In this document: positions 1 through 64,000 of the stretch, piece after piece
How positions within the stretch are numbered: position 1 is the stretch's first letter
How the letters are laid out: each line of letters begins with the position of its first letter
The notes under the pieces: generated by a model
Database searches by the model: none
Told to the model about the DNA's origin: nothing
What the model saw: the letters and a program-made list of their open reading frames with translations, nothing else
Position numbers and translations under genes: made by a program
IMG/VR virus record: IMGVR_UViG_3300033066_001295
Span: 128,001 to 192,000 of that record
Direction: 5' to 3' (one strand)
DNA from: a virus
Lineage: Duplodnaviria; Caudoviricetes
Length of the DNA stretch: 64,000 nt

Positions 1-285
1 GGAGCTTTGTCACCGGGACTTTGGGGTATCAGGCACCTGTAGTTTTCAAGAGCACCTGTAGGTTTTTTGAATGTCATGTTTTAGAGTAGTTCGGACAATT
101 TCACGCAGACGAGGATAGCACCACCAACGCCACCGATAGAGATAACCGAGATGGCGGCTGCCACAAGAATAACAGCCCCAGCAGCAGCAAACAGCTTGCA
201 GATGGAAGGCTCACGACGGTGTGAATGGTTATGTGCTTTCATGGCTTAGAATATAACGATCTAGCGACTTCTGTCAACCACTATA

Positions 286-930
286 TCAAATATCGAAAGA
301 AATTTCTTCTGAATGCAGCACCACGCTACCCTCAGAGGACTTTACAGCCCCTACTTTCTTGCATTTATCACAATAACCACAAGGCTGAAAACCATCACCA
401 TCAGCCTTGGGTGTAGGCACCTCACAGTACACACAGAGTTCCCTAATCTCATCTGGAAGATCAAGTTTTATCTCAGAACCTTGACGATACAGAGGAAAAG
501 TGAGAGGTGGAAAGCCATTAGCTGAAAGACGGGACAAACTCTTCCATATCCTCTTAAAATCATCAAGGTATGATATTGCATCATCATTCATGACATAACC
601 AATAGACACCTCGTTAAATTTTTCGGCTGAAATGGCATAAGCTGCTGGAAGCAGCCACAAGATAGGCTGCTTCAGTATCAATTCACCACCACCACTTTCC
701 AAACAAACCTTGGCGATCTTCTCAAAAGTGAACTTACCCGGAAAGGTTCTCCTGAAGAAATCGGCCATCTTGTTTATGGCACCTATCTCAGCCAAGGTCT
801 TTGTTTCGTTATTAGACACCTCGACATAAGCTGCTGTAACACTACCACCTCTTTTCAGGCGATCCCAAACAAGATAGGTGGAGTCCTTGCCACCACTCCA
901 AAGTATAAAGCTATGAGTATCAGTTTTCAT
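286..930 (-). CDS. QueC-like PP-loop ATPase (7-cyano-7-deazaguanine synthase family)
   Basis: ILWSGGKDST PP-loop near the N-terminus and C-terminal Cys cluster (CVYCE...PCGYCDKC). Start moved to MKTDT at 930. Confidence 0.7.
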   Translation of the reverse strand: MKTDTHSFILWSGGKDSTYLVWDRLKRGGSVTAAYVEVSNNETKTLAEIGAINKMADFFRRTFPGKFTFEKIAKVCLESGGGELILKQPILWLLPAAYAISAEKFNEVSIGYVMNDDAISYLDDFKRIWKSLSRLSANGFPPLTFPLYRQGSEIKLDLPDEIRELCVYCEVPTPKADGDGFQPCGYCDKCKKVGAVKSSEGSVVLHSEEISFDI

Positions 931-1261
931 TTTCGTTATAATCAACAAAGGAGACAAAGTTGGCGTCATAGCCATCCAGAGGCTCACCAGCTTTAACAAA
1001 TCTGAGTCTCTTGCCACCGGCATAGAGCCTGTCATGGGCCTCGTGGCTCAAAGAGATGCCATATTCCAGAAGGATGTTACTGAGCATTGGAATGATCCAC
1101 CTGATGTCGTCATGCTTCACCACTTCAAGAAGAATGGTGCTCCGGTCACCTGAAAAAATGGTTCCTGCTACGTCATGGCAGGCGGCGAATGTCTTGCCCG
1201 ACCCACGGCCTGTAAGTTCCCCAGCTTTAACCAATTGCAGTCTCTCAAAATCTGTTTGCAT
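920..1261 (-). CDS. small protein with Walker A-like motif
   Basis: GRGSGKT motif; stop overlaps the start of the QueC-like gene. Confidence 0.5.
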   Translation of the reverse strand: MQTDFERLQLVKAGELTGRGSGKTFAACHDVAGTIFSGDRSTILLEVVKHDDIRWIIPMLSNILLEYGISLSHEAHDRLYAGGKRLRFVKAGEPLDGYDANFVSFVDYNENEN

Positions 1262-1275
1262 GTATGTATCTGTGT

Positions 1276-1572
1276 ATGAACGCAACTATCCAACTCACTT
1301 GGGACGCTCCCCCTGAACCTGTCGATTACTACCTTGTGCGAATCAACGGTAATGACTCGACAACAGGTGGTCCGTCATATCAATTCACAATCTCTGAAAC
1401 CAGCTATGTCTCCGTCGAGGTATTTGCTGTAAACTCAGGTGGAAGCTCAAGCCCTGCTTCATTGCAGTTTAGCGTGCCGCCTTACCAACCGCCGCCCACA
1501 ATGCCACCACCACCACCGCCGCCGCCATCATCACCGACTAATCTCAACTGGTCTGTGGTAGGCTGGTCGTAA
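1276..1572 (+). CDS. fibronectin type III-like protein with Pro-rich tail
   Basis: LTWDAP..VDYYLV..VEVFAVNSGGSS FN3 pattern, poly-Pro, followed by a terminator. Confidence 0.65.
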   Translation: MNATIQLTWDAPPEPVDYYLVRINGNDSTTGGPSYQFTISETSYVSVEVFAVNSGGSSSPASLQFSVPPYQPPPTMPPPPPPPPSSPTNLNWSVVGWS

Positions 1573-1600
1573 TACCTCCCATTTGTTGTGTGTTCCTGTT

Positions 1601-1637
1601 AACCTCCGCCTCTTCAAAGGGGCGGAGGTTTTCTTTT
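1601..1637 (+). terminator. rho-independent terminator
   Basis: aacctccgcc-loop-ggcggaggtt hairpin followed by ttctttt. Confidence 0.75.
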
Positions 1638-1939
1638 GCCACTGTAGTAAAGAGAAAGTTGAGCAAGGGAACAATCTCACCCCTGCGGTAAGTGCTCTTC
1701 AATGAGCTTGGTAAGATGTGCCATGATCGTCACAAGCCTCAATGTTGATGACTCTATGCGGGCCAGCAGAGTCGCGTGGCTGGTAGGTTCCGGTGATCTT
1801 GACTCCGATAGTCGTGTCACCACGATTCAGGTGCATGTTAGAGGTGAGGGTCATGGCGGAGCTATTCCAAGCGCATTTAGATTCATCCATATGACAATCG
1901 CATCTAAAGCCAGCACATAAAATATCAGAAGAATCGTTT

Positions 1940-2284
1940 TCATGGATGTGATTGTTCGATTTCTTGAGCTTGTCCTTCGCATGGTTCTTGCCCTGCACTC
2001 CACTTCCGCATGAATCTCATCCAATGCGTTGTAGCGACGATAAAGGAGCTTGTAACAAACCAGCTATTAACAACAGCATACTTAACCTGATCCTTGTCTA
2101 GCTGGTAACTTACCAAGACTACTTGGTCCTTTTCGAGGTTAAGGAGTGGGCTGCCATCAGCAGCCTCAATTTCAGTGAAACCTGTGCCGATTACCTTACC
2201 ATCTGGGGAAAGCTCAGCAAAGAGAAGCCTGCCTTTTAAGCCCCGGAAAGGACGTATAACAAAACCAAAAGAGGAATTACTCAT
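1940..2284 (-). CDS. hypothetical protein
   Basis: ORF in a tightly packed minus-strand gene run. Confidence 0.5.
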   Translation of the reverse strand: MSNSSFGFVIRPFRGLKGRLLFAELSPDGKVIGTGFTEIEAADGSPLLNLEKDQVVLVSYQLDKDQVKYAVVNSWFVTSSFIVATTHWMRFMRKWSAGQEPCEGQAQEIEQSHP

Positions 2285-2525
2285 GTGGTGTTATAGTTAG
2301 AACAGGAAAGTCATCAGTCAAGGTATAACCGTTCAACTCACACCATTTTTGAAGCCTTTGCACTGGGGATGGCATCTTCCCAATCATGGAACAAAGGAAA
2401 AACTCAATACTTTGTTCAAACAGTTTAGGCTCGTAGTCCTTCAAAGCAGCACAGCTTATCGACCACACTCTTCTATCAGAAGCTGCCCTTTGAAAAATGC
2501 TGAGAAGTAATGGGTTGTCTTCCAT
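2277..2525 (-). CDS. hypothetical protein
   Basis: ORF in a packed gene run. Confidence 0.5.
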   Translation of the reverse strand: MEDNPLLLSIFQRAASDRRVWSISCAALKDYEPKLFEQSIEFFLCSMIGKMPSPVQRLQKWCELNGYTLTDDFPVLTITPHE

Positions 2526-2556
2526 AAAAAATGGGGTGGCATTTCTGCCACCCCAT
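2526..2556 (-). terminator. rho-independent terminator of the Ro60 gene
   Basis: atggggtggca-gaaa-tgccaccccat then T-tract, just after the stop codon. Confidence 0.75.
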
Positions 2557-2571
2557 CGGTTAAGGTTGATG

Positions 2572-4077
2572 TTAGAGTTCGACTGCCTCGATCTCCTTGA
2601 GAAGAGCCTTGCTGTCCACCTCTGAGTTCTTCAGGATGCTGAAGATGTTAGGAGAGAAACCAGCAAGTGGCTTGAACCAAGCCTCTGGAAGAGGGTGGGC
2701 TTCATACCCAGCGAGGTTCCAGAGGTACACCAAGGTGCCACACTTGAACCTGCTCTGGTACTCCCTTACTGCATGAACTGGGGCGGTGTAGCCTTCCCAG
2801 TGCATGTTATCAGACAGGATGATGATTCTGCTGTAGGCCTTCTTCAAGATCGGGAAGATCGTGTTGAAGTTGGTGCCACCCATGTCGCTCTTCAACAGAC
2901 GGGCAATCGTGAAGATTGAGTCATCTGGGTTGAGAGAAACATACTCAGCGGCACTACCGAAGCGAACCACGTCACAGTTGAAAGCCTTCACCATGATGGC
3001 AGCGAACACGTCCGCAGCCTCCAAAGCAGAAAGAGACACCTGCTGCTCACCCTTGCTTCCGTCCTTGCCCTTGGCAAAGGCTACGCCGGTTGTCATTGAA
3101 CCAGAGTGGTCCACAACAACGAGGGTTTCGCCTTCGAGTTCAGGGATGTTCTTGCAAGAGATTTCCATGGCCTTGTTCAAAGCCGTCACAATCGTCCTGC
3201 CGTTCTTGTCCGTGGCATCCACGGCCTTTGCGGCGAGCAGGAAGTGATATGGGAACAGCTTCGAGTTGGCAATAGCCTTCTCGTTGGTTAGGAACTCAGC
3301 AAGGGTATCAGCCATGTCAGGAGCTTCCTTGAGGATGTTACGCACGTTGCGAACAGCCGCAAAGTAACCAAGCTTCTTCTCCTTGAGAAGTTCGCGCCAG
3401 TTGTTGGCAAGAGCTTCCACCTTGTCTTCTTCGGACAAGTTTTCAGCCTTGGCAGCCTGACCGGTCTGGGTCCTCTTGACTTCCCACGTTTCAGCAGGAG
3501 CAAGCGTACCCTTCACAAGGGCTGACAATGGAGCACTAGCTGGTGGGTGAAGCAGGTTCACTGCATCAATCAGCTTGAAGTCACCGTTACCCTTGTACTT
3601 GCTGATCTGGTAGTTGTCGAAGCGGGCCAGACGTTCACCGAGACCCTTGCGCATTGCGTTTGTGATGCGCTTCTTACCGAAACGACCAAGAACACAGGAG
3701 GTGATCTCCGTCACGTCATCAGGGCGGTATGCCACCTTGCTGAAGAAGCTCTTTGCCCATGGCTTACCCTGACAAAGCTGTGACACTTCTGCTGCCACGA
3801 GATGACTCGTGGAACGCATGTCAAACTTCATACGGGTGTAAATTGCCGCCTTGGCTGCAAACTCAGGCTTCACCTTGTTCACCAATTCAAGCAGTCTCTT
3901 AGCTGCTTCGTCACCACTCCGGTAAGCCTGATTCTGGAGCTTTGAAGCTGCCAGTAGCTGTACCAGTTCCAGTTCAGGAGAGGACTTGAAGGCCTCGCCA
4001 CCTGCACGGTTTACTGTCTTCTGTGCTTCGAGGGTTGAACCTGAAGCCACTTTTCTGCCTGTTGCGTACTTGCTCAT
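2572..4077 (-). CDS. rsr: Ro60/TROVE-domain RNA-binding protein with C-terminal vWA domain
   Basis: N-terminal NRAGGEAF..SPELEL, AIYTR...MRS, FDNYQISKY, DAVNLLHP and ETWE motifs; vWA MIDAS DHSGSM, GGTN, IIILSD; 501 aa. Confidence 0.93.
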   Translation of the reverse strand: MSKYATGRKVASGSTLEAQKTVNRAGGEAFKSSPELELVQLLAASKLQNQAYRSGDEAAKRLLELVNKVKPEFAAKAAIYTRMKFDMRSTSHLVAAEVSQLCQGKPWAKSFFSKVAYRPDDVTEITSCVLGRFGKKRITNAMRKGLGERLARFDNYQISKYKGNGDFKLIDAVNLLHPPASAPLSALVKGTLAPAETWEVKRTQTGQAAKAENLSEEDKVEALANNWRELLKEKKLGYFAAVRNVRNILKEAPDMADTLAEFLTNEKAIANSKLFPYHFLLAAKAVDATDKNGRTIVTALNKAMEISCKNIPELEGETLVVVDHSGSMTTGVAFAKGKDGSKGEQQVSLSALEAADVFAAIMVKAFNCDVVRFGSAAEYVSLNPDDSIFTIARLLKSDMGGTNFNTIFPILKKAYSRIIILSDNMHWEGYTAPVHAVREYQSRFKCGTLVYLWNLAGYEAHPLPEAWFKPLAGFSPNIFSILKNSEVDSKALLKEIEAVEL

Positions 4078-4252
4078 TGTAATAGAGGATTGCTGCTATT
4101 GTTTGATTGCCCAACCGTAGTGAATGGGCGAGTGACACTTTAACTGATGTCGGACACGTGTCAAATCAATTCAAGATATTTGACTCAACACCTCTTCGCA
4201 TGGGCTGTGTTAAAGATGTGCTCACAAGAGGGTATTAGAAAGTCGTTGATAG

Positions 4253-4591
4253 TCATTTCAAAAACCCTTCGAGCTTTGAGATTAGCTTCTCAGTTGGTAT
4301 GATAGTTGGCTTACCCTTGAAGGTGCCGTGTTCAAAGAACCCCTCTTTGAACAGGAAGTCATAAGCTGTGCCATTATCAACAAGACCGTTGCCATGAAAA
4401 CCACGATCACACTTGTCAAAGGAGAAGGCCTCACCATGGTTAGTCAGGTTAATGACACAAGCATGGACAGTCTCGCAGATCATGTACTCCCTCTCTGAAG
4501 CACGACCTCCAAAGGGAGCCATAAACTCACATAGACTCCATGGGTCCTTGATCTTTTTGGCAACAGCTTTTATGCGGTCTTCAAAGCTCAT
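4253..4591 (-). CDS. hypothetical protein
   Basis: ORF whose start overlaps the upstream stop. Confidence 0.55.
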   Translation of the reverse strand: MSFEDRIKAVAKKIKDPWSLCEFMAPFGGRASEREYMICETVHACVINLTNHGEAFSFDKCDRGFHGNGLVDNGTAYDFLFKEGFFEHGTFKGKPTIIPTEKLISKLEGFLK

Positions 4592-4947
4592 TGCACCACC
4601 CCTTTCTTCATAAGGTCGATGATGCCGGAAGCCAGACGGATAGGGTCCTTCTCACCTTTTGGAAAAGCGGCGGCAGCCCGGATCAAACATGTCACTGCTT
4701 TTTCCAAGTCAGCGAATGAAACCTTGCCAGAGAAAGGAACATAAGCAAAACCGTTGTGGGTTTCACCCCCGATAAGCTCACCTTCAAAGCCAAGCCTGAC
4801 GCCGAGCTTCTGAGCAACCGTGCGGTGGTCACTCTCTGGAGGAGTGGACGTATCAACTTGAAGGGTTGATGTCTTACCACTGGCTGTTTTGGCGACAATG
4901 TACTTTTTGCCGCCCCGTTTGATGACTGATGTTGTAATGGCTTGCAT
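4588..4947 (-). CDS. hypothetical phage protein
   Basis: ORF in a packed gene run. Confidence 0.6.
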   Translation of the reverse strand: MQAITTSVIKRGGKKYIVAKTASGKTSTLQVDTSTPPESDHRTVAQKLGVRLGFEGELIGGETHNGFAYVPFSGKVSFADLEKAVTCLIRAAAAFPKGEKDPIRLASGIIDLMKKGVVQ

Positions 4948-5558
4948 GATTATTGATGTTGTTGGTTAGATTAAGTTCACTTCCACATAGTGTTTGCTGC
5001 CATCAATCAGCACGTCAAAGCAGCAACCTGCTTTTTGGACAGACCTGATATAGCTGGTGAAATGTGTCTTGACTGTCCTACCATCTGGATAAACAGCCAC
5101 AACGGGGAGGGCTGAGCAATCGACAAGACACTTTTGAAAGTCTTCCTTGCGGGCAATGTAGCTGGATGGTGTAACTGGGTTGCTCATATTAGAGTGATGG
5201 TTGTTGTCGTTTGGGATTCAGCTAATGTAACTTTCACAGTCTCGTCGTCTATGATCACTAAGGTCCTGATGGGGCTGTTAAGCTGTGTTCTCACACACAA
5301 GCCATCGCCATAAACGGCTACAACCCTGAGACATTTACCTTTTAGGGCACTTTCAGCCACCTCAGATGAGGCAGCTAGATATGCTATAATTTTACGTTTC
5401 ATGTGTCTTGAGTGCTTTGCGTGCGTCGGCAATGTCTGCCAGTCTAATTTCGTAGCCTTTTCTCATAAGGCCTGATGCTACTACCTTGCTATTGATGTTG
5501 GTTGTCTCCCACTCATTGAGTGCAGTGAGAACAGTACTAATCTGCCTCTCTGTAAGTG

Positions 5559-5873
5559 TTATCGTTCTTGCATCCATTGTGCGGCTCCTTCGTAGGTTGT
5601 TGGGGCGTTAAAGCGTTGAAGCGTTTTCTTGACTAGAGGTCCGACACTGCCACTCTTGCGACACAAGGCCGCTGTCATCTTGTAGGCGATGTTTGGAATC
5701 TTCTCACGAGGATAAGCGAACGGCTGCCTGTCATAGGCCTCTTCGAGGTCCTTAATGTGGGCATCCAGAAACATGAGTTGTCGTTCAGACAGGGCATCAC
5801 GCCTCACTACAGGGAAGGGACTTTTGTCGATTGGTATGGTGCAAGTGGAAGGTCCTTTGAGTACGTTTGGCAT
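5559..5873 (-). CDS. hypothetical protein
   Basis: Probable start MPNVL immediately after the upstream stop. Confidence 0.45.
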   Translation of the reverse strand: MPNVLKGPSTCTIPIDKSPFPVVRRDALSERQLMFLDAHIKDLEEAYDRQPFAYPREKIPNIAYKMTAALCRKSGSVGPLVKKTLQRFNAPTTYEGAAQWMQER

Positions 5874-5874
5874 A

Positions 5875-6264
5875 TCAAAACTGTTTTGCTTTCTCGATTG
5901 TTTTCTTGATCTCTTCAATGGTGGCTCCTGCCTCGACATAGCCTACTGTCCCTTCAGCAAAAGAACTTCTCAAAGACGACAGTTGCAAGAGGCTCTGACG
6001 AAGGCACCTCAGCATATCAGGCACAGCCGAAGGGTTGAGGTTGTGACAGCCATTAACACAAGCAACTACGTGCTCAGCGTTGGCATAGTCCCTATCTTCA
6101 GCCTGCTGCTGCTCCGTCTCAGAAAGACCTTTTTGCTCAGCCTGATCACAACAACCAATAAACTCAATAATGTCTCCCCCTTCAGTTCTACAGTCTTCTG
6201 GGACGATCCTGTAAAAGGTTCCTTTGTGGGCAACCCATGGTGCCAATGTTGGTTTCTTAGCCAT
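5875..6264 (-). CDS. hypothetical phage protein
   Basis: Packed ORF containing ANAEHVVACVN. Confidence 0.55.
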   Translation of the reverse strand: MAKKPTLAPWVAHKGTFYRIVPEDCRTEGGDIIEFIGCCDQAEQKGLSETEQQQAEDRDYANAEHVVACVNGCHNLNPSAVPDMLRCLRQSLLQLSSLRSSFAEGTVGYVEAGATIEEIKKTIEKAKQF

Positions 6265-6464
6265 ATCAATCTTCTTCTAGTACCTCACCGGCTCCTTGAT
6301 CATAGCCTTCGTCCCTTTTGCTCGTAGCATAAAGCTCAACAGCCTCAAGCTGCTCTTGAGTAAGAGTGTTGAGTACCTCAACTGCCTTGACAGTTGATGG
6401 CTTATCGGTGTCTCTCCAGTGAAAGTCATGGACAGTTATCTTTCGTGTGAATCCTTTGATCATA

Positions 6465-6956
6465 TCAGTCGTTGTTGATGACTTCGTGTGAGTCGGTGTA
6501 ACTGGAAAGGATGTTGTAGGCTTCCTCGACCATGCCAGCAGCTTCGAGGATCACTTCAGCAGGCACGGTGCGATCACGCTTGGCGTTGCGTGTAAGGGCG
6601 GTTGCCACTGAAACACGGACATAGCAGATGTGAGTGTTGAAGCCAGCGGACTTGGCGTCAGCGATCCAGCGGGCGATCTTTTCGATGTTCTTGCCCGTGG
6701 TGTCGAGGACGTGTGTCACACCGGTAGCGAGGTGAGCAAAGCGGGCACGCTCAAACAACTGGCTGGAGGCTTCATGCACCAACTGGGGAGCCTTTGGGTC
6801 ATAGCCGGGGATGGTCTTTTTCATCTCGTCCATGTCAAGGATGTCAGCGTTGACAAACTTGGTCTTGGCCACAGTGCTCTTGCCTGCTCCGCCCATGCCA
6901 ATCATGATGATGCAGGTAGGGGTGGTAGTGGTGGTGTTGGTGGTGCTGTTGGACAT
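6465..6956 (-). CDS. P-loop kinase (AAA_33 / zeta-toxin / PNK-kinase-like)
   Basis: IIMIGMGGAGKST, VLDTTG, ALTRNAKRDRTVP lid motif. Confidence 0.8.
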   Translation of the reverse strand: MSNSTTNTTTTTPTCIIMIGMGGAGKSTVAKTKFVNADILDMDEMKKTIPGYDPKAPQLVHEASSQLFERARFAHLATGVTHVLDTTGKNIEKIARWIADAKSAGFNTHICYVRVSVATALTRNAKRDRTVPAEVILEAAGMVEEAYNILSSYTDSHEVINND

Positions 6957-7022
6957 GTTGCTTACTATATCGAGAGTCAGTCACTTGTCAATCAAAACGC
7001 ACAAAAAAATGAATTTATTTTT
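6941..7022. repeat. 82-bp direct repeat copy 1 (UP element, promoter and first codons MSNST)
   Basis: Matches 7227..7308 with 3 mismatches. Confidence 0.9.
6964..6991 (-). promoter_or_regulatory. sigma70-type early promoter, leaderless
   Basis: TTGACA-16-TATAGT with ATG 7 nt downstream; spacer AGTGACTGACTCTCGA shared with other copies. Confidence 0.8.
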
Positions 7023-7242
7023 CAGTAAGGTTTATTCCACGGAGTTCTGCGAGAGTTGGTTTCATGCTTCCGGTCATGGGGTTTTTGTATCCTCTGGTTT
7101 TCCAGTGTCCAGTTGCCGGAGTTCCATTGAACCTTTTACCGGAGCCGAAAGTGAATACTTCGATTTTAAGAATGCCGTCAGACCGTTCCCATGTGCGGCT
7201 AAACGTGCTTTGATGGACAAGTTTCATGGTGCTGTTGGACAT
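7015..7242 (-). CDS. hypothetical early protein
   Basis: ATG 7 nt after the -10 box of the promoter at 7250..7277. Confidence 0.6.
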   Translation of the reverse strand: MSNSTMKLVHQSTFSRTWERSDGILKIEVFTFGSGKRFNGTPATGHWKTRGYKNPMTGSMKPTLAELRGINLTEK

Positions 7243-7308
7243 GTTGCCCACTATATCGAGAGTCAGTCACTTGTCAATCAAAATGCACAAAAAAATGAAT
7301 TTATTTTT
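7227..7308. repeat. 82-bp direct repeat copy 2
   Basis: Matches 6941..7022. Confidence 0.9.
7250..7277 (-). promoter_or_regulatory. sigma70-type early promoter
   Basis: TTGACA-16-TATAGT. Confidence 0.8.
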
Positions 7309-7464
7309 TGTCGTACTTGTCCGGGAACTTTGCCCGTGTCAGTTCTGGAGGCCCTTTAACTGGGTGCCTTGAGTAGTGGGTAGCTTGCCAACGTCCTGAA
7401 TCTCTCTGGGACTTGGCAAGCCTTTGAGCTTTACGCTTGGCCTTTGTTGCTGGTGATCTTGCCT

Positions 7465-8085
7465 TCATGACCTGATTTCCTTGCGTTGGCGAGCCTTCAG
7501 TGAAGCCATCTTGGCTTTCACTTCAGCATAGGTGTAGGGCTTGAAGTTGTGAGTGTCCACACCCACGTCCATCCTGAGACCGACAGAGTTCAAAGGGGTG
7601 CCGTGCATGTGACCGTGGAGGTGCCAAGACCCATAGGACTTCTTCTCCCACACCTCCAGAGGGAAGTGGTCAAGAACAATCTCCTGATAGGAAGACTGAT
7701 TCTTGCGCTGAACATTGCCTTCAGGATCAATCACCGTAACACGACGACGAACACCAGCCCAGACAAACTTGGGAAGAGTGAGAATATCACGAATCTTCAA
7801 ACCGTCGTCGTGGTTGCCCATGATGAAGATGATGTTCCCATTCAACTGGGAAGAGATTTCCTTCCAGAAGTCGAGATCGACCTTGCCAGCACGACCGAAA
7901 GTGAAGTCACCGATGTGGCAAACAAAGCCTCCGGGAGGCACCACTGAGTTCCACTGCTCAATCATGTGAGCGTCACCATCTCTGGAGTTCCTGAAGGTCT
8001 TCCTCATCCCTTTAGTAGGGTGGTAAAGACCATCGTGACCGAAGTGGTTATCCGCAGTGAAGAAAGTGTTATTTGCATCAAGCAT
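7465..8085 (-). CDS. calcineurin-like metallophosphoesterase
   Basis: DNHFGH, IGDF, GNHD, LDHFP and HGHMH motifs. Confidence 0.9.
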   Translation of the reverse strand: MLDANNTFFTADNHFGHDGLYHPTKGMRKTFRNSRDGDAHMIEQWNSVVPPGGFVCHIGDFTFGRAGKVDLDFWKEISSQLNGNIIFIMGNHDDGLKIRDILTLPKFVWAGVRRRVTVIDPEGNVQRKNQSSYQEIVLDHFPLEVWEKKSYGSWHLHGHMHGTPLNSVGLRMDVGVDTHNFKPYTYAEVKAKMASLKARQRKEIRS

Positions 8086-8091
8086 AACACC

Positions 8092-8119
8092 AATATATCA
8101 AGAGTCAGTCACTTGTCAA
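8092..8119 (-). promoter_or_regulatory. sigma70-type early promoter, leaderless
   Basis: TTGACA-16-TATATT with ATG 6 nt downstream. Confidence 0.75.
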
Positions 8120-8972
8120 CACCATCTTCGGTAGTTTGCAGCTTAACCGACTTTCCGAGAGCATAGTCTTCTCCTCGACCTTGTTCACCCTTCTTAGCCT
8201 CTTTACAGGCACCTTGTCTTTGACAGCTTGAAGCCTGTCAGCAGCCCTTGTGCCTTTGACTTCAAAGAAGACTTCAGCAGCGTCAAAAGACGCTTCAGCA
8301 AGGTCATTTGCAAGTTTGTCGTTGAGGTTTTCAGCACCCCATTCGTTGACTTCCATCATGTAAAGCATGGTAGCCATTTCCGGTATATTAGTTGGAATCA
8401 TTTGGAAATTTTAGGTAAGCAGCTTCTCTGCACCCTTGGTTGAGTTTTAATGTTGTAGAGTCTTCTGGTTTCACTCGTGTGACCTTGCCACCGATGGTGA
8501 CATAGGCCTTCTCTTTCCCACTCTTGGTCCGTACAAGGGTTATAGCACCAGCCTTGCCACGTGAGATCATCCCACTTGGCTGACGGTCGAGCAACCGGAT
8601 TTTTTTGGTGCCTACCACCTCCCATCTGGGAAATAGAAATTCTGTGAGTTTACTTAGCATCTTTGGTAGTTTGAAGTGCTTCATATGCAGTGCAAGTTAA
8701 GCACCACTCTTCTGGGTCTTCACTGTTATGGGCTGAACAACCACACCAAACACCATGATCCCAGCACTCACAGGTTGATTTTGATGTGATAAACTCCAAG
8801 GCTTTTCTATGGCTAGCATTCTCAGCTTTTAGCCTGTCGATAAAGCCACCTATAGCTTCGGCAAGGTAATTTCTCTCCCCACTCATTTTTCATCAGTCTC
8901 CCTCCATAATAAAGTTTTCGTGTGTGGTCTTCACGTTATATCCTCTGCGGCACTGTAGTTACCTTCGTACAT

Positions 8973-10007
8973 TTATTTGAAATCTGGTCCGCAAAGCACA
9001 CCTGAAGCCCTGCGGTATGACACCTGACCGGAGCGGGTGACCTCCTTGGAACCAAGCAGAAGGCCATTGGCGTTCCTGTAGGTGGTGATGGTTCTGTCAC
9101 CCAAGTCTTGAGGCTTCTCGATGAAGGTTTGATAGTGACCTGCTGCATCACGGACAACGCCACTTCCATCAGGGCGGCTCTCAATCACACCGAGAAGCCT
9201 GTTGCCACCGTCACGCACTGCTGAAGTTCCCGCTGAAGTTTGGGCTTCCTGAACAGCAATGATGTTGCCTGCTGCATTCCTCACCGTGGTGTTGCCAACG
9301 GCATCTTGGCCGTAGGTTTGCTGAACAAGGCGACCAGCCGGGTCACGGACATTGCCGGGGTAAACAGGAAGTGTGGCAATGTTTGGGGCTGAACTTGAGA
9401 ACTTCGAGCTACCACCTGTAGGGTGGTCATCTTGAGGTGCTGGAGCGTAACGCGGAAGGGTTGAAAGCGGGGAGGAAGCCGAAGTGTTGGTGTAGCTTGA
9501 TCCATACTCCTCGACACCAAACTCATCTGTCTTGGAGACACTACGTCCCCAACCCCTGCTTCCATTGATAATTCTCCCCTCAGAGTCAAATATGTCTCTC
9601 CGGTCAACCTGATAGCCGTACTCCTGAGCAACTCTCTCACGAATACGGGCTTGACGGAACATAGCCGCCTTGCTCATAACAACCATGTTCTCACCAAAGG
9701 CAAACTGCCTGATGAATGAGCCGATGATGAAAGGAGCAAACAGAATGAAAACTCCAACCCCAAAGCTCATACCGATGCTTGGACCAAGGAGGGGAGCGAT
9801 AAGCCCGCTGTAGCAGAACTTTTTGACAAGTGAGTGCCACATGCCGATGAACTTCACACCGAGCCTGTGCTGCCAGATGAGACCTGCGACGGCAAACACC
9901 GCTGTGTAAAAGAGAACCCCGAGAAGGCTTGTCTTTTCAACACCATACAGATACAGCCCGTAGGGCAGACCCGACCATGTTGTGAGCTTTGCAAAGAAGA
10001 GTTTCAT
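8973..10007 (-). CDS. membrane protein with C-terminal beta-repeat domain
   Basis: Hydrophobic N-terminal segments; repeated VRD/NxxG motifs. Confidence 0.65.
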   Translation of the reverse strand: MKLFFAKLTTWSGLPYGLYLYGVEKTSLLGVLFYTAVFAVAGLIWQHRLGVKFIGMWHSLVKKFCYSGLIAPLLGPSIGMSFGVGVFILFAPFIIGSFIRQFAFGENMVVMSKAAMFRQARIRERVAQEYGYQVDRRDIFDSEGRIINGSRGWGRSVSKTDEFGVEEYGSSYTNTSASSPLSTLPRYAPAPQDDHPTGGSSKFSSSAPNIATLPVYPGNVRDPAGRLVQQTYGQDAVGNTTVRNAAGNIIAVQEAQTSAGTSAVRDGGNRLLGVIESRPDGSGVVRDAAGHYQTFIEKPQDLGDRTITTYRNANGLLLGSKEVTRSGQVSYRRASGVLCGPDFK

Positions 10008-10064
10008 GGCTCCAACTATATCAAGATGAAGCCAAAAGTAAAGCAGAAACTCAAGTTTTATTTA

Positions 10065-10486
10065 TGGTGGAGACGAGCGGAGTTGAACCGCTGTGTTTTG
10101 CGCTTTCCCGGTTTGAGGAATTACAAGCTTGTTCACTATTTCGCCTCGAACCGGCTATCCTGATTACCTCACAGGAATTGGTTTCTGGTTGCTTGCCTGC
10201 ATCCCTCTACCAGCAATTGGGATTCTGTATTGAGATCAAAGGGGCAGCGTCAGGACAGGACAGCCACTACTACCCCTCCTCGGTTAGACCAATACTGCTT
10301 CATCAGCAGTAGCGAACTTTGCGAGCGTTGCGTCAGCGTTGTCCTTGATGGACTCAGCCTCAGCAATGAGAGCTTCGATGTTATCGTTAGCGTTTATGTT
10401 TTGGGTGGACTTGATAACGGAGGAGTTTTCCCAACTCCGGCTTGCCTCAAACAAAGAACACACAAAGTCGAAACCAGTACGTCCCC
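10065..10486 (-). ncRNA. ssrA: tmRNA
   Basis: 5' GGGGACGTACTGGTTTCGAC and 3' GGTTCAACTCC..CGTCTCCACCA with G3:U70; tag ORF ANDNIEAL...AVLV* at 10391..10284. Confidence 0.95.
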
Positions 10487-10526
10487 ATTATTGACACCTG
10501 AAGATACGCCTCTGGACCTTTCTGTC

Positions 10527-10563
10527 AAAAAGAAAATGGCCGGGAGTGTTTTCTCCCGGCCAT
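10527..10563 (-). terminator. rho-independent terminator
   Basis: atggccgggag-loop-ctcccggccat followed by tttcttttt. Confidence 0.8.
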
Positions 10564-10661
10564 AACCGAATCACATTGGCGTTTTGTGTTAGCACTTCAT
10601 GGCGTTGTCCTCCTTTGTTGTTGGCGAGATTTCGAGTAGAGACCGATTTGGTCAGGCAGAC

Positions 10662-10689
10662 ACTATATCGAAAGTCAGTCACTTGTCAA
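10662..10689 (-). promoter_or_regulatory. sigma70-type early promoter driving a ~130-nt transcript
   Basis: TTGACA-16-TATAGT with the conserved spacer. Confidence 0.75.
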
Positions 10690-11273
10690 GACTGGTGAGC
10701 AAGAAATACTTCCCAGTCCTTGATGTTGTACGGGTTCCTGACAGTGATCGAACGAGGTCTTGGCTTTGGTGCCGTAGGCTTCTTCAACAGCTTCAAACCG
10801 GCCTCTTCAGGGGTGCGGTTGTCCTTCTTCGAGTTCACCTTCACATGCGACAAAACCAAGTTGTCGAAGGATGTCTTGCCTCCTCTGGAAGCAGGTATCA
10901 CATGATCAAGATTGGCCTCGTGGAAGTCCACTTTGCGACCGGTGTATTGGCAGGTGCCGCCGTCACGCTCATAGATGGTCTTCTTTGACAGCTTGGGAGT
11001 GCTCAGGATCACCTTGTTGAAAGACGTGCATACCACGACAGTGGGGCAGCGAATGGCACCCCTGACAGTCTTGACACCAATGTCACCCTCCCGCACTGGA
11101 AGGTTCAGCCACTGGTTCCATGGCACTGGATTCATGCTATCCCCGTCAATATCGAGAGCGACCATGCGATCAGTAGCCATCTGAGACAGTGCGTCTTCAG
11201 GTGTGGTAGTGTCATGGACTTGCCAACTCTTGGTCAAGACTAGAACTACTCTTTTGTCGATGCAACTTGTCAT
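10686..11273 (-). CDS. HNH endonuclease (McrA-like)
   Basis: IYERDGGTCQY, NLDHVIP.SRGG...FDNLV, NSKKDNRTPEEAG. Confidence 0.9.
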   Translation of the reverse strand: MTSCIDKRVVLVLTKSWQVHDTTTPEDALSQMATDRMVALDIDGDSMNPVPWNQWLNLPVREGDIGVKTVRGAIRCPTVVVCTSFNKVILSTPKLSKKTIYERDGGTCQYTGRKVDFHEANLDHVIPASRGGKTSFDNLVLSHVKVNSKKDNRTPEEAGLKLLKKPTAPKPRPRSITVRNPYNIKDWEVFLAHQS

Positions 11274-11982
11274 ATTTCAAATCACTTAATATATCAAGAT
11301 TCAACAAAAACGCAACTGATTTCTGCTTTGGATTTTCAGGGTCAAAGGACGCCTGCTTTCTACAATTGTCTTTAGCCCACATAGGTTGAAGGTTACGCCA
11401 GTTAAAGCATTTGATCTGAAGGTCTGGACGAGACAGGTCAAAAGCACAGCAAGGAATCACGTGATCAAGGTGTATCTCACCCTGCATAAATTTCTCCAAA
11501 GACATGCCTTCTGTAAACAAGCTTTTGATATGGTCTATAAGGTCTTGAATGGAGCAACCTACTAAATCAAAAACACGATTTGACCTTGTAGCTGATTGAG
11601 ACCGCAGAGCATGATTTACACGTCTCCTTAAATTACTACCTATTTTAGCTGCTAGATTTGACTGTAGATTAGCCCTTCGTGCATTGTTGCATTTAGCTTT
11701 GTTTCTTTGGTAGTATGAGCGTGCGTGCTTCCGTGTTACTTCCTTGTTATCCTCGCTTGATGAACGCCACTTCAGCGTATAGCTAACACACTTTTGCCTG
11801 TTCTTCTCTCTCCACTCTTTGAGATATGACTTTCGATCAGGGCTAGAGTTATGCCTCTTGCTATACTCGGCACCCTTTTCAGGGTTCTTCTCTCTCCACG
11901 CCTTGTCATACGCGGCACGAGTAGGTGTGGGGGAATTCAAACAGAAAGCGGATGGCTTCTTCAAATTCGAGTGCAAGCTCAT
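11212..11982 (-). CDS. HNH-type homing endonuclease-like protein
   Basis: IHLDHVIP..CFNWRNLQPMWAKDN and a basic helical N-terminus. Confidence 0.75.
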   Translation of the reverse strand: MSLHSNLKKPSAFCLNSPTPTRAAYDKAWREKNPEKGAEYSKRHNSSPDRKSYLKEWREKNRQKCVSYTLKWRSSSEDNKEVTRKHARSYYQRNKAKCNNARRANLQSNLAAKIGSNLRRRVNHALRSQSATRSNRVFDLVGCSIQDLIDHIKSLFTEGMSLEKFMQGEIHLDHVIPCCAFDLSRPDLQIKCFNWRNLQPMWAKDNCRKQASFDPENPKQKSVAFLLNLDILSDLKYDKLHRQKSSSSLDQELASP

Positions 11983-12364
11983 AGACAGGCACCGGGAGCT
12001 TGTTCATCACATGGGCGAGCCAGCGGTGGTTTCCGTCCAGAATGAAGTCGTCACGTGAGGTGAGGATCGGCTTGGCAAGAACTGCCGGTTCAACGTCACC
12101 CATGTGCTTGGCCTTCAGCTTGTCGATATGCTGGTGAGGGCGAAGCTTTTCAGCGGGGTCAATGGTGGCACTGCGAATGCAGATGCCTCGATCAGAAGCA
12201 AACTTGAAAAGCTCCGGGTAGAACTTCTCATCGACTTGAGGCATGACAGGGCGAGGGACATAAAATGCCTCGCGCTCACCACCCTTGTAAAACTTGCCGT
12301 TGAGCGGGTCAATTTCGCCGCCTTTTGGGGCACGTTCGTGAATTTTGCTGTCGTACCAACTCAT
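11906..12364 (-). CDS. ParB/sulfiredoxin-domain protein
   Basis: PILTSRDDFILDGNHRW; start MSWYD 8 nt after the promoter at 12373..12400. Confidence 0.75.
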   Translation of the reverse strand: MSWYDSKIHERAPKGGEIDPLNGKFYKGGEREAFYVPRPVMPQVDEKFYPELFKFASDRGICIRSATIDPAEKLRPHQHIDKLKAKHMGDVEPAVLAKPILTSRDDFILDGNHRWLAHVMNKLPVPVYELALEFEEAIRFLFEFPHTYSCRV

Positions 12365-12444
12365 AGGCAGACAGTATATCAAGAGTAGAACTCCTGTCAA
12401 ATTGATAATGATTGACTGTGCCGGTTAAAAGTTGAGAGTACCAA

Positions 12445-13164
12445 ATGTTGATACCATCTGAAGAGGCCATAAACTTGTTCAAAAAGACACCCGGAGCAAT
12501 GTCTGTTTGTGAGATGATTGCAATCCACAATATAACGGCTCAGGCACTCGATGATGGGGTTTTCTGCTCAATGGGTTCACACGCTGGCAAGGACACCATT
12601 GCTGCCGTTTCTGGGATGACGAGGAATGGAAAATACTACCTGATTGACCCCTGCTATGATCTCTCGAACGCCAGAGCGTGGTCTCAAGCAGTCCAGAAAG
12701 AGGCAAAACAGATGCCATGGTCCTATGTCAACGACCCAAACTTCAATGAATTGGTGAAAGGGCGGGTTAAAGAAATCAACCACCTGATTGAACCGGTTCT
12801 GGTTGGTGAAGCCTCGCTTGATGCCCTGCCTTTGATAGTGGCTGAGGATGGATTCAAGGGATTCAGCTATGTCTTCTCTGACTCTGATGACCACAACTAT
12901 GGGCTAATGAAGTCAGAAGATGACTTCTTGGAACCTTATATGTTGAAAGGTGGAATCATCTGCTTTCATGACTATGGCAACTACTCAGCACCAGTTCAAA
13001 TACATAAGGAACTGGTTGAAAGCGGCCTTTATGAGAATGTCACCATACCTTGGAATGAGATACAGCTATATGTGTCTGATAACAACCTTGAAGAAGGCAA
13101 TGATAGCTGGCATTGCTGCCAAGTTAAGCTTCCTTGCTTCTTAGCTGCCGTTAGAAAGCTCTAG
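12445..13164 (+). CDS. class I SAM methyltransferase (Methyltransf_24-like)
   Basis: MGSHAG motif I-like; DSDDHNY...GGIICFHDY. Confidence 0.75.
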   Translation: MLIPSEEAINLFKKTPGAMSVCEMIAIHNITAQALDDGVFCSMGSHAGKDTIAAVSGMTRNGKYYLIDPCYDLSNARAWSQAVQKEAKQMPWSYVNDPNFNELVKGRVKEINHLIEPVLVGEASLDALPLIVAEDGFKGFSYVFSDSDDHNYGLMKSEDDFLEPYMLKGGIICFHDYGNYSAPVQIHKELVESGLYENVTIPWNEIQLYVSDNNLEEGNDSWHCCQVKLPCFLAAVRKL

Positions 13165-13767
13165 CAGCACTTGGTTGAGTAGCTCAACACGACGCTCATT
13201 GCTTCTACCGGGCAGGTGAAGAATGAAGTCGCCTTTTCTCCAATGTCCGGGGGTATCCTCACCCATCCCATACTCGGTGTACAGGTAGGAGTTGAATCGG
13301 GCTTGTGGGGCAACATAAACCATCGTCCTGACAACTTCGGAAGAGGCTATCAAGTCTCTCAGGGCGTCTTGGGCGCAATGGACACCAGTTCTGCCAAAAT
13401 CCTGCCACACAGTTGACAGGATCATCCTAGCTTCAGGTGAGTTGCGAACGAACAAGATGCCATCATTGATGCCATTCTGGTCTGCTGACAGCATCAGGTG
13501 ACATTTGGGATGTATCAGGTCCTCCAGCTTCACTTCGAGGTCAGTAACAAGAACATCTGTATCCATATGGACAACCCAGTCATGTTTTTCCATGTTCTCA
13601 AGAAGGCACAAAACCCTGTCCCATATGATGCTTCGTTTTACTGGCTGGTTTGACATGGCTGACAGATGATAGCCATGTTTCGAGCAGTATTCCGACAAGA
13701 CAGGGACAGTGATGTCAGCTATGGGCTTGAAGGCTGAATTATATTGTGTGTAAACTCCGATGTTCAT
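13141..13767 (-). CDS. glycosyltransferase, GT34 (MNN10/GMA12)-like
   Basis: WVVHMDTDVLV DxD, GINDGILFVRN, QDAL, WRKGDFILHLPG. Confidence 0.8.
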   Translation of the reverse strand: MNIGVYTQYNSAFKPIADITVPVLSEYCSKHGYHLSAMSNQPVKRSIIWDRVLCLLENMEKHDWVVHMDTDVLVTDLEVKLEDLIHPKCHLMLSADQNGINDGILFVRNSPEARMILSTVWQDFGRTGVHCAQDALRDLIASSEVVRTMVYVAPQARFNSYLYTEYGMGEDTPGHWRKGDFILHLPGRSNERRVELLNQVLLELSNGS

Positions 13768-13802
13768 GCTTGTAAAATAAAGAGTACGTTCTAACTTGAA
13801 CA

Positions 13803-14408
13803 ATGCACAGCCACGTCCTTAAAGCCAGCCCGCTCCCATATGTCAAAAGTGCCCTGTCTCCATACATCAGGGAGGACAACACTTTTCTTGAGTTTGACAG
13901 TGTAGCTAACTTCTGCCGTGGTCTTGGCATTGACATTGGATGTGGCACAAACCGCTTCAGTGACACTGTCATGACGGTGGATTCCCACCCGCACATTGAT
14001 GCTGACATGGTCTGGGATTGCCTGAAGGCACCATACCCGTTTCGTGACAGTTCTTTTGACTTCGTCTTTGCCTCCCATGTTATCGAAGACTTCGCCCCGG
14101 ATCAAATTCAGGGTGTTTTTGATGAATGGCTTCGTATCATCAAACCGGGAGGGTACATGGCTCTTCTGGTGCCTGACATTGCCCGCCATCGCTATCCCGG
14201 CATCGAGGAGAAGTGGAGTGAGGCTGATGAACTGGTTCAGAAAGGCGAACGCAACATAGGTGACTTGAAGGGCAACTGCTCTCACCGTATCTGCATGGGG
14301 CTTGACGTATTGCATGACTTGATCAAAGACAGGAAGGTGGAAGTGGTTCAAGAAGACACTCTGCCTCAAGATCAGATGACACTTGATTTTGTCATCAGGA
14401 AACTTTGA
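13803..14408 (+). CDS. SAM methyltransferase type 11
   Basis: IDIGCG, PFRDSSFDFVFASHVIED, RIIKPGG. Confidence 0.85.
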   Translation: MHSHVLKASPLPYVKSALSPYIREDNTFLEFDSVANFCRGLGIDIGCGTNRFSDTVMTVDSHPHIDADMVWDCLKAPYPFRDSSFDFVFASHVIEDFAPDQIQGVFDEWLRIIKPGGYMALLVPDIARHRYPGIEEKWSEADELVQKGERNIGDLKGNCSHRICMGLDVLHDLIKDRKVEVVQEDTLPQDQMTLDFVIRKL

Positions 14409-15018
14409 TCCATACCTCAAAGTCATCACGTGTAAAAACGTGCTTGATTGGCAACTGGGCGGATGCAGCTTCAATCCCGGCCCTTACCGCTGACTGGTCA
14501 ACATCGTGGAAGATGACAAGACCACCAGCCTTCACTTTGGGGACATAGAGCAGACAGTCCTCAACAACCGCCTCACAGGTGTGGGCAGCATCAACATACA
14601 GCCACTCTATTGGTCCGCTGATGGATGCTGCCATGGTGTCACTTGACCCGATAAGAGGCTCTATGACCTCGTCCAAACCGTGCCTGCTCCTGTTGTCTAA
14701 AAACTCGGGCAAAGTGGATGTCTTGCTATCACAGAATGGCTCGAATGTGTCAACACATCTAAGCTTTGCTGGCCAAGGGCTGTGCTTCATACCCAAGCCA
14801 GCCAGAACTGCTGACAGTCCGCGACAAGTTCCAAGCTCAACAGCATCTCCACGAGTGTGGTAACCAAGCCAGTAGAAAAACTCTTTCTGAGGCTCGCTGC
14901 TCATGTACCCATACACAGGGTAAGAAGCCACCGGAACCCAGCCTATGTCAGAAGTTGGAACCCCTTGGTTGGTCCTTCTCTCCTTGCCTATAAGCTCATC
15001 ATGGGAGAAAAAGTTCAT
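14395..15018 (-). CDS. class I SAM methyltransferase (Methyltransf_24)
   Basis: VELGTCRGLS, VDTF, YVDAAHT, GGLVIFHD. Confidence 0.85.
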   Translation of the reverse strand: MNFFSHDELIGKERRTNQGVPTSDIGWVPVASYPVYGYMSSEPQKEFFYWLGYHTRGDAVELGTCRGLSAVLAGLGMKHSPWPAKLRCVDTFEPFCDSKTSTLPEFLDNRSRHGLDEVIEPLIGSSDTMAASISGPIEWLYVDAAHTCEAVVEDCLLYVPKVKAGGLVIFHDVDQSAVRAGIEAASAQLPIKHVFTRDDFEVWIKVS

Positions 15019-15830
15019 AGTGGTTTGGCAGATACGTCACAAGGATAATGTACTCCACCACAACTGCTGATGTAGGCTGAAACCCACTCAAAGTCCATGG
15101 TGTTAAGCTTGCCCAGAACACCTTTGGTGTACCTATCCCAGCAAAATATAGCTAGGTTGCTCAGGTCCCTTGGAGGGTATATGACACTTGAGTCTGAGAT
15201 GATGCCAAGACAATGTTCAAGCCAAGGACACTTCCTCTTCTTGTGTCCGTACTTGTCCCACATGTAGTCAGAGTTGCGAATGCACTTTTCAAGCTCAGTA
15301 ATATCAAGACTTTCTTTTCGGCACAAAAAGAATCTTGTGCTCACCCACCAGTGATCAAAGGACGTATCAACAACTGGAGTTGGTGAGCAGTCGGACGGGT
15401 ATGACACATACTTGTAGCCATCAAGCAAGCCAATCAGTCCATCAACAACACCTTTGTCCCTAGCAAAGGCGGCACAATCAGAATCAAAATGAGCCACGTA
15501 TTCACCTCTGGCAAGGGAGAGAGCGTTCAAGTAGTTGATGTCGTTGAACATGGTGAAAGGGTCAGCACCCATGAAGTGGCGGCTGTGTTTCCTTATGACA
15601 AGACAGTCAACAAGACGATCAAGCTCAGTCCTGATGCTTGGTGGAATCTCCTGATGCACATCGACATGGAGGATGGTCTCGGTCTCGAAACCTGCAAAGA
15701 ACTTCTGTTTGTTTACAACACCTTCAATGAGGAAATCAAAGTTCCTACACCCATCGTTCATCCCAGTGAACCTAGTCACCTCAGATTCCACTCCGGGGCG
15801 TGTGTCAGTATTGATGACAATGCTTATCAT
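15015..15830 (-). CDS. putative GT-A glycosyltransferase
   Basis: MISIVI start, ARGEYVAHFDSD DxD motif, cluster context. Confidence 0.65.
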   Translation of the reverse strand: MISIVINTDTRPGVESEVTRFTGMNDGCRNFDFLIEGVVNKQKFFAGFETETILHVDVHQEIPPSIRTELDRLVDCLVIRKHSRHFMGADPFTMFNDINYLNALSLARGEYVAHFDSDCAAFARDKGVVDGLIGLLDGYKYVSYPSDCSPTPVVDTSFDHWWVSTRFFLCRKESLDITELEKCIRNSDYMWDKYGHKKRKCPWLEHCLGIISDSSVIYPPRDLSNLAIFCWDRYTKGVLGKLNTMDFEWVSAYISSCGGVHYPCDVSAKPL

Positions 15831-16558
15831 AGACCCAGTGTACTCAACACAGTGGAAAGAAGCCCGTCAGTTTTGCTGCCACCATTAAAGTGGAAAGCTG
15901 CTGGGAATGAGCCTGTAACCTTGTTCTGGACATATTCTCCTGATGTGAAATCAAACTCGTCCATTTTGCACCCACACATGGTTTGAGCCATGTGACACTC
16001 ATGATCCAGAATCATCTTAACTGGCTGGTCAAGATAGGCCAGCGTTATGTACCCTTGGTCATTAGGGTGGACAACCCTGCCCTCTGAGTCAACATGGTCA
16101 TCACAGTTGAAGCCTTCCGGCACGTTCACTTTATACATGTGCTCAAGCATGGTGACAAAGGCGTCACGATGACCGACAATAAAGCCTGAGTTAAGGTACC
16201 TGAATTCGGTGCCACATTCAGGAAACTTGTCTGCCAGATGGCCCAAAGGGAAACAGTTCTTCTCAGCATTAAGCACAAGGTCTGCACCAGTTGCTAAAAA
16301 AGTGTCATAGATATAGTCTGGGCTTTTGGCGAAGACTAGGTCCCATGAATCGGCCACAATCAACTTTTCAGGAGCATTGCCATCTTTCAGCCACTCCAAC
16401 AATCGCTGTGGCTTTGTCATAAGCCCGCCCCACCTTTGCTGCCAACCAAGTATGGTTGCCTCATGCCCAAACCTCTTCAGGCTGGCAAAGAACTGGTCAA
16501 AGCAGTAATAAGGTTCCCTTGGTCTTCTGTTTGTAATAGTGACAACAGACACACTCAT
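15827..16558 (-). CDS. PLOD-type glycosyltransferase domain protein
   Basis: DSWD, NAEKNCFP, RYLNSGFIVG, NDQ, HFNG. Confidence 0.8.
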   Translation of the reverse strand: MSVSVVTITNRRPREPYYCFDQFFASLKRFGHEATILGWQQRWGGLMTKPQRLLEWLKDGNAPEKLIVADSWDLVFAKSPDYIYDTFLATGADLVLNAEKNCFPLGHLADKFPECGTEFRYLNSGFIVGHRDAFVTMLEHMYKVNVPEGFNCDDHVDSEGRVVHPNDQGYITLAYLDQPVKMILDHECHMAQTMCGCKMDEFDFTSGEYVQNKVTGSFPAAFHFNGGSKTDGLLSTVLSTLGL

Positions 16559-17577
16559 GAAATAGCCTCCTCAATTTTTGGAATAAGATACTCTCTGGCA
16601 TACCGTGCTCCACGATACCTGTCAATAGTCTCAAGACCTCTGATGTAGATGTCATACAGATCATCCCTCTTCAAAGCCTCATTCATAGCAGGAACCTCCT
16701 CGTCACCTTTCAAGCCACGGATTATGTCAAAGTCTGTCTGGTCCTTCTCAACCACGATGCTATTAACACCATGAATCCAAGGGAATGACCATGCCAGAGC
16801 ATCTGATTGTTTCACCATCACAGCGTTTACAGGGGCCTCAGCGTGCCTGAAACACTTGATACCCGCACCGGGCAGAGACAAGGAAAGTTTACTTCTGCCC
16901 TGACAGAGCAGCACTTTCTTAATGTCAATGCGGGTGAAGAAAGGTGAGTATATGGCAGCCCACACATGACTTTTACTGTTAGGGTCTGTGTGCTTGAAAT
17001 GAGGGTCAAACTGGTCCCATGCTGAAATCAGATCATACCCAAGGTGTGATGACTGCTTGAATATCTCACCATGAACACGTCTGCGACCCTCGTGACTATG
17101 ACCCCAGCTATAAAATACCTCAAGAGGTCTCCCATTAAAAGCCTCTCTGCTGTCTGCTGGTATGGGTCCTATGTAACAACCATAGTCGATAGGTTGCAAA
17201 GTTGGAGATACATCCTTGGCTAAAAGTTCTCTTTTGAAGACCAAAGCAGGTGGGCAGTCAGCCACCCACTTGTCAAACTTGCGCCACTCGTCAATTTTGA
17301 TACCCCAGTCCTTAAAGGTGCCGAAGTTATCAAGGGTATTCGTGCCCCATATGTGAGTGTCCTTACGATCCCACTCATTGGCACCGTACTCAACGAAGTC
17401 AACAATCACAATGGGCTTTCGTATCTTGTACAACTCCTCATTGAATTGAAAATGCCCAAACCTTGATATTGGCACAATGACAACATCGTCACCTTTTGGA
17501 AGATAGCTGAGTATGTTGGAGTTTATAGCACCCTCAACAGTGCCACCCTTGTCAGGGCTTACAATGGTGAAATTCAT
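16555..17577 (-). CDS. putative GT-B glycosyltransferase (GT47/exostosin-like C-terminus)
   Basis: SKLSLSLPGAG.KCFRHAEA and cluster context. Confidence 0.55.
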   Translation of the reverse strand: MNFTIVSPDKGGTVEGAINSNILSYLPKGDDVVIVPISRFGHFQFNEELYKIRKPIVIVDFVEYGANEWDRKDTHIWGTNTLDNFGTFKDWGIKIDEWRKFDKWVADCPPALVFKRELLAKDVSPTLQPIDYGCYIGPIPADSREAFNGRPLEVFYSWGHSHEGRRRVHGEIFKQSSHLGYDLISAWDQFDPHFKHTDPNSKSHVWAAIYSPFFTRIDIKKVLLCQGRSKLSLSLPGAGIKCFRHAEAPVNAVMVKQSDALAWSFPWIHGVNSIVVEKDQTDFDIIRGLKGDEEVPAMNEALKRDDLYDIYIRGLETIDRYRGARYAREYLIPKIEEAIS

Positions 17578-17858
17578 TTAGACCTTTCGCACTTATTACA
17601 AAAAGGTTCAATCACTTTTTTGCAAGTTTCTTCCTGATTACAGGCTTCTTGATTGGCAAACCAATTGTGGCCTTATTAGCCTTGACTGCTTTTACAAGCA
17701 GCTTATGTATGTTATCAGCCATGACTTCTCAAATATCTAAGTTGGTAGTGAAAGCTCTCAAAAAATGTGACACCGACGATGATATAGACCGGTATGTCAG
17801 CAAGACAGGGCTGTCAAGAAGAGCCAGAAGTCAGATGATGAAAAAGATCGCCAAAAAG

Positions 17859-19028
17859 TCAGACTTCAAAGAGGCTAGTGAAAGTGCCCCTGTCACTGCT
17901 CTCCCCCTTGATAAGACGCGAGTGGTCCGCTGATATTTCAGCACCACCAGCTTCGTCATCTTTCGGCAACCTTTTTGTTATAGCTGCGAGATGATGTGGT
18001 GATGAGCCTTTGTAGCTCCTCACACGGCTAACCCCTGATTGGCTTGGAAGCTGGACATCAATAGGCTTGCCGCCAAAATGCTTGATCTTCTGATATATGA
18101 TGCTGCACCAAATGTTCCAGAGTACCTCACTTGTAGTACCTTTGGCTTCAAGATCGGCCAAGTAGTCTGCATATCCACGGAGCACCTCATAGCTCTTTTT
18201 GGTCAACTCACCATACAGGAACTTCAGCAACTCCTTCTTGTCGTCCTTCAAGACTTTGGATAGCATGGCATACTCATGAGAGGTGATAACACCCTGACCA
18301 CTGGTCGGCACACTAACCTGAGAAGCATTCTGGAAACCTCCAGACGGGTTCATGATGCCCGTAGGCTTGTTGACACCCAGAACATTCAAGTTCACAGAGT
18401 CAATGCACCCAACCTTGCCTATCAAAAGCTGAACGGCAAAGCCAGCCTTCGGAACTCCGAGACCGGGCACCATTATCATCTTCCGGTAAACCAGAAAGCC
18501 TGTGTCACCGTTCTTTGAGTCGAGGTCAACAGCACGCATCAGCCCGGAATAAAGCTGGTTCCTGTTGTGCCAGATAATGTCAATCTGCTTCCTTCTACCG
18601 GCCCACCAACTAACACCTGCATTCAACTCACTTGGGGCAACAGGATCACCATTGAGCGGAGGAAACTCACTCTTCCCCTGTTTAGGGAAGCCATCACTAG
18701 CAACAAGAGCTTCCCAGAAAGGAGGGAACAGGGCATTGAAACGAGGCCACTCGGTCTGCTGTGAGCAAATGACAAAAATGAGCAGTTTGGCCATGTTCTC
18801 AGGTGATGACTGGGCATAGCTGCCTATCTCAGGCTGGTCCTTCTTAAACATCGGGTACTTCATGATGTCGAAGTCAGCCCTCACTGTGGCTACAGCGGGC
18901 TTTGGCTCGAACTCAGTGTCACCAAAAAGGTCATCACCTTCTGTTAGAGCCTCAAGAAGAGGTTTCCAGTTTTCCCTGCTGATGTCAAACTCAGCAATAA
19001 ATTTTTCGATCAAGCTGAATTGTGTCAT
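17859..19028 (-). CDS. HhH-GPD DNA glycosylase-fold protein, putative virion internal protein
   Basis: VPGLGVPKAGF..GCID helix-hairpin-helix plus Asp; N-terminal EKFIAE. Confidence 0.55.
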   Translation of the reverse strand: MTQFSLIEKFIAEFDISRENWKPLLEALTEGDDLFGDTEFEPKPAVATVRADFDIMKYPMFKKDQPEIGSYAQSSPENMAKLLIFVICSQQTEWPRFNALFPPFWEALVASDGFPKQGKSEFPPLNGDPVAPSELNAGVSWWAGRRKQIDIIWHNRNQLYSGLMRAVDLDSKNGDTGFLVYRKMIMVPGLGVPKAGFAVQLLIGKVGCIDSVNLNVLGVNKPTGIMNPSGGFQNASQVSVPTSGQGVITSHEYAMLSKVLKDDKKELLKFLYGELTKKSYEVLRGYADYLADLEAKGTTSEVLWNIWCSIIYQKIKHFGGKPIDVQLPSQSGVSRVRSYKGSSPHHLAAITKRLPKDDEAGGAEISADHSRLIKGESSDRGTFTSLFEV

Positions 19029-19054
19029 GGCTTTGAGAATAGATACTCGCTATC

Positions 19055-19690
19055 TCATTCGCCATACTTGCCAATAGGCCTGATGTTAAACCACTGGGTC
19101 ACCAAATCGAGATTCTCCTTCTGAGTCTGAGTGAGCTTGCCAAGCTCCTTGGCACTCGGCACAGCCTTCATCTTCCTGATGAGCGCAATACTGTCTGACA
19201 GGTCTTTTGCCCTCATTGAGTTGAGCTTCATTTTGAGAAGATCAAGCCAGTGGGCAACCGGGTAATCTGTCTCTGCTGAAGCTTGGTCGTAAGTGATTGA
19301 CTTGGGGTTTTGTGTGCCACCGGGAAACTCGTGTCCCGGAGTCATGAAGTCAACATACCCACCACTTGGGGAAATCCATGATTCAACACCAACGCTCTCG
19401 TGGTCACGAGACCAGCCCTGCGGAGGTGATGGAACCTTGGTCACCCACACGTCGAGGTCAACGGTAGGACGGAACCCATCGGCACTGCCGATATGACGTA
19501 GAATGCCAACTGAGCCTACAATGGCAGGCTTCAGGCCAAGGTCACGAAGGTACTTGATCAGGAACTTTGTCTCCTCCGCTGTAGGCGGAACATGGGTGCC
19601 CTCCTCGCTCTCTACCAGCCTGTTTTTGACACGGCACTGGTTGAGGTAGGACTCGATGTTATTTTCAAAAAGCAAGGTAAATGGTTTCAT
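19055..19690 (-). CDS. pol-beta superfamily nucleotidyltransferase (AbiEii/MenT-like)
   Basis: IVGSVG..RPTVDLD, VDF, LLKMKL..RAKDLSD. Start MKPFTLLFE. Confidence 0.7.
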   Translation of the reverse strand: MKPFTLLFENNIESYLNQCRVKNRLVESEEGTHVPPTAEETKFLIKYLRDLGLKPAIVGSVGILRHIGSADGFRPTVDLDVWVTKVPSPPQGWSRDHESVGVESWISPSGGYVDFMTPGHEFPGGTQNPKSITYDQASAETDYPVAHWLDLLKMKLNSMRAKDLSDSIALIRKMKAVPSAKELGKLTQTQKENLDLVTQWFNIRPIGKYGE

Positions 19691-19691
19691 T

Positions 19692-20003
19692 TCAAATAGG
19701 TAGAACTTCCTCAATTTCACTCCGGTCAAGATGGACAATATCACCATCCTTCAAGTCGGTACACCAGATAGGGTCATTGTTAAGACGACCACAAAGTTCT
19801 TTGGAACCACAAAGCTCTTCAATACTCGGACCAACGATGCTCACCCACATGTGCTCGGTAAGGTCATCCTTGTGGAAGGCAATTTTGCAGTTCCTGCCCG
19901 CAAACCACTCCAGAGGTTTTTCTTGAAATTCTGGCTTGGGCTGTAGCCTGCTTTTAGCACAGCTTGGGCAAACAAGGCCCATATTTGAAAAAGGTTCGGT
20001 CAT
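19692..20003 (-). CDS. DUF2314/YegJ-like protein with N-terminal CxxC
   Basis: EHMWV...GRLNNDP; leaderless start after the promoter at 20011..20038. Confidence 0.6.
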   Translation of the reverse strand: MTEPFSNMGLVCPSCAKSRLQPKPEFQEKPLEWFAGRNCKIAFHKDDLTEHMWVSIVGPSIEELCGSKELCGRLNNDPIWCTDLKDGDIVHLDRSEIEEVLPI

Positions 20004-20039
20004 ACCTACCAATATATTGAAATTGAGGCTTTTGTCAAT

Positions 20040-20438
20040 TCAATTCTGGGGTATCTTGAGGTCACCGATATACTTTACCCTCTTTTCACCACCGACCCGG
20101 AGTGTTTTTAACAGGTCTAGTTCTTTTCGTGATTCTGTTTTCTCAGTTCCAGTATCCCCACTGTACCTGAAGAACTTGGCAAGCTTCTCCTTCCCTTCTG
20201 GAGAGTCGGCATCAACCCAGTCGGTGTTGATCTCAGCCTTCATGCCGGAGAAGACAAAGTTTGCCACCCCGCTGTCACGGGCACACTTCAGCCACCCTTT
20301 GACCATAGTGAAATTCTCATCAGTCAGTTCAATGTTGAAGTGCTGCATCAGCCCAGTCGCATAGAGACTTTCCATCAAATCGCACTGGCCCTCAAACAGC
20401 TTGGTCTGAGCCTCTGTTGTGTGAAATTTCACTTTCAT
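20040..20438 (-). CDS. hypothetical protein
   Basis: ORF behind a TTGACA-16-TAGCTT promoter. Confidence 0.55.
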   Translation of the reverse strand: MKVKFHTTEAQTKLFEGQCDLMESLYATGLMQHFNIELTDENFTMVKGWLKCARDSGVANFVFSGMKAEINTDWVDADSPEGKEKLAKFFRYSGDTGTEKTESRKELDLLKTLRVGGEKRVKYIGDLKIPQN

Positions 20439-20491
20439 GGTTGAAAGCTAAGTGAGTTAAGGCTTCTGTCAAACCGATAGCATGGCTCAAA

Positions 20492-20581
20492 TGGTCACCT
20501 AGCTCAGATTTCCACTGAGACGAAGATTTTACCTCCGGGACGTTTTAAGTGTCCTGCGTCTGGTTGTTCCGCCACTAGGTG
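20492..20581 (-). tRNA. tRNA-Leu(TAA)
   Basis: Cloverleaf, loop CTTAAAA, long V-arm, CCA. Confidence 0.85.
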
Positions 20582-20646
20582 TTGATGATTTATCCGGTAG
20601 GGGTCTGCGATGACCCCACCTATCTTTATCTTATACGTGTCACCTG

Positions 20647-21063
20647 TCATGTGATGTCTTTAATGAAAGGGAAGGAGAACTTGTCAAACACAACTGGCAT
20701 GTGCAGTTTGTCCTCCATTTTAGGAAGCACCTCAAGTTCTTCTGGTGTTATAGCCCTCCAGCACTGCTGCCCATGGTCCCACACTCTTTTCCAAAAATAA
20801 GAAGTTCTGCCAATGTAGCCATCTGGGAGGTTGTCCGTGTCGAATTTGGAATCCCACTCATACACGTCTTTGCTAGGGCTGAAAACATGCCATTGCCTCT
20901 CACCACCCATGCCTCCCCACTTGCCGTCACAGATTGAGTAAGGGTTAGCCATGTCAAGCTCATCTGATTCCTCCTTTGAGAGGAACTTGAACTTGAAGGT
21001 TAGGTCCGTAGGACCGTCCATAGGCTGGACGGTTACAAGGTCATGTGCGCTTAGAGTGCTCAT
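20647..21063 (-). CDS. small protein with N-terminal gp23 major-capsid-like segment
   Basis: MSTLSAHDLVTVQPMDGPT resembles gp23 LIAFDICGVQPMNSPT. Confidence 0.55.
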   Translation of the reverse strand: MSTLSAHDLVTVQPMDGPTDLTFKFKFLSKEESDELDMANPYSICDGKWGGMGGERQWHVFSPSKDVYEWDSKFDTDNLPDGYIGRTSYFWKRVWDHGQQCWRAITPEELEVLPKMEDKLHMPVVFDKFSFPFIKDIT

Positions 21064-21696
21064 CTTCCTGCTTCTTGATGTCTTTCTTGGTGGCAATACG
21101 CTCTTTGCTCCAAAACACCTTTTTGAAGTCACGAAGATGTTTCCACCATTGAGGGGGTTTGGTCAACAGTCCTTTCTTTACAGTGGCCATATGATCTTGA
21201 GACGTGGAAATTCATCTGCTGAAGGGGATGGCTTGTAATCAGCCTTCATTTGGTCTTCAGACGGGAAGTAGATCGAACAGGTAGTTGGGTCATATCCGGC
21301 GGCAGGATCTTGATGGCCACCGTGCGCCCCAGTGTCTTCTGCACACCTGATGGAACCTTATAGGTCACATGAGTGCTCATTCTTAGCTTCTTAGCAATGT
21401 CAGCCCAAGAAACCTTTTGTTCACGAAGAGAGATGATCTGATTGATATAGCGTGATGCTGGTTTTTTCATATCAGAAAACTATGACAGCATGGCTTCAAC
21501 CTGTCAAACATTTTGTTATTCCACCAAGCGGTAACTCTCCAAACTGCGAAGATTGATAAAACAGAGTCTCCAAAGAATTTGGAATACCTCATCATCTGGG
21601 GCTTCTTTGGTGATAGCAGTGGCAGCCTGAAGAACAGCCGTCTTGGCCTTCTCAAGCTCTACCTTGGCTTGGGGGGAGTTTGACATGTGCATAGAA

Positions 21697-21770
21697 TGGA
21701 GCCTCTTAACGGATTCGCACCGTTCTATCTGCGCTACGAGGGCAGAACATCGCTTCTATGTTTAAGAGGC
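21697..21770 (-). tRNA. tRNA-Thr(CGT)
   Basis: Cloverleaf, loop CTCGTAG, CCA. Confidence 0.8.
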
Positions 21771-22264
21771 ATTACTTTTTCTTTTTTGCATAACTGCTCG
21801 CACCGGATGGTGATAGCTGCTTGCAGTTTGCTCTGGGGCGACCGTAAGAATCCCTAGACTTGTCCGGTGTTACAAGCCTTCTACGCTCCTCTTTTGTAAG
21901 GGTAGCACCTTTTCGAGAGTAACTTACTAGCTCATGAATTGATCTCATAGTGTGTCAGGCGTAATACTCACGCCAAATAACTGGTTGTTTTTGACCGTAG
22001 ATCATAGCCATAGCCTGTCGCAAAAGATTCTCACGGTCTGTATCTGACAAGGCATTGCACTCAGCCCTGTTACAACGTGCTATCTCATTCTCTGCTAGCC
22101 TCCTCAGTCTCCTCTGGTGCTTGAACCAAGCAGCCTGAGCAGCCAAAACAGTGAAGTCGATACCTGAGTTGTGGAACCATTCCACAACTTCCTTCCACGT
22201 CATACCCTCTTCCCTGAGAGTTTGAATACGTGGTATGTGATTTGAAGCTAAGTCATATGACATA

Positions 22265-22339
22265 TGGTACGCCCGGTTGGTTCTGCCCCAACTACCAAGG
22301 AATTATGAGTTCCCTGCTCTACTATTGAGCTACAAGCGC
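22265..22339 (-). tRNA. tRNA-Met/Ile2(CAT)
   Basis: Cloverleaf, loop CTCATAA, CCA. Confidence 0.85.
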
Positions 22340-22343
22340 AAAT

Positions 22344-22468
22344 GCAAAAGGAGAAAATCGGAGAGAGTAATTACCGTGCTGCCGTTACACTAAAGGCTTT
22401 CACCTTTGGGAGTCGAACCCATCCGGTCGATAATCAGTCGAAGTAACTCTGTTCCTCGCTGCCTATGC
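22344..22468 (-). ncRNA. yrlA: Y RNA (YrlA-type) copy A
   Basis: Shared stem CAGCGAGGAACAGAGTTACTTC...CTCTCCGATTTTCT enclosing a T arm (GGTTCGACTCC), closed acceptor hairpin and D arm, in T-AS-D order. Confidence 0.85.
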
Positions 22469-22545
22469 TGGTCAGGTTAATGGGATTCGCACCCATGGTC
22501 TCTTCGTCCCGAACGAAGCGTGATACTAGGCTTCACTATAACCTG
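22469..22545 (-). tRNA. tRNA-Pro(CGG)
   Basis: Cloverleaf, loop TTCGGGA, CCA. Confidence 0.9.
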
Positions 22546-22552
22546 TTAAATA

Positions 22553-22706
22553 TGTCAGAGAAAATTGAAGAGCGGTATTTTTCGGTGCTCTACTATTAAG
22601 CTATAGTGGAATTGAAATCTCGATCATGAGACTTCAATTCCACCAAGGGGAATTGCACACCCTACACCCGTCTTGAATGAAGTAACGCTTTTTCTCGCTG
22701 CTGACA
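22553..22706 (-). ncRNA. yrlA: Y RNA (YrlA-type) copy B, long acceptor hairpin
   Basis: Shared stem motif; T-AS-D order with an ~18-bp closed acceptor stem. Confidence 0.85.
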
Positions 22707-22707
22707 C

Positions 22708-22784
22708 TGGCGTTCCTGAGAGGAATTGCACCCCCATCTTTCGCGTTCGATGCGCGAAGCTCTAGTCTGTTAAGCTACAGGAAC
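22708..22784 (-). tRNA. tRNA-Arg(TCG)
   Basis: Cloverleaf, loop CATCGAA (A33), CCA. Confidence 0.8.
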
Positions 22785-22785
22785 A

Positions 22786-23241
22786 TTAACTTTCACCGAC
22801 GTATGTCACGCCACAGGCGTTACACACATATTTTGAAGAATCGCCATTCGGTGGATGACGAAAAACATTGCAGCCACAGTCACACCGGAATGACTGTCCG
22901 CCAGAAAGCCTCACCATTCTGTCCACGTCAGGATCAGCCCAGTTGGCTACCTTCTCAGGCACAGAACGCTGGGTTCTCAGTTCAAACAAGCCTTTGAGGT
23001 CAGACTCCTGTTCCATGATCAATCGAGCATAAAAGGCACGATGGTTATTGCAGAGTTTGAAGTCAGGATCAGTTGTGCTGAGTCCTACCTCCCATCTAAC
23101 AAGCTCATAGATCATGCTAATACCAAGCTTGGTCTTGCCACCCTTGGCTTTCACCCAGTCACGGGCAAAACCAACAAGAAGCTCATAGACCTTTGGGTTC
23201 TCTTTGTGGAACTTCTGGAACTCTTTTTCAAGCTTTGACAT
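22786..23241 (-). CDS. hypothetical phage protein with C-terminal Zn ribbon
   Basis: FHKENPKVY..FKLCNNHRAFYAR; CDCGC..CNAC; leaderless promoter at 23248..23275. Confidence 0.65.
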   Translation of the reverse strand: MSKLEKEFQKFHKENPKVYELLVGFARDWVKAKGGKTKLGISMIYELVRWEVGLSTTDPDFKLCNNHRAFYARLIMEQESDLKGLFELRTQRSVPEKVANWADPDVDRMVRLSGGQSFRCDCGCNVFRHPPNGDSSKYVCNACGVTYVGES

Positions 23242-23312
23242 TAGTTGACTATAACTAATACAAAACTCCTGTCAAATTGTTTTGAAAAGTCCGTTGAGTG
23301 TATGTATTTCTT

Positions 23313-23864
23313 ATGGAAGACTTAACGGGAAACATCTTCGGACTACTTACTGTTATAGGTCCAGCGAGCAAAGCTAACAAACAACGTGGCAGACGTTGGG
23401 AATGCCGCTGCTTGTGTGGTAAGCTAACCTCTGTACAAGGCTACAACCTAAAAAGAGGAAACACAAAATCGTGTGGATGTTTAGTCGGTGAAAAAATGAG
23501 GGGAAAATGTAACCCAAGATTCAAAGGTTATGAGGAAATCAGTGGGTCAAAATTATATGAGTACAAGAAAAATGCAAAACTTAGGGGGTTAAATTTTGAA
23601 GTCACTATTCAAGACCTTTGGGAGCAATTTCTAGCACAAAATCGAAAGTGTGCTCTAACTGGAGTAGAACTCACATTTCAAAAAACCATTTTAGACCGAG
23701 CATCAACAGCCTCTTTAGACAGAGTTGACAGCACACTAGGGTACACTAAAGGCAATATTCAATGGCTTCACAAAGATGTTAATTATATGAAATCAGACCT
23801 TCCACAGGAAGTATTCATACAAATCTGTAAACAAGTAGCATCTCAGCACGAAGGAAAACCATGA
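23313..23864 (+). CDS. HNH-like homing endonuclease
   Basis: DLTGNIFGLLTV..WECRCLCG..KSCGC; ASLDRVDSTLGYTKGNIQW. Confidence 0.85.
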   Translation: MEDLTGNIFGLLTVIGPASKANKQRGRRWECRCLCGKLTSVQGYNLKRGNTKSCGCLVGEKMRGKCNPRFKGYEEISGSKLYEYKKNAKLRGLNFEVTIQDLWEQFLAQNRKCALTGVELTFQKTILDRASTASLDRVDSTLGYTKGNIQWLHKDVNYMKSDLPQEVFIQICKQVASQHEGKP

Positions 23865-24163
23865 GGGGAGGGAGCCACTTTCACATCCTGTAGCTCCAAC
23901 CCATGTGCAGGCCGACAACGGCAATTCGCTGCTCCCCCCACTCATGGTTCAAAAAAAGTGTTTCCCATGCCAATGATTTTACGGCGGGTCTGGTTACCCG
24001 CTTTCACCTTCACGTCATTACCTCTTTCAGGCGGATTGTGACTGGCCTAGTCACTCTCTGACGGAGACAACCTCTCATAGGATTTGATAGGTATATGGGG
24101 GTGAAGCGCATCAATCAAACGAAGGGTACATTGCTGTCCCTAATTCGTCACTGACTGGGAAAT

Positions 24164-24285
24164 TGGTCGAACAGGAGGATTTTCACCACCGTCTCTGAGG
24201 AGCTATTAGAGCCAACCTTTTTGCACTCATTGCTTGTTGGTCATCTGTCTAGCCGTCTCCATCTCGCGTATGGGCACGCTGTTCG
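24164..24285 (-). ncRNA. tRNA-like RNA with enlarged anticodon arm
   Basis: Acceptor CGAACAG/CTGTTCG-ACCA, T-like arm, ~50-nt central hairpin. Confidence 0.55.
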
Positions 24286-24839
24286 ATAAAAGGAGTGTAT
24301 ATCACTCCGAGAAAATTGTCAACCACTACTTTGTGGTAGGCTCTGGCTGAGGTTTTGCCTTCAACATATCAGTCAAGAAGCTGAGAGTCTTGTCATGGGC
24401 TTGATCAGCCCCGTAGGAGCGGTTTATCTCAGCCCTGATGTCACCTTTAACTGTCTCTATGTCAGCCTTCATGTTAGAGATAGACGAGGCATAGACAGCA
24501 CTCTCATCAACGAGGTGCTTCACCCTTTCGATGGTAGCAGACTCAGTAGCTTTGGCCACTGCCCAAGATGATATACCATCCTTGAACTGAGTGAAGACAG
24601 CCCATATACCCAGAAAAAGCATTATCTGGTTGTTTGAGATGTTGATCCTCGGCTCCTCAGCAGGCATACCAAATAGGTAGGTGTGTGATGGTATTCCCAA
24701 GTGGAATTGCACCACTTCGAGCACCTTCGGAGAGTGCCATGCCTCTATTACATCATGGGAACTGGTGCTCACGACTGGAGTTGCACCAGCACTGCCACGC
24801 TTCTGAGACGTGTGCCTCCTGCTATTGGGCTACGTGAGC

Positions 24840-25187
24840 TTAATGATACAAAGCCGCAGATGCTCTGTGACGAGAGTATGGTTCAGGCTCGTCATCACCA
24901 TCATCAAGAAATTCAATCTTTGTCACTGTATGCGAGGTCTCATCAGCTTTCTCAAAGGGCTTGCCCATGTAATAGGCATATGCTTCATCCCGAGAGGCAT
25001 TGATGGTGGTGTAAAGGTAGTCACCGTCATCAAATGTCACCTTCAAAGCGTGTTTTTCAGGTTTGACCTTACCATAACGCAAGTCATCAGGCAACTCAGG
25101 AAGACCTCTTTGCTGCCTAATTTTAACCATTTCATCATGGTCCATACCTAGAGGTGACTCGTTCATCGAGCTAATGAAACTGTTCAT
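24840..25187 (-). CDS. hypothetical phage protein, putative virion internal protein
   Basis: N-terminus MNSFISSMNES. Confidence 0.55.
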   Translation of the reverse strand: MNSFISSMNESPLGMDHDEMVKIRQQRGLPELPDDLRYGKVKPEKHALKVTFDDGDYLYTTINASRDEAYAYYMGKPFEKADETSHTVTKIEFLDDGDDEPEPYSRHRASAALYH

Positions 25188-25195
25188 GTCAATAT

Positions 25196-25396
25196 CTACC
25201 CTGTTGAAGCAGTAAACTTGATTTTTGACTTCGGTATGTCGTGAGGTGTCTTGTATGAAGCCGACCTGAAACGGTGTGTATAGACGAAGAAGCCGTTGGC
25301 ATCCTTGCCCAAGCTCACCTCTTTCATGATCTCCTTCAGATCATCGGGCTTGGGGACGTTCTCCATTTCAGATTCAAACAGGTTGAGAAAGGTCAT
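25196..25396 (-). CDS. hypothetical protein, putative virion internal protein
   Basis: N-terminus MTFLNLFESE. Confidence 0.55.
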   Translation of the reverse strand: MTFLNLFESEMENVPKPDDLKEIMKEVSLGKDANGFFVYTHRFRSASYKTPHDIPKSKIKFTASTG

Positions 25397-25770
25397 GTGT
25401 TGTCAAATACCTATAAGTAGGCTTATACCTGTCAAATAACAAGCTTTGTTGAGTTACCTGACTGAACGCCCTCATTTCAGCAGCCAAAACTTCAGCATCT
25501 TTTTGGCTAAATCCGCCACCATCAAGTGCTCTTAGCTCAAGGATGTAATGACTGTCACGTAAAAAAGTTGAGTACTTGTAAGCTGGATGGACAATGTGAC
25601 AATTAACCCACACAACCACCTTATCAGAATCGGCCAGTCGAACAATATCAACAGGCCTATCTTTGAAAAAGCTTAGTAGTGGGAAAACCTCACCCACCAC
25701 ATTGAACTTGATGCCATTGAACTCGTACATCGGGTAATTACATCAGGTACACCTTGAATGTCAAATATTT

Positions 25771-25845
25771 TGGACGCCAGTAAGGGGATCGCACCCTTCT
25801 AGTTCGTTTTGCAGACGACTCCGCACTCTAGCCCGGTCACTGGCG
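25771..25845 (-). tRNA. tRNA-Cys(GCA)
   Basis: Loop CTGCAAA, U73, CCA. Confidence 0.8.
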
Positions 25846-25853
25846 ATTATAAA

Positions 25854-25928
25854 TGGAGCCACCAATGGGATTCGCGCCCATCTCTTCCGAATACCAATCG
25901 GATACATCGCTGTCTATGCTTTGGCGGC
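25854..25928 (-). tRNA. tRNA-Thr(GGT)
   Basis: Loop TTGGTAT, CCA. Confidence 0.9.
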
Positions 25929-26360
25929 AAAAGTTATATTTCTCGGCTCGATGACACCGTCATAGAGCACTGTGCCAACACTACTGAGGGAGGCTTGGTA
26001 GTAGCTTGAGGGTATTGATAGGTACCCATCAACAACCCACTCGGGGTGATTTTCGGTAAGTTTGGCAAACATTTCTTCAACCCTGTCTTCCAACTCTTTG
26101 GAAGTGGTACTGCCATACCCAACAGGTTCACTCAATGATGGCCTGTCAACCCGGAGGAGAGTTGTATCAACTAGGCAGCTAAGAACTACAGGTTCCCCAC
26201 CACCATCTGCTGCTTCAGCATAGTAGTAGGCAAGCTCAAACTTGTCTGATAAGCAAGGATTCTTCAGCCCATGAATTTTGATCGAAGAAACCCACTCGCT
26301 ATTTGTCCCGTGGTACAAGGTTACTGAGCTTTCAAACAGGCTGACAAAACTAGCTGACAT
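25914..26360 (-). CDS. ADP-ribosyltransferase-fold protein (LYHGT; ART/Tpt1-like)
   Basis: TLYHGT..SIKIHGL..LSDKFELAYYYA..PVVL; N-terminal FVSLFE. Confidence 0.6.
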   Translation of the reverse strand: MSASFVSLFESSVTLYHGTNSEWVSSIKIHGLKNPCLSDKFELAYYYAEAADGGGEPVVLSCLVDTTLLRVDRPSLSEPVGYGSTTSKELEDRVEEMFAKLTENHPEWVVDGYLSIPSSYYQASLSSVGTVLYDGVIEPRNITFAAKA

Positions 26361-26761
26361 ACTGATATGTAGCTATCAAAAAAATTTCAGTGTTCATGTG
26401 GGGAGAGGTCTCTTTCCTACCTTCAAAGTCAGCTTTCGCTTCTCATATCATCACATGAACTCCTGTTTGAGCAGACACCAAGTTAGTCCTTAGACCTTCC
26501 AGTGATGCTCGCCGGATAGCCCCCGGCTCTCAAATTGTTATGGTCTTTTATCACAATGGATCATATAGACCGGTCTCGTTGGAAGAAATCTTTCTTCTGG
26601 GTAGAAGCTGTTACAGACAAAAATGCCATCTGTCCTGCCCATGCTCTTCATTTCAAGCTCTTCCTGTGACCTCACCTCAATCACGATCTCATTCAGTGAG
26701 TAGCCTAGAGCCTTGGCTGTGCCTGTCTTACCAGACCCCATTGAGCCATAAATCAGAGTGA

Positions 26762-27154
26762 TCATTTCTTAGTGCCACTGGCAACGTAGGTTTTCAGTTG
26801 CTCCTTCAGTGCTTCCACAGCCAGATTGTAAATCTCAGGAACATCACGTTTTACAACCTCTGAATTGGCAATCTCAGGGAGAACGTACATCAGAGCTACG
26901 GTCTTACTGGAGGGAAGAACAGAGGATAGTGTGCCCAGCAAAAGGATAGCAGGCAGTGAAAATAGAAGCGACCACTTTGAGATAGAAGAAAATACTGGTT
27001 TGAGTTCCTTATCCACCCCTTTGTCATTGGATAAGAACAAAAACACAACTCCGAGAATGGCTAGGAGCACAGAGGCAAAGACTACCCCTCCACAGGTACT
27101 ACGTACCTCGTCGGCCATCTGCCACAGATATACATTGAATGGTGTTATTGACAT
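26762..27154 (-). CDS. membrane protein
   Basis: Two hydrophobic segments; leaderless promoter at 27161..27188. Confidence 0.65.
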   Translation of the reverse strand: MSITPFNVYLWQMADEVRSTCGGVVFASVLLAILGVVFLFLSNDKGVDKELKPVFSSISKWSLLFSLPAILLLGTLSSVLPSSKTVALMYVLPEIANSEVVKRDVPEIYNLAVEALKEQLKTYVASGTKK

Positions 27155-27195
27155 ACAGAGACTATATCAAGAGTTGACTTGAGGTCAAATGAAAA

Positions 27196-27270
27196 TGGAA
27201 GCCCATGTTGGTAACGCTCCAATCTTACTCCGGGTCAAAGCCGGATGCATTGCTTCTATGCTAATGGGCT
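27196..27270 (-). tRNA. tRNA-Gln(TTG)
   Basis: Loop CTTTGAC, CCA. Confidence 0.85.
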
Positions 27271-27414
27271 AAAAAGGTAAATAGCCGGTTACTATTCCGG
27301 CGTCCCTGAACCCGCTTGCTACAGGCTGGACAGTACTCCTTTTGGGCAAGCAGCCCCCGCAACTTCCCTGCGGACGGTATGGTGAGAAACCCTCTTTGCA
27401 AAAGGAGAGCGATA

Positions 27415-27470
27415 ACACCCATGACACACCTTCGTGTGTTTCGTCCTTTTTGGACTCATCAGATGGGAGT
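27415..27470 (-). ncRNA. type I hammerhead ribozyme
   Basis: CCCAT-CTGATGA-GTCC aaaaa GGAC-GAAA-CACAC gaag GTGTG-TC-ATGGG: complete core; predicted cut between 27423 and 27422. Confidence 0.92.
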
Positions 27471-27612
27471 CAAAGAAGTGGAATCACACATTTGCACAGC
27501 ACATGTTGCACCACTCACGCTGGGTAGGACAGTCTTCACATCCAGCAGGCTCACCAAGGGGGACTGACTCTCCCATAGGTGGCACCTCGCGTCTTATTCC
27601 GCCACTTTGATT

Positions 27613-27687
27613 TGGCAGCCATGGTAGGATTTGCACCCACTTAAAACACCTTCAGAGGGTGTCGCATATCTATTCTGCCACATGGCT
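27613..27687 (-). tRNA. tRNA-Gln(CTG)
   Basis: Loop CTCTGAA, G73, CCA. Confidence 0.85.
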
Positions 27688-27706
27688 ATAACACTTTAAC
27701 TCACAC

Positions 27707-28414
27707 TCATGCTGCTGCCCCCATTGCTTCGGCCATGGCGCGGGTTTCTTCGAGGTCAGGAACAACCACAGCCTTGGGCTTGGCACCCCAAGGCAAACCG
27801 AACCGCTTGGCGCAGATGGGGCCGTAGCCAACATCAGTGGAACGCTCATCATCCAAGCCACGGCTGCAAAAGCAGCAACAACCGGTGCGGTGACCATACT
27901 CAGCAGCAACCTTGGCAGGATCAGCGGCGAAGTTCTTCAGGAGGTCAACCACAGTGGAGTCATTGTCACGGCCAGCGAAGAACTCGCCTGACTCAGTGAC
28001 ACGGCCATAATAGGCACCACCGAAAGTAGGGCTGGAAACCATCAAGTTGCCGACATACTTGGACCGCTCACCGGCAAAGGAAATCTTCACCTTGTTGCCG
28101 GAGGCGGCGGAGAGGATGACGGCTGGACGCTTGAGGGCTGAGGCAGCCTTGATGAAGAGGTTCTTGATGCCACTCAAGTCGATCTGGGCGGCTGGAGTTG
28201 GAGCCACCTTGGGCGTTGCCAGCTTGTGAAACCAGAACAAACGGGCTGGAGTGAGGTTGTTTGGGTATGCCTCGACCAGAGACCGGGCGAAGGAGGGGTC
28301 ATTGAACTCCCCATTGGCGATTTTGGCAACCAGAGCTTCCTTTGCTTCTGCATCGGAATTGAACGGGCTGGTGATGACTTCGTTGTTCTTCGGATTGGTA
28401 AGTGTCGTGCTCAT
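27707..28414 (-). CDS. protein with C-terminal DUF6011-like Zn finger
   Basis: CCFCSRGLDDERS..VGYGPICA; leaderless start after the promoter at 28422..28449. Confidence 0.7.
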   Translation of the reverse strand: MSTTLTNPKNNEVITSPFNSDAEAKEALVAKIANGEFNDPSFARSLVEAYPNNLTPARLFWFHKLATPKVAPTPAAQIDLSGIKNLFIKAASALKRPAVILSAASGNKVKISFAGERSKYVGNLMVSSPTFGGAYYGRVTESGEFFAGRDNDSTVVDLLKNFAADPAKVAAEYGHRTGCCCFCSRGLDDERSTDVGYGPICAKRFGLPWGAKPKAVVVPDLEETRAMAEAMGAAA

Positions 28415-28738
28415 GGTGGACACTATATCGAAAGTCGGTCACTCGTCAACCAGAAAATGAGTTTTTCAGTTAATTTTTTCTTCACCCCGGTACGCCATGA
28501 GCCATGAAGAGCAAGTTGGCGAGCACATCCGATTGCCACTGATTGAGCTTTTTGGGTGTTTCACATCGTCTTCGGTCAATCGAGGGTCTTCCCACTCCTT
28601 TTCGAGCATTCTCACCCCACACTTCGGACATCTACGCCAGACGTGTATTGAAGGTGGAAAGTCATCTTCGTATTTGGAAAACATTGGTACCAGTGAGTGG
28701 ACCCGCCCCACAGTGCAAAGGCTTATGAAACCCCGCCC

Positions 28739-29149
28739 CTACTTCAGGACACTGGCATTGATTCTTTGCATTCTGGCTGGCGCAGCAGCGAGAACTCTCG
28801 GGCTGATGTGCTTTTCACAGGACTGCCTCAAAGCACCTTTTTGCTCAAGAGAGAGCAAACTCACAGATGGCCCAAGGTGTTTTAGCTGAGGAAAGCTAAT
28901 GTCTTCTGAAAGGACATAACCAGCCTCCCTGAGAACCTCTTCAGCAGGCTTGTAAGGTGTCCCCATTCCAGCAATTCGCCTGATGTCACGGATGACCTCC
29001 CAGTCGATCTCTGTTTGGAGCAAAAGGGCAAGCCACTCAGAGAAGTCGGTGATGATGATCTTCTTGGGAACAGGTGCTACAGCCGGAAGAGGCACGACAG
29101 CAGCTACTGCCACGCCCATGAGTCTCTTGAAAAAATCGCGCCTGTCCAT
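28739..29149 (-). CDS. twin-arginine-leader protein with gp23-like segment
   Basis: MDRRDFFK followed by a hydrophobic stretch; LLQTEIDWEVIRDI. Confidence 0.5.
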   Translation of the reverse strand: MDRRDFFKRLMGVAVAAVVPLPAVAPVPKKIIITDFSEWLALLLQTEIDWEVIRDIRRIAGMGTPYKPAEEVLREAGYVLSEDISFPQLKHLGPSVSLLSLEQKGALRQSCEKHISPRVLAAAPARMQRINASVLK

Positions 29150-29491
29150 TCAAGAATATGTCACAAGAGGTGGACACTTCAAGATTTTACTTTCTGGAAT
29201 TATAACCAGACTAGGGTAGGCAAACTTGTTGAAGTACTCTGGAAGGGCTGCTGCGTACATCTGCCCAAACAGTGAGTCTATAGAGTCCTTCGTCCCGTCC
29301 CCACCTAGATGGGTACAGTGTGTCTTGCCACAAATGGAGCAGGTGTCATATGCAGCACTGGAAGCAAAGTCTGACAACCAGTTACTAACAGCAGAAACAA
29401 CTGCTATGGCTGAAGGAACATCGAGAGTGGACATCTGACTGCCCATCCATCCCCAGAACTCGTCACTTTCTCTTGAAGGAACATCCATAAT

Positions 29492-29568
29492 TGGTCAGGC
29501 TAGAGGGATTCGCACCCTCGGTCTCTTGCACCCCATGCAAGCGTGATACTAAGCTTCACCATAGCCTG
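29492..29568 (-). tRNA. tRNA-Pro(GGG)
   Basis: Loop ATGGGGT, CCA. Confidence 0.9.
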
Positions 29569-29574
29569 TTAAAT

Positions 29575-29704
29575 GATCAAAGGAAACTGAAGAGGGCAAA
29601 ATAGCTTTCGCTACTTCCCCATTAATCAACCATACCAATGTTATGGCTGATGGTGGGGAAGGCTGCCTTTCGGCAACGAAGTAGCCTGTTTCTCGCTGTT
29701 GATC
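29575..29704 (-). ncRNA. Y RNA-like copy C (non-tRNA second domain)
   Basis: gatcaa-CAGCGAGAAACAGGCTACTTC...CCTCTTCAGTTTCCT-ttgatc enclosing three hairpins, two with GAAA loops. Confidence 0.75.
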
Positions 29705-29778
29705 TGGTGGAACCGGACGGTAACCCTCCGTCGTTTGAGACATGCCATGCCCCCGTTCTAGTTTTGAACTACGATCCC
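29705..29778 (-). tRNA. tRNA-Ala(GGC)
   Basis: G3:U70, loop ATGGCAT, CCA. Confidence 0.85.
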
Positions 29779-29826
29779 ATAAAGTACCCGTTCTGGTGCG
29801 CTTCTTTGAGAGGCGTAACGGGTTTT

Positions 29827-29872
29827 TGGAGGACGCACTCGGCGTTTAGCCGATTCTCATGAACATGCGCCC
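29827..29872 (-). ncRNA. mini-tRNA (acceptor stem plus T-like arm, CCA)
   Basis: GGGCGCA/TGCGTCC-T-CCA with a TCGGC/GCCGA arm; no D or anticodon arm. Confidence 0.55.
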
Positions 29873-30163
29873 ATAAATGCAGGCCGGTTTTACCCGGCTG
29901 GTACTTCAAGTAAGAGGGTAGATGCCTCATCCTCTATTTTCGGGCAGCCCCGTCCTTAATGGAGCGTTGTACCTACCCCTCCCCACCGCTTGGTTTAGCT
30001 ACGCCATTCGGTGCCTGTTTACTGTGCGTGCCTAGCACGCTGTCTGCAAAATTTTAGCTTCATCACCCCTCACGTTCTCTTACTCTTGGAGTGACATACC
30101 ACGTTGACAAGCCCCGAATAACGATCCGAACTTATCTAGGCTGGGAATATCTTCCTGAAGCTA

Positions 30164-30256
30164 TGGCGGATAATCGAGGACTTGCACCCCAAGCTCACTT
30201 TCGTGGCTCAATCCGATTTCGAGTCGGCACCGGCTCGCTTGTCCGGTTGATCATCC
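30164..30256 (-). tRNA. tRNA-Ser(CGA)
   Basis: Loop CTCGAAA, long V-arm, G73. Confidence 0.9.
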
Positions 30257-30468
30257 AAAACTGAATCTGGGTCTTTCCAAGTAATCTCAAGGGTCCCATC
30301 TTCCAAAAACTTGCACTTGCAGTCAACGCTCAGCTTTCGCTGAGCGACTATTGGCATTGACACAATCTCAAGATCAAAGCTTGGAAGGTCTTCAGGTAGG
30401 ACCCCTTCAGGCACTACTGAGACTACAGCCGAAGCGGCAGCAGACTTGAAAAGTGTTCGTCTATCCAT
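30208..30468 (-). CDS. twin-arginine-leader small protein with gp23-like segment
   Basis: MDRRTLFK; LPSFDLEIVSMPIVAQRKL. Confidence 0.5.
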   Translation of the reverse strand: MDRRTLFKSAAASAVVSVVPEGVLPEDLPSFDLEIVSMPIVAQRKLSVDCKCKFLEDGTLEITWKDPDSVLDDQPDKRAGADSKSD

Positions 30469-30675
30469 GACGCCTTGCCTCCTCTCTTGTTACCTCTAGG
30501 AGAGGGCCATATCTAACGTGAACAGCCGTGTCAAATTCAGGCTCGTCAGAAATGCATGAAATAGTGAGAGCATCACTGCCATCACCACATGCTGCTACTT
30601 CAGAGCATTCAAATTTACCATTCCAGAATGATATGCTGAGAAACCCCCTATAGGGTTTCATAAATCTGTAATACC

Positions 30676-31116
30676 CTACTGGCATGATTCACAAGGACCA
30701 TCAACTGAACAGGAAGGTTGACCGAGTTTGGTGTCACCAAAGTCGAGGTCATCTTTCTGTGCAACTTCATCTGCTGCCTGCCATATTCTGGCTTTCACCT
30801 CTGTACGAGGCTCTATTTTGAACTCCCCATCAACACGAAGCGTGCGACGATCCTCTGAAATGAAGTTTGGGTCTGACAAGCTCTGCTGAATAGCCTCACA
30901 AAGAATCTCAACAACCTCATCATCAATGCTAAGACCATGACGCTGAAACACGGTATCAACAACGTCATTATTCCAACGAACTTTGATGGTACGGCCATCC
31001 ACAGCAATACCCCTCCTTAGCACGATGTCATCAGGCCCAAGTGGTGCATCTGGGAAGGTGATTGTGTGACCGGGAAATCGCTCCTGAACCTTTACCATAA
31101 AGTCTTGATCAGTCAT
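30676..31116 (-). CDS. small protein with gp23-like segment
   Basis: RTIKVRW..HGLSIDDEVVEILCEAI. Confidence 0.55.
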   Translation of the reverse strand: MTDQDFMVKVQERFPGHTITFPDAPLGPDDIVLRRGIAVDGRTIKVRWNNDVVDTVFQRHGLSIDDEVVEILCEAIQQSLSDPNFISEDRRTLRVDGEFKIEPRTEVKARIWQAADEVAQKDDLDFGDTKLGQPSCSVDGPCESCQ

Positions 31117-31138
31117 AACTCAAGCTAGGCTACATTTC

Positions 31139-31230
31139 TGGCGGGTCAAGGAGGACTTGCACCCCAAACCACTTTCGTGGCTCCAATTGCTTTCCAAGCA
31201 ACGCTGACTCGCTTGTTCAGTTCTTGACCC
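31139..31230 (-). tRNA. tRNA-Ser(GGA)
   Basis: Loop TTGGAAA, long V-arm. Confidence 0.9.
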
Positions 31231-31234
31231 AAAA

Positions 31235-31308
31235 TGGTGGAGAATAACGGTTCCGCCCCGTTGACTTCGCGTTGCAAGCGCAATGTGTTACTATTAGCAC
31301 CAATCCCC
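31235..31308 (-). tRNA. tRNA-Ala(TGC)
   Basis: G3:U70, loop CTTGCAA. Confidence 0.9.
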
Positions 31309-31449
31309 CTTAAAGCCGGTTCTCTCACACCGGAAAGTCACACAACTTTCGTCATCGCAAGAAATAGCTCGGTGCCTCCATCGAGGTCGTCACTACAACT
31401 GCTCCGGGACATGTGTCGTCTTTATCTGCATATCTCCCGATCTGCAAAA

Positions 31450-31524
31450 TGGCCGCTTGAACTGGTAACGCTCCAGTCTTCTCTCCTTTTCAGGGAGGCA
31501 CCCATCTATCTAGGTCATCAAGCG
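31450..31524 (-). tRNA. tRNA-Phe(GAA)
   Basis: Loop CTGAAAA, CCA. Confidence 0.8.
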
Positions 31525-31540
31525 AAAATGGTGGCTGTAA

Positions 31541-31614
31541 TGGAGGGCCATGTCGGTAACGCTCCGACTTAGTCTGCTTGGAAGGCAGTTGCACTACTTT
31601 TGTGCTAATGACCC
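31541..31614 (-). tRNA. tRNA-Gly(TCC)
   Basis: Loop CTTCCAA, U73. Confidence 0.85.
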
Positions 31615-32110
31615 ATAATTTGTTGTTGCTCTCTAGCTGCCCGCCTGTCGGCTGCCCGCTTATAGTCCAGACCACAACATCCTGATAAAATCAGAAGGAG
31701 CAAACAAAGACTTCTCCTCATATTACAAAGGACCGTTGGTTATCTCACCATAAAACTCGCCTGCGTACCCATTAATCGCAAACCGCTCTTCTGGCATGGA
31801 CTCGTCCAAAATTACACTCTTACTCTTGAACACTCGTTTGGCTGGGTCGTAATCTGGCAGTGTTTCCAAAATAGCAAACACTTCTGATCCAGCAGTAATT
31901 TCATCGCCCTCAAGTTGACTTAGCAAGGTTCCAAACGAGAGCTTATGCTCAAGAAATGAGATTCTAGGCCACAGATTTAGAGGCAATGTATGCTTATAGC
32001 CAACTGGCATAGGGGCGAATGGGGGTGTTTTGTCCCATCTCACTGTAACTGGAAGTGTGTCACACATGCCACACATGCCACATAAGCTAGTAACTATGTC
32101 AACAAAAAAG

Positions 32111-32266
32111 TCAGGGGAGGCTGGAATCGAACCAGCTACATGGTTACTCTCTTGAACCACCAGTACCATACCCATGCTGTCATGCTCTGGGTTACCGCAG
32201 ACTTAGCAGTGGTTTACGTTGCCACCCTGCGGGCCAAAGCAGCCTTTCCAATTGGATACTCCCCGA
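32111..32266 (-). ncRNA. tRNA-like RNA with multi-hairpin insert replacing the anticodon arm
   Basis: Acceptor CGGGGAG/CTCCCCT, D-loop AATTGG, T arm GCTGG-TTCGATT-CCAGC, ~95-nt structured centre. Confidence 0.6.
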
Positions 32267-32273
32267 TTTTGAA

Positions 32274-32347
32274 TGGTAGCCCGTGAGGGTGTTGCTCCCC
32301 CGATTTCTGGATGTAAACCAGACGTGATACTGTTTCACCAACAGGCC
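32274..32347 (-). tRNA. tRNA-Val(TAC)
   Basis: Loop TTTACAT, CCA. Confidence 0.85.
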
Positions 32348-32442
32348 ATTAAATTTGCTGTGCTGTAAGGTGACACAGACCCATGCACCACACAGAACCG
32401 TTGAGCCTCCTCCTCGTCTTCTCAACAGGCCAGTGCATGTTT

Positions 32443-32509
32443 TGGTACGGGAAGTGTGAGTTTCACACACTCCTCCACCGCAAGGTGGCGTTCGTCTAAA
32501 CTATCCCGC
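32443..32509 (-). ncRNA. shrunken tRNA-like RNA with 4-nt anticodon loop
   Basis: Acceptor plus ACCA, small D arm, CCACC-TTGC-GGTGG, T arm GTGTG-TGAAACT-CACAC. Confidence 0.6.
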
Positions 32510-32542
32510 AAATGTCACCACGCTCGGTTGCCCGACTTCTGA

Positions 32543-32616
32543 GCGACATATTGCTTTTACGCAACGTGGTGTGGTAGGCGACATATTGCTTTTACGCAAC
32601 GTGGTGTGGTAGGCGA
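32543..32616. repeat. 35-bp exact tandem duplication
   Basis: gcgacatattgcttttacgcaacgtggtgtggtag x2 plus gcga. Confidence 0.9.
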
Positions 32617-32681
32617 TGCAGGTGCTGCCCCTGCCACTTCCACAATGTCAATGTGGCTATCTACTGCTGATATAATCGCCC
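32607..32681 (-). tRNA. tRNA-Val(GAC)
   Basis: Loop TTGACAT, CCA. Confidence 0.85.
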
Positions 32682-32854
32682 ATAAATTGGTGACTGTCCC
32701 TCAACGAGACCTAGCAACCTCCACGGTTACCGTGCAAGCTTTCCCTCAGATGGCAAGCTAAGTTCGCGCGACCCGAGCAGGCTCTTCTGAGTTGATTGCA
32801 ACCAAGCCCGCCACCGTCGCAGCCGTCATCACTTGGTTCCGTACACTACAGTCA

Positions 32855-32929
32855 TGGTGGGTGTGGTTGGTAATGCTCCAACTACTTCTGCAATGTGAAT
32901 GCAGCACTCTACTTTTGAGTTACACACCC
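32855..32929 (-). tRNA. tRNA-Val(CAC)
   Basis: Loop TTCACAT, CCA. Confidence 0.85.
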
Positions 32930-33422
32930 TGATTACCCATGCCGAAGCACAGGGGTGAGTTGAATTAGCCTTTCGGCACGGGCACCTCACCAGCCCCCTA
33001 ACCGGCATTGAATGACGAAAGAATAACCACTGAATCGCCTGAACATGCAAGAACTTCGCAGTCCACATGCTGAGGGTCTTCCCGCACCTTTCCTTCGTCA
33101 CCATACTGCTCGTTAGCAAGTTTCCTTGCTTCCGATTCATTTTCTGCCCTCACAACCTTTGAGTCATAAGAGTCATAACCGACATAGCCCTTTACTGAGA
33201 GTAAGTAGAATTGTTTCATAGTTGTGACCCAACTACTCACTACAGGCAAAGGATGGTCGTGATGGGCGACCCAAGCTTGTATTTAACTCCCACAGACCCG
33301 AAGGCCACAAGCCAGAACTTGTACAACGTGGAGGATTTCTTCGTCCTATCTACCCACAAGATAGCCCTAACGGGCGAATTGGACAGCCTACCTCAAGGAT
33401 AGGCGCGAACATTCACGTTGAC

Positions 33423-33506
33423 TGGTGCGCAGTGTGGGTAACGCTCCCACTTGGCCGAAACGACGGGTTTACAGTCCGCCCCACATCTTTAGTGGTCTAA
33501 CTGCGC
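33423..33506 (-). tRNA. tRNA-Tyr(GTA)
   Basis: Loop CTGTAAA, V-arm, CCA. Confidence 0.85.
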
Positions 33507-33777
33507 ATAAATTTTTACTGAGATACTTTCCCACTAACATACCTTCTTGTATGCTCCGGGCTTGGTGCCAAGACGACGGCAGAACATCATCACCACATCC
33601 TCTTCAAGCTTTTCTACCTCCTCTGTCTGACCTGTTTTGTTGATGTAGTCAGTTATCACCTCCATGTTTACATCAACTGTCAGCACACGGCGAAGAACAA
33701 AGTTCTTGTCACTAACTGAGTCTGAAGTAACCACTACAGCTACTTCGTCTCCGAGCTTTATCTCGTCTTTTATCATA

Positions 33778-33851
33778 TGGCATGTCCTGTAGGATTCGCA
33801 CCCACGCAAGAAGTTTTGGAGGCTTCCGTGCTACTGTTACACCAAGGACAT
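33778..33851 (-). tRNA. tRNA-Trp(CCA)
   Basis: Loop CTCCAAA, G73. Confidence 0.9.
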
Positions 33852-33858
33852 AAAAAAT

Positions 33859-34257
33859 TCACAATCGAAAACTATCAAAGTGACCACCTGCCACGTTAAC
33901 GTCACGACCGCACTGGCGAATGTACTCCAGAGCTTGACCCATGTCCAGCTTGATTTGCTTGCTTACAAGGTAGAGAGCAACGACATAGACAGACCGTGAA
34001 CGGCCTTCGTGGCAATGAACCAGCACCTTGGCACCCGGATCAGCACAGATGGCATCGAGAATGTTCAATGCTGCTGCATAAAGGGCTGGATGGTTTGCAC
34101 CGTCCACCATGCCAACATGAAAGTGGTTCACCCTGTGTGCCCATCCAACTCTCTGGTCTAGGTCATGGGCACAGTTGAGGATATGAGTGATCCCGTCTTG
34201 TGGTTGTGAAGCATCACGACTGTTACCGATCCATATTTGTGGCGTGATCTGGTTCAT
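33859..34257 (-). CDS. dual-specificity (Cys-based) phosphatase
   Basis: IWIGN, ITHILNCA, VLVHCHEGRSRS (HCx5R). Confidence 0.9.
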   Translation of the reverse strand: MNQITPQIWIGNSRDASQPQDGITHILNCAHDLDQRVGWAHRVNHFHVGMVDGANHPALYAAALNILDAICADPGAKVLVHCHEGRSRSVYVVALYLVSKQIKLDMGQALEYIRQCGRDVNVAGGHFDSFRL

Positions 34258-34366
34258 TGAAAGGGTGCATGTTGAGGGTTCTCACCTCTTTACAAGCTCA
34301 CATGCGGAGAGCTTACGGCTGTCACATCACATAATGATGATCTGGCTGTAACAGTGTTACCTGTCG

Positions 34367-34441
34367 TGGTACCCTTATCAGGAGTCGCACCTGAACTTAG
34401 ACTTTAGGAGAATCCCGTGCGGTCTATTACACTATAAGGGC
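34367..34441 (-). tRNA. tRNA-Arg(CCT)
   Basis: Loop CTCCTAA. Confidence 0.85.
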
Positions 34442-34447
34442 ATTAAC

Positions 34448-34523
34448 TGGCACTCGTGACAAGAGTTGCACTTGTACCTTACTCCTTAGAAGGGAGCCAT
34501 GCTGTCTATTACACCACACGAGC
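34448..34523 (-). tRNA. tRNA-Arg(TCT)
   Basis: Loop CTTCTAA. Confidence 0.85.
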
Positions 34524-34578
34524 TTAACTGAGATCAGGGTGCAACTCAATGAAAACTTTGCACCCTGTATCTATTTGT

Positions 34579-35013
34579 ATGAGAGAAAAAATTTTGGAAC
34601 TAAAAAAGCAAAACCCGGTATGGGGCTACAAGCGTATTGCAAAAAAATTAGGCTGTAGCCACAATACAGTAAAGTACCACCTTCTGACGACTGTCAGAAA
34701 AACCTACGCTACTAGGCAACAAGAAAGACGTGCTATGGTGATGATGTCACTGAAAATGCTGCACGGTGGCTGCTGTGTAAAATGTGGTTACAGCAAAGCC
34801 ATTACAGCCCTTCAGTTCCATCACAGAGACCCAAGTACAAAAGTTAAAATGGTATCACAGCTTATCCGTGAACACAATTTTACTGCTGCCCAAGAAGAAG
34901 CTGATAAGTGTGACCTTCTGTGTGCTAACTGCCATTTTGAGGTTCATGAGCAAGCCGACAAAACCTACATAAAATGGGCACAGCCTAGTCTGTTCGAGCC
35001 ACAGGAGCATTAA
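34579..35013 (+). CDS. HTH-HNH endonuclease
   Basis: GYKRIAKKLG HTH; CVKCGY..ALQFHHRDP..KCDLLCANCH. Confidence 0.85.
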   Translation: MREKILELKKQNPVWGYKRIAKKLGCSHNTVKYHLLTTVRKTYATRQQERRAMVMMSLKMLHGGCCVKCGYSKAITALQFHHRDPSTKVKMVSQLIREHNFTAAQEEADKCDLLCANCHFEVHEQADKTYIKWAQPSLFEPQEH

Positions 35014-35485
35014 TTTTTTCGTTGTGCCGTCGAACGGCTTCATCAAGGGTCTCACCCGGCTTCATGTCAATGTCGGGCATGTACCACACATTAGGAAAGT
35101 TTCCTCTTTTCTCAGGAGGTATGAGCACCCAGTCTATCTTCTTGTTGGGTGCCTCGTTCATAAAGCCAGAGACTTCACTTTAAGGCCAGTGTAAGGTGGT
35201 GGTTTCCTACCAATATACACCTTGTTACCTGATATGATGTCCTCAAGAAAAGCATCTTCACTTATGAAGGTGATCTGCTTCGTAATCTGGGGAACACCAT
35301 CCACCTCCACGTTAGGGAGAGATTTGACAGCTTTAGTGAGAAGCCTCTTGTTCATTTGTCAGCAGGAAGACTCAGAATGGCCTTCATGTCAATGAAGCTC
35401 TGCCTCTCGGTGAGCTTCTCAACCTTGCAGTTTTTGTGAGTGCATCCAAGGGGGGCACTGACACAGAAGAGGAGCAGGAAGAATT

Positions 35486-35908
35486 TCATGTGAGACCTTT
35501 CTTGATTGAAGCTGAAATTGCCTTCAGGAGTGGAACAAGCTCGTGCTTGTCGAGGTTATCCTTCACCACGTTGGCGTAGGAAGCATTGTACAAAGCTGTC
35601 ACTATGTCGATAACGGCCAGTGCCTCAGCAGATGAAGGCAGGTCCAGTTTCACGGATGAAAGTGCTTCAGTGAAGGCTTTTGGGTCAAAGTCCTTGCCGT
35701 CAGCAAAGGTGTCGATGGTGAGGGCGATGTCCCTCAAGTACTTGGTGGCAGCAGGCTGCTTTGAAACACCAATGCGAACCGCTGAAGGCACCGTGGCGTT
35801 CACCACTGTAACCGCCCTGACAGGATCAAAAGCTTTCTTGCCCTCCGGTGTGGTTGTGCATTGAACGAGGGTGACGGCAACAACTAGCGAAGTGAAAATT
35901 GATTTCAT
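35486..35908 (-). CDS. putative lipoprotein
   Basis: Signal peptide ending LVQC. Confidence 0.6.
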   Translation of the reverse strand: MKSIFTSLVVAVTLVQCTTTPEGKKAFDPVRAVTVVNATVPSAVRIGVSKQPAATKYLRDIALTIDTFADGKDFDPKAFTEALSSVKLDLPSSAEALAVIDIVTALYNASYANVVKDNLDKHELVPLLKAISASIKKGLT

Positions 35909-35970
35909 GTGGAAATGCTAGCTGATGATATTGAGGATGTCAAGGATTAACGAATCGCACCAATATAGAA

Positions 35971-36045
35971 TGGTATCCGTAACAGGAGTCGCACCTGTGT
36001 CTCAGCCTTCGCAAAGCTGAATTCTATCTACTGAACTATACGGAC
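35971..36045 (-). tRNA. tRNA-Arg(GCG)
   Basis: Loop TTGCGAA, CCA. Confidence 0.85.
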
Positions 36046-36095
36046 ATTAAAAAACCGGCCAAAATTGTGCATCATAGAGAGGCATGGTAGGTAAA

Positions 36096-36172
36096 TGGTT
36101 GCGGGAGTTGGATTTGCACCAACGCATACCAGCTTATGAGGCTGGTGACTTAAACTGCTTGTCGATCCCGCA
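36096..36172 (-). tRNA. tRNA-Met(CAT), fMet-like acceptor
   Basis: TGCGGGA/TCCCGCA-ACCA; loop CTCATAA. Confidence 0.8.
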
Positions 36173-36178
36173 ATGAAA

Positions 36179-36254
36179 TGGTGCTCCAAGAGAGACTTGC
36201 ACTCTCGTTGCCCAGATTAAGAGTCTGGTGTAATAGCTTCTATACGATTGGAGC
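36179..36254 (-). tRNA. tRNA-Lys(CTT)
   Basis: Loop CTCTTAA. Confidence 0.9.
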
Positions 36255-36258
36255 TTTG

Positions 36259-36333
36259 TGGCTCCCCATTTTGGACTCGCACCAAACTCACACAGCTTAA
36301 CAGGCTGGCCGCACACTCGGTGCGTTACGGGGA
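36259..36333 (-). tRNA. tRNA-Asn(GTT)
   Basis: Loop CTGTTAA, G73. Confidence 0.85.
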
Positions 36334-36381
36334 ATAAACGGTTAAAATTGTATTTTAGTTCTTAACCGACTACATATTTGT

Positions 36382-36897
36382 ATGACTAAAAAATGTTGTA
36401 GGTGTAAGATTGAGAAATCAGTTACTGATTTTGGCAAAATGTCTTCTGCCAAAGATGGTCTTCAAAGTAGGTGTAAGCCTTGTAATAGGGCTGTTGCTCT
36501 GGACTACTCAAGAAAATTCAAGGAGCGGAGCTACACTAACACAAAAGAACGGAAGAAGCGGATTACCACAGCTATATCAGAGGTGAAGCGACGTGCTGGA
36601 TGTGCTCTATGCACAGAAAGTGACCCTGTATGCTTGGTATTCCACCACCTTGACCCAACTCAAAAGGAGCTTCAGGTAAATGGTGCAACAAACCCATCTG
36701 TCCAAAGAATAACCCTAGAGGCAGTCAAATGTGAGGTAGTTTGCTGCAATTGTCACCGCAAGGTCCACTTTGGGAACATGGTCATAGACTCAAGGCGTGA
36801 TATAGACTTGTCCCCTATAGAGATGTTAGTGCCTAGAAAGGGACGAACAAAAAGGATGGTCCCTCCTGACGGTAACGCTCCGTCTTCTGCGAGTTAA
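36382..36897 (+). CDS. HNH endonuclease
   Basis: KKCCRCKIEK..DGLQSRCKPC; FHHLDP..KCEVVCCNCHRKVH. Confidence 0.85.
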   Translation: MTKKCCRCKIEKSVTDFGKMSSAKDGLQSRCKPCNRAVALDYSRKFKERSYTNTKERKKRITTAISEVKRRAGCALCTESDPVCLVFHHLDPTQKELQVNGATNPSVQRITLEAVKCEVVCCNCHRKVHFGNMVIDSRRDIDLSPIEMLVPRKGRTKRMVPPDGNAPSSAS

Positions 36898-36931
36898 AAG
36901 CTCGCTGCTATCACTAAAAAGCTTAGGAGGG
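36857..36931 (-). tRNA. tRNA-Lys(TTT)
   Basis: Loop CTTTTAA. Confidence 0.85.
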
Positions 36932-37066
36932 GAAAATTTGAGTAGAAGCATCCGGCACAGTTGATCAGCTTCTCTTGACAGTCCGGTGCCCGGTGATCAT
37001 CTGTCATCTCTGTCTGGTTGTCAGACATGCCTGACTTGCTACAATTGCAAAACAGTATGTATTGAC

Positions 37067-37666
37067 ATGAATATAGAACTAACTCAATTGACACAAGCAG
37101 TAAGCAATTCAGTGTCCTTGTCGAGTGCGCTGAAACTGCTCAAAAAGCCTGTAAACGGTAGTTACATGAAGAAACTCAAGAACCTCATCGAAGAGGCTAA
37201 CCTTGACACAGGCCATTTTACTGAACTAGGAGTAAAAAAGGTCCGCCCAAAGGAGTACAGGAAGTGCAAGCACTGCAATTCAGAGTTCTTGGTGAAATCT
37301 GACAACCTAGACAAACAGTGCTGCTCATATTCCTGCTCAAACAAATCAAAGCTAAGAGGACTAGCTGGTGTCAAAACCACCTATCGGTCTATCTGCTTTG
37401 AGCATCACCAGCACAAGTGCTGTGTCTGCCCAGAGACTAATGTTGTAGCTGTCCATCACATGGACGGTAACCACAAAAACAACACCCCCTCTAACTTAGT
37501 GCCCTTGTGCCCAACTCATCACACCTATGTTCACAGTAAAAAACTGAAACACTTGGTAGATGGCACAATCAAGGACTACTTAACCAAATGGTCGGCTATG
37601 CCGGACTTGCACCGTGACTCAACGCCCCAAACGTCGCGTGTTACTATTACACCACATAACCGATAA
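37067..37666 (+). CDS. HNH endonuclease
   Basis: VHHMDGNHKNNTPSNLVPLCPTHH. Confidence 0.85.
   Translation: MNIELTQLTQAVSNSVSLSSALKLLKKPVNGSYMKKLKNLIEEANLDTGHFTELGVKKVRPKEYRKCKHCNSEFLVKSDNLDKQCCSYSCSNKSKLRGLAGVKTTYRSICFEHHQHKCCVCPETNVVAVHHMDGNHKNNTPSNLVPLCPTHHTYVHSKKLKHLVDGTIKDYLTKWSAMPDLHRDSTPQTSRVTITPHNR
37589..37662 (-). tRNA. tRNA-Pro(TGG)
   Basis: Loop TTTGGGG, CCA. Confidence 0.85.
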
Positions 37667-37945
37667 AATGTGTGAAGGGCCGGGCTTTCACCGACACATG
37701 ATTTCTAAGAGTTGCAACTCCAATCACGGCGATAAGAGCGTCCCCTCATCGTGCATCTGCTGCCGCCTTCGCTGGAACCCTTGATAGGGCATAAAATTTC
37801 AGCAGGCTGCATGTCAAAGGAACCGTACAAATAGGCGAACCTTTGACCCTACACTTACAACACCCTCATGAAGGCAAAAGTAAGCATATAAAGGTACTGT
37901 CGTCCCATGGTCTGTAATCACTTGCAGCTACATATCTTCTGCTGA

Positions 37946-38019
37946 TGGCATCCCCGACTGGACTCGCACCAGCTTTTCCTGTTTGAGAGACAGGGTTCCT
38001 ACTCATAGAAGACAGGGAC
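37946..38019 (-). tRNA. tRNA-Glu(CTC)
   Basis: Loop CTCTCAA. Confidence 0.85.
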
Positions 38020-38141
38020 ATTGAAAAGGAAGCCCTTGAGTGAAGTCGAATCACCCACCTACCAGCTTTACACTTTCGATCCTTGGCACAAGGTTCACTG
38101 TGTAAGGTGCCTCTGGCAGGCTACCACAAAGGGCATAAAAT

Positions 38142-38218
38142 TGGCAACCGTGTTGGGAGTCCCACCCAATACATGTCTGGTTGAAAGCCAGACCTCTCCA
38201 GTCTTTGAATTCACGGTC
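38142..38218 (-). tRNA. tRNA-Glu(TTC), divergent D arm
   Basis: Loop CTTTCAA, CCA. Confidence 0.7.
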
Positions 38219-38226
38219 ATTGAAAT

Positions 38227-38301
38227 TGGCACTCCATGCGAGGCTCGCACTCACTTTGCCGCCTTGAAAGGGCGGAATCCTAACTCATAGATGAATGGAG
38301 T
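38227..38301 (-). tRNA. tRNA-Glu(TTC)
   Basis: Loop CTTTCAA. Confidence 0.85.
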
Positions 38302-38648
38302 ATTGAAATTTTACATGGCTGATCCCGTGGCTCTAGCAAGTTTCCCCGCCAGAGTTTTCGGCCTAGTTCTCCAGTTATTCCCCTGCTTGGGAGACTCCAC
38401 GGAGTGCAGGGCTAGATGTCCAAATGTCAGCCTACTTGTTGGACCCACGGGATCAACCATGCATTGAAATTTTGTCATTCAGGCGGGTGCCACATTGTGG
38501 GCACGGAATAGTTCCCCACACTCCGGCTGAAACTTCTTCAAGATGGCAGTTTGGCACTTCAATAACAAAGCCACACTGACATGCCACCTTAGTAGCTGCA
38601 CCAATGGCATAGTCAATGTCAGGTGACATGCTTAAAATTGCTTTCATA

Positions 38649-38721
38649 TGGTAGCAGGACGTGGAGTCTCACCACGATGAACAAGCTTATGAGGCTCGTT
38701 GGGTTAATCAACCTTCCTGCC
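38649..38721 (-). tRNA. tRNA-Met(CAT)
   Basis: Loop CTCATAA, short D arm. Confidence 0.75.
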
Positions 38722-38722
38722 G

Positions 38723-38784
38723 TGGTGGAGGTGACAACAACACTAAAAGGACTCTCACCTTTCAGTTATCACGTTGCCACCCCC
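38723..38784 (-). ncRNA. extended Ala-type minihelix RNA
   Basis: GGGGGTG.../...CACCTCC-A-CCA with G3:U70 and A73, capped by a T-like loop. Confidence 0.55.
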
Positions 38785-38837
38785 ATAAAATGCCTAGCCG
38801 CCTGTAAAGGCAACAGCCCGGTAAAGGGTTTTCGGCT

Positions 38838-38914
38838 TGGTGCTCACAGAGGGAGTTGCACCCTCACTGCCATGGTCCTTAGCCATGTGCCTCCTGCTGT
38901 TGGGCTATGTGAGC
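38838..38914 (-). tRNA. tRNA-Leu(AAG), short V-loop
   Basis: Loop CTAAGGA, A73. Confidence 0.8.
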
Positions 38915-38991
38915 AATTGAAAGCAGAGCGGCAACCAGAAGCTCCTGTTTACACATGAGCTAGTTTAGCGTTTAGGTTGCTGCCCTGCAAA

Positions 38992-39067
38992 TGGAGCCTC
39001 GCTGAGGACTTGCACCCCACGTATCCTGCTTACAAAACAGGTGCATCGCTGTCTATGCTTCCGAGGC
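38992..39067 (-). tRNA. tRNA-Thr(TGT)
   Basis: Loop TTTGTAA. Confidence 0.9.
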
Positions 39068-39073
39068 AAAAAT

Positions 39074-39158
39074 TGGTCGGCTTGGAGGGACTTGCACCCT
39101 CAAGAACTGATGATTTTGAGTCAACCGCTTCTGCTATTTCGCTTTCGTTCACAAGCCG
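39074..39158 (-). tRNA. tRNA-Leu(CAA), atypical D region
   Basis: Loop CTCAAAA, CCA. Confidence 0.75.
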
Positions 39159-39222
39159 TAAAAGCTCCGGGTCACCAGTTAATTCTGATCACTATGCATC
39201 GCGCGTTTTACCGCGACCCGAT

Positions 39223-39306
39223 TGGTAGGCGTGGCGAGACTTGCACTCGCATGAATTTCTTCGCTGGTTCCTAAAACCAGTGCGGCTGCTATTACGCCAC
39301 ACGCCC
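39223..39306 (-). tRNA. tRNA-Leu(TAG)
   Basis: Loop TTTAGGA, V-arm. Confidence 0.9.
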
Positions 39307-39313
39307 ATAAAAA

Positions 39314-39381
39314 AGGTGGTGTTCTGTCTATTAAACTACCAGTCTCTCGACCGTGTCGGAGTTGCACCCACATTTCCACCT
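39314..39381 (-). ncRNA. stand-alone circularly permuted tRNA-like module (T-AS-D)
   Basis: AGGTGG/CCACCT ends enclosing a T arm (TGCAACT), closed acceptor (GAGA loop) and D arm TAGTTTAATAGACAGAAC. Confidence 0.7.
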
Positions 39382-39383
39382 AC

Positions 39384-39477
39384 TGGCGGATGGCAACGGA
39401 CTTGCACCGTGTGCCCCACTAAAGAGACACGATCTGTTTAGCAAACAGTCCCGGCACGCTTGTCCGGTTTACCATCC
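39384..39477 (-). tRNA. tRNA-Ser(GCT)
   Basis: Loop TTGCTAA, long V-arm. Confidence 0.9.
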
Positions 39478-39485
39478 ATAAAGAC

Positions 39486-39625
39486 TCAGGAAGAAAATCG
39501 AAGAGGGAGTGTTATCACACCGTGTAACGGGTGCTGCTCGACCGTTGAGCGTATTCTCTAATTTTGGGCAGAGGATACTGGAGTTGAACCAGTTGTTGAA
39601 GTAGCCCTGTTTCTCGCTGTCCTGA
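39486..39625 (-). ncRNA. yrlA: Y RNA (YrlA-type) copy D
   Basis: Shared stem; T arm CTGG-TTCAACT-CCAG, closed acceptor, D arm GCTCAACGGTCGAGC, one extra hairpin. Confidence 0.85.
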
Positions 39626-39674
39626 TGGCGGATGGCAGAGGATTCACACCTCCTGCACAAGTAAATGACCACCC
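39626..39674 (-). ncRNA. mini-tRNA (acceptor plus T arm, GCCA)
   Basis: GGGTGGT/GCCATCC-G-CCA and GAGG-TGTGAAT-CCTC. Confidence 0.6.
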
Positions 39675-39681
39675 ATAATTA

Positions 39682-39808
39682 ACAAGAGAAAGTTGAGTAG
39701 AGTATGACAGCTTTCGCTGTTCGGTTGGAGTCGCACCAACTAATGTCTGATTTGTAGTCAAATGCCCAACTGGTAGGCGTCGAAGTAACTCTGGCTCTCG
39801 CTGCTTGT
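39682..39808 (-). ncRNA. Y RNA-like copy E (anticodon arm followed by T arm)
   Basis: Shared stem enclosing a hairpin, TTTGA-CTACAAA-TCAGA, GTTGG-TGCGACT-CCAAC and a GAAA hairpin. Confidence 0.75.
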
Positions 39809-39809
39809 C

Positions 39810-39877
39810 TGGAGCCGGTGGTCACGGTTATTATGGCAAGCCTTTCGGCTATTCCAGTTCACAACGTGACCCCCAGC
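39810..39877 (-). ncRNA. CCA-terminated hairpin RNA
   Basis: GCTGGGGGTCACG/CGTGACCACCGGC-T-CCA. Confidence 0.5.
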
Positions 39878-39884
39878 ATTAGAT

Positions 39885-39968
39885 GAAGAAAGAAAATCGG
39901 AGAGAGGTATTAATGGCACGAGGCCATTTTCGTATTCATCGAAGTAACTCTTTTCCTCGCTGTTCTTC
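39885..39968 (-). ncRNA. minimal Y RNA-like copy F
   Basis: gaagaa-CAGCGAGGAAAAGAGTTACTTC...CTCTCTCCGATTTTCT-ttcttc with two short hairpins. Confidence 0.8.
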
Positions 39969-40043
39969 TGGAGCGATCAACGGGACTTGCACCCGTAGTC
40001 CCATCCTTGGCAAGGATGTGCTTTTCTATTAAGCTATGACCGC
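39969..40043 (-). tRNA. tRNA-Gly(GCC)
   Basis: Loop TTGCCAA, U73. Confidence 0.9.
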
Positions 40044-40049
40044 ATTAAA

Positions 40050-40124
40050 TGGGGTGTCTGACGGGTTACGCTCCCGCACTGCCTTCTTCACAGGAAGGGA
40101 TGCTACTACTACAATACAGACACC
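40050..40124 (-). tRNA. tRNA-His(GTG)
   Basis: G-1:C73, loop CTGTGAA. Confidence 0.9.
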
Positions 40125-40279
40125 ATCTTATTGATGGAAATGAATGAACATCCAGTCGCCAACTGGAATCACGTTACTGTGGCAGGATACCACTGCCGAT
40201 CTCGTGACATCTTGTTTCTAGTGCGGCTTCGCTATGTTCAATGGGGCTTAGCAAGGCCATGCCTAACACTAAGCATAAA

Positions 40280-40356
40280 TGGCGAAGCGTACGGGTTTTG
40301 CACCCGTCATGTCCACCTTGACAGGGTGGTGGCTCCTCTAAGTTGCCCTACGCTCC
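40280..40356 (-). tRNA. tRNA-Asp(GTC)
   Basis: Loop CTGTCAA, G73. Confidence 0.9.
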
Positions 40357-40822
40357 TTTTTTTGTTACCCCATGTTGGTGTTTGAGAGTGACAATTCGGA
40401 CAGATATATGCCAAATTTTCAGCCCTATCATCAATGGGGTTACCGTTTAAGTGGTCTATCTGAAGTGTGAGTTCTTTACCCATCCACTCGGACAAACCGC
40501 ACTTACTACATGAGTATTCTCGCCCAATCTCATTTAGTGCATTTCTGAGATACTTTGTACTGACCCTTGCACCTGACGTTCGGTAAATGAGCCTCTCACT
40601 TGGTGGCAGCTTATTCCAAGAGGTTTTACCTCTATTTGAAGCGAGACCTAAAAAATGAGATATGTCTATGCTATTTTCGACTATCTTACGCTTTATGAAG
40701 CGGTATATCTCACTACCATTGGGGTTACCACCTAAAGCAGAAATTAACTGCCTCAGAGACTTTGAAGATTTAGCAGCTTCACGGATAGACTCAGCATCGT
40801 ACTTCAGCTTTCTCATAGTCAT
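40307..40822 (-). CDS. HNH endonuclease
   Basis: CSKCG..LQIDHLNG..DDRAENLAYICPNCHSQT. Confidence 0.85.
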   Translation of the reverse strand: MTMRKLKYDAESIREAAKSSKSLRQLISALGGNPNGSEIYRFIKRKIVENSIDISHFLGLASNRGKTSWNKLPPSERLIYRTSGARVSTKYLRNALNEIGREYSCSKCGLSEWMGKELTLQIDHLNGNPIDDRAENLAYICPNCHSQTPTWGNKKRSVGQLRGATTLSRWT

Positions 40823-40852
40823 ACATACTGACTACGCGATCAGCATATGTGA

Positions 40853-41758
40853 TCAAGCTTTTTTGCTATTATCCCACTGCTTGTAGCGTTCACGCTTTTG
40901 AGCCGGTGTCATGCCAGCAAGCTCTTTCTGAACATCGGCATACGCCTTGTTGCCCTGAGCCTTGGCTGCACGCTGTTTGGCGTACTTGGCATCAATATCA
41001 GCAAACCCTTTCTTCACCCTAGCGTCACGAATGGTCTTGTCAGGGTCCACATACGTGGATGCCTTGGGCTGCTGAAGGGTGGCAGGAACAGCTTGGTTAG
41101 ACTTGGCACCCCAAGGGTTGGCCTTGTCCTTCTGAGACTGGAGATAAGCTTGTCCCTGCGGAGTGTTCAAAGTTGCCTGTGACGCTGCGATCTGCTCTGG
41201 AGTCCAGTTGGAAGGTCCGACTGTTGGCTTGGCAGGAGCGGGAGCGGCTACAGGGGCAGGAGCTTGAGCGGCAGGTGTCGGAGCGGCGGCTACTTGGGGT
41301 GCCGGAGCGGCAGCAGGAGCTTGAGCAGCAGGTGCTGGAGTGCCCATAGCCTGAAGCTTGGCAGCAGGAGGTAGAGCAAGAAATGCTTCCGCCTCTTTTT
41401 TAACAGAGGCCAATTCTTGACCTAGCTGCTGATATTTTGGACCCCACTTCTGAACAATGAAATTATTGATGGCGTCAGCCGTTGGACCACCAGCAGGGGC
41501 TTGAGCAGCAGGTGCCGGAGCTTGGGGTGCCGGAGCTTGGGGTGCCGGAGCGGCAGCCGGAGCTTGTGGGGCAGGCTGGTTGGCGTTAGGGTCAACAACA
41601 TCGTTGTACCCACCTGTAACATCGTGATATGCGCCAGAAACAGCGTTCCCTACAGCGGAGGCTGCACTACCAATACCTTGGCGAAGTCCACCAGCTAGTT
41701 GCCCAGCTTTGCGAAAGAACCCAGTTCCAGCCTCAAAAAGGTCGATGAACGATGACAT
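40853..41758 (-). CDS. Ala/Pro/Gln-rich protein, putative virion internal protein
   Basis: N-terminus MSSFIDLFEA; APAPQ repeats. Confidence 0.7.
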   Translation of the reverse strand: MSSFIDLFEAGTGFFRKAGQLAGGLRQGIGSAASAVGNAVSGAYHDVTGGYNDVVDPNANQPAPQAPAAAPAPQAPAPQAPAPAAQAPAGGPTADAINNFIVQKWGPKYQQLGQELASVKKEAEAFLALPPAAKLQAMGTPAPAAQAPAAAPAPQVAAAPTPAAQAPAPVAAPAPAKPTVGPSNWTPEQIAASQATLNTPQGQAYLQSQKDKANPWGAKSNQAVPATLQQPKASTYVDPDKTIRDARVKKGFADIDAKYAKQRAAKAQGNKAYADVQKELAGMTPAQKRERYKQWDNSKKA

Positions 41759-41913
41759 ATCAATAGATACTCAAAGAAAGATTTCAAAGGGGAAGGATTT
41801 ACACCTCCACACCGGTCTCTGTCAGCACACCGGTAAGCACCTAGTAATTACTTTCGGTAGCCGTAGCACCCTACTCGCTGTACAGTTGTCTTGAGCTTTG
41901 CTTTACCTCTGAA

Positions 41914-42007
41914 TGGCGGATGACTGAGGAATCGAACCCCATGCCGGTCTCCCGGACATACTCCACTTTCAAGGCGGCTGCTGGGAACACACCCAACTAA
42001 ATCATCC
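41914..42007 (-). tRNA. tRNA-Ser(TGA), Sec-like (8/4) fold
   Basis: Possible 8-bp acceptor, 6-bp D stem, loop CTTGAAA, long V-arm, G73. Confidence 0.8.
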
Positions 42008-42280
42008 AAAAAATTGCTTTTGCCGTGCCTCAGCAGGACACGAGCGAGTCCTCACTCAGAGCCACCTTTTGTGGCCCTGTTTACGGTCATAAACATAGCT
42101 TCTGCCACAACTACAGGTAACAGTAGTTCCCTTTTTCACCTTCATACTTATTCATATCAATCAGGCTGGTGAGCAGCCCTTTCTCCATGCCTATTGTGCA
42201 AATGGAATGTGGTAGAGCTAACTTTGCTCTCACTACATTTTGTGCTAACTGCCATGGTGAAGTCCATGAAGAACTGGAAA

Positions 42281-42356
42281 TGGTCCGTGTAGTTGGTAAC
42301 GCTCCAACCTGAAACACGCTTATCGGGCGTGCGCTTCTCTTCTCAGCCATACACGG
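42281..42356 (-). tRNA. tRNA-Ile(GAT)
   Basis: Loop CCGATAA (C33), A73, CCA. Confidence 0.8.
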
Positions 42357-42850
42357 TGGAAATGTTGCATCCTCAAATCGAATCACCATCCTGTTTACTT
42401 CCCTCATGCTGCGAGTTTCCCCGGAGCACTCTATGGCATCATTTTGCAGTGATGAGTCGATTTGAAGATGCCGCTGAATGAGTCCGAAGACCGACGCAGC
42501 GACATCCAAAAATCTGTTATTCACTAACGGAACCGAAGTGCCAATCAGTGAATAACAGAAAGCCATGCTATCCACTCCTTTTCGGAGTCGATGCCGCATC
42601 AGTGCATTGCGAGTGCCCTATCAGCGGAGTCGTTCGGGTGATTGTGGCCCACCCTCCATTTGGCCTTTTGGATATGTCTTGGAAATGAAAAACCCTGCTA
42701 CCTTCCGGTTTGCAGGGCCTCTGAGTTTCGTGTTATAGTGAACACTCTACGTCATAGGCCCGCTCCTGAAAACCCGATCACCCTATCGGTGACTGGGTGG
42801 CGACTTTCGTTCGCCGGTTTATAAGATTGTTTCATCGTTAACATGTGCTC

Positions 42851-42879
42851 AAGATACATAGCAGATGGGGTCTGCGCAA
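42851..42879 (-). promoter_or_regulatory. probable promoter of the RNA operon
   Basis: TTGCGC-17-TATCTT with upstream A-tracts. Confidence 0.55.
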
Positions 42880-43797
42880 CATCTTTTTTACATTTTGTCG
42901 ATTTTTTTCATCAATCACCCTTAAATCGTTGATCCTGAGAGGTTTTTTCTGGGCCGTGAACATAGACAAAATTGGCTGACAGTTCGGTTTGGAGGGATTT
43001 TCTGGCTGAAACAAGCTGTTCTTCAGAGAAATTCTCGGTTTCAAGGTCACCACCATCCATGACAAAATGATCAATTGAGCTTGAACCCATGATAATGGCG
43101 TCTTCACCATTGACTGTGTAGAGGACCATCATCGCAGCAGCATAATCAACAGTCGGATTACCTGTATTGATGAAGTACATGCGCTTGTCACGATCAACCC
43201 TGTACCCAACTCCAGCGTAAGTGGCCGGATCACCTTCGTCGTACTTGATGCTAATATGTGCAACTTTCATGTTAGTGATGTGGCCAGAACCACGTGCTTT
43301 GTCTCTACCACCTGAACAGCATGATCATTGCTAAACATGGCCCCACAGCAGTTGCAACCATACATGGAAACGTCATCCCACAGGTCTTTTGAACCACATC
43401 GACCACATCGCCCTGTAAAGTCACCTGTAGCTTCGTTATCAGGATTGTTAGCCTTGATCACCTTCAGCTTGTCCTCTTCTGATAATGTGTCCCACATGTT
43501 ATGCTGAGCACTTGCGATTAAGTTCTGTCAGGAACATGCTCCTGATATTCTGGATGTTCTTCTTGAGGTAGGATGTGAACTTCTTCTTGGCTTCTGCCTT
43601 TGAAACTTGATCACCTTGGGAATCAAAAAACCATCTCAAGTTCTTCGAGAAGTACACCTCCTTGGCATCCTCCTTGTTAAAGCCGAAGTCGAAGAGTGCC
43701 TTGATGATTTCAATGGATACCTCACGGCCACACTTGTCGGCACTATAAGCTCCACTCCACTCCTCTGCGATGTTATCTAGCTCTTTAGTTGTGTTCT

Positions 43798-44358
43798 TCA
43801 TACAAATCTATGTTTCACCCAGTTTGAATTTTCCTTTGAAGGTGACGAGTGCTGGCGGATGTACCCAGCACTAAGTCTCTTTGACACAAGACCCTCAACA
43901 AGCTTGTTACCGGGCACATCCCATTCAGCCCAGAACCTCCTAGCCTCATCTTCAGTCATGCACTGGAGGCGATACACTCCGCGTGGAATGCTTCCAACAA
44001 GTGGCAGGTAGGGAAGGTCATTGAATGCCTCACGACGTTCCAGATAAACTCCTTTGACTGTTGGCACATCAAGCACTATGAGGATGCCCTTGCCTGTGCC
44101 ACGACGTTCAAGAAACTCACAGTCGATCCATTCAAAATCTGGCAGACTATTGATCAACGGGAGCATTTCATTTTCGATTGAAAGTCTTCCCCCATGCCTG
44201 TTCCAGCAAGTCCTATGGTGAGGTGACACAAGTGCCCTCCAGCCATTGATCTTAACCTCATTAGTCCAGCCGTCACCTTTCGGGTCAGACAGTTCAAACC
44301 TACCGCCGTTAATGGGGCGCATAGGGTAGAAGGAAGGTTCTGAAGGGGCTAGGACCAT
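43798..44358 (-). CDS. minimal ATP-dependent ligase / covalent nucleotidyltransferase (adenylation domain only)
   Basis: Motif I EVKINGWR, III DCEFL, IV EGLVSK, V WVK; no OB domain. Confidence 0.75.
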   Translation of the reverse strand: MVLAPSEPSFYPMRPINGGRFELSDPKGDGWTNEVKINGWRALVSPHHRTCWNRHGGRLSIENEMLPLINSLPDFEWIDCEFLERRGTGKGILIVLDVPTVKGVYLERREAFNDLPYLPLVGSIPRGVYRLQCMTEDEARRFWAEWDVPGNKLVEGLVSKRLSAGYIRQHSSPSKENSNWVKHRFV

Positions 44359-45232
44359 ATGATGTCGTACTTCATGAAAAATAACGAGAAACAGTTTCGT
44401 GGTCCATGCCATCTGTGAAAATCCAACGAAATCCACCACGCTTTTGCAATTGGCACCACCAACCACCACGTCCGCTGAAGGATAGTCTGAGATTAGGGTT
44501 ATCCTTGGCAAGGTATGACAGGGCGAGAAATTTTCGCCTTCTTGCCTGAACTTCAGGGTGCTCAGTAGCCTTGCGCAGAGCGTCACCAATCTTGAGCTTC
44601 GGCTTTGGGTCTTCTCCAGACATAGCTCTGCTCAAAGAGGTTAAAGACTCCTGAAGCTTGCTAACAAGCTGTGTTGTTTCAGGACTCACAGCACCTCCCC
44701 TTTCTCAGAGATTTTACCTGAGTTGATCAGGTCTCGGGCAGTGCGGCCATACCAGCCCTGAAGGCTCCACACTTCACCTGTTTTGATCAGGTACGCCCAT
44801 GCTTCCAGTTGATCCTCCTCAGAGGCACCTTCGCCTTCACAGAAGCCTTCAGCGTAAGCACAGGCGAGGTATGAATTCCACTTGATCTTTGTTGGTGTGC
44901 TCATGGTATTAGCAGACTGGGATGAGTTCTCCTTCACCGGCTTCTCTCAGCCAGAAATTGCCACAAGACATGCCACTGATTGGAAACAGGAGGCTCTTGT
45001 CCTTCTCATTCCGCAACAGCCGCCATGTCTTGCCACGACCATTCTGAGGGGTGAGGATATAAGGTGCCTGCAAGTCGGCATCCTCCGGTTTGACAGGCTC
45101 AACGGTGACGTTGTACGCCTTGCCGTTGATGATGATGTTGGTTGTAGCTGGGGCTGTTGTTGGCATAAAAGTTGGGGAAGAATGTTGAAAAAGATTGGGG
45201 CTGGTCCCACCACGAGACCAGCCCCGGCACCA

Positions 45233-45820
45233 CTACTTCACTCCCGCCGTAGCAGGGAATGTGAAGACCTCATTGAGGGCAGTTGCCTCCTCAACAGAAA
45301 GGGCAGTGAAAAGCTCACGCACACCGATAGGGACGAAGTCTTCCTTGGAAGTGAGAGCTTCGGAAACACCATACTTGGTGAAAAGCTCGACAAGGTCATT
45401 GACCAGCTTGCCAGTCTTGGCCACACCGATTTTCTCAGTGAGAACATCACCATCAACCTTGAGGTTAAAACGCTGACGGAACAGCTTGTCAGTGTTCTTC
45501 TTGCCGATGGCTTCCTCAACTTGTTTGAGGTCGGCACCGCTCTTGTAGGCGGCGGTATAAACAACGAGAACAGAACCCGTGTCGCCAACGGCTGACACAC
45601 CGAGTTCGTCACTGCCATCCTTGATATGCTGGGCGGCGACGGGGAAAACTTCCTCCTTCAATTCGTCCTTGTAACGCTTCACCTCGCCTTCCAAGACCTT
45701 GATCTGACGATCCTTGTCAACGATCTTGTTGACGAGCGAACGATTGCCATCAAAAACCGGGTAATCCTTGCCCTTTTTGGTGGAAGACTTTGCGACGGAA
45801 CCGAGTGGGACTGTTTTCAT
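45233..45820 (-). CDS. hypothetical early protein
   Basis: 195-aa ORF behind the conserved promoter at 45854..45881. Confidence 0.7.
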   Translation of the reverse strand: MKTVPLGSVAKSSTKKGKDYPVFDGNRSLVNKIVDKDRQIKVLEGEVKRYKDELKEEVFPVAAQHIKDGSDELGVSAVGDTGSVLVVYTAAYKSGADLKQVEEAIGKKNTDKLFRQRFNLKVDGDVLTEKIGVAKTGKLVNDLVELFTKYGVSEALTSKEDFVPIGVRELFTALSVEEATALNEVFTFPATAGVK

Positions 45821-46078
45821 AGTGGTGTGTGGTGTGGTTTATTGTTCGACACCAATATATCGAAAGTAAGTCACCTGTCAAAGAGAAAAGACATTTTTTC
45901 TTTCTTTTTTCACTTTTGAAGCGAGACTGCTACATGAGCAACCCAAACCTGCCACCACCTGACTGGGGGGCAAAACCGACAGCAAGCCGGGAAGATGATG
46001 GCACCGTTACGGTGGAAGTGACCGGCACTATCTCAACTGACAAGCTGAGGGAGAAATCCTCAAGAATAGGCCAAAGGA

Positions 46079-46612
46079 TCAAGCAAATCTTTGCTTTCTG
46101 GAGAAGATCGAAATAGCCTCTTTGATCTGTGGAAGGTAGGGCCTGATTGAGGCGAACCTGTCTTCCTCACCCTGCTTTGGAGGGGCGGAAAGAGCCTCAA
46201 ATGCCTTCTCAATCTTCTTGCTGTTGGTGTAAAGGGCATGTTTCAGCCTTTTGATCACCCTTGAAGCTTCAACAAAAGCCCTCGATGTCTTTGGCAACCT
46301 TGTCATGGCCTTTTCAGCCCAGATGGCAAGCTTTCCGCCCTTCCCAATCAAGTCACCAATAGCTGGAATGCACGAAATGATCGACAAACCTGCAAAGAGG
46401 TAATTTGGAGGAGTATCTGACAGATAGATGACTGCGTTGGCAGCATCAGCAAACTCGCCTATTCCGGGGATCAAGCCCATGACATCAAGACCTGTCTGGA
46501 CAGCGTCACGAAACATACCTTCTCCCATGGAAGCAAGAGCCTCCTCATGGAGCAGAGCCAGATCATCTGGCTGGAAGGTGTTGTCGATTGCTTGAAGGAA
46601 TGAAGTAGCCAT
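46079..46612 (-). CDS. pre-toxin TG (PT-TG)-like domain protein
   Basis: QTGLDVMGLIPGIGEFADAANAVIY..AGLS..IPAIGD. Confidence 0.65.
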   Translation of the reverse strand: MATSFLQAIDNTFQPDDLALLHEEALASMGEGMFRDAVQTGLDVMGLIPGIGEFADAANAVIYLSDTPPNYLFAGLSIISCIPAIGDLIGKGGKLAIWAEKAMTRLPKTSRAFVEASRVIKRLKHALYTNSKKIEKAFEALSAPPKQGEEDRFASIRPYLPQIKEAISIFSRKQRFA

Positions 46613-46620
46613 GACAATAA

Positions 46621-49600
46621 TTAGGCACAGGTGACTGAGTTGCTATCAACTGATGTGTACCCCATTGAGTTTGTTGCTGTGACGTTAAAGTGGATGCTGT
46701 TCCCGGAATCAAATGTGGCAACTGTAACAGAAGAGCTAACTCCACCATAGTAACCGTTATTTGAGTAGGTGAAAACAGGTGCAGGTACTGCGTCCCATGT
46801 GCCAGTATTAACTGAAATAATATCACCACTGTTGGCTGGCTCACCTGAACTTGCAGTAGCTACAGGTGCCACTGAGCACGATGGAGCGTAGCCTATAACA
46901 GTCCACCCCTTGGATAGAGCTATAGTGGCGTCACAAGACCCTATGCCTGATGTACGTGTTGTGATGGTCTTTGAAGAAACGGTAGCAAGGTTGTTGAACA
47001 CAACATCAAAAGCAGTGGCATCAAGGGCTGTATCAGACAGGTCTATGTCTGCTGATATACCAAACAAACCACATGATGTGAGAGTTGAACAACCAAATAG
47101 TGCAGAAGTAAAGTCAGTCCCGGAAGATACATTACAGGTGCCTATAGACGTAAGGCTTGAACAGCCATCCCAAGCACTTGCGAAGTTAACACCAGACGAC
47201 ATGTCATTGTCTAAGAATGTTATAAGAGAAGTGCAACCAGTCCAAGCGTTCTGGAAGAACTCTGCTGATGACATATCAAGAGTTGGGAATGAAGTGAGAC
47301 CTGAGCAACCATACCAAGCTGAGTTGAAGTTAACTGCTACAGGAGTCACTATAGCGGGGAATGAGGTAAGTCCTGAGCAAAGGAACCAAGCTGCACTAAA
47401 GTCAGAACCTGAAGTGAAATTGATGGCAGGGAATGAAGTGAGGGATGTACAAGTAGTCCAAGAACCATTAAACACTTCACCAACAGGGAATGAGGTTGAA
47501 AGGAACGAAACAAGACCTGAGCAGCCGTACCAAGCGGATGTAAAATCAACACCTGAAGCAAAGTTGATGGCAGGGAATGAAGTAAGACCTGAGCAACCAT
47601 TCCAAGCATTTGAGAAATTAACACCACTTGAGAGGTCAAGAGCAGGGAATGAAGTAAGGCTTGAGCACCCGGACCACGTGTAGTCAAAATCAGTGCCCAA
47701 AGACAGGTTCAAGACAGGCAGGGATGTGAGACTTGAACATGAACCCCACGTTTCAACAAAGCTGGTTCCTGATGATAGATCAAGAGCAGGGAATGAGGTA
47801 AGGCTTGAACAAGAAGCCCAAGCATGGTCGAAGTTTGTGACTGAAGAGAAGTTACCTCCAGATGCAATACTAATAAGATTGGAGCACCCAGTGAATGCAC
47901 CCGACATGCTTCTCCAGATACCACTACCCCACTGGTCAATGGACCTCAGCTTTGTGGCACTGCTGCTACCATCAAACTTCAGGGCTGGAAGAGTTCCGAC
48001 TATGGTAACCTGATAGTTGCCATTGGTAGCATAAGTGTGAGTGGCACCTGAGTCATCCCAAGATGTTACAACGCTGTGTGACCCATCACCCCAGTAAACA
48101 GTGAAATAATATGACTCAGTTGAAACCAGAGGCAGCGTTATACCACTCGCGCCATTGAAGAAGGTAGCCTTAAAGGCTGTACTGAAACCACCACCTCTCC
48201 AGATATTACGTGGTGGTGAAACCACCTCAACTGTCATGCTCTCGTCAGTGCTGCTTGGTCGAGATATATGTGAAGATGAGATTGTATCAACAAAAGGGCT
48301 TTCCAATAGTACACTTGCTGTTGAAGAGACGGTGAGAAGTGTAACCTCAAGTGAATCTCTTGAGTTATGCCATGCCATGCCACCCTCATACTCAGAGTTT
48401 TTGAGAACACCAGAAGATGCGTCCTGATGCAACTTTGCGAAAACGGGGAATGACCCGTCGCCACACTTAACACAGAGCATCAGTGTTCTTTTCTGCTGTG
48501 TTGATGGCACAAAGATTGAGTCAGTAGGGTCAAATGACTCAGTTCTGTCCTCTGAGTAATGAAGGCTCCCTGAGTGAACAATAGCACTACTGGACAAGTT
48601 TAGATCGCTTGTCGAATTAACGTACACCCTATAGCCAACAGAGCCTGAAAGCTGACCTGAGTCGAAAGGTCTAATACTTGTATAACAGGTGTTACCTGAA
48701 CTATGCCATAGGTCAAAGTCAATCAGCTTGACCCAGAAGCTCTTGTCTGAAGCAGTGCTACCAGCCACATAAACTGCCGAGATGGTGATATAGACATCAC
48801 CGATGGTCAAAATCTGGTACACGCCAGTGTAACCAGACTCATCTGAGAAGAAGAGCTTCAACCCGATGTACAAATCATCGGTGTTTATTGTTGAAGCAAA
48901 GTTGATGCGTACCTTACCTCCACTGTTAGTGAGAGATGTGTAGTTTAGCTGTGGAGGGGTAAACACCCTAGACTTCATCTTCTTCCATGGGTACTCAATA
49001 TCAATGTCATGATAAAATGCACCTGAACCTGATACAGGCTCAATAGGCCCATCCAGATAGCTTATGCCGACATCAATACGCTGAGGCCCCATGTTTGAGG
49101 CAGCCGACGAGTGACTGTAAGAAGAGATATAAGGCCTGTTAGTGACACGGTCACGCCATGCATACAGGTTATGGTGGTCGAGGAACCAGACAGGGTAGTT
49201 GTAGTCAAGACCATAGCCTGCTGAGCTACTGGATGGCACAGGCTCAATAATACCACACTCGATGCCCCTGTTATCCCACCTTGGGTCCTGACCACGAAAC
49301 TCAGCACCATGCCATGACTCACCATCATCCGAATTGAAGTAGTGATGCCACAAGCCCTCGGAGAAACCCTCTGCATTAAGCTGAATTGGGGTGGCAAACA
49401 CAAGTTTACCTCCAACCCATTCAAGCTTCACATCATTCAGCATTGGCGTATTGACATGGCCAAATGAGAAATCCTGATTGATGACAACATGGGAAAGGTC
49501 ATCTTCTGGTGCGTCCTGAAAAACGAAATTATCAGATGGTACATCTGTTGAAAAAGCCGCAGCACCCATGTACCGGGCAACTTTTTCTGGGATTGACTCC

Positions 49601-52041
49601 ACTACATTCTGGATGTCATCATTCAAGTAACTCTCAGAACCATCACGCAGGTGTATGGTCTCAACAGCAGCTTCAGGAGTGCTGGATGAGGCTATGAGAC
49701 CTTTGTCATAGATCACCACATAGGCGTTGTACTCATCGTCCTCAACAGCCTTGAATAGAACCAGTGTTGTTTCTGATGACGTTGTGACGGTGAATGTAAC
49801 AACGCCAAGATCAGTTATACCCCACCGGTAAAACTTACCGTCTATGTCCTTCTGAACAACTGGGATGGTTGTGGCGTCAGTAGTGACCTTCCATTTAATG
49901 GAGAAGTCTTTTGCAACAGAAAGACGATACCTTATACCTGAAGGGCTTTCCATGACCACAGCAGACTCAACCAGCAACGGAGCATAGTTGATGTTATCAC
50001 GGAAGTAGATACCGTTGATGTCACGACGCATTGTACGTGACACGGGCTTCATATCTTCAACAAGCTGCCTCACCACGGCAACAAGTTCAAAGTAAGCCTT
50101 CATGTTTAGCTGATAGTTGACAGAAGGGTCAGCCTGAGACTCCATACCAACTATGTCACCCAGAATTGGGTAAGCACCAGCCGTCTGGCCTACAGAGTAC
50201 ACTTTTATTAGCTTGCCACTTAGAGACTGGCTACCAGAACCGCTCGGAACAACGCCATCATCATAGCCATTACCTTGGAAAAAGGCTGACCCATACTCTG
50301 TTGAAATGGATACAAAAGGCACAAGACCTGAGATACCTGAGTCATAGAGTTTCAGTGAGTTACCTAGACCATCAAAATCTGATACAGTGTACTCCCCATC
50401 ATAGAGGCCACTAAATGAGTTCTTGATTACTACAGGGGCAGTATTGCTGGTTGAAACAACGTCAGAGAAGTTAAGCAAGGCCTTGCCTGAACCATCGTCC
50501 TCAATGCTGTTTATATCAAGCTTTGACCTGCCGTAAGCATTGGAGTCATAAGCAGCGTTTTCACCCTCCAGCATACCAAGAGTGATGTGTGTCTCACCAC
50601 TGGTAAGGGACACTGACAAAACCTTGTAGTTCTTGTTACGATCAATCAAGAAAGAGTCATCGTCATACTGACTTGATGAGTTGGTAATGACTACGCTATC
50701 ACCACTGTTAACAAAAGATGTAACATCTGAAGGCACGACAGCACTAAGTGTGTTGGTCACAATATCAACACTGTAGCTGAATCCACCAATATCCTTGAGA
50801 CTGTTGTTCTTGGTTACATTGACAGCCGGATAGTGCAGCATGAACCCTATAGGGTCAATGGCAGTAATAAGGTCAAAAAATGATGACTTGAACTTGATTT
50901 TACTCTGAGGGCCTGACAGCGACATTTTCTGCTTAGCCTCAAGAAGGTCATAGTCCACACTCTCATCACAGATGCTCGCTGTAGAGATCAGATTGCTGAT
51001 GGTGAGAGTGACACTATTAGCCCAGTCCCCATGAGCTACTGCTTCAAAAATAAATGAAGTCGTCCCGTCATCTGACGGGATAGACACACTGGCACGTGTG
51101 TGGTTACTGCCAGAAGCTAAGTTGTAAGTTCCGTACTTTAGCTTCTTATCAACCAGACTGGTAAAGTTACCGAATGGGTTGTGATTGTTGACAATAAGGT
51201 TGTAGTGCAGCCTGCTTGAGGTGACATGTGTGACGTTCTCAAACTCCACAGTGTAGATGAAGTTGGCATCATCCAGAATATTTGGATTATAGGTTATTGA
51301 GCCATAAGGAAGCTGGAGTGTCTCCTCCTTGTTGTAACTGTCACCCAAACCGTCCTCCCTCGTGTAAGCCTTCACAAGGTCCTCAACATTGCCATATGTG
51401 TCGGAGAGAGGGTTATAGGGGTACTCTTCCGGGTAGTAGGCGAAATCAGAGTCGTTTCTGGTAGCTTTAGGCTCTCCGGGGTCCTTGATGGCAAACCTGC
51501 TCCAAAGCTCAGACACCTTCAAGTCGATGAAGCCAAGAACCCTGCCTATAACATAAATAGCTGAGTGGGTTCCTGAAATGTGTGACCGAAGAACTCCAGT
51601 TTTAACCCATGAACGAAGGATTCCTGATACAAACCTGCCAAGAAGCTTCACACCAACAGTGTCAGAAAGAAGACCAAGGAACTTCAGTTCCATCTCTCTG
51701 GCATTCAAGCTCTGAGGAAGCCTCGTTTTGAGTGTTTCCATGTAGCCAAGCTCACCAGAAGAAAGGGCACCTGATTCCTGCTTGTAAATCAAGTCTAGGT
51801 AGGTGTCATAGTCTGCTTGAGACTCACCAAAGTCTTCCGGTGAGAACTTGCCACACTGGCCGGGGTCTTGAAGCCTTGGCATCTCACGCAACTTCTCCGC
51901 TGCATGATTGTGAAACTCAGTGAGGGCATTAAAAACAACCCTGATTGAGTCATTTGGGTCCGTAGCCCTTACTATATAGGGGAGCAGACGATACAAATCG
52001 TCAGGACCCAAGGTAGCAATGTTATAATCAACCTCTCTCAT
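46621..52041 (-). CDS. large baseplate/tail-associated protein with PKD-like domain and BspA/DUF285-like LRRs
   Basis: 1806 aa; VYWGDG..HTY PKD pattern; ~12 repeats of FxxAWxGCSxLTSFP; baseplate context. Confidence 0.75.
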   Translation of the reverse strand: MREVDYNIATLGPDDLYRLLPYIVRATDPNDSIRVVFNALTEFHNHAAEKLREMPRLQDPGQCGKFSPEDFGESQADYDTYLDLIYKQESGALSSGELGYMETLKTRLPQSLNAREMELKFLGLLSDTVGVKLLGRFVSGILRSWVKTGVLRSHISGTHSAIYVIGRVLGFIDLKVSELWSRFAIKDPGEPKATRNDSDFAYYPEEYPYNPLSDTYGNVEDLVKAYTREDGLGDSYNKEETLQLPYGSITYNPNILDDANFIYTVEFENVTHVTSSRLHYNLIVNNHNPFGNFTSLVDKKLKYGTYNLASGSNHTRASVSIPSDDGTTSFIFEAVAHGDWANSVTLTISNLISTASICDESVDYDLLEAKQKMSLSGPQSKIKFKSSFFDLITAIDPIGFMLHYPAVNVTKNNSLKDIGGFSYSVDIVTNTLSAVVPSDVTSFVNSGDSVVITNSSSQYDDDSFLIDRNKNYKVLSVSLTSGETHITLGMLEGENAAYDSNAYGRSKLDINSIEDDGSGKALLNFSDVVSTSNTAPVVIKNSFSGLYDGEYTVSDFDGLGNSLKLYDSGISGLVPFVSISTEYGSAFFQGNGYDDGVVPSGSGSQSLSGKLIKVYSVGQTAGAYPILGDIVGMESQADPSVNYQLNMKAYFELVAVVRQLVEDMKPVSRTMRRDINGIYFRDNINYAPLLVESAVVMESPSGIRYRLSVAKDFSIKWKVTTDATTIPVVQKDIDGKFYRWGITDLGVVTFTVTTSSETTLVLFKAVEDDEYNAYVVIYDKGLIASSSTPEAAVETIHLRDGSESYLNDDIQNVVESIPEKVARYMGAAAFSTDVPSDNFVFQDAPEDDLSHVVINQDFSFGHVNTPMLNDVKLEWVGGKLVFATPIQLNAEGFSEGLWHHYFNSDDGESWHGAEFRGQDPRWDNRGIECGIIEPVPSSSSAGYGLDYNYPVWFLDHHNLYAWRDRVTNRPYISSYSHSSAASNMGPQRIDVGISYLDGPIEPVSGSGAFYHDIDIEYPWKKMKSRVFTPPQLNYTSLTNSGGKVRINFASTINTDDLYIGLKLFFSDESGYTGVYQILTIGDVYITISAVYVAGSTASDKSFWVKLIDFDLWHSSGNTCYTSIRPFDSGQLSGSVGYRVYVNSTSDLNLSSSAIVHSGSLHYSEDRTESFDPTDSIFVPSTQQKRTLMLCVKCGDGSFPVFAKLHQDASSGVLKNSEYEGGMAWHNSRDSLEVTLLTVSSTASVLLESPFVDTISSSHISRPSSTDESMTVEVVSPPRNIWRGGGFSTAFKATFFNGASGITLPLVSTESYYFTVYWGDGSHSVVTSWDDSGATHTYATNGNYQVTIVGTLPALKFDGSSSATKLRSIDQWGSGIWRSMSGAFTGCSNLISIASGGNFSSVTNFDHAWASCSSLTSFPALDLSSGTSFVETWGSCSSLTSLPVLNLSLGTDFDYTWSGCSSLTSFPALDLSSGVNFSNAWNGCSGLTSFPAINFASGVDFTSAWYGCSGLVSFLSTSFPVGEVFNGSWTTCTSLTSFPAINFTSGSDFSAAWFLCSGLTSFPAIVTPVAVNFNSAWYGCSGLTSFPTLDMSSAEFFQNAWTGCTSLITFLDNDMSSGVNFASAWDGCSSLTSIGTCNVSSGTDFTSALFGCSTLTSCGLFGISADIDLSDTALDATAFDVVFNNLATVSSKTITTRTSGIGSCDATIALSKGWTVIGYAPSCSVAPVATASSGEPANSGDIISVNTGTWDAVPAPVFTYSNNGYYGGVSSSVTVATFDSGNSIHFNVTATNSMGYTSVDSNSVTCA

Positions 52042-52574
52042 CAGCCTCTATAGAAGGAGCTACGTACACTAGACGCATCAAGTTTTTTTGATGTGATAAC
52101 AACATTGTTACCACCGCTAGTGTAACCCGGCATAAGAAGGAAAACACCAGAAAATTTGCACGAAGTTGGATAATTTGTATCAGGCTCCCAAGGACCTGAA
52201 GCAGATGTTGTTATAGTCTTGATTGAACCGGGACAGTCAATGTAATCGCCCAAGCTTAGCGTCACAACAAGAGGCGAGTTACAGTTTTCGCCTTCCAGTG
52301 TATGAGCAGCCCATGAGTGCATGAGACGCATTTTCTCAACCAAAGTACTTCTGGACTTGATGTCACCAATACCTGCGACAAGTTGGAAGTCAAAGGCATA
52401 TTCAACAGGCTGGTCACCTTTCCAGATAGCCAAGCTAACAGAGGTAATGCTCATGCCACTAACCTTCCAGTCATTATTCCTTGTTATATTTATCGAATCA
52501 GCCCCATAAATAGGCACAGAACCCCCCTCCCCGGAGAATTTGCCCATCTGGTTGATTGTTTTCGATAGACTCAT
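52041..52574 (-). CDS. tail tube / baseplate-associated protein
   Basis: Beta-rich protein in baseplate context. Confidence 0.5.
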   Translation of the reverse strand: MSLSKTINQMGKFSGEGGSVPIYGADSINITRNNDWKVSGMSITSVSLAIWKGDQPVEYAFDFQLVAGIGDIKSRSTLVEKMRLMHSWAAHTLEGENCNSPLVVTLSLGDYIDCPGSIKTITTSASGPWEPDTNYPTSCKFSGVFLLMPGYTSGGNNVVITSKKLDASSVRSSFYRG

Positions 52575-52594
52575 GGTTAGCTATCTATAAATAG

Positions 52595-53641
52595 ATGTCA
52601 GCACCAGTAGTAAGCCTCAAGAAGTTAGAGCCAAAAAACGGCACGTTGATAAATGGCGTGTGGGTGTTTGAGATTGGCACACCCGTCATAGTAAACTATG
52701 CTGTTGACTCCTCTGGTGATGGTCAGAAGTATATCAAACAGGTGATAAACTGGGGTGACGAAACTGTCGTAGAATCGTCACAGCTTCCTGTAGGAAGGCC
52801 TTTTCAGTCACATCATGCCTACACAGAAGTAGGAGAGTACACAATCAAGCTTGGTGCTGTAAACTTGAGTGGTGCTGAGTGCCTGTACAACAGCAACAAC
52901 CTCATCAGGGTCAGAGTAACACCTCTAGCCGAGAGCAAGAAGGAGCTTTTCAAGTGGCGCGGTCTTGCTCTGCCCTTCAAGAGTATATCAGACAACATAG
53001 CAGCAATAGAGGACCTGCCTGTATCAATCACGTTCGCTCTTGCTCAAGATGCACCAGAACTGGCAGAGGATAATACCCCAAATACAGTGATAGTAGTAGC
53101 TGGAGAAGCTCTTGAATTTGAGCTAGGTGCCAGTGTTGTCATATCTCAGGAGGACAAGCTCATCACCACCAGCAAGGTTGTTGGTATAAACCTGAATGTC
53201 ATCACACTGGATGAGTCATTCCCTCTTGTTGACTCTTATGAAAGAGACAAGGCCACAGTTGAGCTAATCAGGTCAAATCTAGGCAGGACATTCCATAAGG
53301 AGAGGGTTAACAAAAGCTGGTATTTCCCTGTGTCATACGACAATGACTTGGTAAAGGCCTCCATTGCAAATATCCTGTCAACAACACCCTATGAGCGGGT
53401 GATGCTGCCTGAATTTGGCAGCAGACTTCATGAGATACCCTTTGAGCCAAATGACAAGTTTACTAATGGCCTCATTCAAAGGTATGTTGTAACAGCCATT
53501 GAAAAATGGGAGCCAAGAGCGGATGTTGTTGATGTTAAGATAGTTAATTTGAATGACACAGTAACAGCCCACATAAAGCTGAAAATCAACTTGGAGACAT
53601 TCACGGTTGATTTTAACCTAGACCAGTCACTAACAGCCTGA
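52595..53641 (+). CDS. baseplate wedge protein with gp25/GPW domain
   Basis: SIANILSTTPYERVMLPEFGS..FEP..AIEKWEPR. Confidence 0.85.
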   Translation: MSAPVVSLKKLEPKNGTLINGVWVFEIGTPVIVNYAVDSSGDGQKYIKQVINWGDETVVESSQLPVGRPFQSHHAYTEVGEYTIKLGAVNLSGAECLYNSNNLIRVRVTPLAESKKELFKWRGLALPFKSISDNIAAIEDLPVSITFALAQDAPELAEDNTPNTVIVVAGEALEFELGASVVISQEDKLITTSKVVGINLNVITLDESFPLVDSYERDKATVELIRSNLGRTFHKERVNKSWYFPVSYDNDLVKASIANILSTTPYERVMLPEFGSRLHEIPFEPNDKFTNGLIQRYVVTAIEKWEPRADVVDVKIVNLNDTVTAHIKLKINLETFTVDFNLDQSLTA

Positions 53642-54438
53642 TGAGAGTGCTCTCTAAAAATTCAAGATACCACTCAACACCTCTTGTTACAGATGACAAG
53701 AACGTGACCAGATTCATTGAGTGGAAACCACCCCTCTATGGTGAAATACCCGAGTTCATTTATACTGTTGATGCTCGTGACATAGACAGACCCGGATTCA
53801 TCAGCCACAGGCTGTTTGGCACAGTTCAGCTATGGTGGCTGATTCTTCACTACAACAAGATAACCGACCCCTACACTCTTGAAGTAGGGCAGAAGCTGAG
53901 AATACCCTCAGTTGACATAATCAAAAGAAGGCTGGACTCGAAATCAAGAGTGTCACAGCTATTCACAGATATTGCCGTTAATGAGGGCAACTACAAAGTG
54001 AACAAGATGATCAGGAGGAAGGTGCTGCCGTTCAAAAGCCCTCCGTCCTCGACATCGACTACATCAACAACCACCACGCTGTTCTTGTTCAACTTTGCCT
54101 TCCCAGTTCCTGACAACCTGTCTGGGACGACACACTTTCAGCTTCAAATATCTGATACAAGTGACTTCAGTAACTTGCTGTCGTCACTGATGACACAAAC
54201 CTCAGTTGAGAGGTGGTTCTACTATGACCCATCAGCTTCAAGTGGGGCAGGGGCTTTCAGGGCTTTTCCAACTGCCGGGATAAATGGTTCGGCCTATGCA
54301 TCACAAACAGTCTATTACAAAGTATCTGAAAGTAACCTTGCAGGTGCTGAAGCCCCGGAGTACTACTTTCGCTACCGTACATGGGTTAACAACATTGAAG
54401 GCCCATGGTTTGTAAGCCCACCTTTGATCCTATCATGA
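53641..54438 (+). CDS. baseplate wedge gp53-like (LysM) protein
   Basis: DRPGFIS..LFGTVQLWWLILHYN.ITDP..GQKLRIP. Confidence 0.8.
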   Translation: MRVLSKNSRYHSTPLVTDDKNVTRFIEWKPPLYGEIPEFIYTVDARDIDRPGFISHRLFGTVQLWWLILHYNKITDPYTLEVGQKLRIPSVDIIKRRLDSKSRVSQLFTDIAVNEGNYKVNKMIRRKVLPFKSPPSSTSTTSTTTTLFLFNFAFPVPDNLSGTTHFQLQISDTSDFSNLLSSLMTQTSVERWFYYDPSASSGAGAFRAFPTAGINGSAYASQTVYYKVSESNLAGAEAPEYYFRYRTWVNNIEGPWFVSPPLILS

Positions 54439-54896
54439 ACGCTGAAATACTTATTGAGGAGATAAACAGGACCTCACTGAAAGAACACCTGTGCAGCTTT
54501 GCCTTGGCAAAAACAGACTTTATCCTACCGGCTCTCATAGAGGGTGGAAATCCAGTTTACAAGATAAAAGGTGATACTGTGCTCTTCGGGTACACCAACC
54601 CCCCAGTTGGTGTAGGGTACACCAAACTTTCAAGAGATCAGGCCTTGTCTTGGTTCAACTCACTCAATGAGAGTGATACTGGTGAGGATACCAGTGAGGA
54701 ATCAGACAGTGGTGCTTGTGAAATATGTGAAGTGACCCCCTACCAGTGGGATAAACTCGTCCAGATCGTCAATGGTGAGCAAACTGAAGTGGACGAAGAT
54801 GTAAGGTGGTTAGCAGAGACTGGTCTTGTCACTATCAAGCTTAGTGGTAACCCTCAAGCTACGTCTCTTGGCCGTAACTGGGCCAGACTAAAATAA
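54435..54896 (+). CDS. hypothetical protein
   Basis: Start overlaps the upstream stop (ATGA). Confidence 0.55.
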   Translation: MNAEILIEEINRTSLKEHLCSFALAKTDFILPALIEGGNPVYKIKGDTVLFGYTNPPVGVGYTKLSRDQALSWFNSLNESDTGEDTSEESDSGACEICEVTPYQWDKLVQIVNGEQTEVDEDVRWLAETGLVTIKLSGNPQATSLGRNWARLK

Positions 54897-54948
54897 AAAC
54901 GGACTGATGGGGCTACCATCAGTCCGTTCTGCTGCTCTTGAGAATAGA

Positions 54949-55371
54949 TCAGACTTCAGCGGGAGGAGGGGTGGTTTCGACAGGAGGTGCTTCAGCAGGA
55001 GGTGCTTCAGCAGGAGATGCTTCAGCAGGAGGTGCTTCAGCTTCAACCTTCACCTTCTTTGTGCGAGGCTTGCGTGGCTTCCTGTTCGGGTCAAAGTCGA
55101 TGACAGTGATCTCATAAGACGCACAAGGCTTACCCAGCGGTGAAACAACAGGAGTCTCACTTTCGATCTTTTTGCCCTGATAGTTCTTCTTGAACCTCTG
55201 ACGCTGAATAGCGAGCCATCCAGCAAAGGATGTCTTCATAGGCTCCCCAGTTTTTACATCCACATGCTCATGAATGTAAGAGTTACCTTTTTCCAATGAC
55301 ATGAGGGCCAAGATTTGAGGCTTGCGCTTCCGGCCCCTACCGATTTCGATTGTGTTATTGTCTTCTGACAT
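54949..55371 (-). CDS. hypothetical protein with EAPPA repeats
   Basis: 15-bp repeats at the 3' end. Confidence 0.6.
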   Translation of the reverse strand: MSEDNNTIEIGRGRKRKPQILALMSLEKGNSYIHEHVDVKTGEPMKTSFAGWLAIQRQRFKKNYQGKKIESETPVVSPLGKPCASYEITVIDFDPNRKPRKPRTKKVKVEAEAPPAEASPAEAPPAEAPPVETTPPPAEV

Positions 55372-55502
55372 GATCTGATATTAGTTACTTGGTGCTCAGT
55401 GTAAAGACGAAATAAATTACAAAAATTCAGTTTTTTGTAAAACTTCACTTCACTGGGTATAGTGTAGCACGTGTTATAGGGGCTTGCAACTACAAAATGA
55501 TT

Positions 55503-56282
55503 CTAGCAAGCACCCGTTGCATGAATGACAACAGCCTTCAGAGACCTCTGTGAGAAAGCCTGAAGATCAGCATAGCCAGACACAGCAGGGTAGCCATCTG
55601 GGTAGTTGACATCATTCGGAATAAGCACATGCAGGGTGTCAGTATTAGTATCATCCAGCCACAGGGCATCAATCTTAAAATTGGTGCTATTACCAGCTAC
55701 GTACTGCATGTAGATATACTGAGGACTTTCTTCTGTGCCAAGGTTAAGTCTTTCAGTTATAGACATGAGAACTACGTCTGTAATGTCTGCTTTAGTTGGA
55801 GTTAAAGTGAAAGTGAGATGAGTCTTTTCACCGGCACTCCATGTGTAGTCAACCCAGTCTGACACCCTAACTAAGGGAAGTATAGATTCAAGGTGATCAA
55901 CCTGAGTGCTGAGTGCTGCTACTGAGGACTGAACTGTAGCCACAGAGCCATCAGTGTAACCTTTCGTGGCAAGGTGGCTTGAAAGAGTAGGGGTGACACC
56001 GGGAATGGGGCTGGTGAACGGGTGTGTCCCATCAGTCTTCACAAAGGTTGTGTCATCAAACCCTGATGTGTAGGGGTTTGTGTTGAATGATGTGATAACA
56101 GCATTCAACTTGTCTTCAACAAGCCTGATTCGATGAAATGAGTCACCCATGTACCTCTGCATTGCCGACAAAGCATTAGCATCTGAGGCATTCACATACC
56201 GGATAACACCAGCCGTGTTAGTAGCATGGTAGCTGTCAGCAGCCGGATAGCTTGTGTCAAGATTTAGCAGAGAAATGGTCAT
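55503..56282 (-). CDS. virion structural protein
   Basis: HLATKGYTD fibre-type motif; structural gene context. Confidence 0.6.
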   Translation of the reverse strand: MTISLLNLDTSYPAADSYHATNTAGVIRYVNASDANALSAMQRYMGDSFHRIRLVEDKLNAVITSFNTNPYTSGFDDTTFVKTDGTHPFTSPIPGVTPTLSSHLATKGYTDGSVATVQSSVAALSTQVDHLESILPLVRVSDWVDYTWSAGEKTHLTFTLTPTKADITDVVLMSITERLNLGTEESPQYIYMQYVAGNSTNFKIDALWLDDTNTDTLHVLIPNDVNYPDGYPAVSGYADLQAFSQRSLKAVVIHATGAC

Positions 56283-56290
56283 AACAATAG

Positions 56291-57394
56291 TTACAGAGAG
56301 CCTCCTTTGTCACGAAGGCAGGTTATGTGTACTCGATACTCACCAACTCGGTAAATGTGCTTTATTGTGGAGGCATAGCCACGAAGGCTTCCACCTCCTT
56401 GTTCGTGAACTACGTTTACCGTCAAGTTATAAGGGACCTCATCCCACCCCTCACTGCCACGAACAACAACCACAAAAGGAAAAGCAGCGTAAACTTCCTT
56501 GTACTGACACCTTAGAGCAAAACTGTCAATGGCATCCTGTGATGTGAAAGCTGAGTGTGTGTATGACTCACTCTTGTCATAGGGTTCAGGTATAGCCATA
56601 TCACCATAGCTATTACTCACATCAGGACCCTTCTTAGCGAGAAGAGGAACCTTAGAATCCATGTCAAACCCTGTAACCTGATGGACAGCACTACCACTTT
56701 CAGCAACCCACTGTGCTCTTCTGGAAGGGATCACTTCAACGACCATGTCATCATCCACTGTCTTCTCCTCAGCATCGTCGCCTATAACTGACCATATAGC
56801 TTCAACCCCATCAATGGTGAAAAGTCTGAAGCCTGAAGACCCATCCTCACTTTGTGCTCTAGCGTTGACCTCATTAACAATGAAGTCATAGTCAGAAATG
56901 TACGGCTGCCTCAACACCTTGAACTCAGGTATTGCAGTTGTCTTCTGAACACTTTTGACTGAGAAGCCATTTTCACCAAGGATTGACTCTACCATGTCGC
57001 TGAGCTTTTCATACTCATGTGCCCTGCACTTCTCAGCCACCTTCATATCATTCTTACACTGCTCACGAGTAAACAGTGTTAGGCTGTAAGCTTCTCCACG
57101 GTTGTTATAGTTTAGCCTGTGATCAACATAGACATGGCTGTGCTTCCGTGTCATAGCCTGATCATCCATGTCAAAAATCTGAAATTTTACAGTCTTGCCT
57201 TTAACTGTCTCCTTTGGCAAGACATCATAAATCTGCTTCCCATCATACAGGCTCTTTATTCGGAAAACGATTTCAGCTTCAGAAAGAGCATTGCTTGTAG
57301 TCTGGGTGAAGGTAAGACTCTGGCAGGAGGCTGTCAGCATGTCATCCATGTCAACAGCCTCAACCCTCACTTTGAATGTCTTTTCAACGCTCAC
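56291..57394 (-). CDS. baseplate hub / late control D-like protein
   Basis: LSDMVESIL..RQPYISDYDFI pattern. Confidence 0.6.
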   Translation of the reverse strand: MSVEKTFKVRVEAVDMDDMLTASCQSLTFTQTTSNALSEAEIVFRIKSLYDGKQIYDVLPKETVKGKTVKFQIFDMDDQAMTRKHSHVYVDHRLNYNNRGEAYSLTLFTREQCKNDMKVAEKCRAHEYEKLSDMVESILGENGFSVKSVQKTTAIPEFKVLRQPYISDYDFIVNEVNARAQSEDGSSGFRLFTIDGVEAIWSVIGDDAEEKTVDDDMVVEVIPSRRAQWVAESGSAVHQVTGFDMDSKVPLLAKKGPDVSNSYGDMAIPEPYDKSESYTHSAFTSQDAIDSFALRCQYKEVYAAFPFVVVVRGSEGWDEVPYNLTVNVVHEQGGGSLRGYASTIKHIYRVGEYRVHITCLRDKGGSL

Positions 57395-57397
57395 ACG

Positions 57398-58051
57398 CTA
57401 CACAGTGTTTGCCGCAACGCTTATGAAGCCATTTAGCTGGGCATTGCTGGATGCATGGTCATTAAAAGCTTCAATTCGTACAGCGGTTGCTGTTGATGTG
57501 ATCTGAGTTCCCCTGTTAGAGACTGAAAGAGCACCCGTAGTGAAAATAGTGCCTGAAGCAGGGGTGGTGTACAGCACAGTCTCATTACCAGAGACAGTAC
57601 CAACTACCCTGATGCCACAATTACCACTGTCAGTTGTCTTGTAACATCTAGCGGCAGTGATAAACAACCCTGTGTACGCTAGAAGAGACGTGGCACGGTC
57701 ATCAAGATAGCCTATGGTGACCGTCTTGGTAGGGGCAATGAGCACTTCTGGGATGCTAAAAACCAGACCAGTCCTCTGCCCAAGATAGTTGATAATACGG
57801 TCGAGGGCATCCGCAATAAGCATGTCACGGTGAAACAAGTCACCTTCAATCCTCTGACGAATAAGGTAGTTCTGATAGTCGTGACCGTCTGTCTTTCGCA
57901 AGGACGAGTTGTCATCAGTAACTGGTGTTATTGATGGGTTTAGCTCACCACCGACAGCAACTGGCACACCTCCAAGTGTTTTGGAGGTTGAGTATGACTG
58001 CAACCAGATTGGTGGGTAAGCAGTGTCCAGAGCTATGATTTCGAGAGGCAT
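57398..58051 (-). CDS. virion structural protein
   Basis: Shares LDTxYP and GDxFHR with 55503..56282. Confidence 0.55.
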   Translation of the reverse strand: MPLEIIALDTAYPPIWLQSYSTSKTLGGVPVAVGGELNPSITPVTDDNSSLRKTDGHDYQNYLIRQRIEGDLFHRDMLIADALDRIINYLGQRTGLVFSIPEVLIAPTKTVTIGYLDDRATSLLAYTGLFITAARCYKTTDSGNCGIRVVGTVSGNETVLYTTPASGTIFTTGALSVSNRGTQITSTATAVRIEAFNDHASSNAQLNGFISVAANTV

Positions 58052-58335
58052 CAGCGTGTAATAGTGATATACTTCTTACCAACCTTGACAGCAACGTCAG
58101 GACCAAGATTGACATCTGGCCACACCAGTTCTGATCTAGCTGGTATCTCAATACCTACGAGCAAACCATCTGCCTTCCGTATGTTGAGAGGTATCATCTG
58201 GTTCAGGTTGTTTTTCAGACGAATAACCGGGGTTGAAACTTTTTTTGGTGGCTTTATGTCAACAACCACGTTCTCAACAGGCTCAGGCCCCTGCTCGGCT
58301 ATCTCTTCTGTTGATGTCTTTCTTTTGTTGCTCAT
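58051..58335 (-). CDS. hypothetical protein
   Basis: Stop overlaps the downstream start. Confidence 0.55.
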   Translation of the reverse strand: MSNKRKTSTEEIAEQGPEPVENVVVDIKPPKKVSTPVIRLKNNLNQMIPLNIRKADGLLVGIEIPARSELVWPDVNLGPDVAVKVGKKYITITR

Positions 58336-58362
58336 GGTAGAAGCCTATTTATAGTTACACTT

Positions 58363-58965
58363 ATGAATTTGAATTCTCTCAGTGACAAAATTGATCCTAT
58401 CCATGGGGAAGTAGCAGTCAAGCCTTTTGATAGAAATGGCTGCCCCCTAAAGGACCCTTTCAGCATATTTCAATACCCATCTGAGGCTAAGAACCAAGTT
58501 GAGAGTATTGAGGGGTACCTTGAGCTTAAAGGAAACCTCGTTGTCAATCTTGGCAGGCAAACTATAGCTTACCTCATCGGTGGAAGGGATTACAGCAGTG
58601 TCACACCAAATAACAACTGGATTGTGACAAAAGTATCGTGGGGTATCGGTGAAGAAGCTCCACGGTTTACTGACACGTCACTATCACCCCAAGCTGTAAC
58701 AGGTGAGACATCAGGAGGTGAAAATGAGATCATCTATGACATCGACAACGGGTTCAAAAAGAAAAACCTGTCATCAACTGACTGGCCATCACCATTTCTG
58801 GTGAGATTTGAGGCAGTTCTTGGTGCTGATGAGGCAGTCGGTTACCTCATCCGTGAAATGGGCCTCTGGACATCCAACAATACTCTGTTTGCAAGGAAGG
58901 TGTTTCCCGCCATCAACAAGAGTGGTGACTTCGGTCTGTCGTTCCTTTGGAGAGCCAGATGCTGA
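58363..58965 (+). CDS. tail-collar/fibre-associated protein
   Basis: NLVVNLG..EAVGYLIREMGL..LFARKVFPAINK. Confidence 0.7.
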   Translation: MNLNSLSDKIDPIHGEVAVKPFDRNGCPLKDPFSIFQYPSEAKNQVESIEGYLELKGNLVVNLGRQTIAYLIGGRDYSSVTPNNNWIVTKVSWGIGEEAPRFTDTSLSPQAVTGETSGGENEIIYDIDNGFKKKNLSSTDWPSPFLVRFEAVLGADEAVGYLIREMGLWTSNNTLFARKVFPAINKSGDFGLSFLWRARC

Positions 58966-59012
58966 ATAAGGGCATATAAACTACTTGCTTCGGTCTTAGT
59001 ATCATAGTAGGT

Positions 59013-60170
59013 ATGTGTGTGAATATACATACCTGTACTCAAAAAAGAAGACCAGTAACTGCCGTCACATTTAACTCAATAGACAAGTTACAGACAACCC
59101 ATCAAAGGCTAACGGACTTGATGGGCATAAGGAAGGGCTGCGTTCAGGGCCTAAAGTTGACAGTAAGTGGCAATCACGCCATCAACTTGCTAAGACTTCT
59201 TGAGCATAAAATACCCTCAGAGTTTGAAAACTGGGTGCCTAAACAGGACCCAACAAAGTATCTTCGTCTGCCAGACTCCCACTTCATTCAAGAAGCTCAA
59301 AAGTACCGAGAACGTCACGAGTGGAAAAAGAAATCAGGTTGGAGCTACCAACACGTCCATAGCCATCGCCGCCACCTTCTCCCACAATGCACGGCACACA
59401 TGGCAGCAGCCATCAACCCGTTCTCAGATGGCTACCAAGTCTATGCCTACGAATTTGAGGACAAGTCAGCCTATGTAGGCATCACCTGTGCTCCGCACAA
59501 ACGCCGCCAACAGCACCAAGAACGTGGCACCGTAGCTGAAAAAAGAAAGACCACCCCGTCTAACTTGTTAGAAGTTGCTAGTGGCCTGCCAGCAAACCAA
59601 GCAGCCAAAAAAGAAGAAGAAACCATCCAGCATTACAAGTCTAATGGGTGGACCCTGCTCAACAAAGAAAAAGGCGGCAGTCTTGGGCAAATACGAAGCA
59701 AGTACACCTATGACAGGGTGCTGGAAATTGCCCGCCCCTGTAGCACCAAGTTCAATTTCTTGAAGACGCGACCAGAAGTATTTCAAGCAGCTTCAAAGTA
59801 TGGCTACCTTCGTCGTCTCGAAAAAGACCTTCAATGGCCTGAAAACGCCAACAGAAAGTGGGCCTATAACATGTGCCTAGAAAGTGCCAAACAGCACAAG
59901 TATATTACAGACTGGTTGGAAGCAGACCAACAAGCCTACCACGCTGCCCAGTCTAACGGCTGGATGCCTAAGCTCAAAAAAGAACATTTTACAGTGACTA
60001 AACAGGGCATGAAACTAAAATGGAACCCAGTTACCTGCCTCGAACGTGCCAAACAATTCACCCATAGAAGTGACTGGCAATACCTCTGCCGCGACGGCTC
60101 CTACATAGCAGCACGAAAGAAAGGGTGGCTACAGGAAATAGCTGATAAGGCGTTTGCACCAACTATCTAG
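59013..60170 (+). CDS. GIY-YIG-like homing endonuclease
   Basis: VYAYEFEDKSAYVGIT..R..H..E..LLN plus three helical repeats. Confidence 0.75.
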   Translation: MCVNIHTCTQKRRPVTAVTFNSIDKLQTTHQRLTDLMGIRKGCVQGLKLTVSGNHAINLLRLLEHKIPSEFENWVPKQDPTKYLRLPDSHFIQEAQKYRERHEWKKKSGWSYQHVHSHRRHLLPQCTAHMAAAINPFSDGYQVYAYEFEDKSAYVGITCAPHKRRQQHQERGTVAEKRKTTPSNLLEVASGLPANQAAKKEEETIQHYKSNGWTLLNKEKGGSLGQIRSKYTYDRVLEIARPCSTKFNFLKTRPEVFQAASKYGYLRRLEKDLQWPENANRKWAYNMCLESAKQHKYITDWLEADQQAYHAAQSNGWMPKLKKEHFTVTKQGMKLKWNPVTCLERAKQFTHRSDWQYLCRDGSYIAARKKGWLQEIADKAFAPTI

Positions 60171-60662
60171 CCGACACTTGCGGTGTCTGCCTCATTTCGA
60201 CTCTAGTGCCTTCAACTCCCCATCAACTAGGGTAATATATGCCTCCACCTTAGCTGCGTTTTCAGCATTAGCTTTGGCTTGTTCATCAAAACCAGCAATC
60301 CTCATATTTTTTGCCCGAAAACGGAGCATGAACAAGCTTTCCTTGTTGACTTTAAGTTCCTCTCTTAGAAGGACTTCTGCATTGGATGGGATGGTTTCGT
60401 TCATTGTTGGTTAAGTTGAGATTCAATGGTGGCAATCACAGCAAGTCGCTGCTCATAGGGTAGCGAAACGGCAGCAGCAGCGAGCCGTTTTACGGAGGCG
60501 TCAAATGCTGCATTAACATAGGACTCTATTTGTGCATTCAGGCTACGAGTCAGGTATTGATCTGCGGAGAGTTTGTCACCGCTATTTTCATTGTGTTCCG
60601 AAACGACTGCGGCGAGCACAGTTTCCTGTTCGGAGTTTAGATTTAGAATGATGGTCATGGGA

Positions 60663-61826
60663 TTATAAACATGGTATTTTCACGCTAACACCAGCAATGG
60701 AAACCGTTATTGTTTTGTCCGGTATGATAGTCTCAGTTGTGGTTGCAAGCATAGCAAAGTCGATGCCTCCAGCAGTGGAAATCTTGATTGCCGCAGAATC
60801 TCCTACTTCGAGATGCATCGCGCGTGTTGATCCGCCGCCGCTACCCTTGCTGGTTCCAATTCGACATACATTTGACGTTCCTACCCAATCAATCTTGAAT
60901 CGCTCAAAATTGGTTGTCGATGTCCATGTATTTGCAATGGACAGTATTTGTGCAGTTGTTCCATTTCTCGAAATCAGATGACCGGCTGCCTCCCTTTTCA
61001 GTATAACATCAGCAGTGTCATAAGAGTTGACTGTAGATGACCAGCTTAGTTGGCGAGCACTGCCGAGAGCGATTCCAGCCACGTCATTGTCGATGGAAAA
61101 AGTGTTTGATATTGAAGCCAACTTACCAAGCGAAATAATATTCGCCCCTCCTATCTTTTCCACGCTGAAAATCCTTGTTGTTCCGGCTGCTCCGCCATAG
61201 ACGCCGAAATATTCCTCTGATAAAGCCGAACTTGTATCTGTAAATGAAAATTTTACACCTGAGTAAGAAACGCCTGCGCCTCCAGTCCATGTTTGAGTTA
61301 CTGATAAAGGCGGAGCGGAAACAGCGGATGAACCAGCAGTTATTGCCAATGCCCCAGTCATCGTATCACCAGTCAGACGAACATGACTCACCCATGCCGC
61401 TCCACTATAAGACTGGAAGCGGCCAAGATCGGTATCGAAGACGATCATCCCTGCCGCAGCGGTCAATGCGCCCTTTTGCGCCGTGGTCAGATTGTTCATG
61501 CGGATACCCGCATGAGTAGTACCTGAAAAACTAAGAAGACCAGTAAGTGTATTTGACCCTAATGATGCGTAGTTAGTACTATAACTAAAACTTCCCGACC
61601 CGTTATTAACTAATACACCGGCAGAGTTTGATAACCCAGATATGGATGTAAGAATATCTGACAGTGGCTGCTTAATAGCAGCTACCGCTGCTGCTGAACC
61701 AGCAGCGTCAAAAGAATCAGACGAAGCTACTGCTGCTGACCCGAGACCCAACTCAGACCTTGCTGCCGCCTTATTGGCAGAGCACAAAAAAGCGTCTATA
61801 TCTGAAGATATTATGAGGTTAGACAT
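60663..61826 (-). CDS. tail fibre protein
   Basis: AARSELGLG, LTGDTMTGAL, Gly/Ser/Thr-rich. Confidence 0.7.
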   Translation of the reverse strand: MSNLIISSDIDAFLCSANKAAARSELGLGSAAVASSDSFDAAGSAAAVAAIKQPLSDILTSISGLSNSAGVLVNNGSGSFSYSTNYASLGSNTLTGLLSFSGTTHAGIRMNNLTTAQKGALTAAAGMIVFDTDLGRFQSYSGAAWVSHVRLTGDTMTGALAITAGSSAVSAPPLSVTQTWTGGAGVSYSGVKFSFTDTSSALSEEYFGVYGGAAGTTRIFSVEKIGGANIISLGKLASISNTFSIDNDVAGIALGSARQLSWSSTVNSYDTADVILKREAAGHLISRNGTTAQILSIANTWTSTTNFERFKIDWVGTSNVCRIGTSKGSGGGSTRAMHLEVGDSAAIKISTAGGIDFAMLATTTETIIPDKTITVSIAGVSVKIPCL

Positions 61827-61973
61827 ATTATGGTCTTACGAAGCTACTGACGCCATCTGGTCTGAAGTAGTGACTACTACCATCAGGTCTTAAATAAGTT
61901 ATAATTATGTTGGAAGCAAACCTGAGAGTGCCAATGTATAAACCACCAAACGCCTTTCTAAACCGGAACATAA

Positions 61974-62726
61974 CTAAACCTCCTTGCAGGTGTATCCTTT
62001 ACCCGTAGCTGAGCAGATCAGATTGAGGGCACGCTTATCAACAAAAGTTGGCTCATAGGCTAAACCAGAACCTACTTTTATACTCGGCTGACCAGACACA
62101 GCAGATGATGAAAAATTGAGCCACATGTCAGTGTCTGACACATTCTGGAAGAACAGGTAGCTACGATCAGGATTGACATCAATAACCCTGCGACTAAGGC
62201 CACTAACAGAGGTAGTCCCACTGTGATCAATGAGACCAGAAGTGCTACCCATCACTGTAGATATGCTGGTATCCCAGTGTGATTGGCCGAGAGTCTCCCT
62301 TGTATAGTCCTTTTGTGGCTTGAGCAACACTTGTGGGTCACTACTGGCGACACCGGAGATCATCAATTTACCTCCGACTACTTTTGGATTGTCCTCAGTG
62401 ATAGATGTCACCACAAACTGAAGGGCGTTGTAGTCTTTCAGAGTTAGCTTGACATAAACCTCACCACCGGCAACAACAGTGTAGGTTTGACCATCTATAT
62501 CTGAAAAGACACTTACTGAGGTGATGTCTGTGTCAATAACACCACTCTGAAGCTTGAATGACACAGAGTTGTCACCCATGTTCTTAACAATGGCATCAAA
62601 TATAACAGATGGCCTGCTGGTGCTTCTGCCGGAAGGGAAGTAAATCTGGATGAACTCAAAAGGGTCATCAGATGCCCTTTTTGTAACAGACACGTGCTCC
62701 CTGAATGGATATGAGTTGAAAAGCAT
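61974..62726 (-). CDS. putative virion protein
   Basis: Beta-rich; TATCTATT motif upstream. Confidence 0.5.
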   Translation of the reverse strand: MLFNSYPFREHVSVTKRASDDPFEFIQIYFPSGRSTSRPSVIFDAIVKNMGDNSVSFKLQSGVIDTDITSVSVFSDIDGQTYTVVAGGEVYVKLTLKDYNALQFVVTSITEDNPKVVGGKLMISGVASSDPQVLLKPQKDYTRETLGQSHWDTSISTVMGSTSGLIDHSGTTSVSGLSRRVIDVNPDRSYLFFQNVSDTDMWLNFSSSAVSGQPSIKVGSGLAYEPTFVDKRALNLICSATGKGYTCKEV

Positions 62727-63273
62727 AAAAATAGATACTCAGGTGGGCCACACCACACTTACCAAGTTATCACCTTCGTCCTCTGTGTATTCAATGACAG
62801 GCGGACCAGACTCCCTCACTTTGGAGGAGTACCTCCTGAGTGCTTCGCCGCTTAACTTAACAACAGAATGCCCTTGTTGGATTAAAAGGCATGATATGAT
62901 ATGTCTCATCAAGGTGAGGTCCTTCATCATAGAGTCTCTCTCACTTGTAATTAGCACCCTCAAGAGACTCACCTTGTCTGAGTCTGGTAGGTTGCTGTCT
63001 AGGATAGCTGAAAACCTAGCATTATCTGTCTCCGAAGGAACACGCATCCAAAATGCTAAGCTACAGCTTTACACAATCAATCAAAAAGACTGGTAAACTT
63101 GGGTGGTGATTCAGATATGCCACCTGAACCCTTGGATAGGCCTCGTGGTAACTCTGTTATAGTCTGAAATCTGCCGTCAAAACTATGACCACCTTTCTTG
63201 GTAACAGACCAGTTGCCATTTTTTCGCCTCACCTTGAATCCAAGAGGAGCATCTTCAGGCTGTTTTGGGAGAA

Positions 63274-63903
63274 TCATTTGATGTACTTGGCACCATCAAT
63301 AATTCTGTAGCTGACAACGGCAGAAAAGTTGGTGGCTGAAGCTTTTGGGTCAATGAGTCTGGCTGCCGCCACGGTAAGGTCAATGGCATGAGCCAGACTT
63401 CCGGTACGTGTTGCCTGTTTTCCGGGACCGAGATCAATTACACCCTGATTTGGACGTATCAGCTTACCATTAGCCGTTACTTCAACCATGGTATGCCAAG
63501 GGAGACGTGGAATAGGTGAGCCATCAAGTGCCCTGTGTTCCGCTGCTGACATGCCCGGAAACTGCCTGCCATCCATGGGCAGGCTGACAGCCTGAACGAG
63601 GGGGTTGGTTTTTGTGCTCATACCACTGGCTGTATCACCATTGTCCTGTGGGTCACTGCTGCCACCAAAACAGGTGGCTTTGACATTCTCCACTACAATG
63701 TCGTCGCCATCAATACGGGCGGTAAAAGGCCATGTTCCATCGCCTTTGAGCACCTTTCCATCAGTCTTTGCTGGTGGAGGGAAAGACTGAACGTACAAGT
63801 CAACAATGCCTTCGAGCTTGTCCAGAGTCTTTGGACCTATCACCCCGTCATCTACCAATCCAAGTTTCTTTTGAATGGATGCGATGCGGAGTTGCGTGCT
63901 CAT
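63274..63903 (-). CDS. endolysin-like protein (peptidoglycan-binding plus DPBB/3D-like domain)
   Basis: IQKKLGLVDDGVIGPKT; ATCFGG..VIDLGP..AIDLT. Confidence 0.7.
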   Translation of the reverse strand: MSTQLRIASIQKKLGLVDDGVIGPKTLDKLEGIVDLYVQSFPPPAKTDGKVLKGDGTWPFTARIDGDDIVVENVKATCFGGSSDPQDNGDTASGMSTKTNPLVQAVSLPMDGRQFPGMSAAEHRALDGSPIPRLPWHTMVEVTANGKLIRPNQGVIDLGPGKQATRTGSLAHAIDLTVAAARLIDPKASATNFSAVVSYRIIDGAKYIK

Positions 63904-64000
63904 GCAGGTAGTCGTCGTTTCAGTTTCTTCTCAAAGAGGTCTGGCCTGTTATGCTTCCGTGTAAGGGAAAGCTTCAGGGCCTCTTCAATAGATACATCCG

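What the first reader, a model, noticed from the sequence alone, without database searches (positions are those of the whole stretch)
22344..39971. Every Y RNA starts 0-1 nt after a CCA end, suggesting tRNA punctuation with dummy tRNAs
Seen: copies A, B, C and F directly follow the CCA of tRNA-Pro, -Arg, -Ala and -Gly. Copy D follows the CCA of a mini-tRNA (39626-39674) and copy E follows a CCA-ended hairpin (39810-39877). Several unassigned structured RNAs also abut CCA ends. Inference: host tRNA-processing nucleases excise these RNAs from the polycistron, and non-decoding CCA elements are retained as processing signals.
Basis: partly seen in the sequence, partly recalled or inferred. Interest (0 to 1): 0.7.

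Follow-up and report, generated by a model that had tools for sequence, protein, structure and literature searches.

The report
Phage Y-like RNAs abutting tRNA CCA ends
In a 208-kb phage that encodes a Ro60 protein, all six copies of a Y-RNA-like small RNA begin at the nucleotide right after the CCA end of a tRNA or a tRNA-like stub, which suggests (without RNA data) that they are cut out of a long transcript by the host's tRNA-trimming enzymes.

Summary
The genome holds exactly six copies of one RNA family, all on the minus strand. They share a 5' motif (CAGCGAG, then ..YTACTTC) and a 3' motif (..TTTYCT). In each copy the closing helix starts at the base after an encoded CCA. The upstream elements are tRNA-Pro, tRNA-Arg, tRNA-Ala, tRNA-Gly, a 49-nt acceptor/T-arm mini-tRNA and a 68-nt CCA-tailed hairpin. 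The spacing is 0 nt in 6 of 6 copies. CCA-to-tRNA junctions in the same array have a median spacing of 6 nt (Fisher p = 6e-4).

Each copy is followed after 4-8 AU-rich nt by the 5' end of another tRNA or tRNA-like element. The shared stem is supported by covariation. It aligns with four RNAs that lie beside Ro60 in Streptomyces phage BRock. Two related metagenomic phages keep the CCA|Y junctions despite cassette swaps.

"TRNA punctuation" is the best reading, but it is inferred. No RNA data could be obtained and the nuclease is unknown. The idea that the dummy elements are kept as signals is only partly supported. CCA minihelices also occur elsewhere in the array. One relative has a poorly folding CCA-ended insert in front of a copy. 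BRock separates its Y RNAs without tRNA-like elements.

T4 (rnaC and rnaD beside tRNA-Arg) is an old precedent, so this is a new variant of a known kind. Other notes of this scan already flagged the six Y RNAs on this same stretch.

The parts
2572..4077 (-). Ro60/Rsr ortholog gene (501 aa)
   Evidence: Pfam TROVE E=1.3e-18 plus a weak Ro60 vWA match. About 43% identical to bacterial Ro60 proteins.
23248..23275 (-). Promoter-like site (TTGACA-16-TATAGT) upstream of the unit ORF / tRNA-Arg / B / tRNA-Pro / A / tRNA
   Evidence: 11 of 12 consensus matches. Consensus match only.
22708..22784 (-). tRNA-Arg(UCG) with encoded CCA (22710-22708)
22552..22707 (-). Y-like copy B. Closing stem GUGUCAG/CUGACAU starts at the base after the CCA. 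Followed by AUUUAA (22551-22546) and then tRNA-Pro.
22469..22545 (-). tRNA-Pro(CGG) with encoded CCA
22344..22468 (-). Y-like copy A. Contains a T-arm-like hairpin. The closing helix is imperfect. Followed by AUUU (22343-22340) and then a tRNA(CAU) at 22339-22265.
29705..29778 (-). tRNA-Ala(GGC), G3:U70, encoded CCA. Called by Rfam only.
29575..29704 (-). Y-like copy C. Closing stem GAUCAA/UUGAUC. Followed by AUUUAA and then tRNA-Pro(GGG) at 29568-29492.
39969..40043 (-). tRNA-Gly(GCC) with encoded CCA
39885..39968 (-). Y-like copy F, the shortest at 84 nt. Closing stem GAAGAA/UUCUUC. Followed by AUCUAAU.
39810..39877 (-). Non-decoding 68-nt hairpin: a stem of about 12-13 bp with one G-A mismatch, an inner GAAA-capped hairpin and a 3' tail UCCA.
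   Evidence: Fold is -31.5 kcal/mol, z = -4.7. 66 of 68 bases identical in L160, and both changes keep pairing.
39681..39809 (-). Y-like copy E. Closing stem GACAAG/CUUGUU. Followed by AAUUAU.
   Evidence: The ortholog in L160 shows compensatory changes.
39626..39674 (-). Non-decoding 49-nt mini-tRNA: 7-bp acceptor stem, 14-nt linker, 5-bp T stem with a 7-nt loop, then G-CCA. No D arm or anticodon arm.
   Evidence: Its 3' half aligns with the neighbouring 94-nt class-II tRNA-like element. Present in front of D in both relatives.
39486..39625 (-). Y-like copy D. Closing stem UCAGGA/UCCUGA. Followed by GUCUUUAU.
39384..39477 (-). 94-nt tRNA-like element with the same acceptor stem as the mini-tRNA and a CCA end. 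Not called as a tRNA.
   Evidence: z = -3.9.
39307..39383 (-). 77-nt structured non-tRNA element. Its closing stem begins 2 nt after the preceding CCA. Followed by UUUUUAU and then tRNA-Leu(UAG).
   Evidence: 100% identical in L158.

Best explanation
The six RNAs are Ro60-partner (Y-like) RNAs that have no promoters of their own. They are transcribed as part of mixed mRNA/tRNA/Y polycistrons.

Each copy is released by two cuts of the tRNA-maturation type.
- The first cut falls exactly 3' of the encoded CCA of the upstream tRNA or tRNA-like element. It creates the aminoacylatable 3' end of that element and the base-paired 5' end of the Y RNA in one step.
- The second is RNase P cleavage at the 5' end of the next tRNA or tRNA-like element. 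It leaves the Y RNA with a 4-8 nt AU-rich 3' tail.

The enzyme at the CCA|Y junction is most likely a structure-measuring tRNA 3' endonuclease that cuts after CCA (RNase Z/BN type). Less likely candidates are RNase P acting on the Y stem, or RNase E.

Where two Y RNAs would otherwise be neighbours (F-E-D), stripped-down acceptor-stem elements with CCA ends stand between them. They supply these cleavage sites.

Shown: the anatomy, the spacing statistics, the covariation of the stem, the conservation in relatives and the lack of space for a promoter.

Inferred: co-transcription, the position of the cuts, the enzymes and the role of the dummy elements.
For: 1. Spacing is 0 nt in 6 of 6 copies. 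CCA-to-tRNA junctions in the same array have a median of 6 nt (Fisher p = 5.7e-4). All six closing stems differ in sequence, and the four upstream tRNAs differ, so this is not one duplicated tRNA+Y block.

2. The shared stem is real. On nine sequences 98.7% of cells are paired and 9 pairs show double-sided changes. No shuffle of 500 reached the observed value, and slid controls reach at most 67%. Its first pair is the base after the CCA.

3. All 32 called tRNAs encode CCA. Most tRNA 5' ends carry a 4-8 nt AU-rich leader, and the same leader follows each Y copy.

4. No minus-strand promoter-like site lies in front of any copy. One strong site lies upstream of the ORF that heads the B/A unit.

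5. Relatives keep the junctions through rearrangements.
- L160/L161 have an extra 50-nt insert between tRNA-Gly and F. The insert again ends in CCA directly before F.
- L158/L159 lack the hairpin and E, which are replaced by an ORF. They keep the mini-tRNA-CCA|D junction.

6. Substitutions in the dummy elements keep pairing. In the mini-tRNA these are G3/A3 opposite U and U7/C7 opposite G. In the hairpin, 2 of 2 changes are compatible.

7. Enzymes that cut just after an encoded CCA exist.
- Archaeal RNase Z does so and needs only the acceptor stem (PMC7479834).
- RNase E does so at the E. coli proline tRNAs (PMC5291269).
- Neighbouring tRNA units activate RNase E (PMC9841416).

8. No phage-encoded RNase Z, RNase E, CCA-adding enzyme or RtcB was found, so host enzymes are implied.

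9. T4 shows the same layout in its annotation: tRNA-Arg-CCA, 1 nt, rnaD, 6 nt, rnaC.
Against:
- The junction sequences (CCA|GA, GC, GU, UC, directly in a helix) do not fit the RNase E preference for an AU-rich single strand, (A/G)N|AU (PMC5291269, PMC5222698).
- CCA inhibits some bacterial RNase Z enzymes (PMC7479834, B. subtilis enzyme). The host is unknown.
- The Y copies lack the RCCA tail and the T loop that bacterial RNase P uses.
- The insert in front of F in L160 folds no better than shuffles. What is conserved may therefore be the CCA and not tRNA likeness.
- In L158, copy F is followed by an ORF and not a tRNA-like 5' end.
- CCA minihelices also occur where no Y RNA follows: 29872-29827 and 38784-38723.
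- BRock separates four homologous RNAs by 7-12 nt linear spacers without tRNA-like elements.
Confidence: 0.58

Rival explanations
1. Seamless packing. The array is a string of modules with no waste. tRNA modules carry their own 4-8 nt leader and Y modules carry none, so a Y module always touches whatever precedes it. In this array that is nearly always a CCA-ended element. The Y stem itself directs its 5' cut, for example as an RNase P hairpin substrate. The upstream CCA elements are independent RNAs (decoys, remnants or chargeable minihelices) and not signals for Y maturation.
For: - One tRNA-tRNA junction is also 0 nt (24763/24762), so the host can cut directly after a CCA when the downstream partner is the substrate.
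- G is at +1 in 5 of 6 copies, as in most tRNAs.
- CCA minihelices occur elsewhere without a Y RNA.
- BRock Y-like RNAs are released without tRNA-like spacers.
- The L160 insert is poorly structured.
Against: - The Y stems lack a T loop, an RCCA tail and the AU-rich leader that precedes most tRNAs of the array (10 of 11 junctions).
- Both dummy elements keep an acceptor-type stem plus NCCA under compatible substitutions.
- In L158 the mini-tRNA is kept in front of D even though E and the hairpin are gone.
Confidence: 0.25
2. Footprint of module shuffling. Cassettes in this array move by recombination or homing (several small nuclease-like ORFs lie in the array). They join at the short CCA microhomology. 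The CCA|Y adjacency then records how copies spread and not how the RNA is processed.
For: - The relatives are mosaics: 100%-identical blocks sit next to replaced blocks.
- The L160 insert is bounded by CCA on both sides.
- An ORF replaces the hairpin and E in L158.
- An HNH-like ORF lies at 40307-40822 (weak match).
Against: - A 3-nt homology is a weak guide.
- The join is exact to the base in six copies with six different closing stems.
- Functional tRNAs still need a free CCA end, so processing at the junction is required whatever its origin.
Confidence: 0.08
3. Fusion RNAs. The upstream element and the Y-like RNA stay joined. The tRNA or mini-tRNA acts as the tRNA-like domain that bacterial YrlA RNAs carry internally.
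For: - Copies C and F have no internal T-arm-like hairpin.
- YrlA RNAs are known to contain a tRNA-like domain (PMC4201824).
Against: - tRNA-Pro, -Arg, -Ala and -Gly would then be unchargeable.
- Copies A, D and E already have internal T-arm-like hairpins.
- The BRock homologs are not fused to tRNAs.
Confidence: 0.05
4. The repeats are not expressed stable RNAs. They would be DNA-level repeats or regulatory sites, and the adjacency would be incidental.
For: No expression data. No Rfam Y RNA or YrlA hit in the window.
Against: - Strong RNA-type covariation, including G-U pairs, on one strand only.
- Homology of both stem halves to RNAs beside Ro60 in BRock.
- A Ro60 gene in the genome.
Confidence: 0.03

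Closest known systems
Phage T4 stable RNAs rnaC and rnaD (species 1 and 2) in the T4 tRNA cluster
   Same: Non-tRNA stable RNAs lie inside a phage tRNA cluster on the same strand. In the T4 record, rnaD starts 1 nt after the CCA of tRNA-Arg and rnaC starts 6 nt after rnaD. From my own knowledge, they are co-processed with the tRNAs.
   Different: T4 has no Ro60 gene and its two RNAs have no assigned partner. rnaD itself ends in CCA. There are no six dispersed paralogs and no stripped-down tRNA-like spacers. Sequence relatedness to the present family was not tested.
Bacterial and phage Y RNAs (YrlA/YrlB, Rfam RF02553; Yrl1/Yrl2 of Thermus phage phiLo)
   Same: - A Ro60 ortholog is in the genome.
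- The 5' and 3' ends pair in a stem with an invariant bulged-C helix around a CGA core.
- Several copies carry T-arm-like hairpins.
- Y RNAs of M. smegmatis come from one precursor and one is cut by RNase P (PMC4201824).
- Phage Y-like RNAs are known (PMC4201824, PMC12135203).
   Different: - The copies lie 18-36 kb from Ro60 and not beside it.
- The motif reads AGCGAG and not GNCGAA/CGAA.
- There is no Rfam hit.
- There are six copies.
- Each is placed directly after a CCA end, which the papers read here do not describe.
Four tandem Y-like RNAs between tRNA-Asn and Ro60 in Streptomyces phage BRock (NC_048650)
   Same: Both halves of the shared stem align: GCG ... YTACTTC at the 5' side and TC..TTTT(T)CT at the 3' side. 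They lie inside a 29-tRNA array. The first starts 4 nt after the discriminator of tRNA-Asn. Two of them get sub-threshold YrlA hits.
   Different: They lie directly upstream of Ro60. tRNA-Asn has no encoded CCA. The four RNAs are separated by 7-12 nt linear spacers; two read AACUUCA and one AAUUUCAA. No tRNA-like elements separate them.
tRNA punctuation and tRNA-guided release of other RNAs. Examples from my own knowledge: mitochondrial transcripts, MALAT1/mascRNA, murine gammaherpesvirus 68 tRNA-miRNA units, plant tRNA-snoRNA genes.
   Same: tRNA or non-charged tRNA-like structures in a polycistron direct RNase P and RNase Z. The flanking non-tRNA RNAs acquire their ends from those cuts.
   Different: Those systems are eukaryotic or organellar and use CCA-less tRNA-like elements. 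Here the CCA is encoded and the cut must fall after it. The cargo is a family of Ro60-type RNAs in a bacterial virus.

Membership tests
Bacterial/phage Y RNA (YrlA/YrlB type) | A Ro60/Rsr (TROVE) protein is encoded by the same genome | tested here: met
   ORF 2572-4077(-). TROVE E=1.3e-18 and a weak Ro60 vWA match.
Bacterial/phage Y RNA (YrlA/YrlB type) | Gene lies next to the Ro60 gene | tested here: not met
   The copies lie 18-36 kb from the Ro60 ORF, inside the tRNA array.
Bacterial/phage Y RNA (YrlA/YrlB type) | 5' and 3' ends pair in a stem that carries the conserved Ro-binding helix (bulged C; GNCGAA or CGAA motif) | tested here: inconclusive
   The stem with an invariant A-U, G-C, [C], G-U, A-U helix is supported by covariation. 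The motif reads AGCGAG, so only the CGA core matches the published GNCGAA/CGAA (PMC4201824, PMC12135203).
Bacterial/phage Y RNA (YrlA/YrlB type) | Match to the Rfam models (RF02553 YrlA, RF00019 Y_RNA) | tested here: not met
   No hit at E<=5 over 21500-42500. The BRock homologs hit RF02553 only through their tRNA-like domain, at 32-33 bits against a cut-off of 69.
Bacterial/phage Y RNA (YrlA/YrlB type) | Homology to RNAs that flank a Ro60 gene elsewhere | tested here: met
   The 5' and 3' stem halves align with four RNAs between tRNA-Asn and Ro60 in Streptomyces phage BRock. GCG, A and TACTTC are invariant.
Bacterial/phage Y RNA (YrlA/YrlB type) | Binding to Ro60 | not testable with these tools
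   Needs co-purification or a gel-shift assay.
tRNA-punctuated processing of a polycistron | The non-tRNA RNA is flanked directly by tRNA or tRNA-like structures | tested here: met
   Spacing is 0 nt after a CCA-ended element in 6 of 6 copies. A tRNA or tRNA-like 5' end follows 4-8 nt downstream in 6 of 6 in the window. In relative L158, copy F lacks the downstream element.
tRNA-punctuated processing of a polycistron | No independent promoter for the punctuated RNA | tested here: inconclusive
   No minus-strand sigma-70-type site lies in front of any copy. Only one promoter type was scanned and the host is unknown.
tRNA-punctuated processing of a polycistron | Mature ends coincide with the tRNA borders and depend on RNase P/Z | not testable with these tools
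T4-type stable RNAs of a phage tRNA cluster | Stable non-tRNA RNA that starts 0-1 nt after a tRNA CCA in the same transcription unit | tested here: met
   The layout was compared with the T4 record. Sequence homology to rnaC and rnaD was not tested.

The most novel reading that the evidence does not exclude
This phage has turned tRNA 3'-end maturation into a general release device. A cut after an encoded CCA frees each of six Ro60-partner RNAs, and probably several near-leaderless mRNAs whose AUG lies 1-3 nt after a CCA. Stripped-down acceptor-stem minihelices that decode nothing are kept only as guides for that cut. This would be a bacterial-virus counterpart of mitochondrial tRNA punctuation and of herpesvirus tRNA-miRNA units.
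Probability: 0.3. Interest if true: 0.7.

Novelty: new variant of a known kind. Interest (0 to 1): 0.55.

Why it matters
How bacterial and phage Y RNAs get their ends is largely unknown. The one worked example is a single precursor in M. smegmatis. Here the sequence alone predicts the 5' end of six Y-like RNAs to the base, and each 3' end to within the 4-8 nt spacer before the next tRNA(-like) 5' end. It also predicts that their biogenesis is coupled to tRNA 3'-end formation. It offers natural minimal substrates, a 49-nt mini-tRNA and a 68-nt CCA hairpin, for asking which nuclease cuts after an encoded CCA in bacteria. If confirmed, it would show that non-decoding tRNA-like elements can be kept in phage genomes as processing punctuation. 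That would change how the many unassigned tRNA-like pieces in phage tRNA arrays are annotated.

Tried and rejected
1. Exact-motif scan of IMG/VR. There were 32 loci. Most (about 22) are the antisense strand of the tag-coding part of a phage tmRNA; this was checked on four of them and confirmed by ARAGORN in one (L027). The rest are coding sequence. No homologs were found.

2. The same motif in the metagenome collection.

3. Relatives found through Ro60. IMG/VR gave none. The 75% and 62% identical proteins lie on contigs that do not reach a tRNA array.

4. Relatives found through the 151-aa ORF next to copy B. The hits are unrelated phages without tRNA arrays.

5. The closest Ro60 in the cultured/complete collection is in a 635-kb uncultured phage (41.6% identity). 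It gave one relaxed-motif hit, which is chance, and there are no tRNAs near its Ro60.

6. A relaxed structural descriptor over the whole genome. It recovered B-F among about 115 chance hits. The only candidate for a seventh copy (26520-26372, GGCGAG) did not fold as a Y-like stem and was dropped.

7. Expression data.

8. Vibrio phage phiKT1024, which encodes Ro60. A structured RNA of about 85 nt lies between tRNA-Leu-CCA and a tRNA-like element 2 kb from Ro60. It has no recognisable Ro motif and its stem starts 5 nt after the CCA. Inconclusive and kept only as a lead.

9. The mini-tRNA as an alanine minihelix. G3:U70 is present in the window but is A3-U70 in both relatives, so this reading is rejected.

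10. The ORF that replaces the hairpin and E in L158 gave no Pfam nuclease match.

Full report
**Context.** The window is bases 128001-192000 of a 207.8-kb IMG/VR virus record. On the minus strand it carries:
- a Ro60/Rsr ortholog at 2572-4077 (TROVE E=1.3e-18, weak Ro60 vWA match)
- a tmRNA at 10065-10486
- a long array of tRNA genes interleaved with small ORFs between about 20.5 and 42 kb

ARAGORN tRNAs and Rfam adds 10 more. A simple acceptor-stem/NCCA scan finds about a dozen further tRNA-sized CCA-ended elements that neither program calls. All 32 called tRNAs encode their CCA.

**Checking the observation.** A 22-nt motif (CAGCGAG-N4-AG-N-G-Y-TACTTC) occurs five times in the window, against 0.2 expected. 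A sixth copy has a spacer shorter by one base. No further copy exists in the whole genome.

The six copies run as follows, from the first base after the CCA to the last base of the closing stem:

| Copy | Coordinates (minus strand) | Upstream CCA-ended element |
|---|---|---|
| A | 22468-22344 | tRNA-Pro(CGG) |
| B | 22707-22552 | tRNA-Arg(UCG) |
| C | 29704-29575 | tRNA-Ala(GGC, G3:U70) |
| D | 39625-39486 | 49-nt element 39674-39626 |
| E | 39809-39681 | 68-nt hairpin 39877-39810 |
| F | 39968-39885 | tRNA-Gly(GCC) |

In B-F the base after the CCA is already the first pair of a 6-7 bp closing helix. The stems are GUGUCAG/CUGACAU, GAUCAA/UUGAUC, UCAGGA/UCCUGA, GACAAG/CUUGUU and GAAGAA/UUCUUC. 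Copy A is less regular, with one U-U mismatch in the register that starts at +1.

After each closing stem come 4-8 AU-rich bases and then the 5' end of a tRNA or tRNA-like element. The spacers are AUUU, AUUUAA, AUUUAA, GUCUUUAU, AAUUAU and AUCUAAU.

Spacing from CCA to Y is 0 in 6 of 6 copies. Spacing from CCA to the next tRNA or tRNA-like element in the same array is 0,1,4,4,6,6,6,6,8,8,16. Spacing from Y to the next tRNA or tRNA-like element is 4-8. The difference gives Fisher p = 5.7e-4 and Mann-Whitney p = 1e-3.

**Are these Y RNAs?** Nine sequences were aligned: the six copies plus three orthologs from relatives. They support a common stem made of four parts:
- the closing helix
- an invariant helix A-U, G-C, bulged C, G-U (G-C in copy C), A-U, formed by 5' AGCGA and 3' UU(C/U)CU
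- two further helices

In this structure 98.7% of cells are paired and nine pairs show changes on both sides. No shuffle of 500 reached the observed values, and slid registers reach at most 67%.

The bulged C followed by G-U and A-U resembles the conserved Ro-binding helix of Y RNAs. That resemblance rests on my own knowledge of the vertebrate helix. The published bacterial motif is GNCGAA and the Thermus phage motif is CGAA (PMC4201824, PMC12135203). Here the sequence reads AGCGAG, so only the CGA core matches. Rfam gives no Y_RNA or YrlA hit in the window.

Independent support comes from Streptomyces phage BRock. Its Ro60 gene sits inside a 29-tRNA array. It is preceded by four tandem RNAs, two of which give sub-threshold YrlA hits through their tRNA-like domains. 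Both halves of the BRock stems align with the present copies. GCG, A and TACTTC are invariant in the 5' half, and TC..TTTT(T)CT is shared in the 3' half. I therefore accept "Y-like RNA" as the working identity. Ro60 binding is untested.

**Relatives.** Direct motif scans gave nothing useful. Relatives were reached through the 301-aa ORF upstream of the D/E/F cluster. They are L158/L159, with 83% protein identity, and L160/L161, with 88%. Both are mosaics of identical and replaced cassettes.

- **L160.** The junctions hairpin-CCA|E and mini-tRNA-CCA|D are kept. A 50-nt insert stands between tRNA-Gly and F, and it again ends in CCA directly before F. The insert barely folds and has no homolog in the window's genome.
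- **L158.** tRNA-Gly-CCA|F is kept. The hairpin and E are replaced by a 163-aa ORF. The mini-tRNA still stands directly before D. Here F is not followed by a tRNA-like element.

Substitutions in the dummy elements keep pairing. In the mini-tRNA, position 3 is G or A opposite U, and position 7 is U or C opposite G. In the hairpin, both changes turn a Watson-Crick pair into G-U.

The 3' half of the mini-tRNA aligns with the neighbouring 94-nt class-II tRNA-like element that shares its acceptor stem. It therefore looks like a deletion derivative that kept the acceptor stem, the T arm and the CCA. G3:U70 is not conserved, which argues against an alanine-minihelix role.

**Mechanism.** With 0 nt between the CCA and the Y stem there is no room for a promoter. 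The sigma-70-type scan finds none on the minus strand in front of any copy. It finds one strong site (TTGACA-16-TATAGT) upstream of the ORF that heads the unit tRNA-Arg/B/tRNA-Pro/A/tRNA. Co-transcription is therefore the natural inference.

RNase P cleavage at the next tRNA or tRNA-like 5' end would set the Y 3' end, with a short tail. It would leave a tRNA-CCA-Y molecule. The four real tRNAs can only be charged if an endonuclease cuts exactly after the CCA, because a stable helix blocks 3' exonucleases. That same cut makes the Y 5' end.

Known enzymes that cut there include:
- archaeal RNase Z, which cuts after an encoded CCA and needs only the acceptor stem (PMC7479834)
- RNase E at the E. 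coli proline tRNAs, though within an AU-rich single strand (PMC5291269)
- RNase E is also activated by adjacent tRNA units, even ones lacking the D or T arm (PMC9841416)

The junctions here (CCA|GA, GC, GU, UC, immediately base-paired) do not fit the RNase E preference (PMC5291269, PMC5222698). I therefore favour a structure-measuring enzyme of the RNase Z/BN type, with RNase P acting on the Y stem as the main alternative. The one 0-nt tRNA-tRNA junction (24763/24762) shows the host can cut directly after a CCA. The phage itself encodes no detectable RNase Z, RNase E, CCA-adding enzyme or RtcB. The host is unknown, which limits this reasoning.

**The dummy-tRNA idea.** The two non-decoding elements in front of D and E have the minimal features that tRNA end-processing enzymes use: an acceptor-type helix and NCCA, plus a T arm in the mini-tRNA. 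They are kept in relatives, and they separate Y copies that would otherwise be adjacent. That fits a role as punctuation.

Several facts weaken the idea:
- Similar CCA minihelices occur elsewhere in the array without a Y RNA behind them (29872-29827 and 38784-38723).
- The L160 insert is hardly structured.
- BRock does without such elements.

I rate this part as plausible but not established.

**Comparison with what is known.** Phage Y-like RNAs and Ro60 are known (PMC4201824, PMC12135203). Non-tRNA stable RNAs in a phage tRNA cluster are an old T4 observation. The T4 record shows rnaD 1 nt after the CCA of tRNA-Arg and rnaC 6 nt after rnaD. Large non-coding RNAs (GOLLD) also co-localise with tRNA arrays (PMC9569102). 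tRNA-guided release of other RNAs is established in mitochondria and in some eukaryotic and viral systems (my own knowledge).

I did not find a description of Y RNAs placed base-exactly after encoded CCA ends, or of non-decoding CCA minihelices between them. The finding is a new variant of a known kind.

**Verdict.** Interest is moderate to good (0.55). It rests on a clean, testable prediction of RNA ends and on natural minimal substrates.

Noticed in passing
window 27417-27468 (-): Hammerhead type I ribozyme candidate between the two tRNA-Gln genes. It has the full conserved core (CUGAUGA ... GAAAC ... GUC) and scores 31.1 bits against the Rfam cut-off of 34. It could be a further self-processing site in the same polycistron.
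   Followed up: partly
window 22263, 33776, 38647 and 29488 (-): Four ORFs (102, 80, 64 and 112 aa) start with ATG only 1 nt (three times, as CCA-U-AUG) or 3 nt after a tRNA CCA. There is no room for a ribosome-binding site. The background for such a start is 1.6% per position, and the observed count is 4 of 48 CCA ends. A cut after the CCA would give near-leaderless mRNAs. No PHROG match.
   Followed up: partly
window 20492-39477 (-), for example 39158-39074, 38218-38142, 36333-36259, 33506-33423, 32681-32607, 31524-31450, 31230-31139, 25845-25771, 21770-21697: About a dozen tRNA-sized elements have a perfect 7-bp acceptor stem and NCCA, yet neither ARAGORN nor Rfam calls them as tRNAs. The true tRNA or tRNA-like count of the array is about 45.
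   Followed up: no
window, all tRNAs of the array (for example 27616-27687): T loops read UGCRA where tRNAs normally have UUCRA. D loops carry AG where GG is usual. Another note of this scan (e1-5691493) reads it as an A18/G55 elbow.
   Followed up: no
window 29786-29822 (-) and 29827-29872 (-): An abiF RNA motif scores 37.9 bits against a cut-off of 37. It lies 4 nt after a 46-nt CCA-ended minihelix and 7 nt before tRNA-Ala. A weaker second match lies at 36054-36091.
   Followed up: no
window 38723-38784 (-): A 62-nt CCA-tailed hairpin (fold z = -3.8 with its flank) ends 1 nt before the likely true start of tRNA-Met(CAU) at 38721. ARAGORN's call 38726-38649 overlaps the hairpin's CCA.
   Followed up: partly
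L170 (Streptomyces phage BRock, NC_048650) 8142-8627: Four tandem Y-like RNAs lie between tRNA-Asn and Ro60. Their stem halves are homologous to the present family. They are separated by 7-12 nt spacers, two ending AACUUCA and one AAUUUCAA. None is annotated in the record.
   Followed up: partly
L169 (Vibrio phage phiKT1024) 9691-9872: A structured RNA of about 85 nt (z = -2.2) lies between tRNA-Leu-CCA and an unannotated CCA-ended tRNA-like element, 2 kb downstream of the Ro60 gene. No Ro-type motif was recognised.
   Followed up: partly
L003-L034 (IMG/VR contigs of 100-200 kb): About 22 IMG/VR loci share one flanking sequence around the motif hit. In the one locus where ARAGORN called a tmRNA (L027) the hit is the antisense of its tag-coding part (tag ends ...GEVTLALAA). 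Unrelated to the finding.
   Followed up: yes
L158 11945-12436: A 163-aa Cys-rich ORF with no Pfam match occupies the place held by the CCA hairpin and copy E in the window and in L160. This is cassette exchange inside the array.
   Followed up: partly
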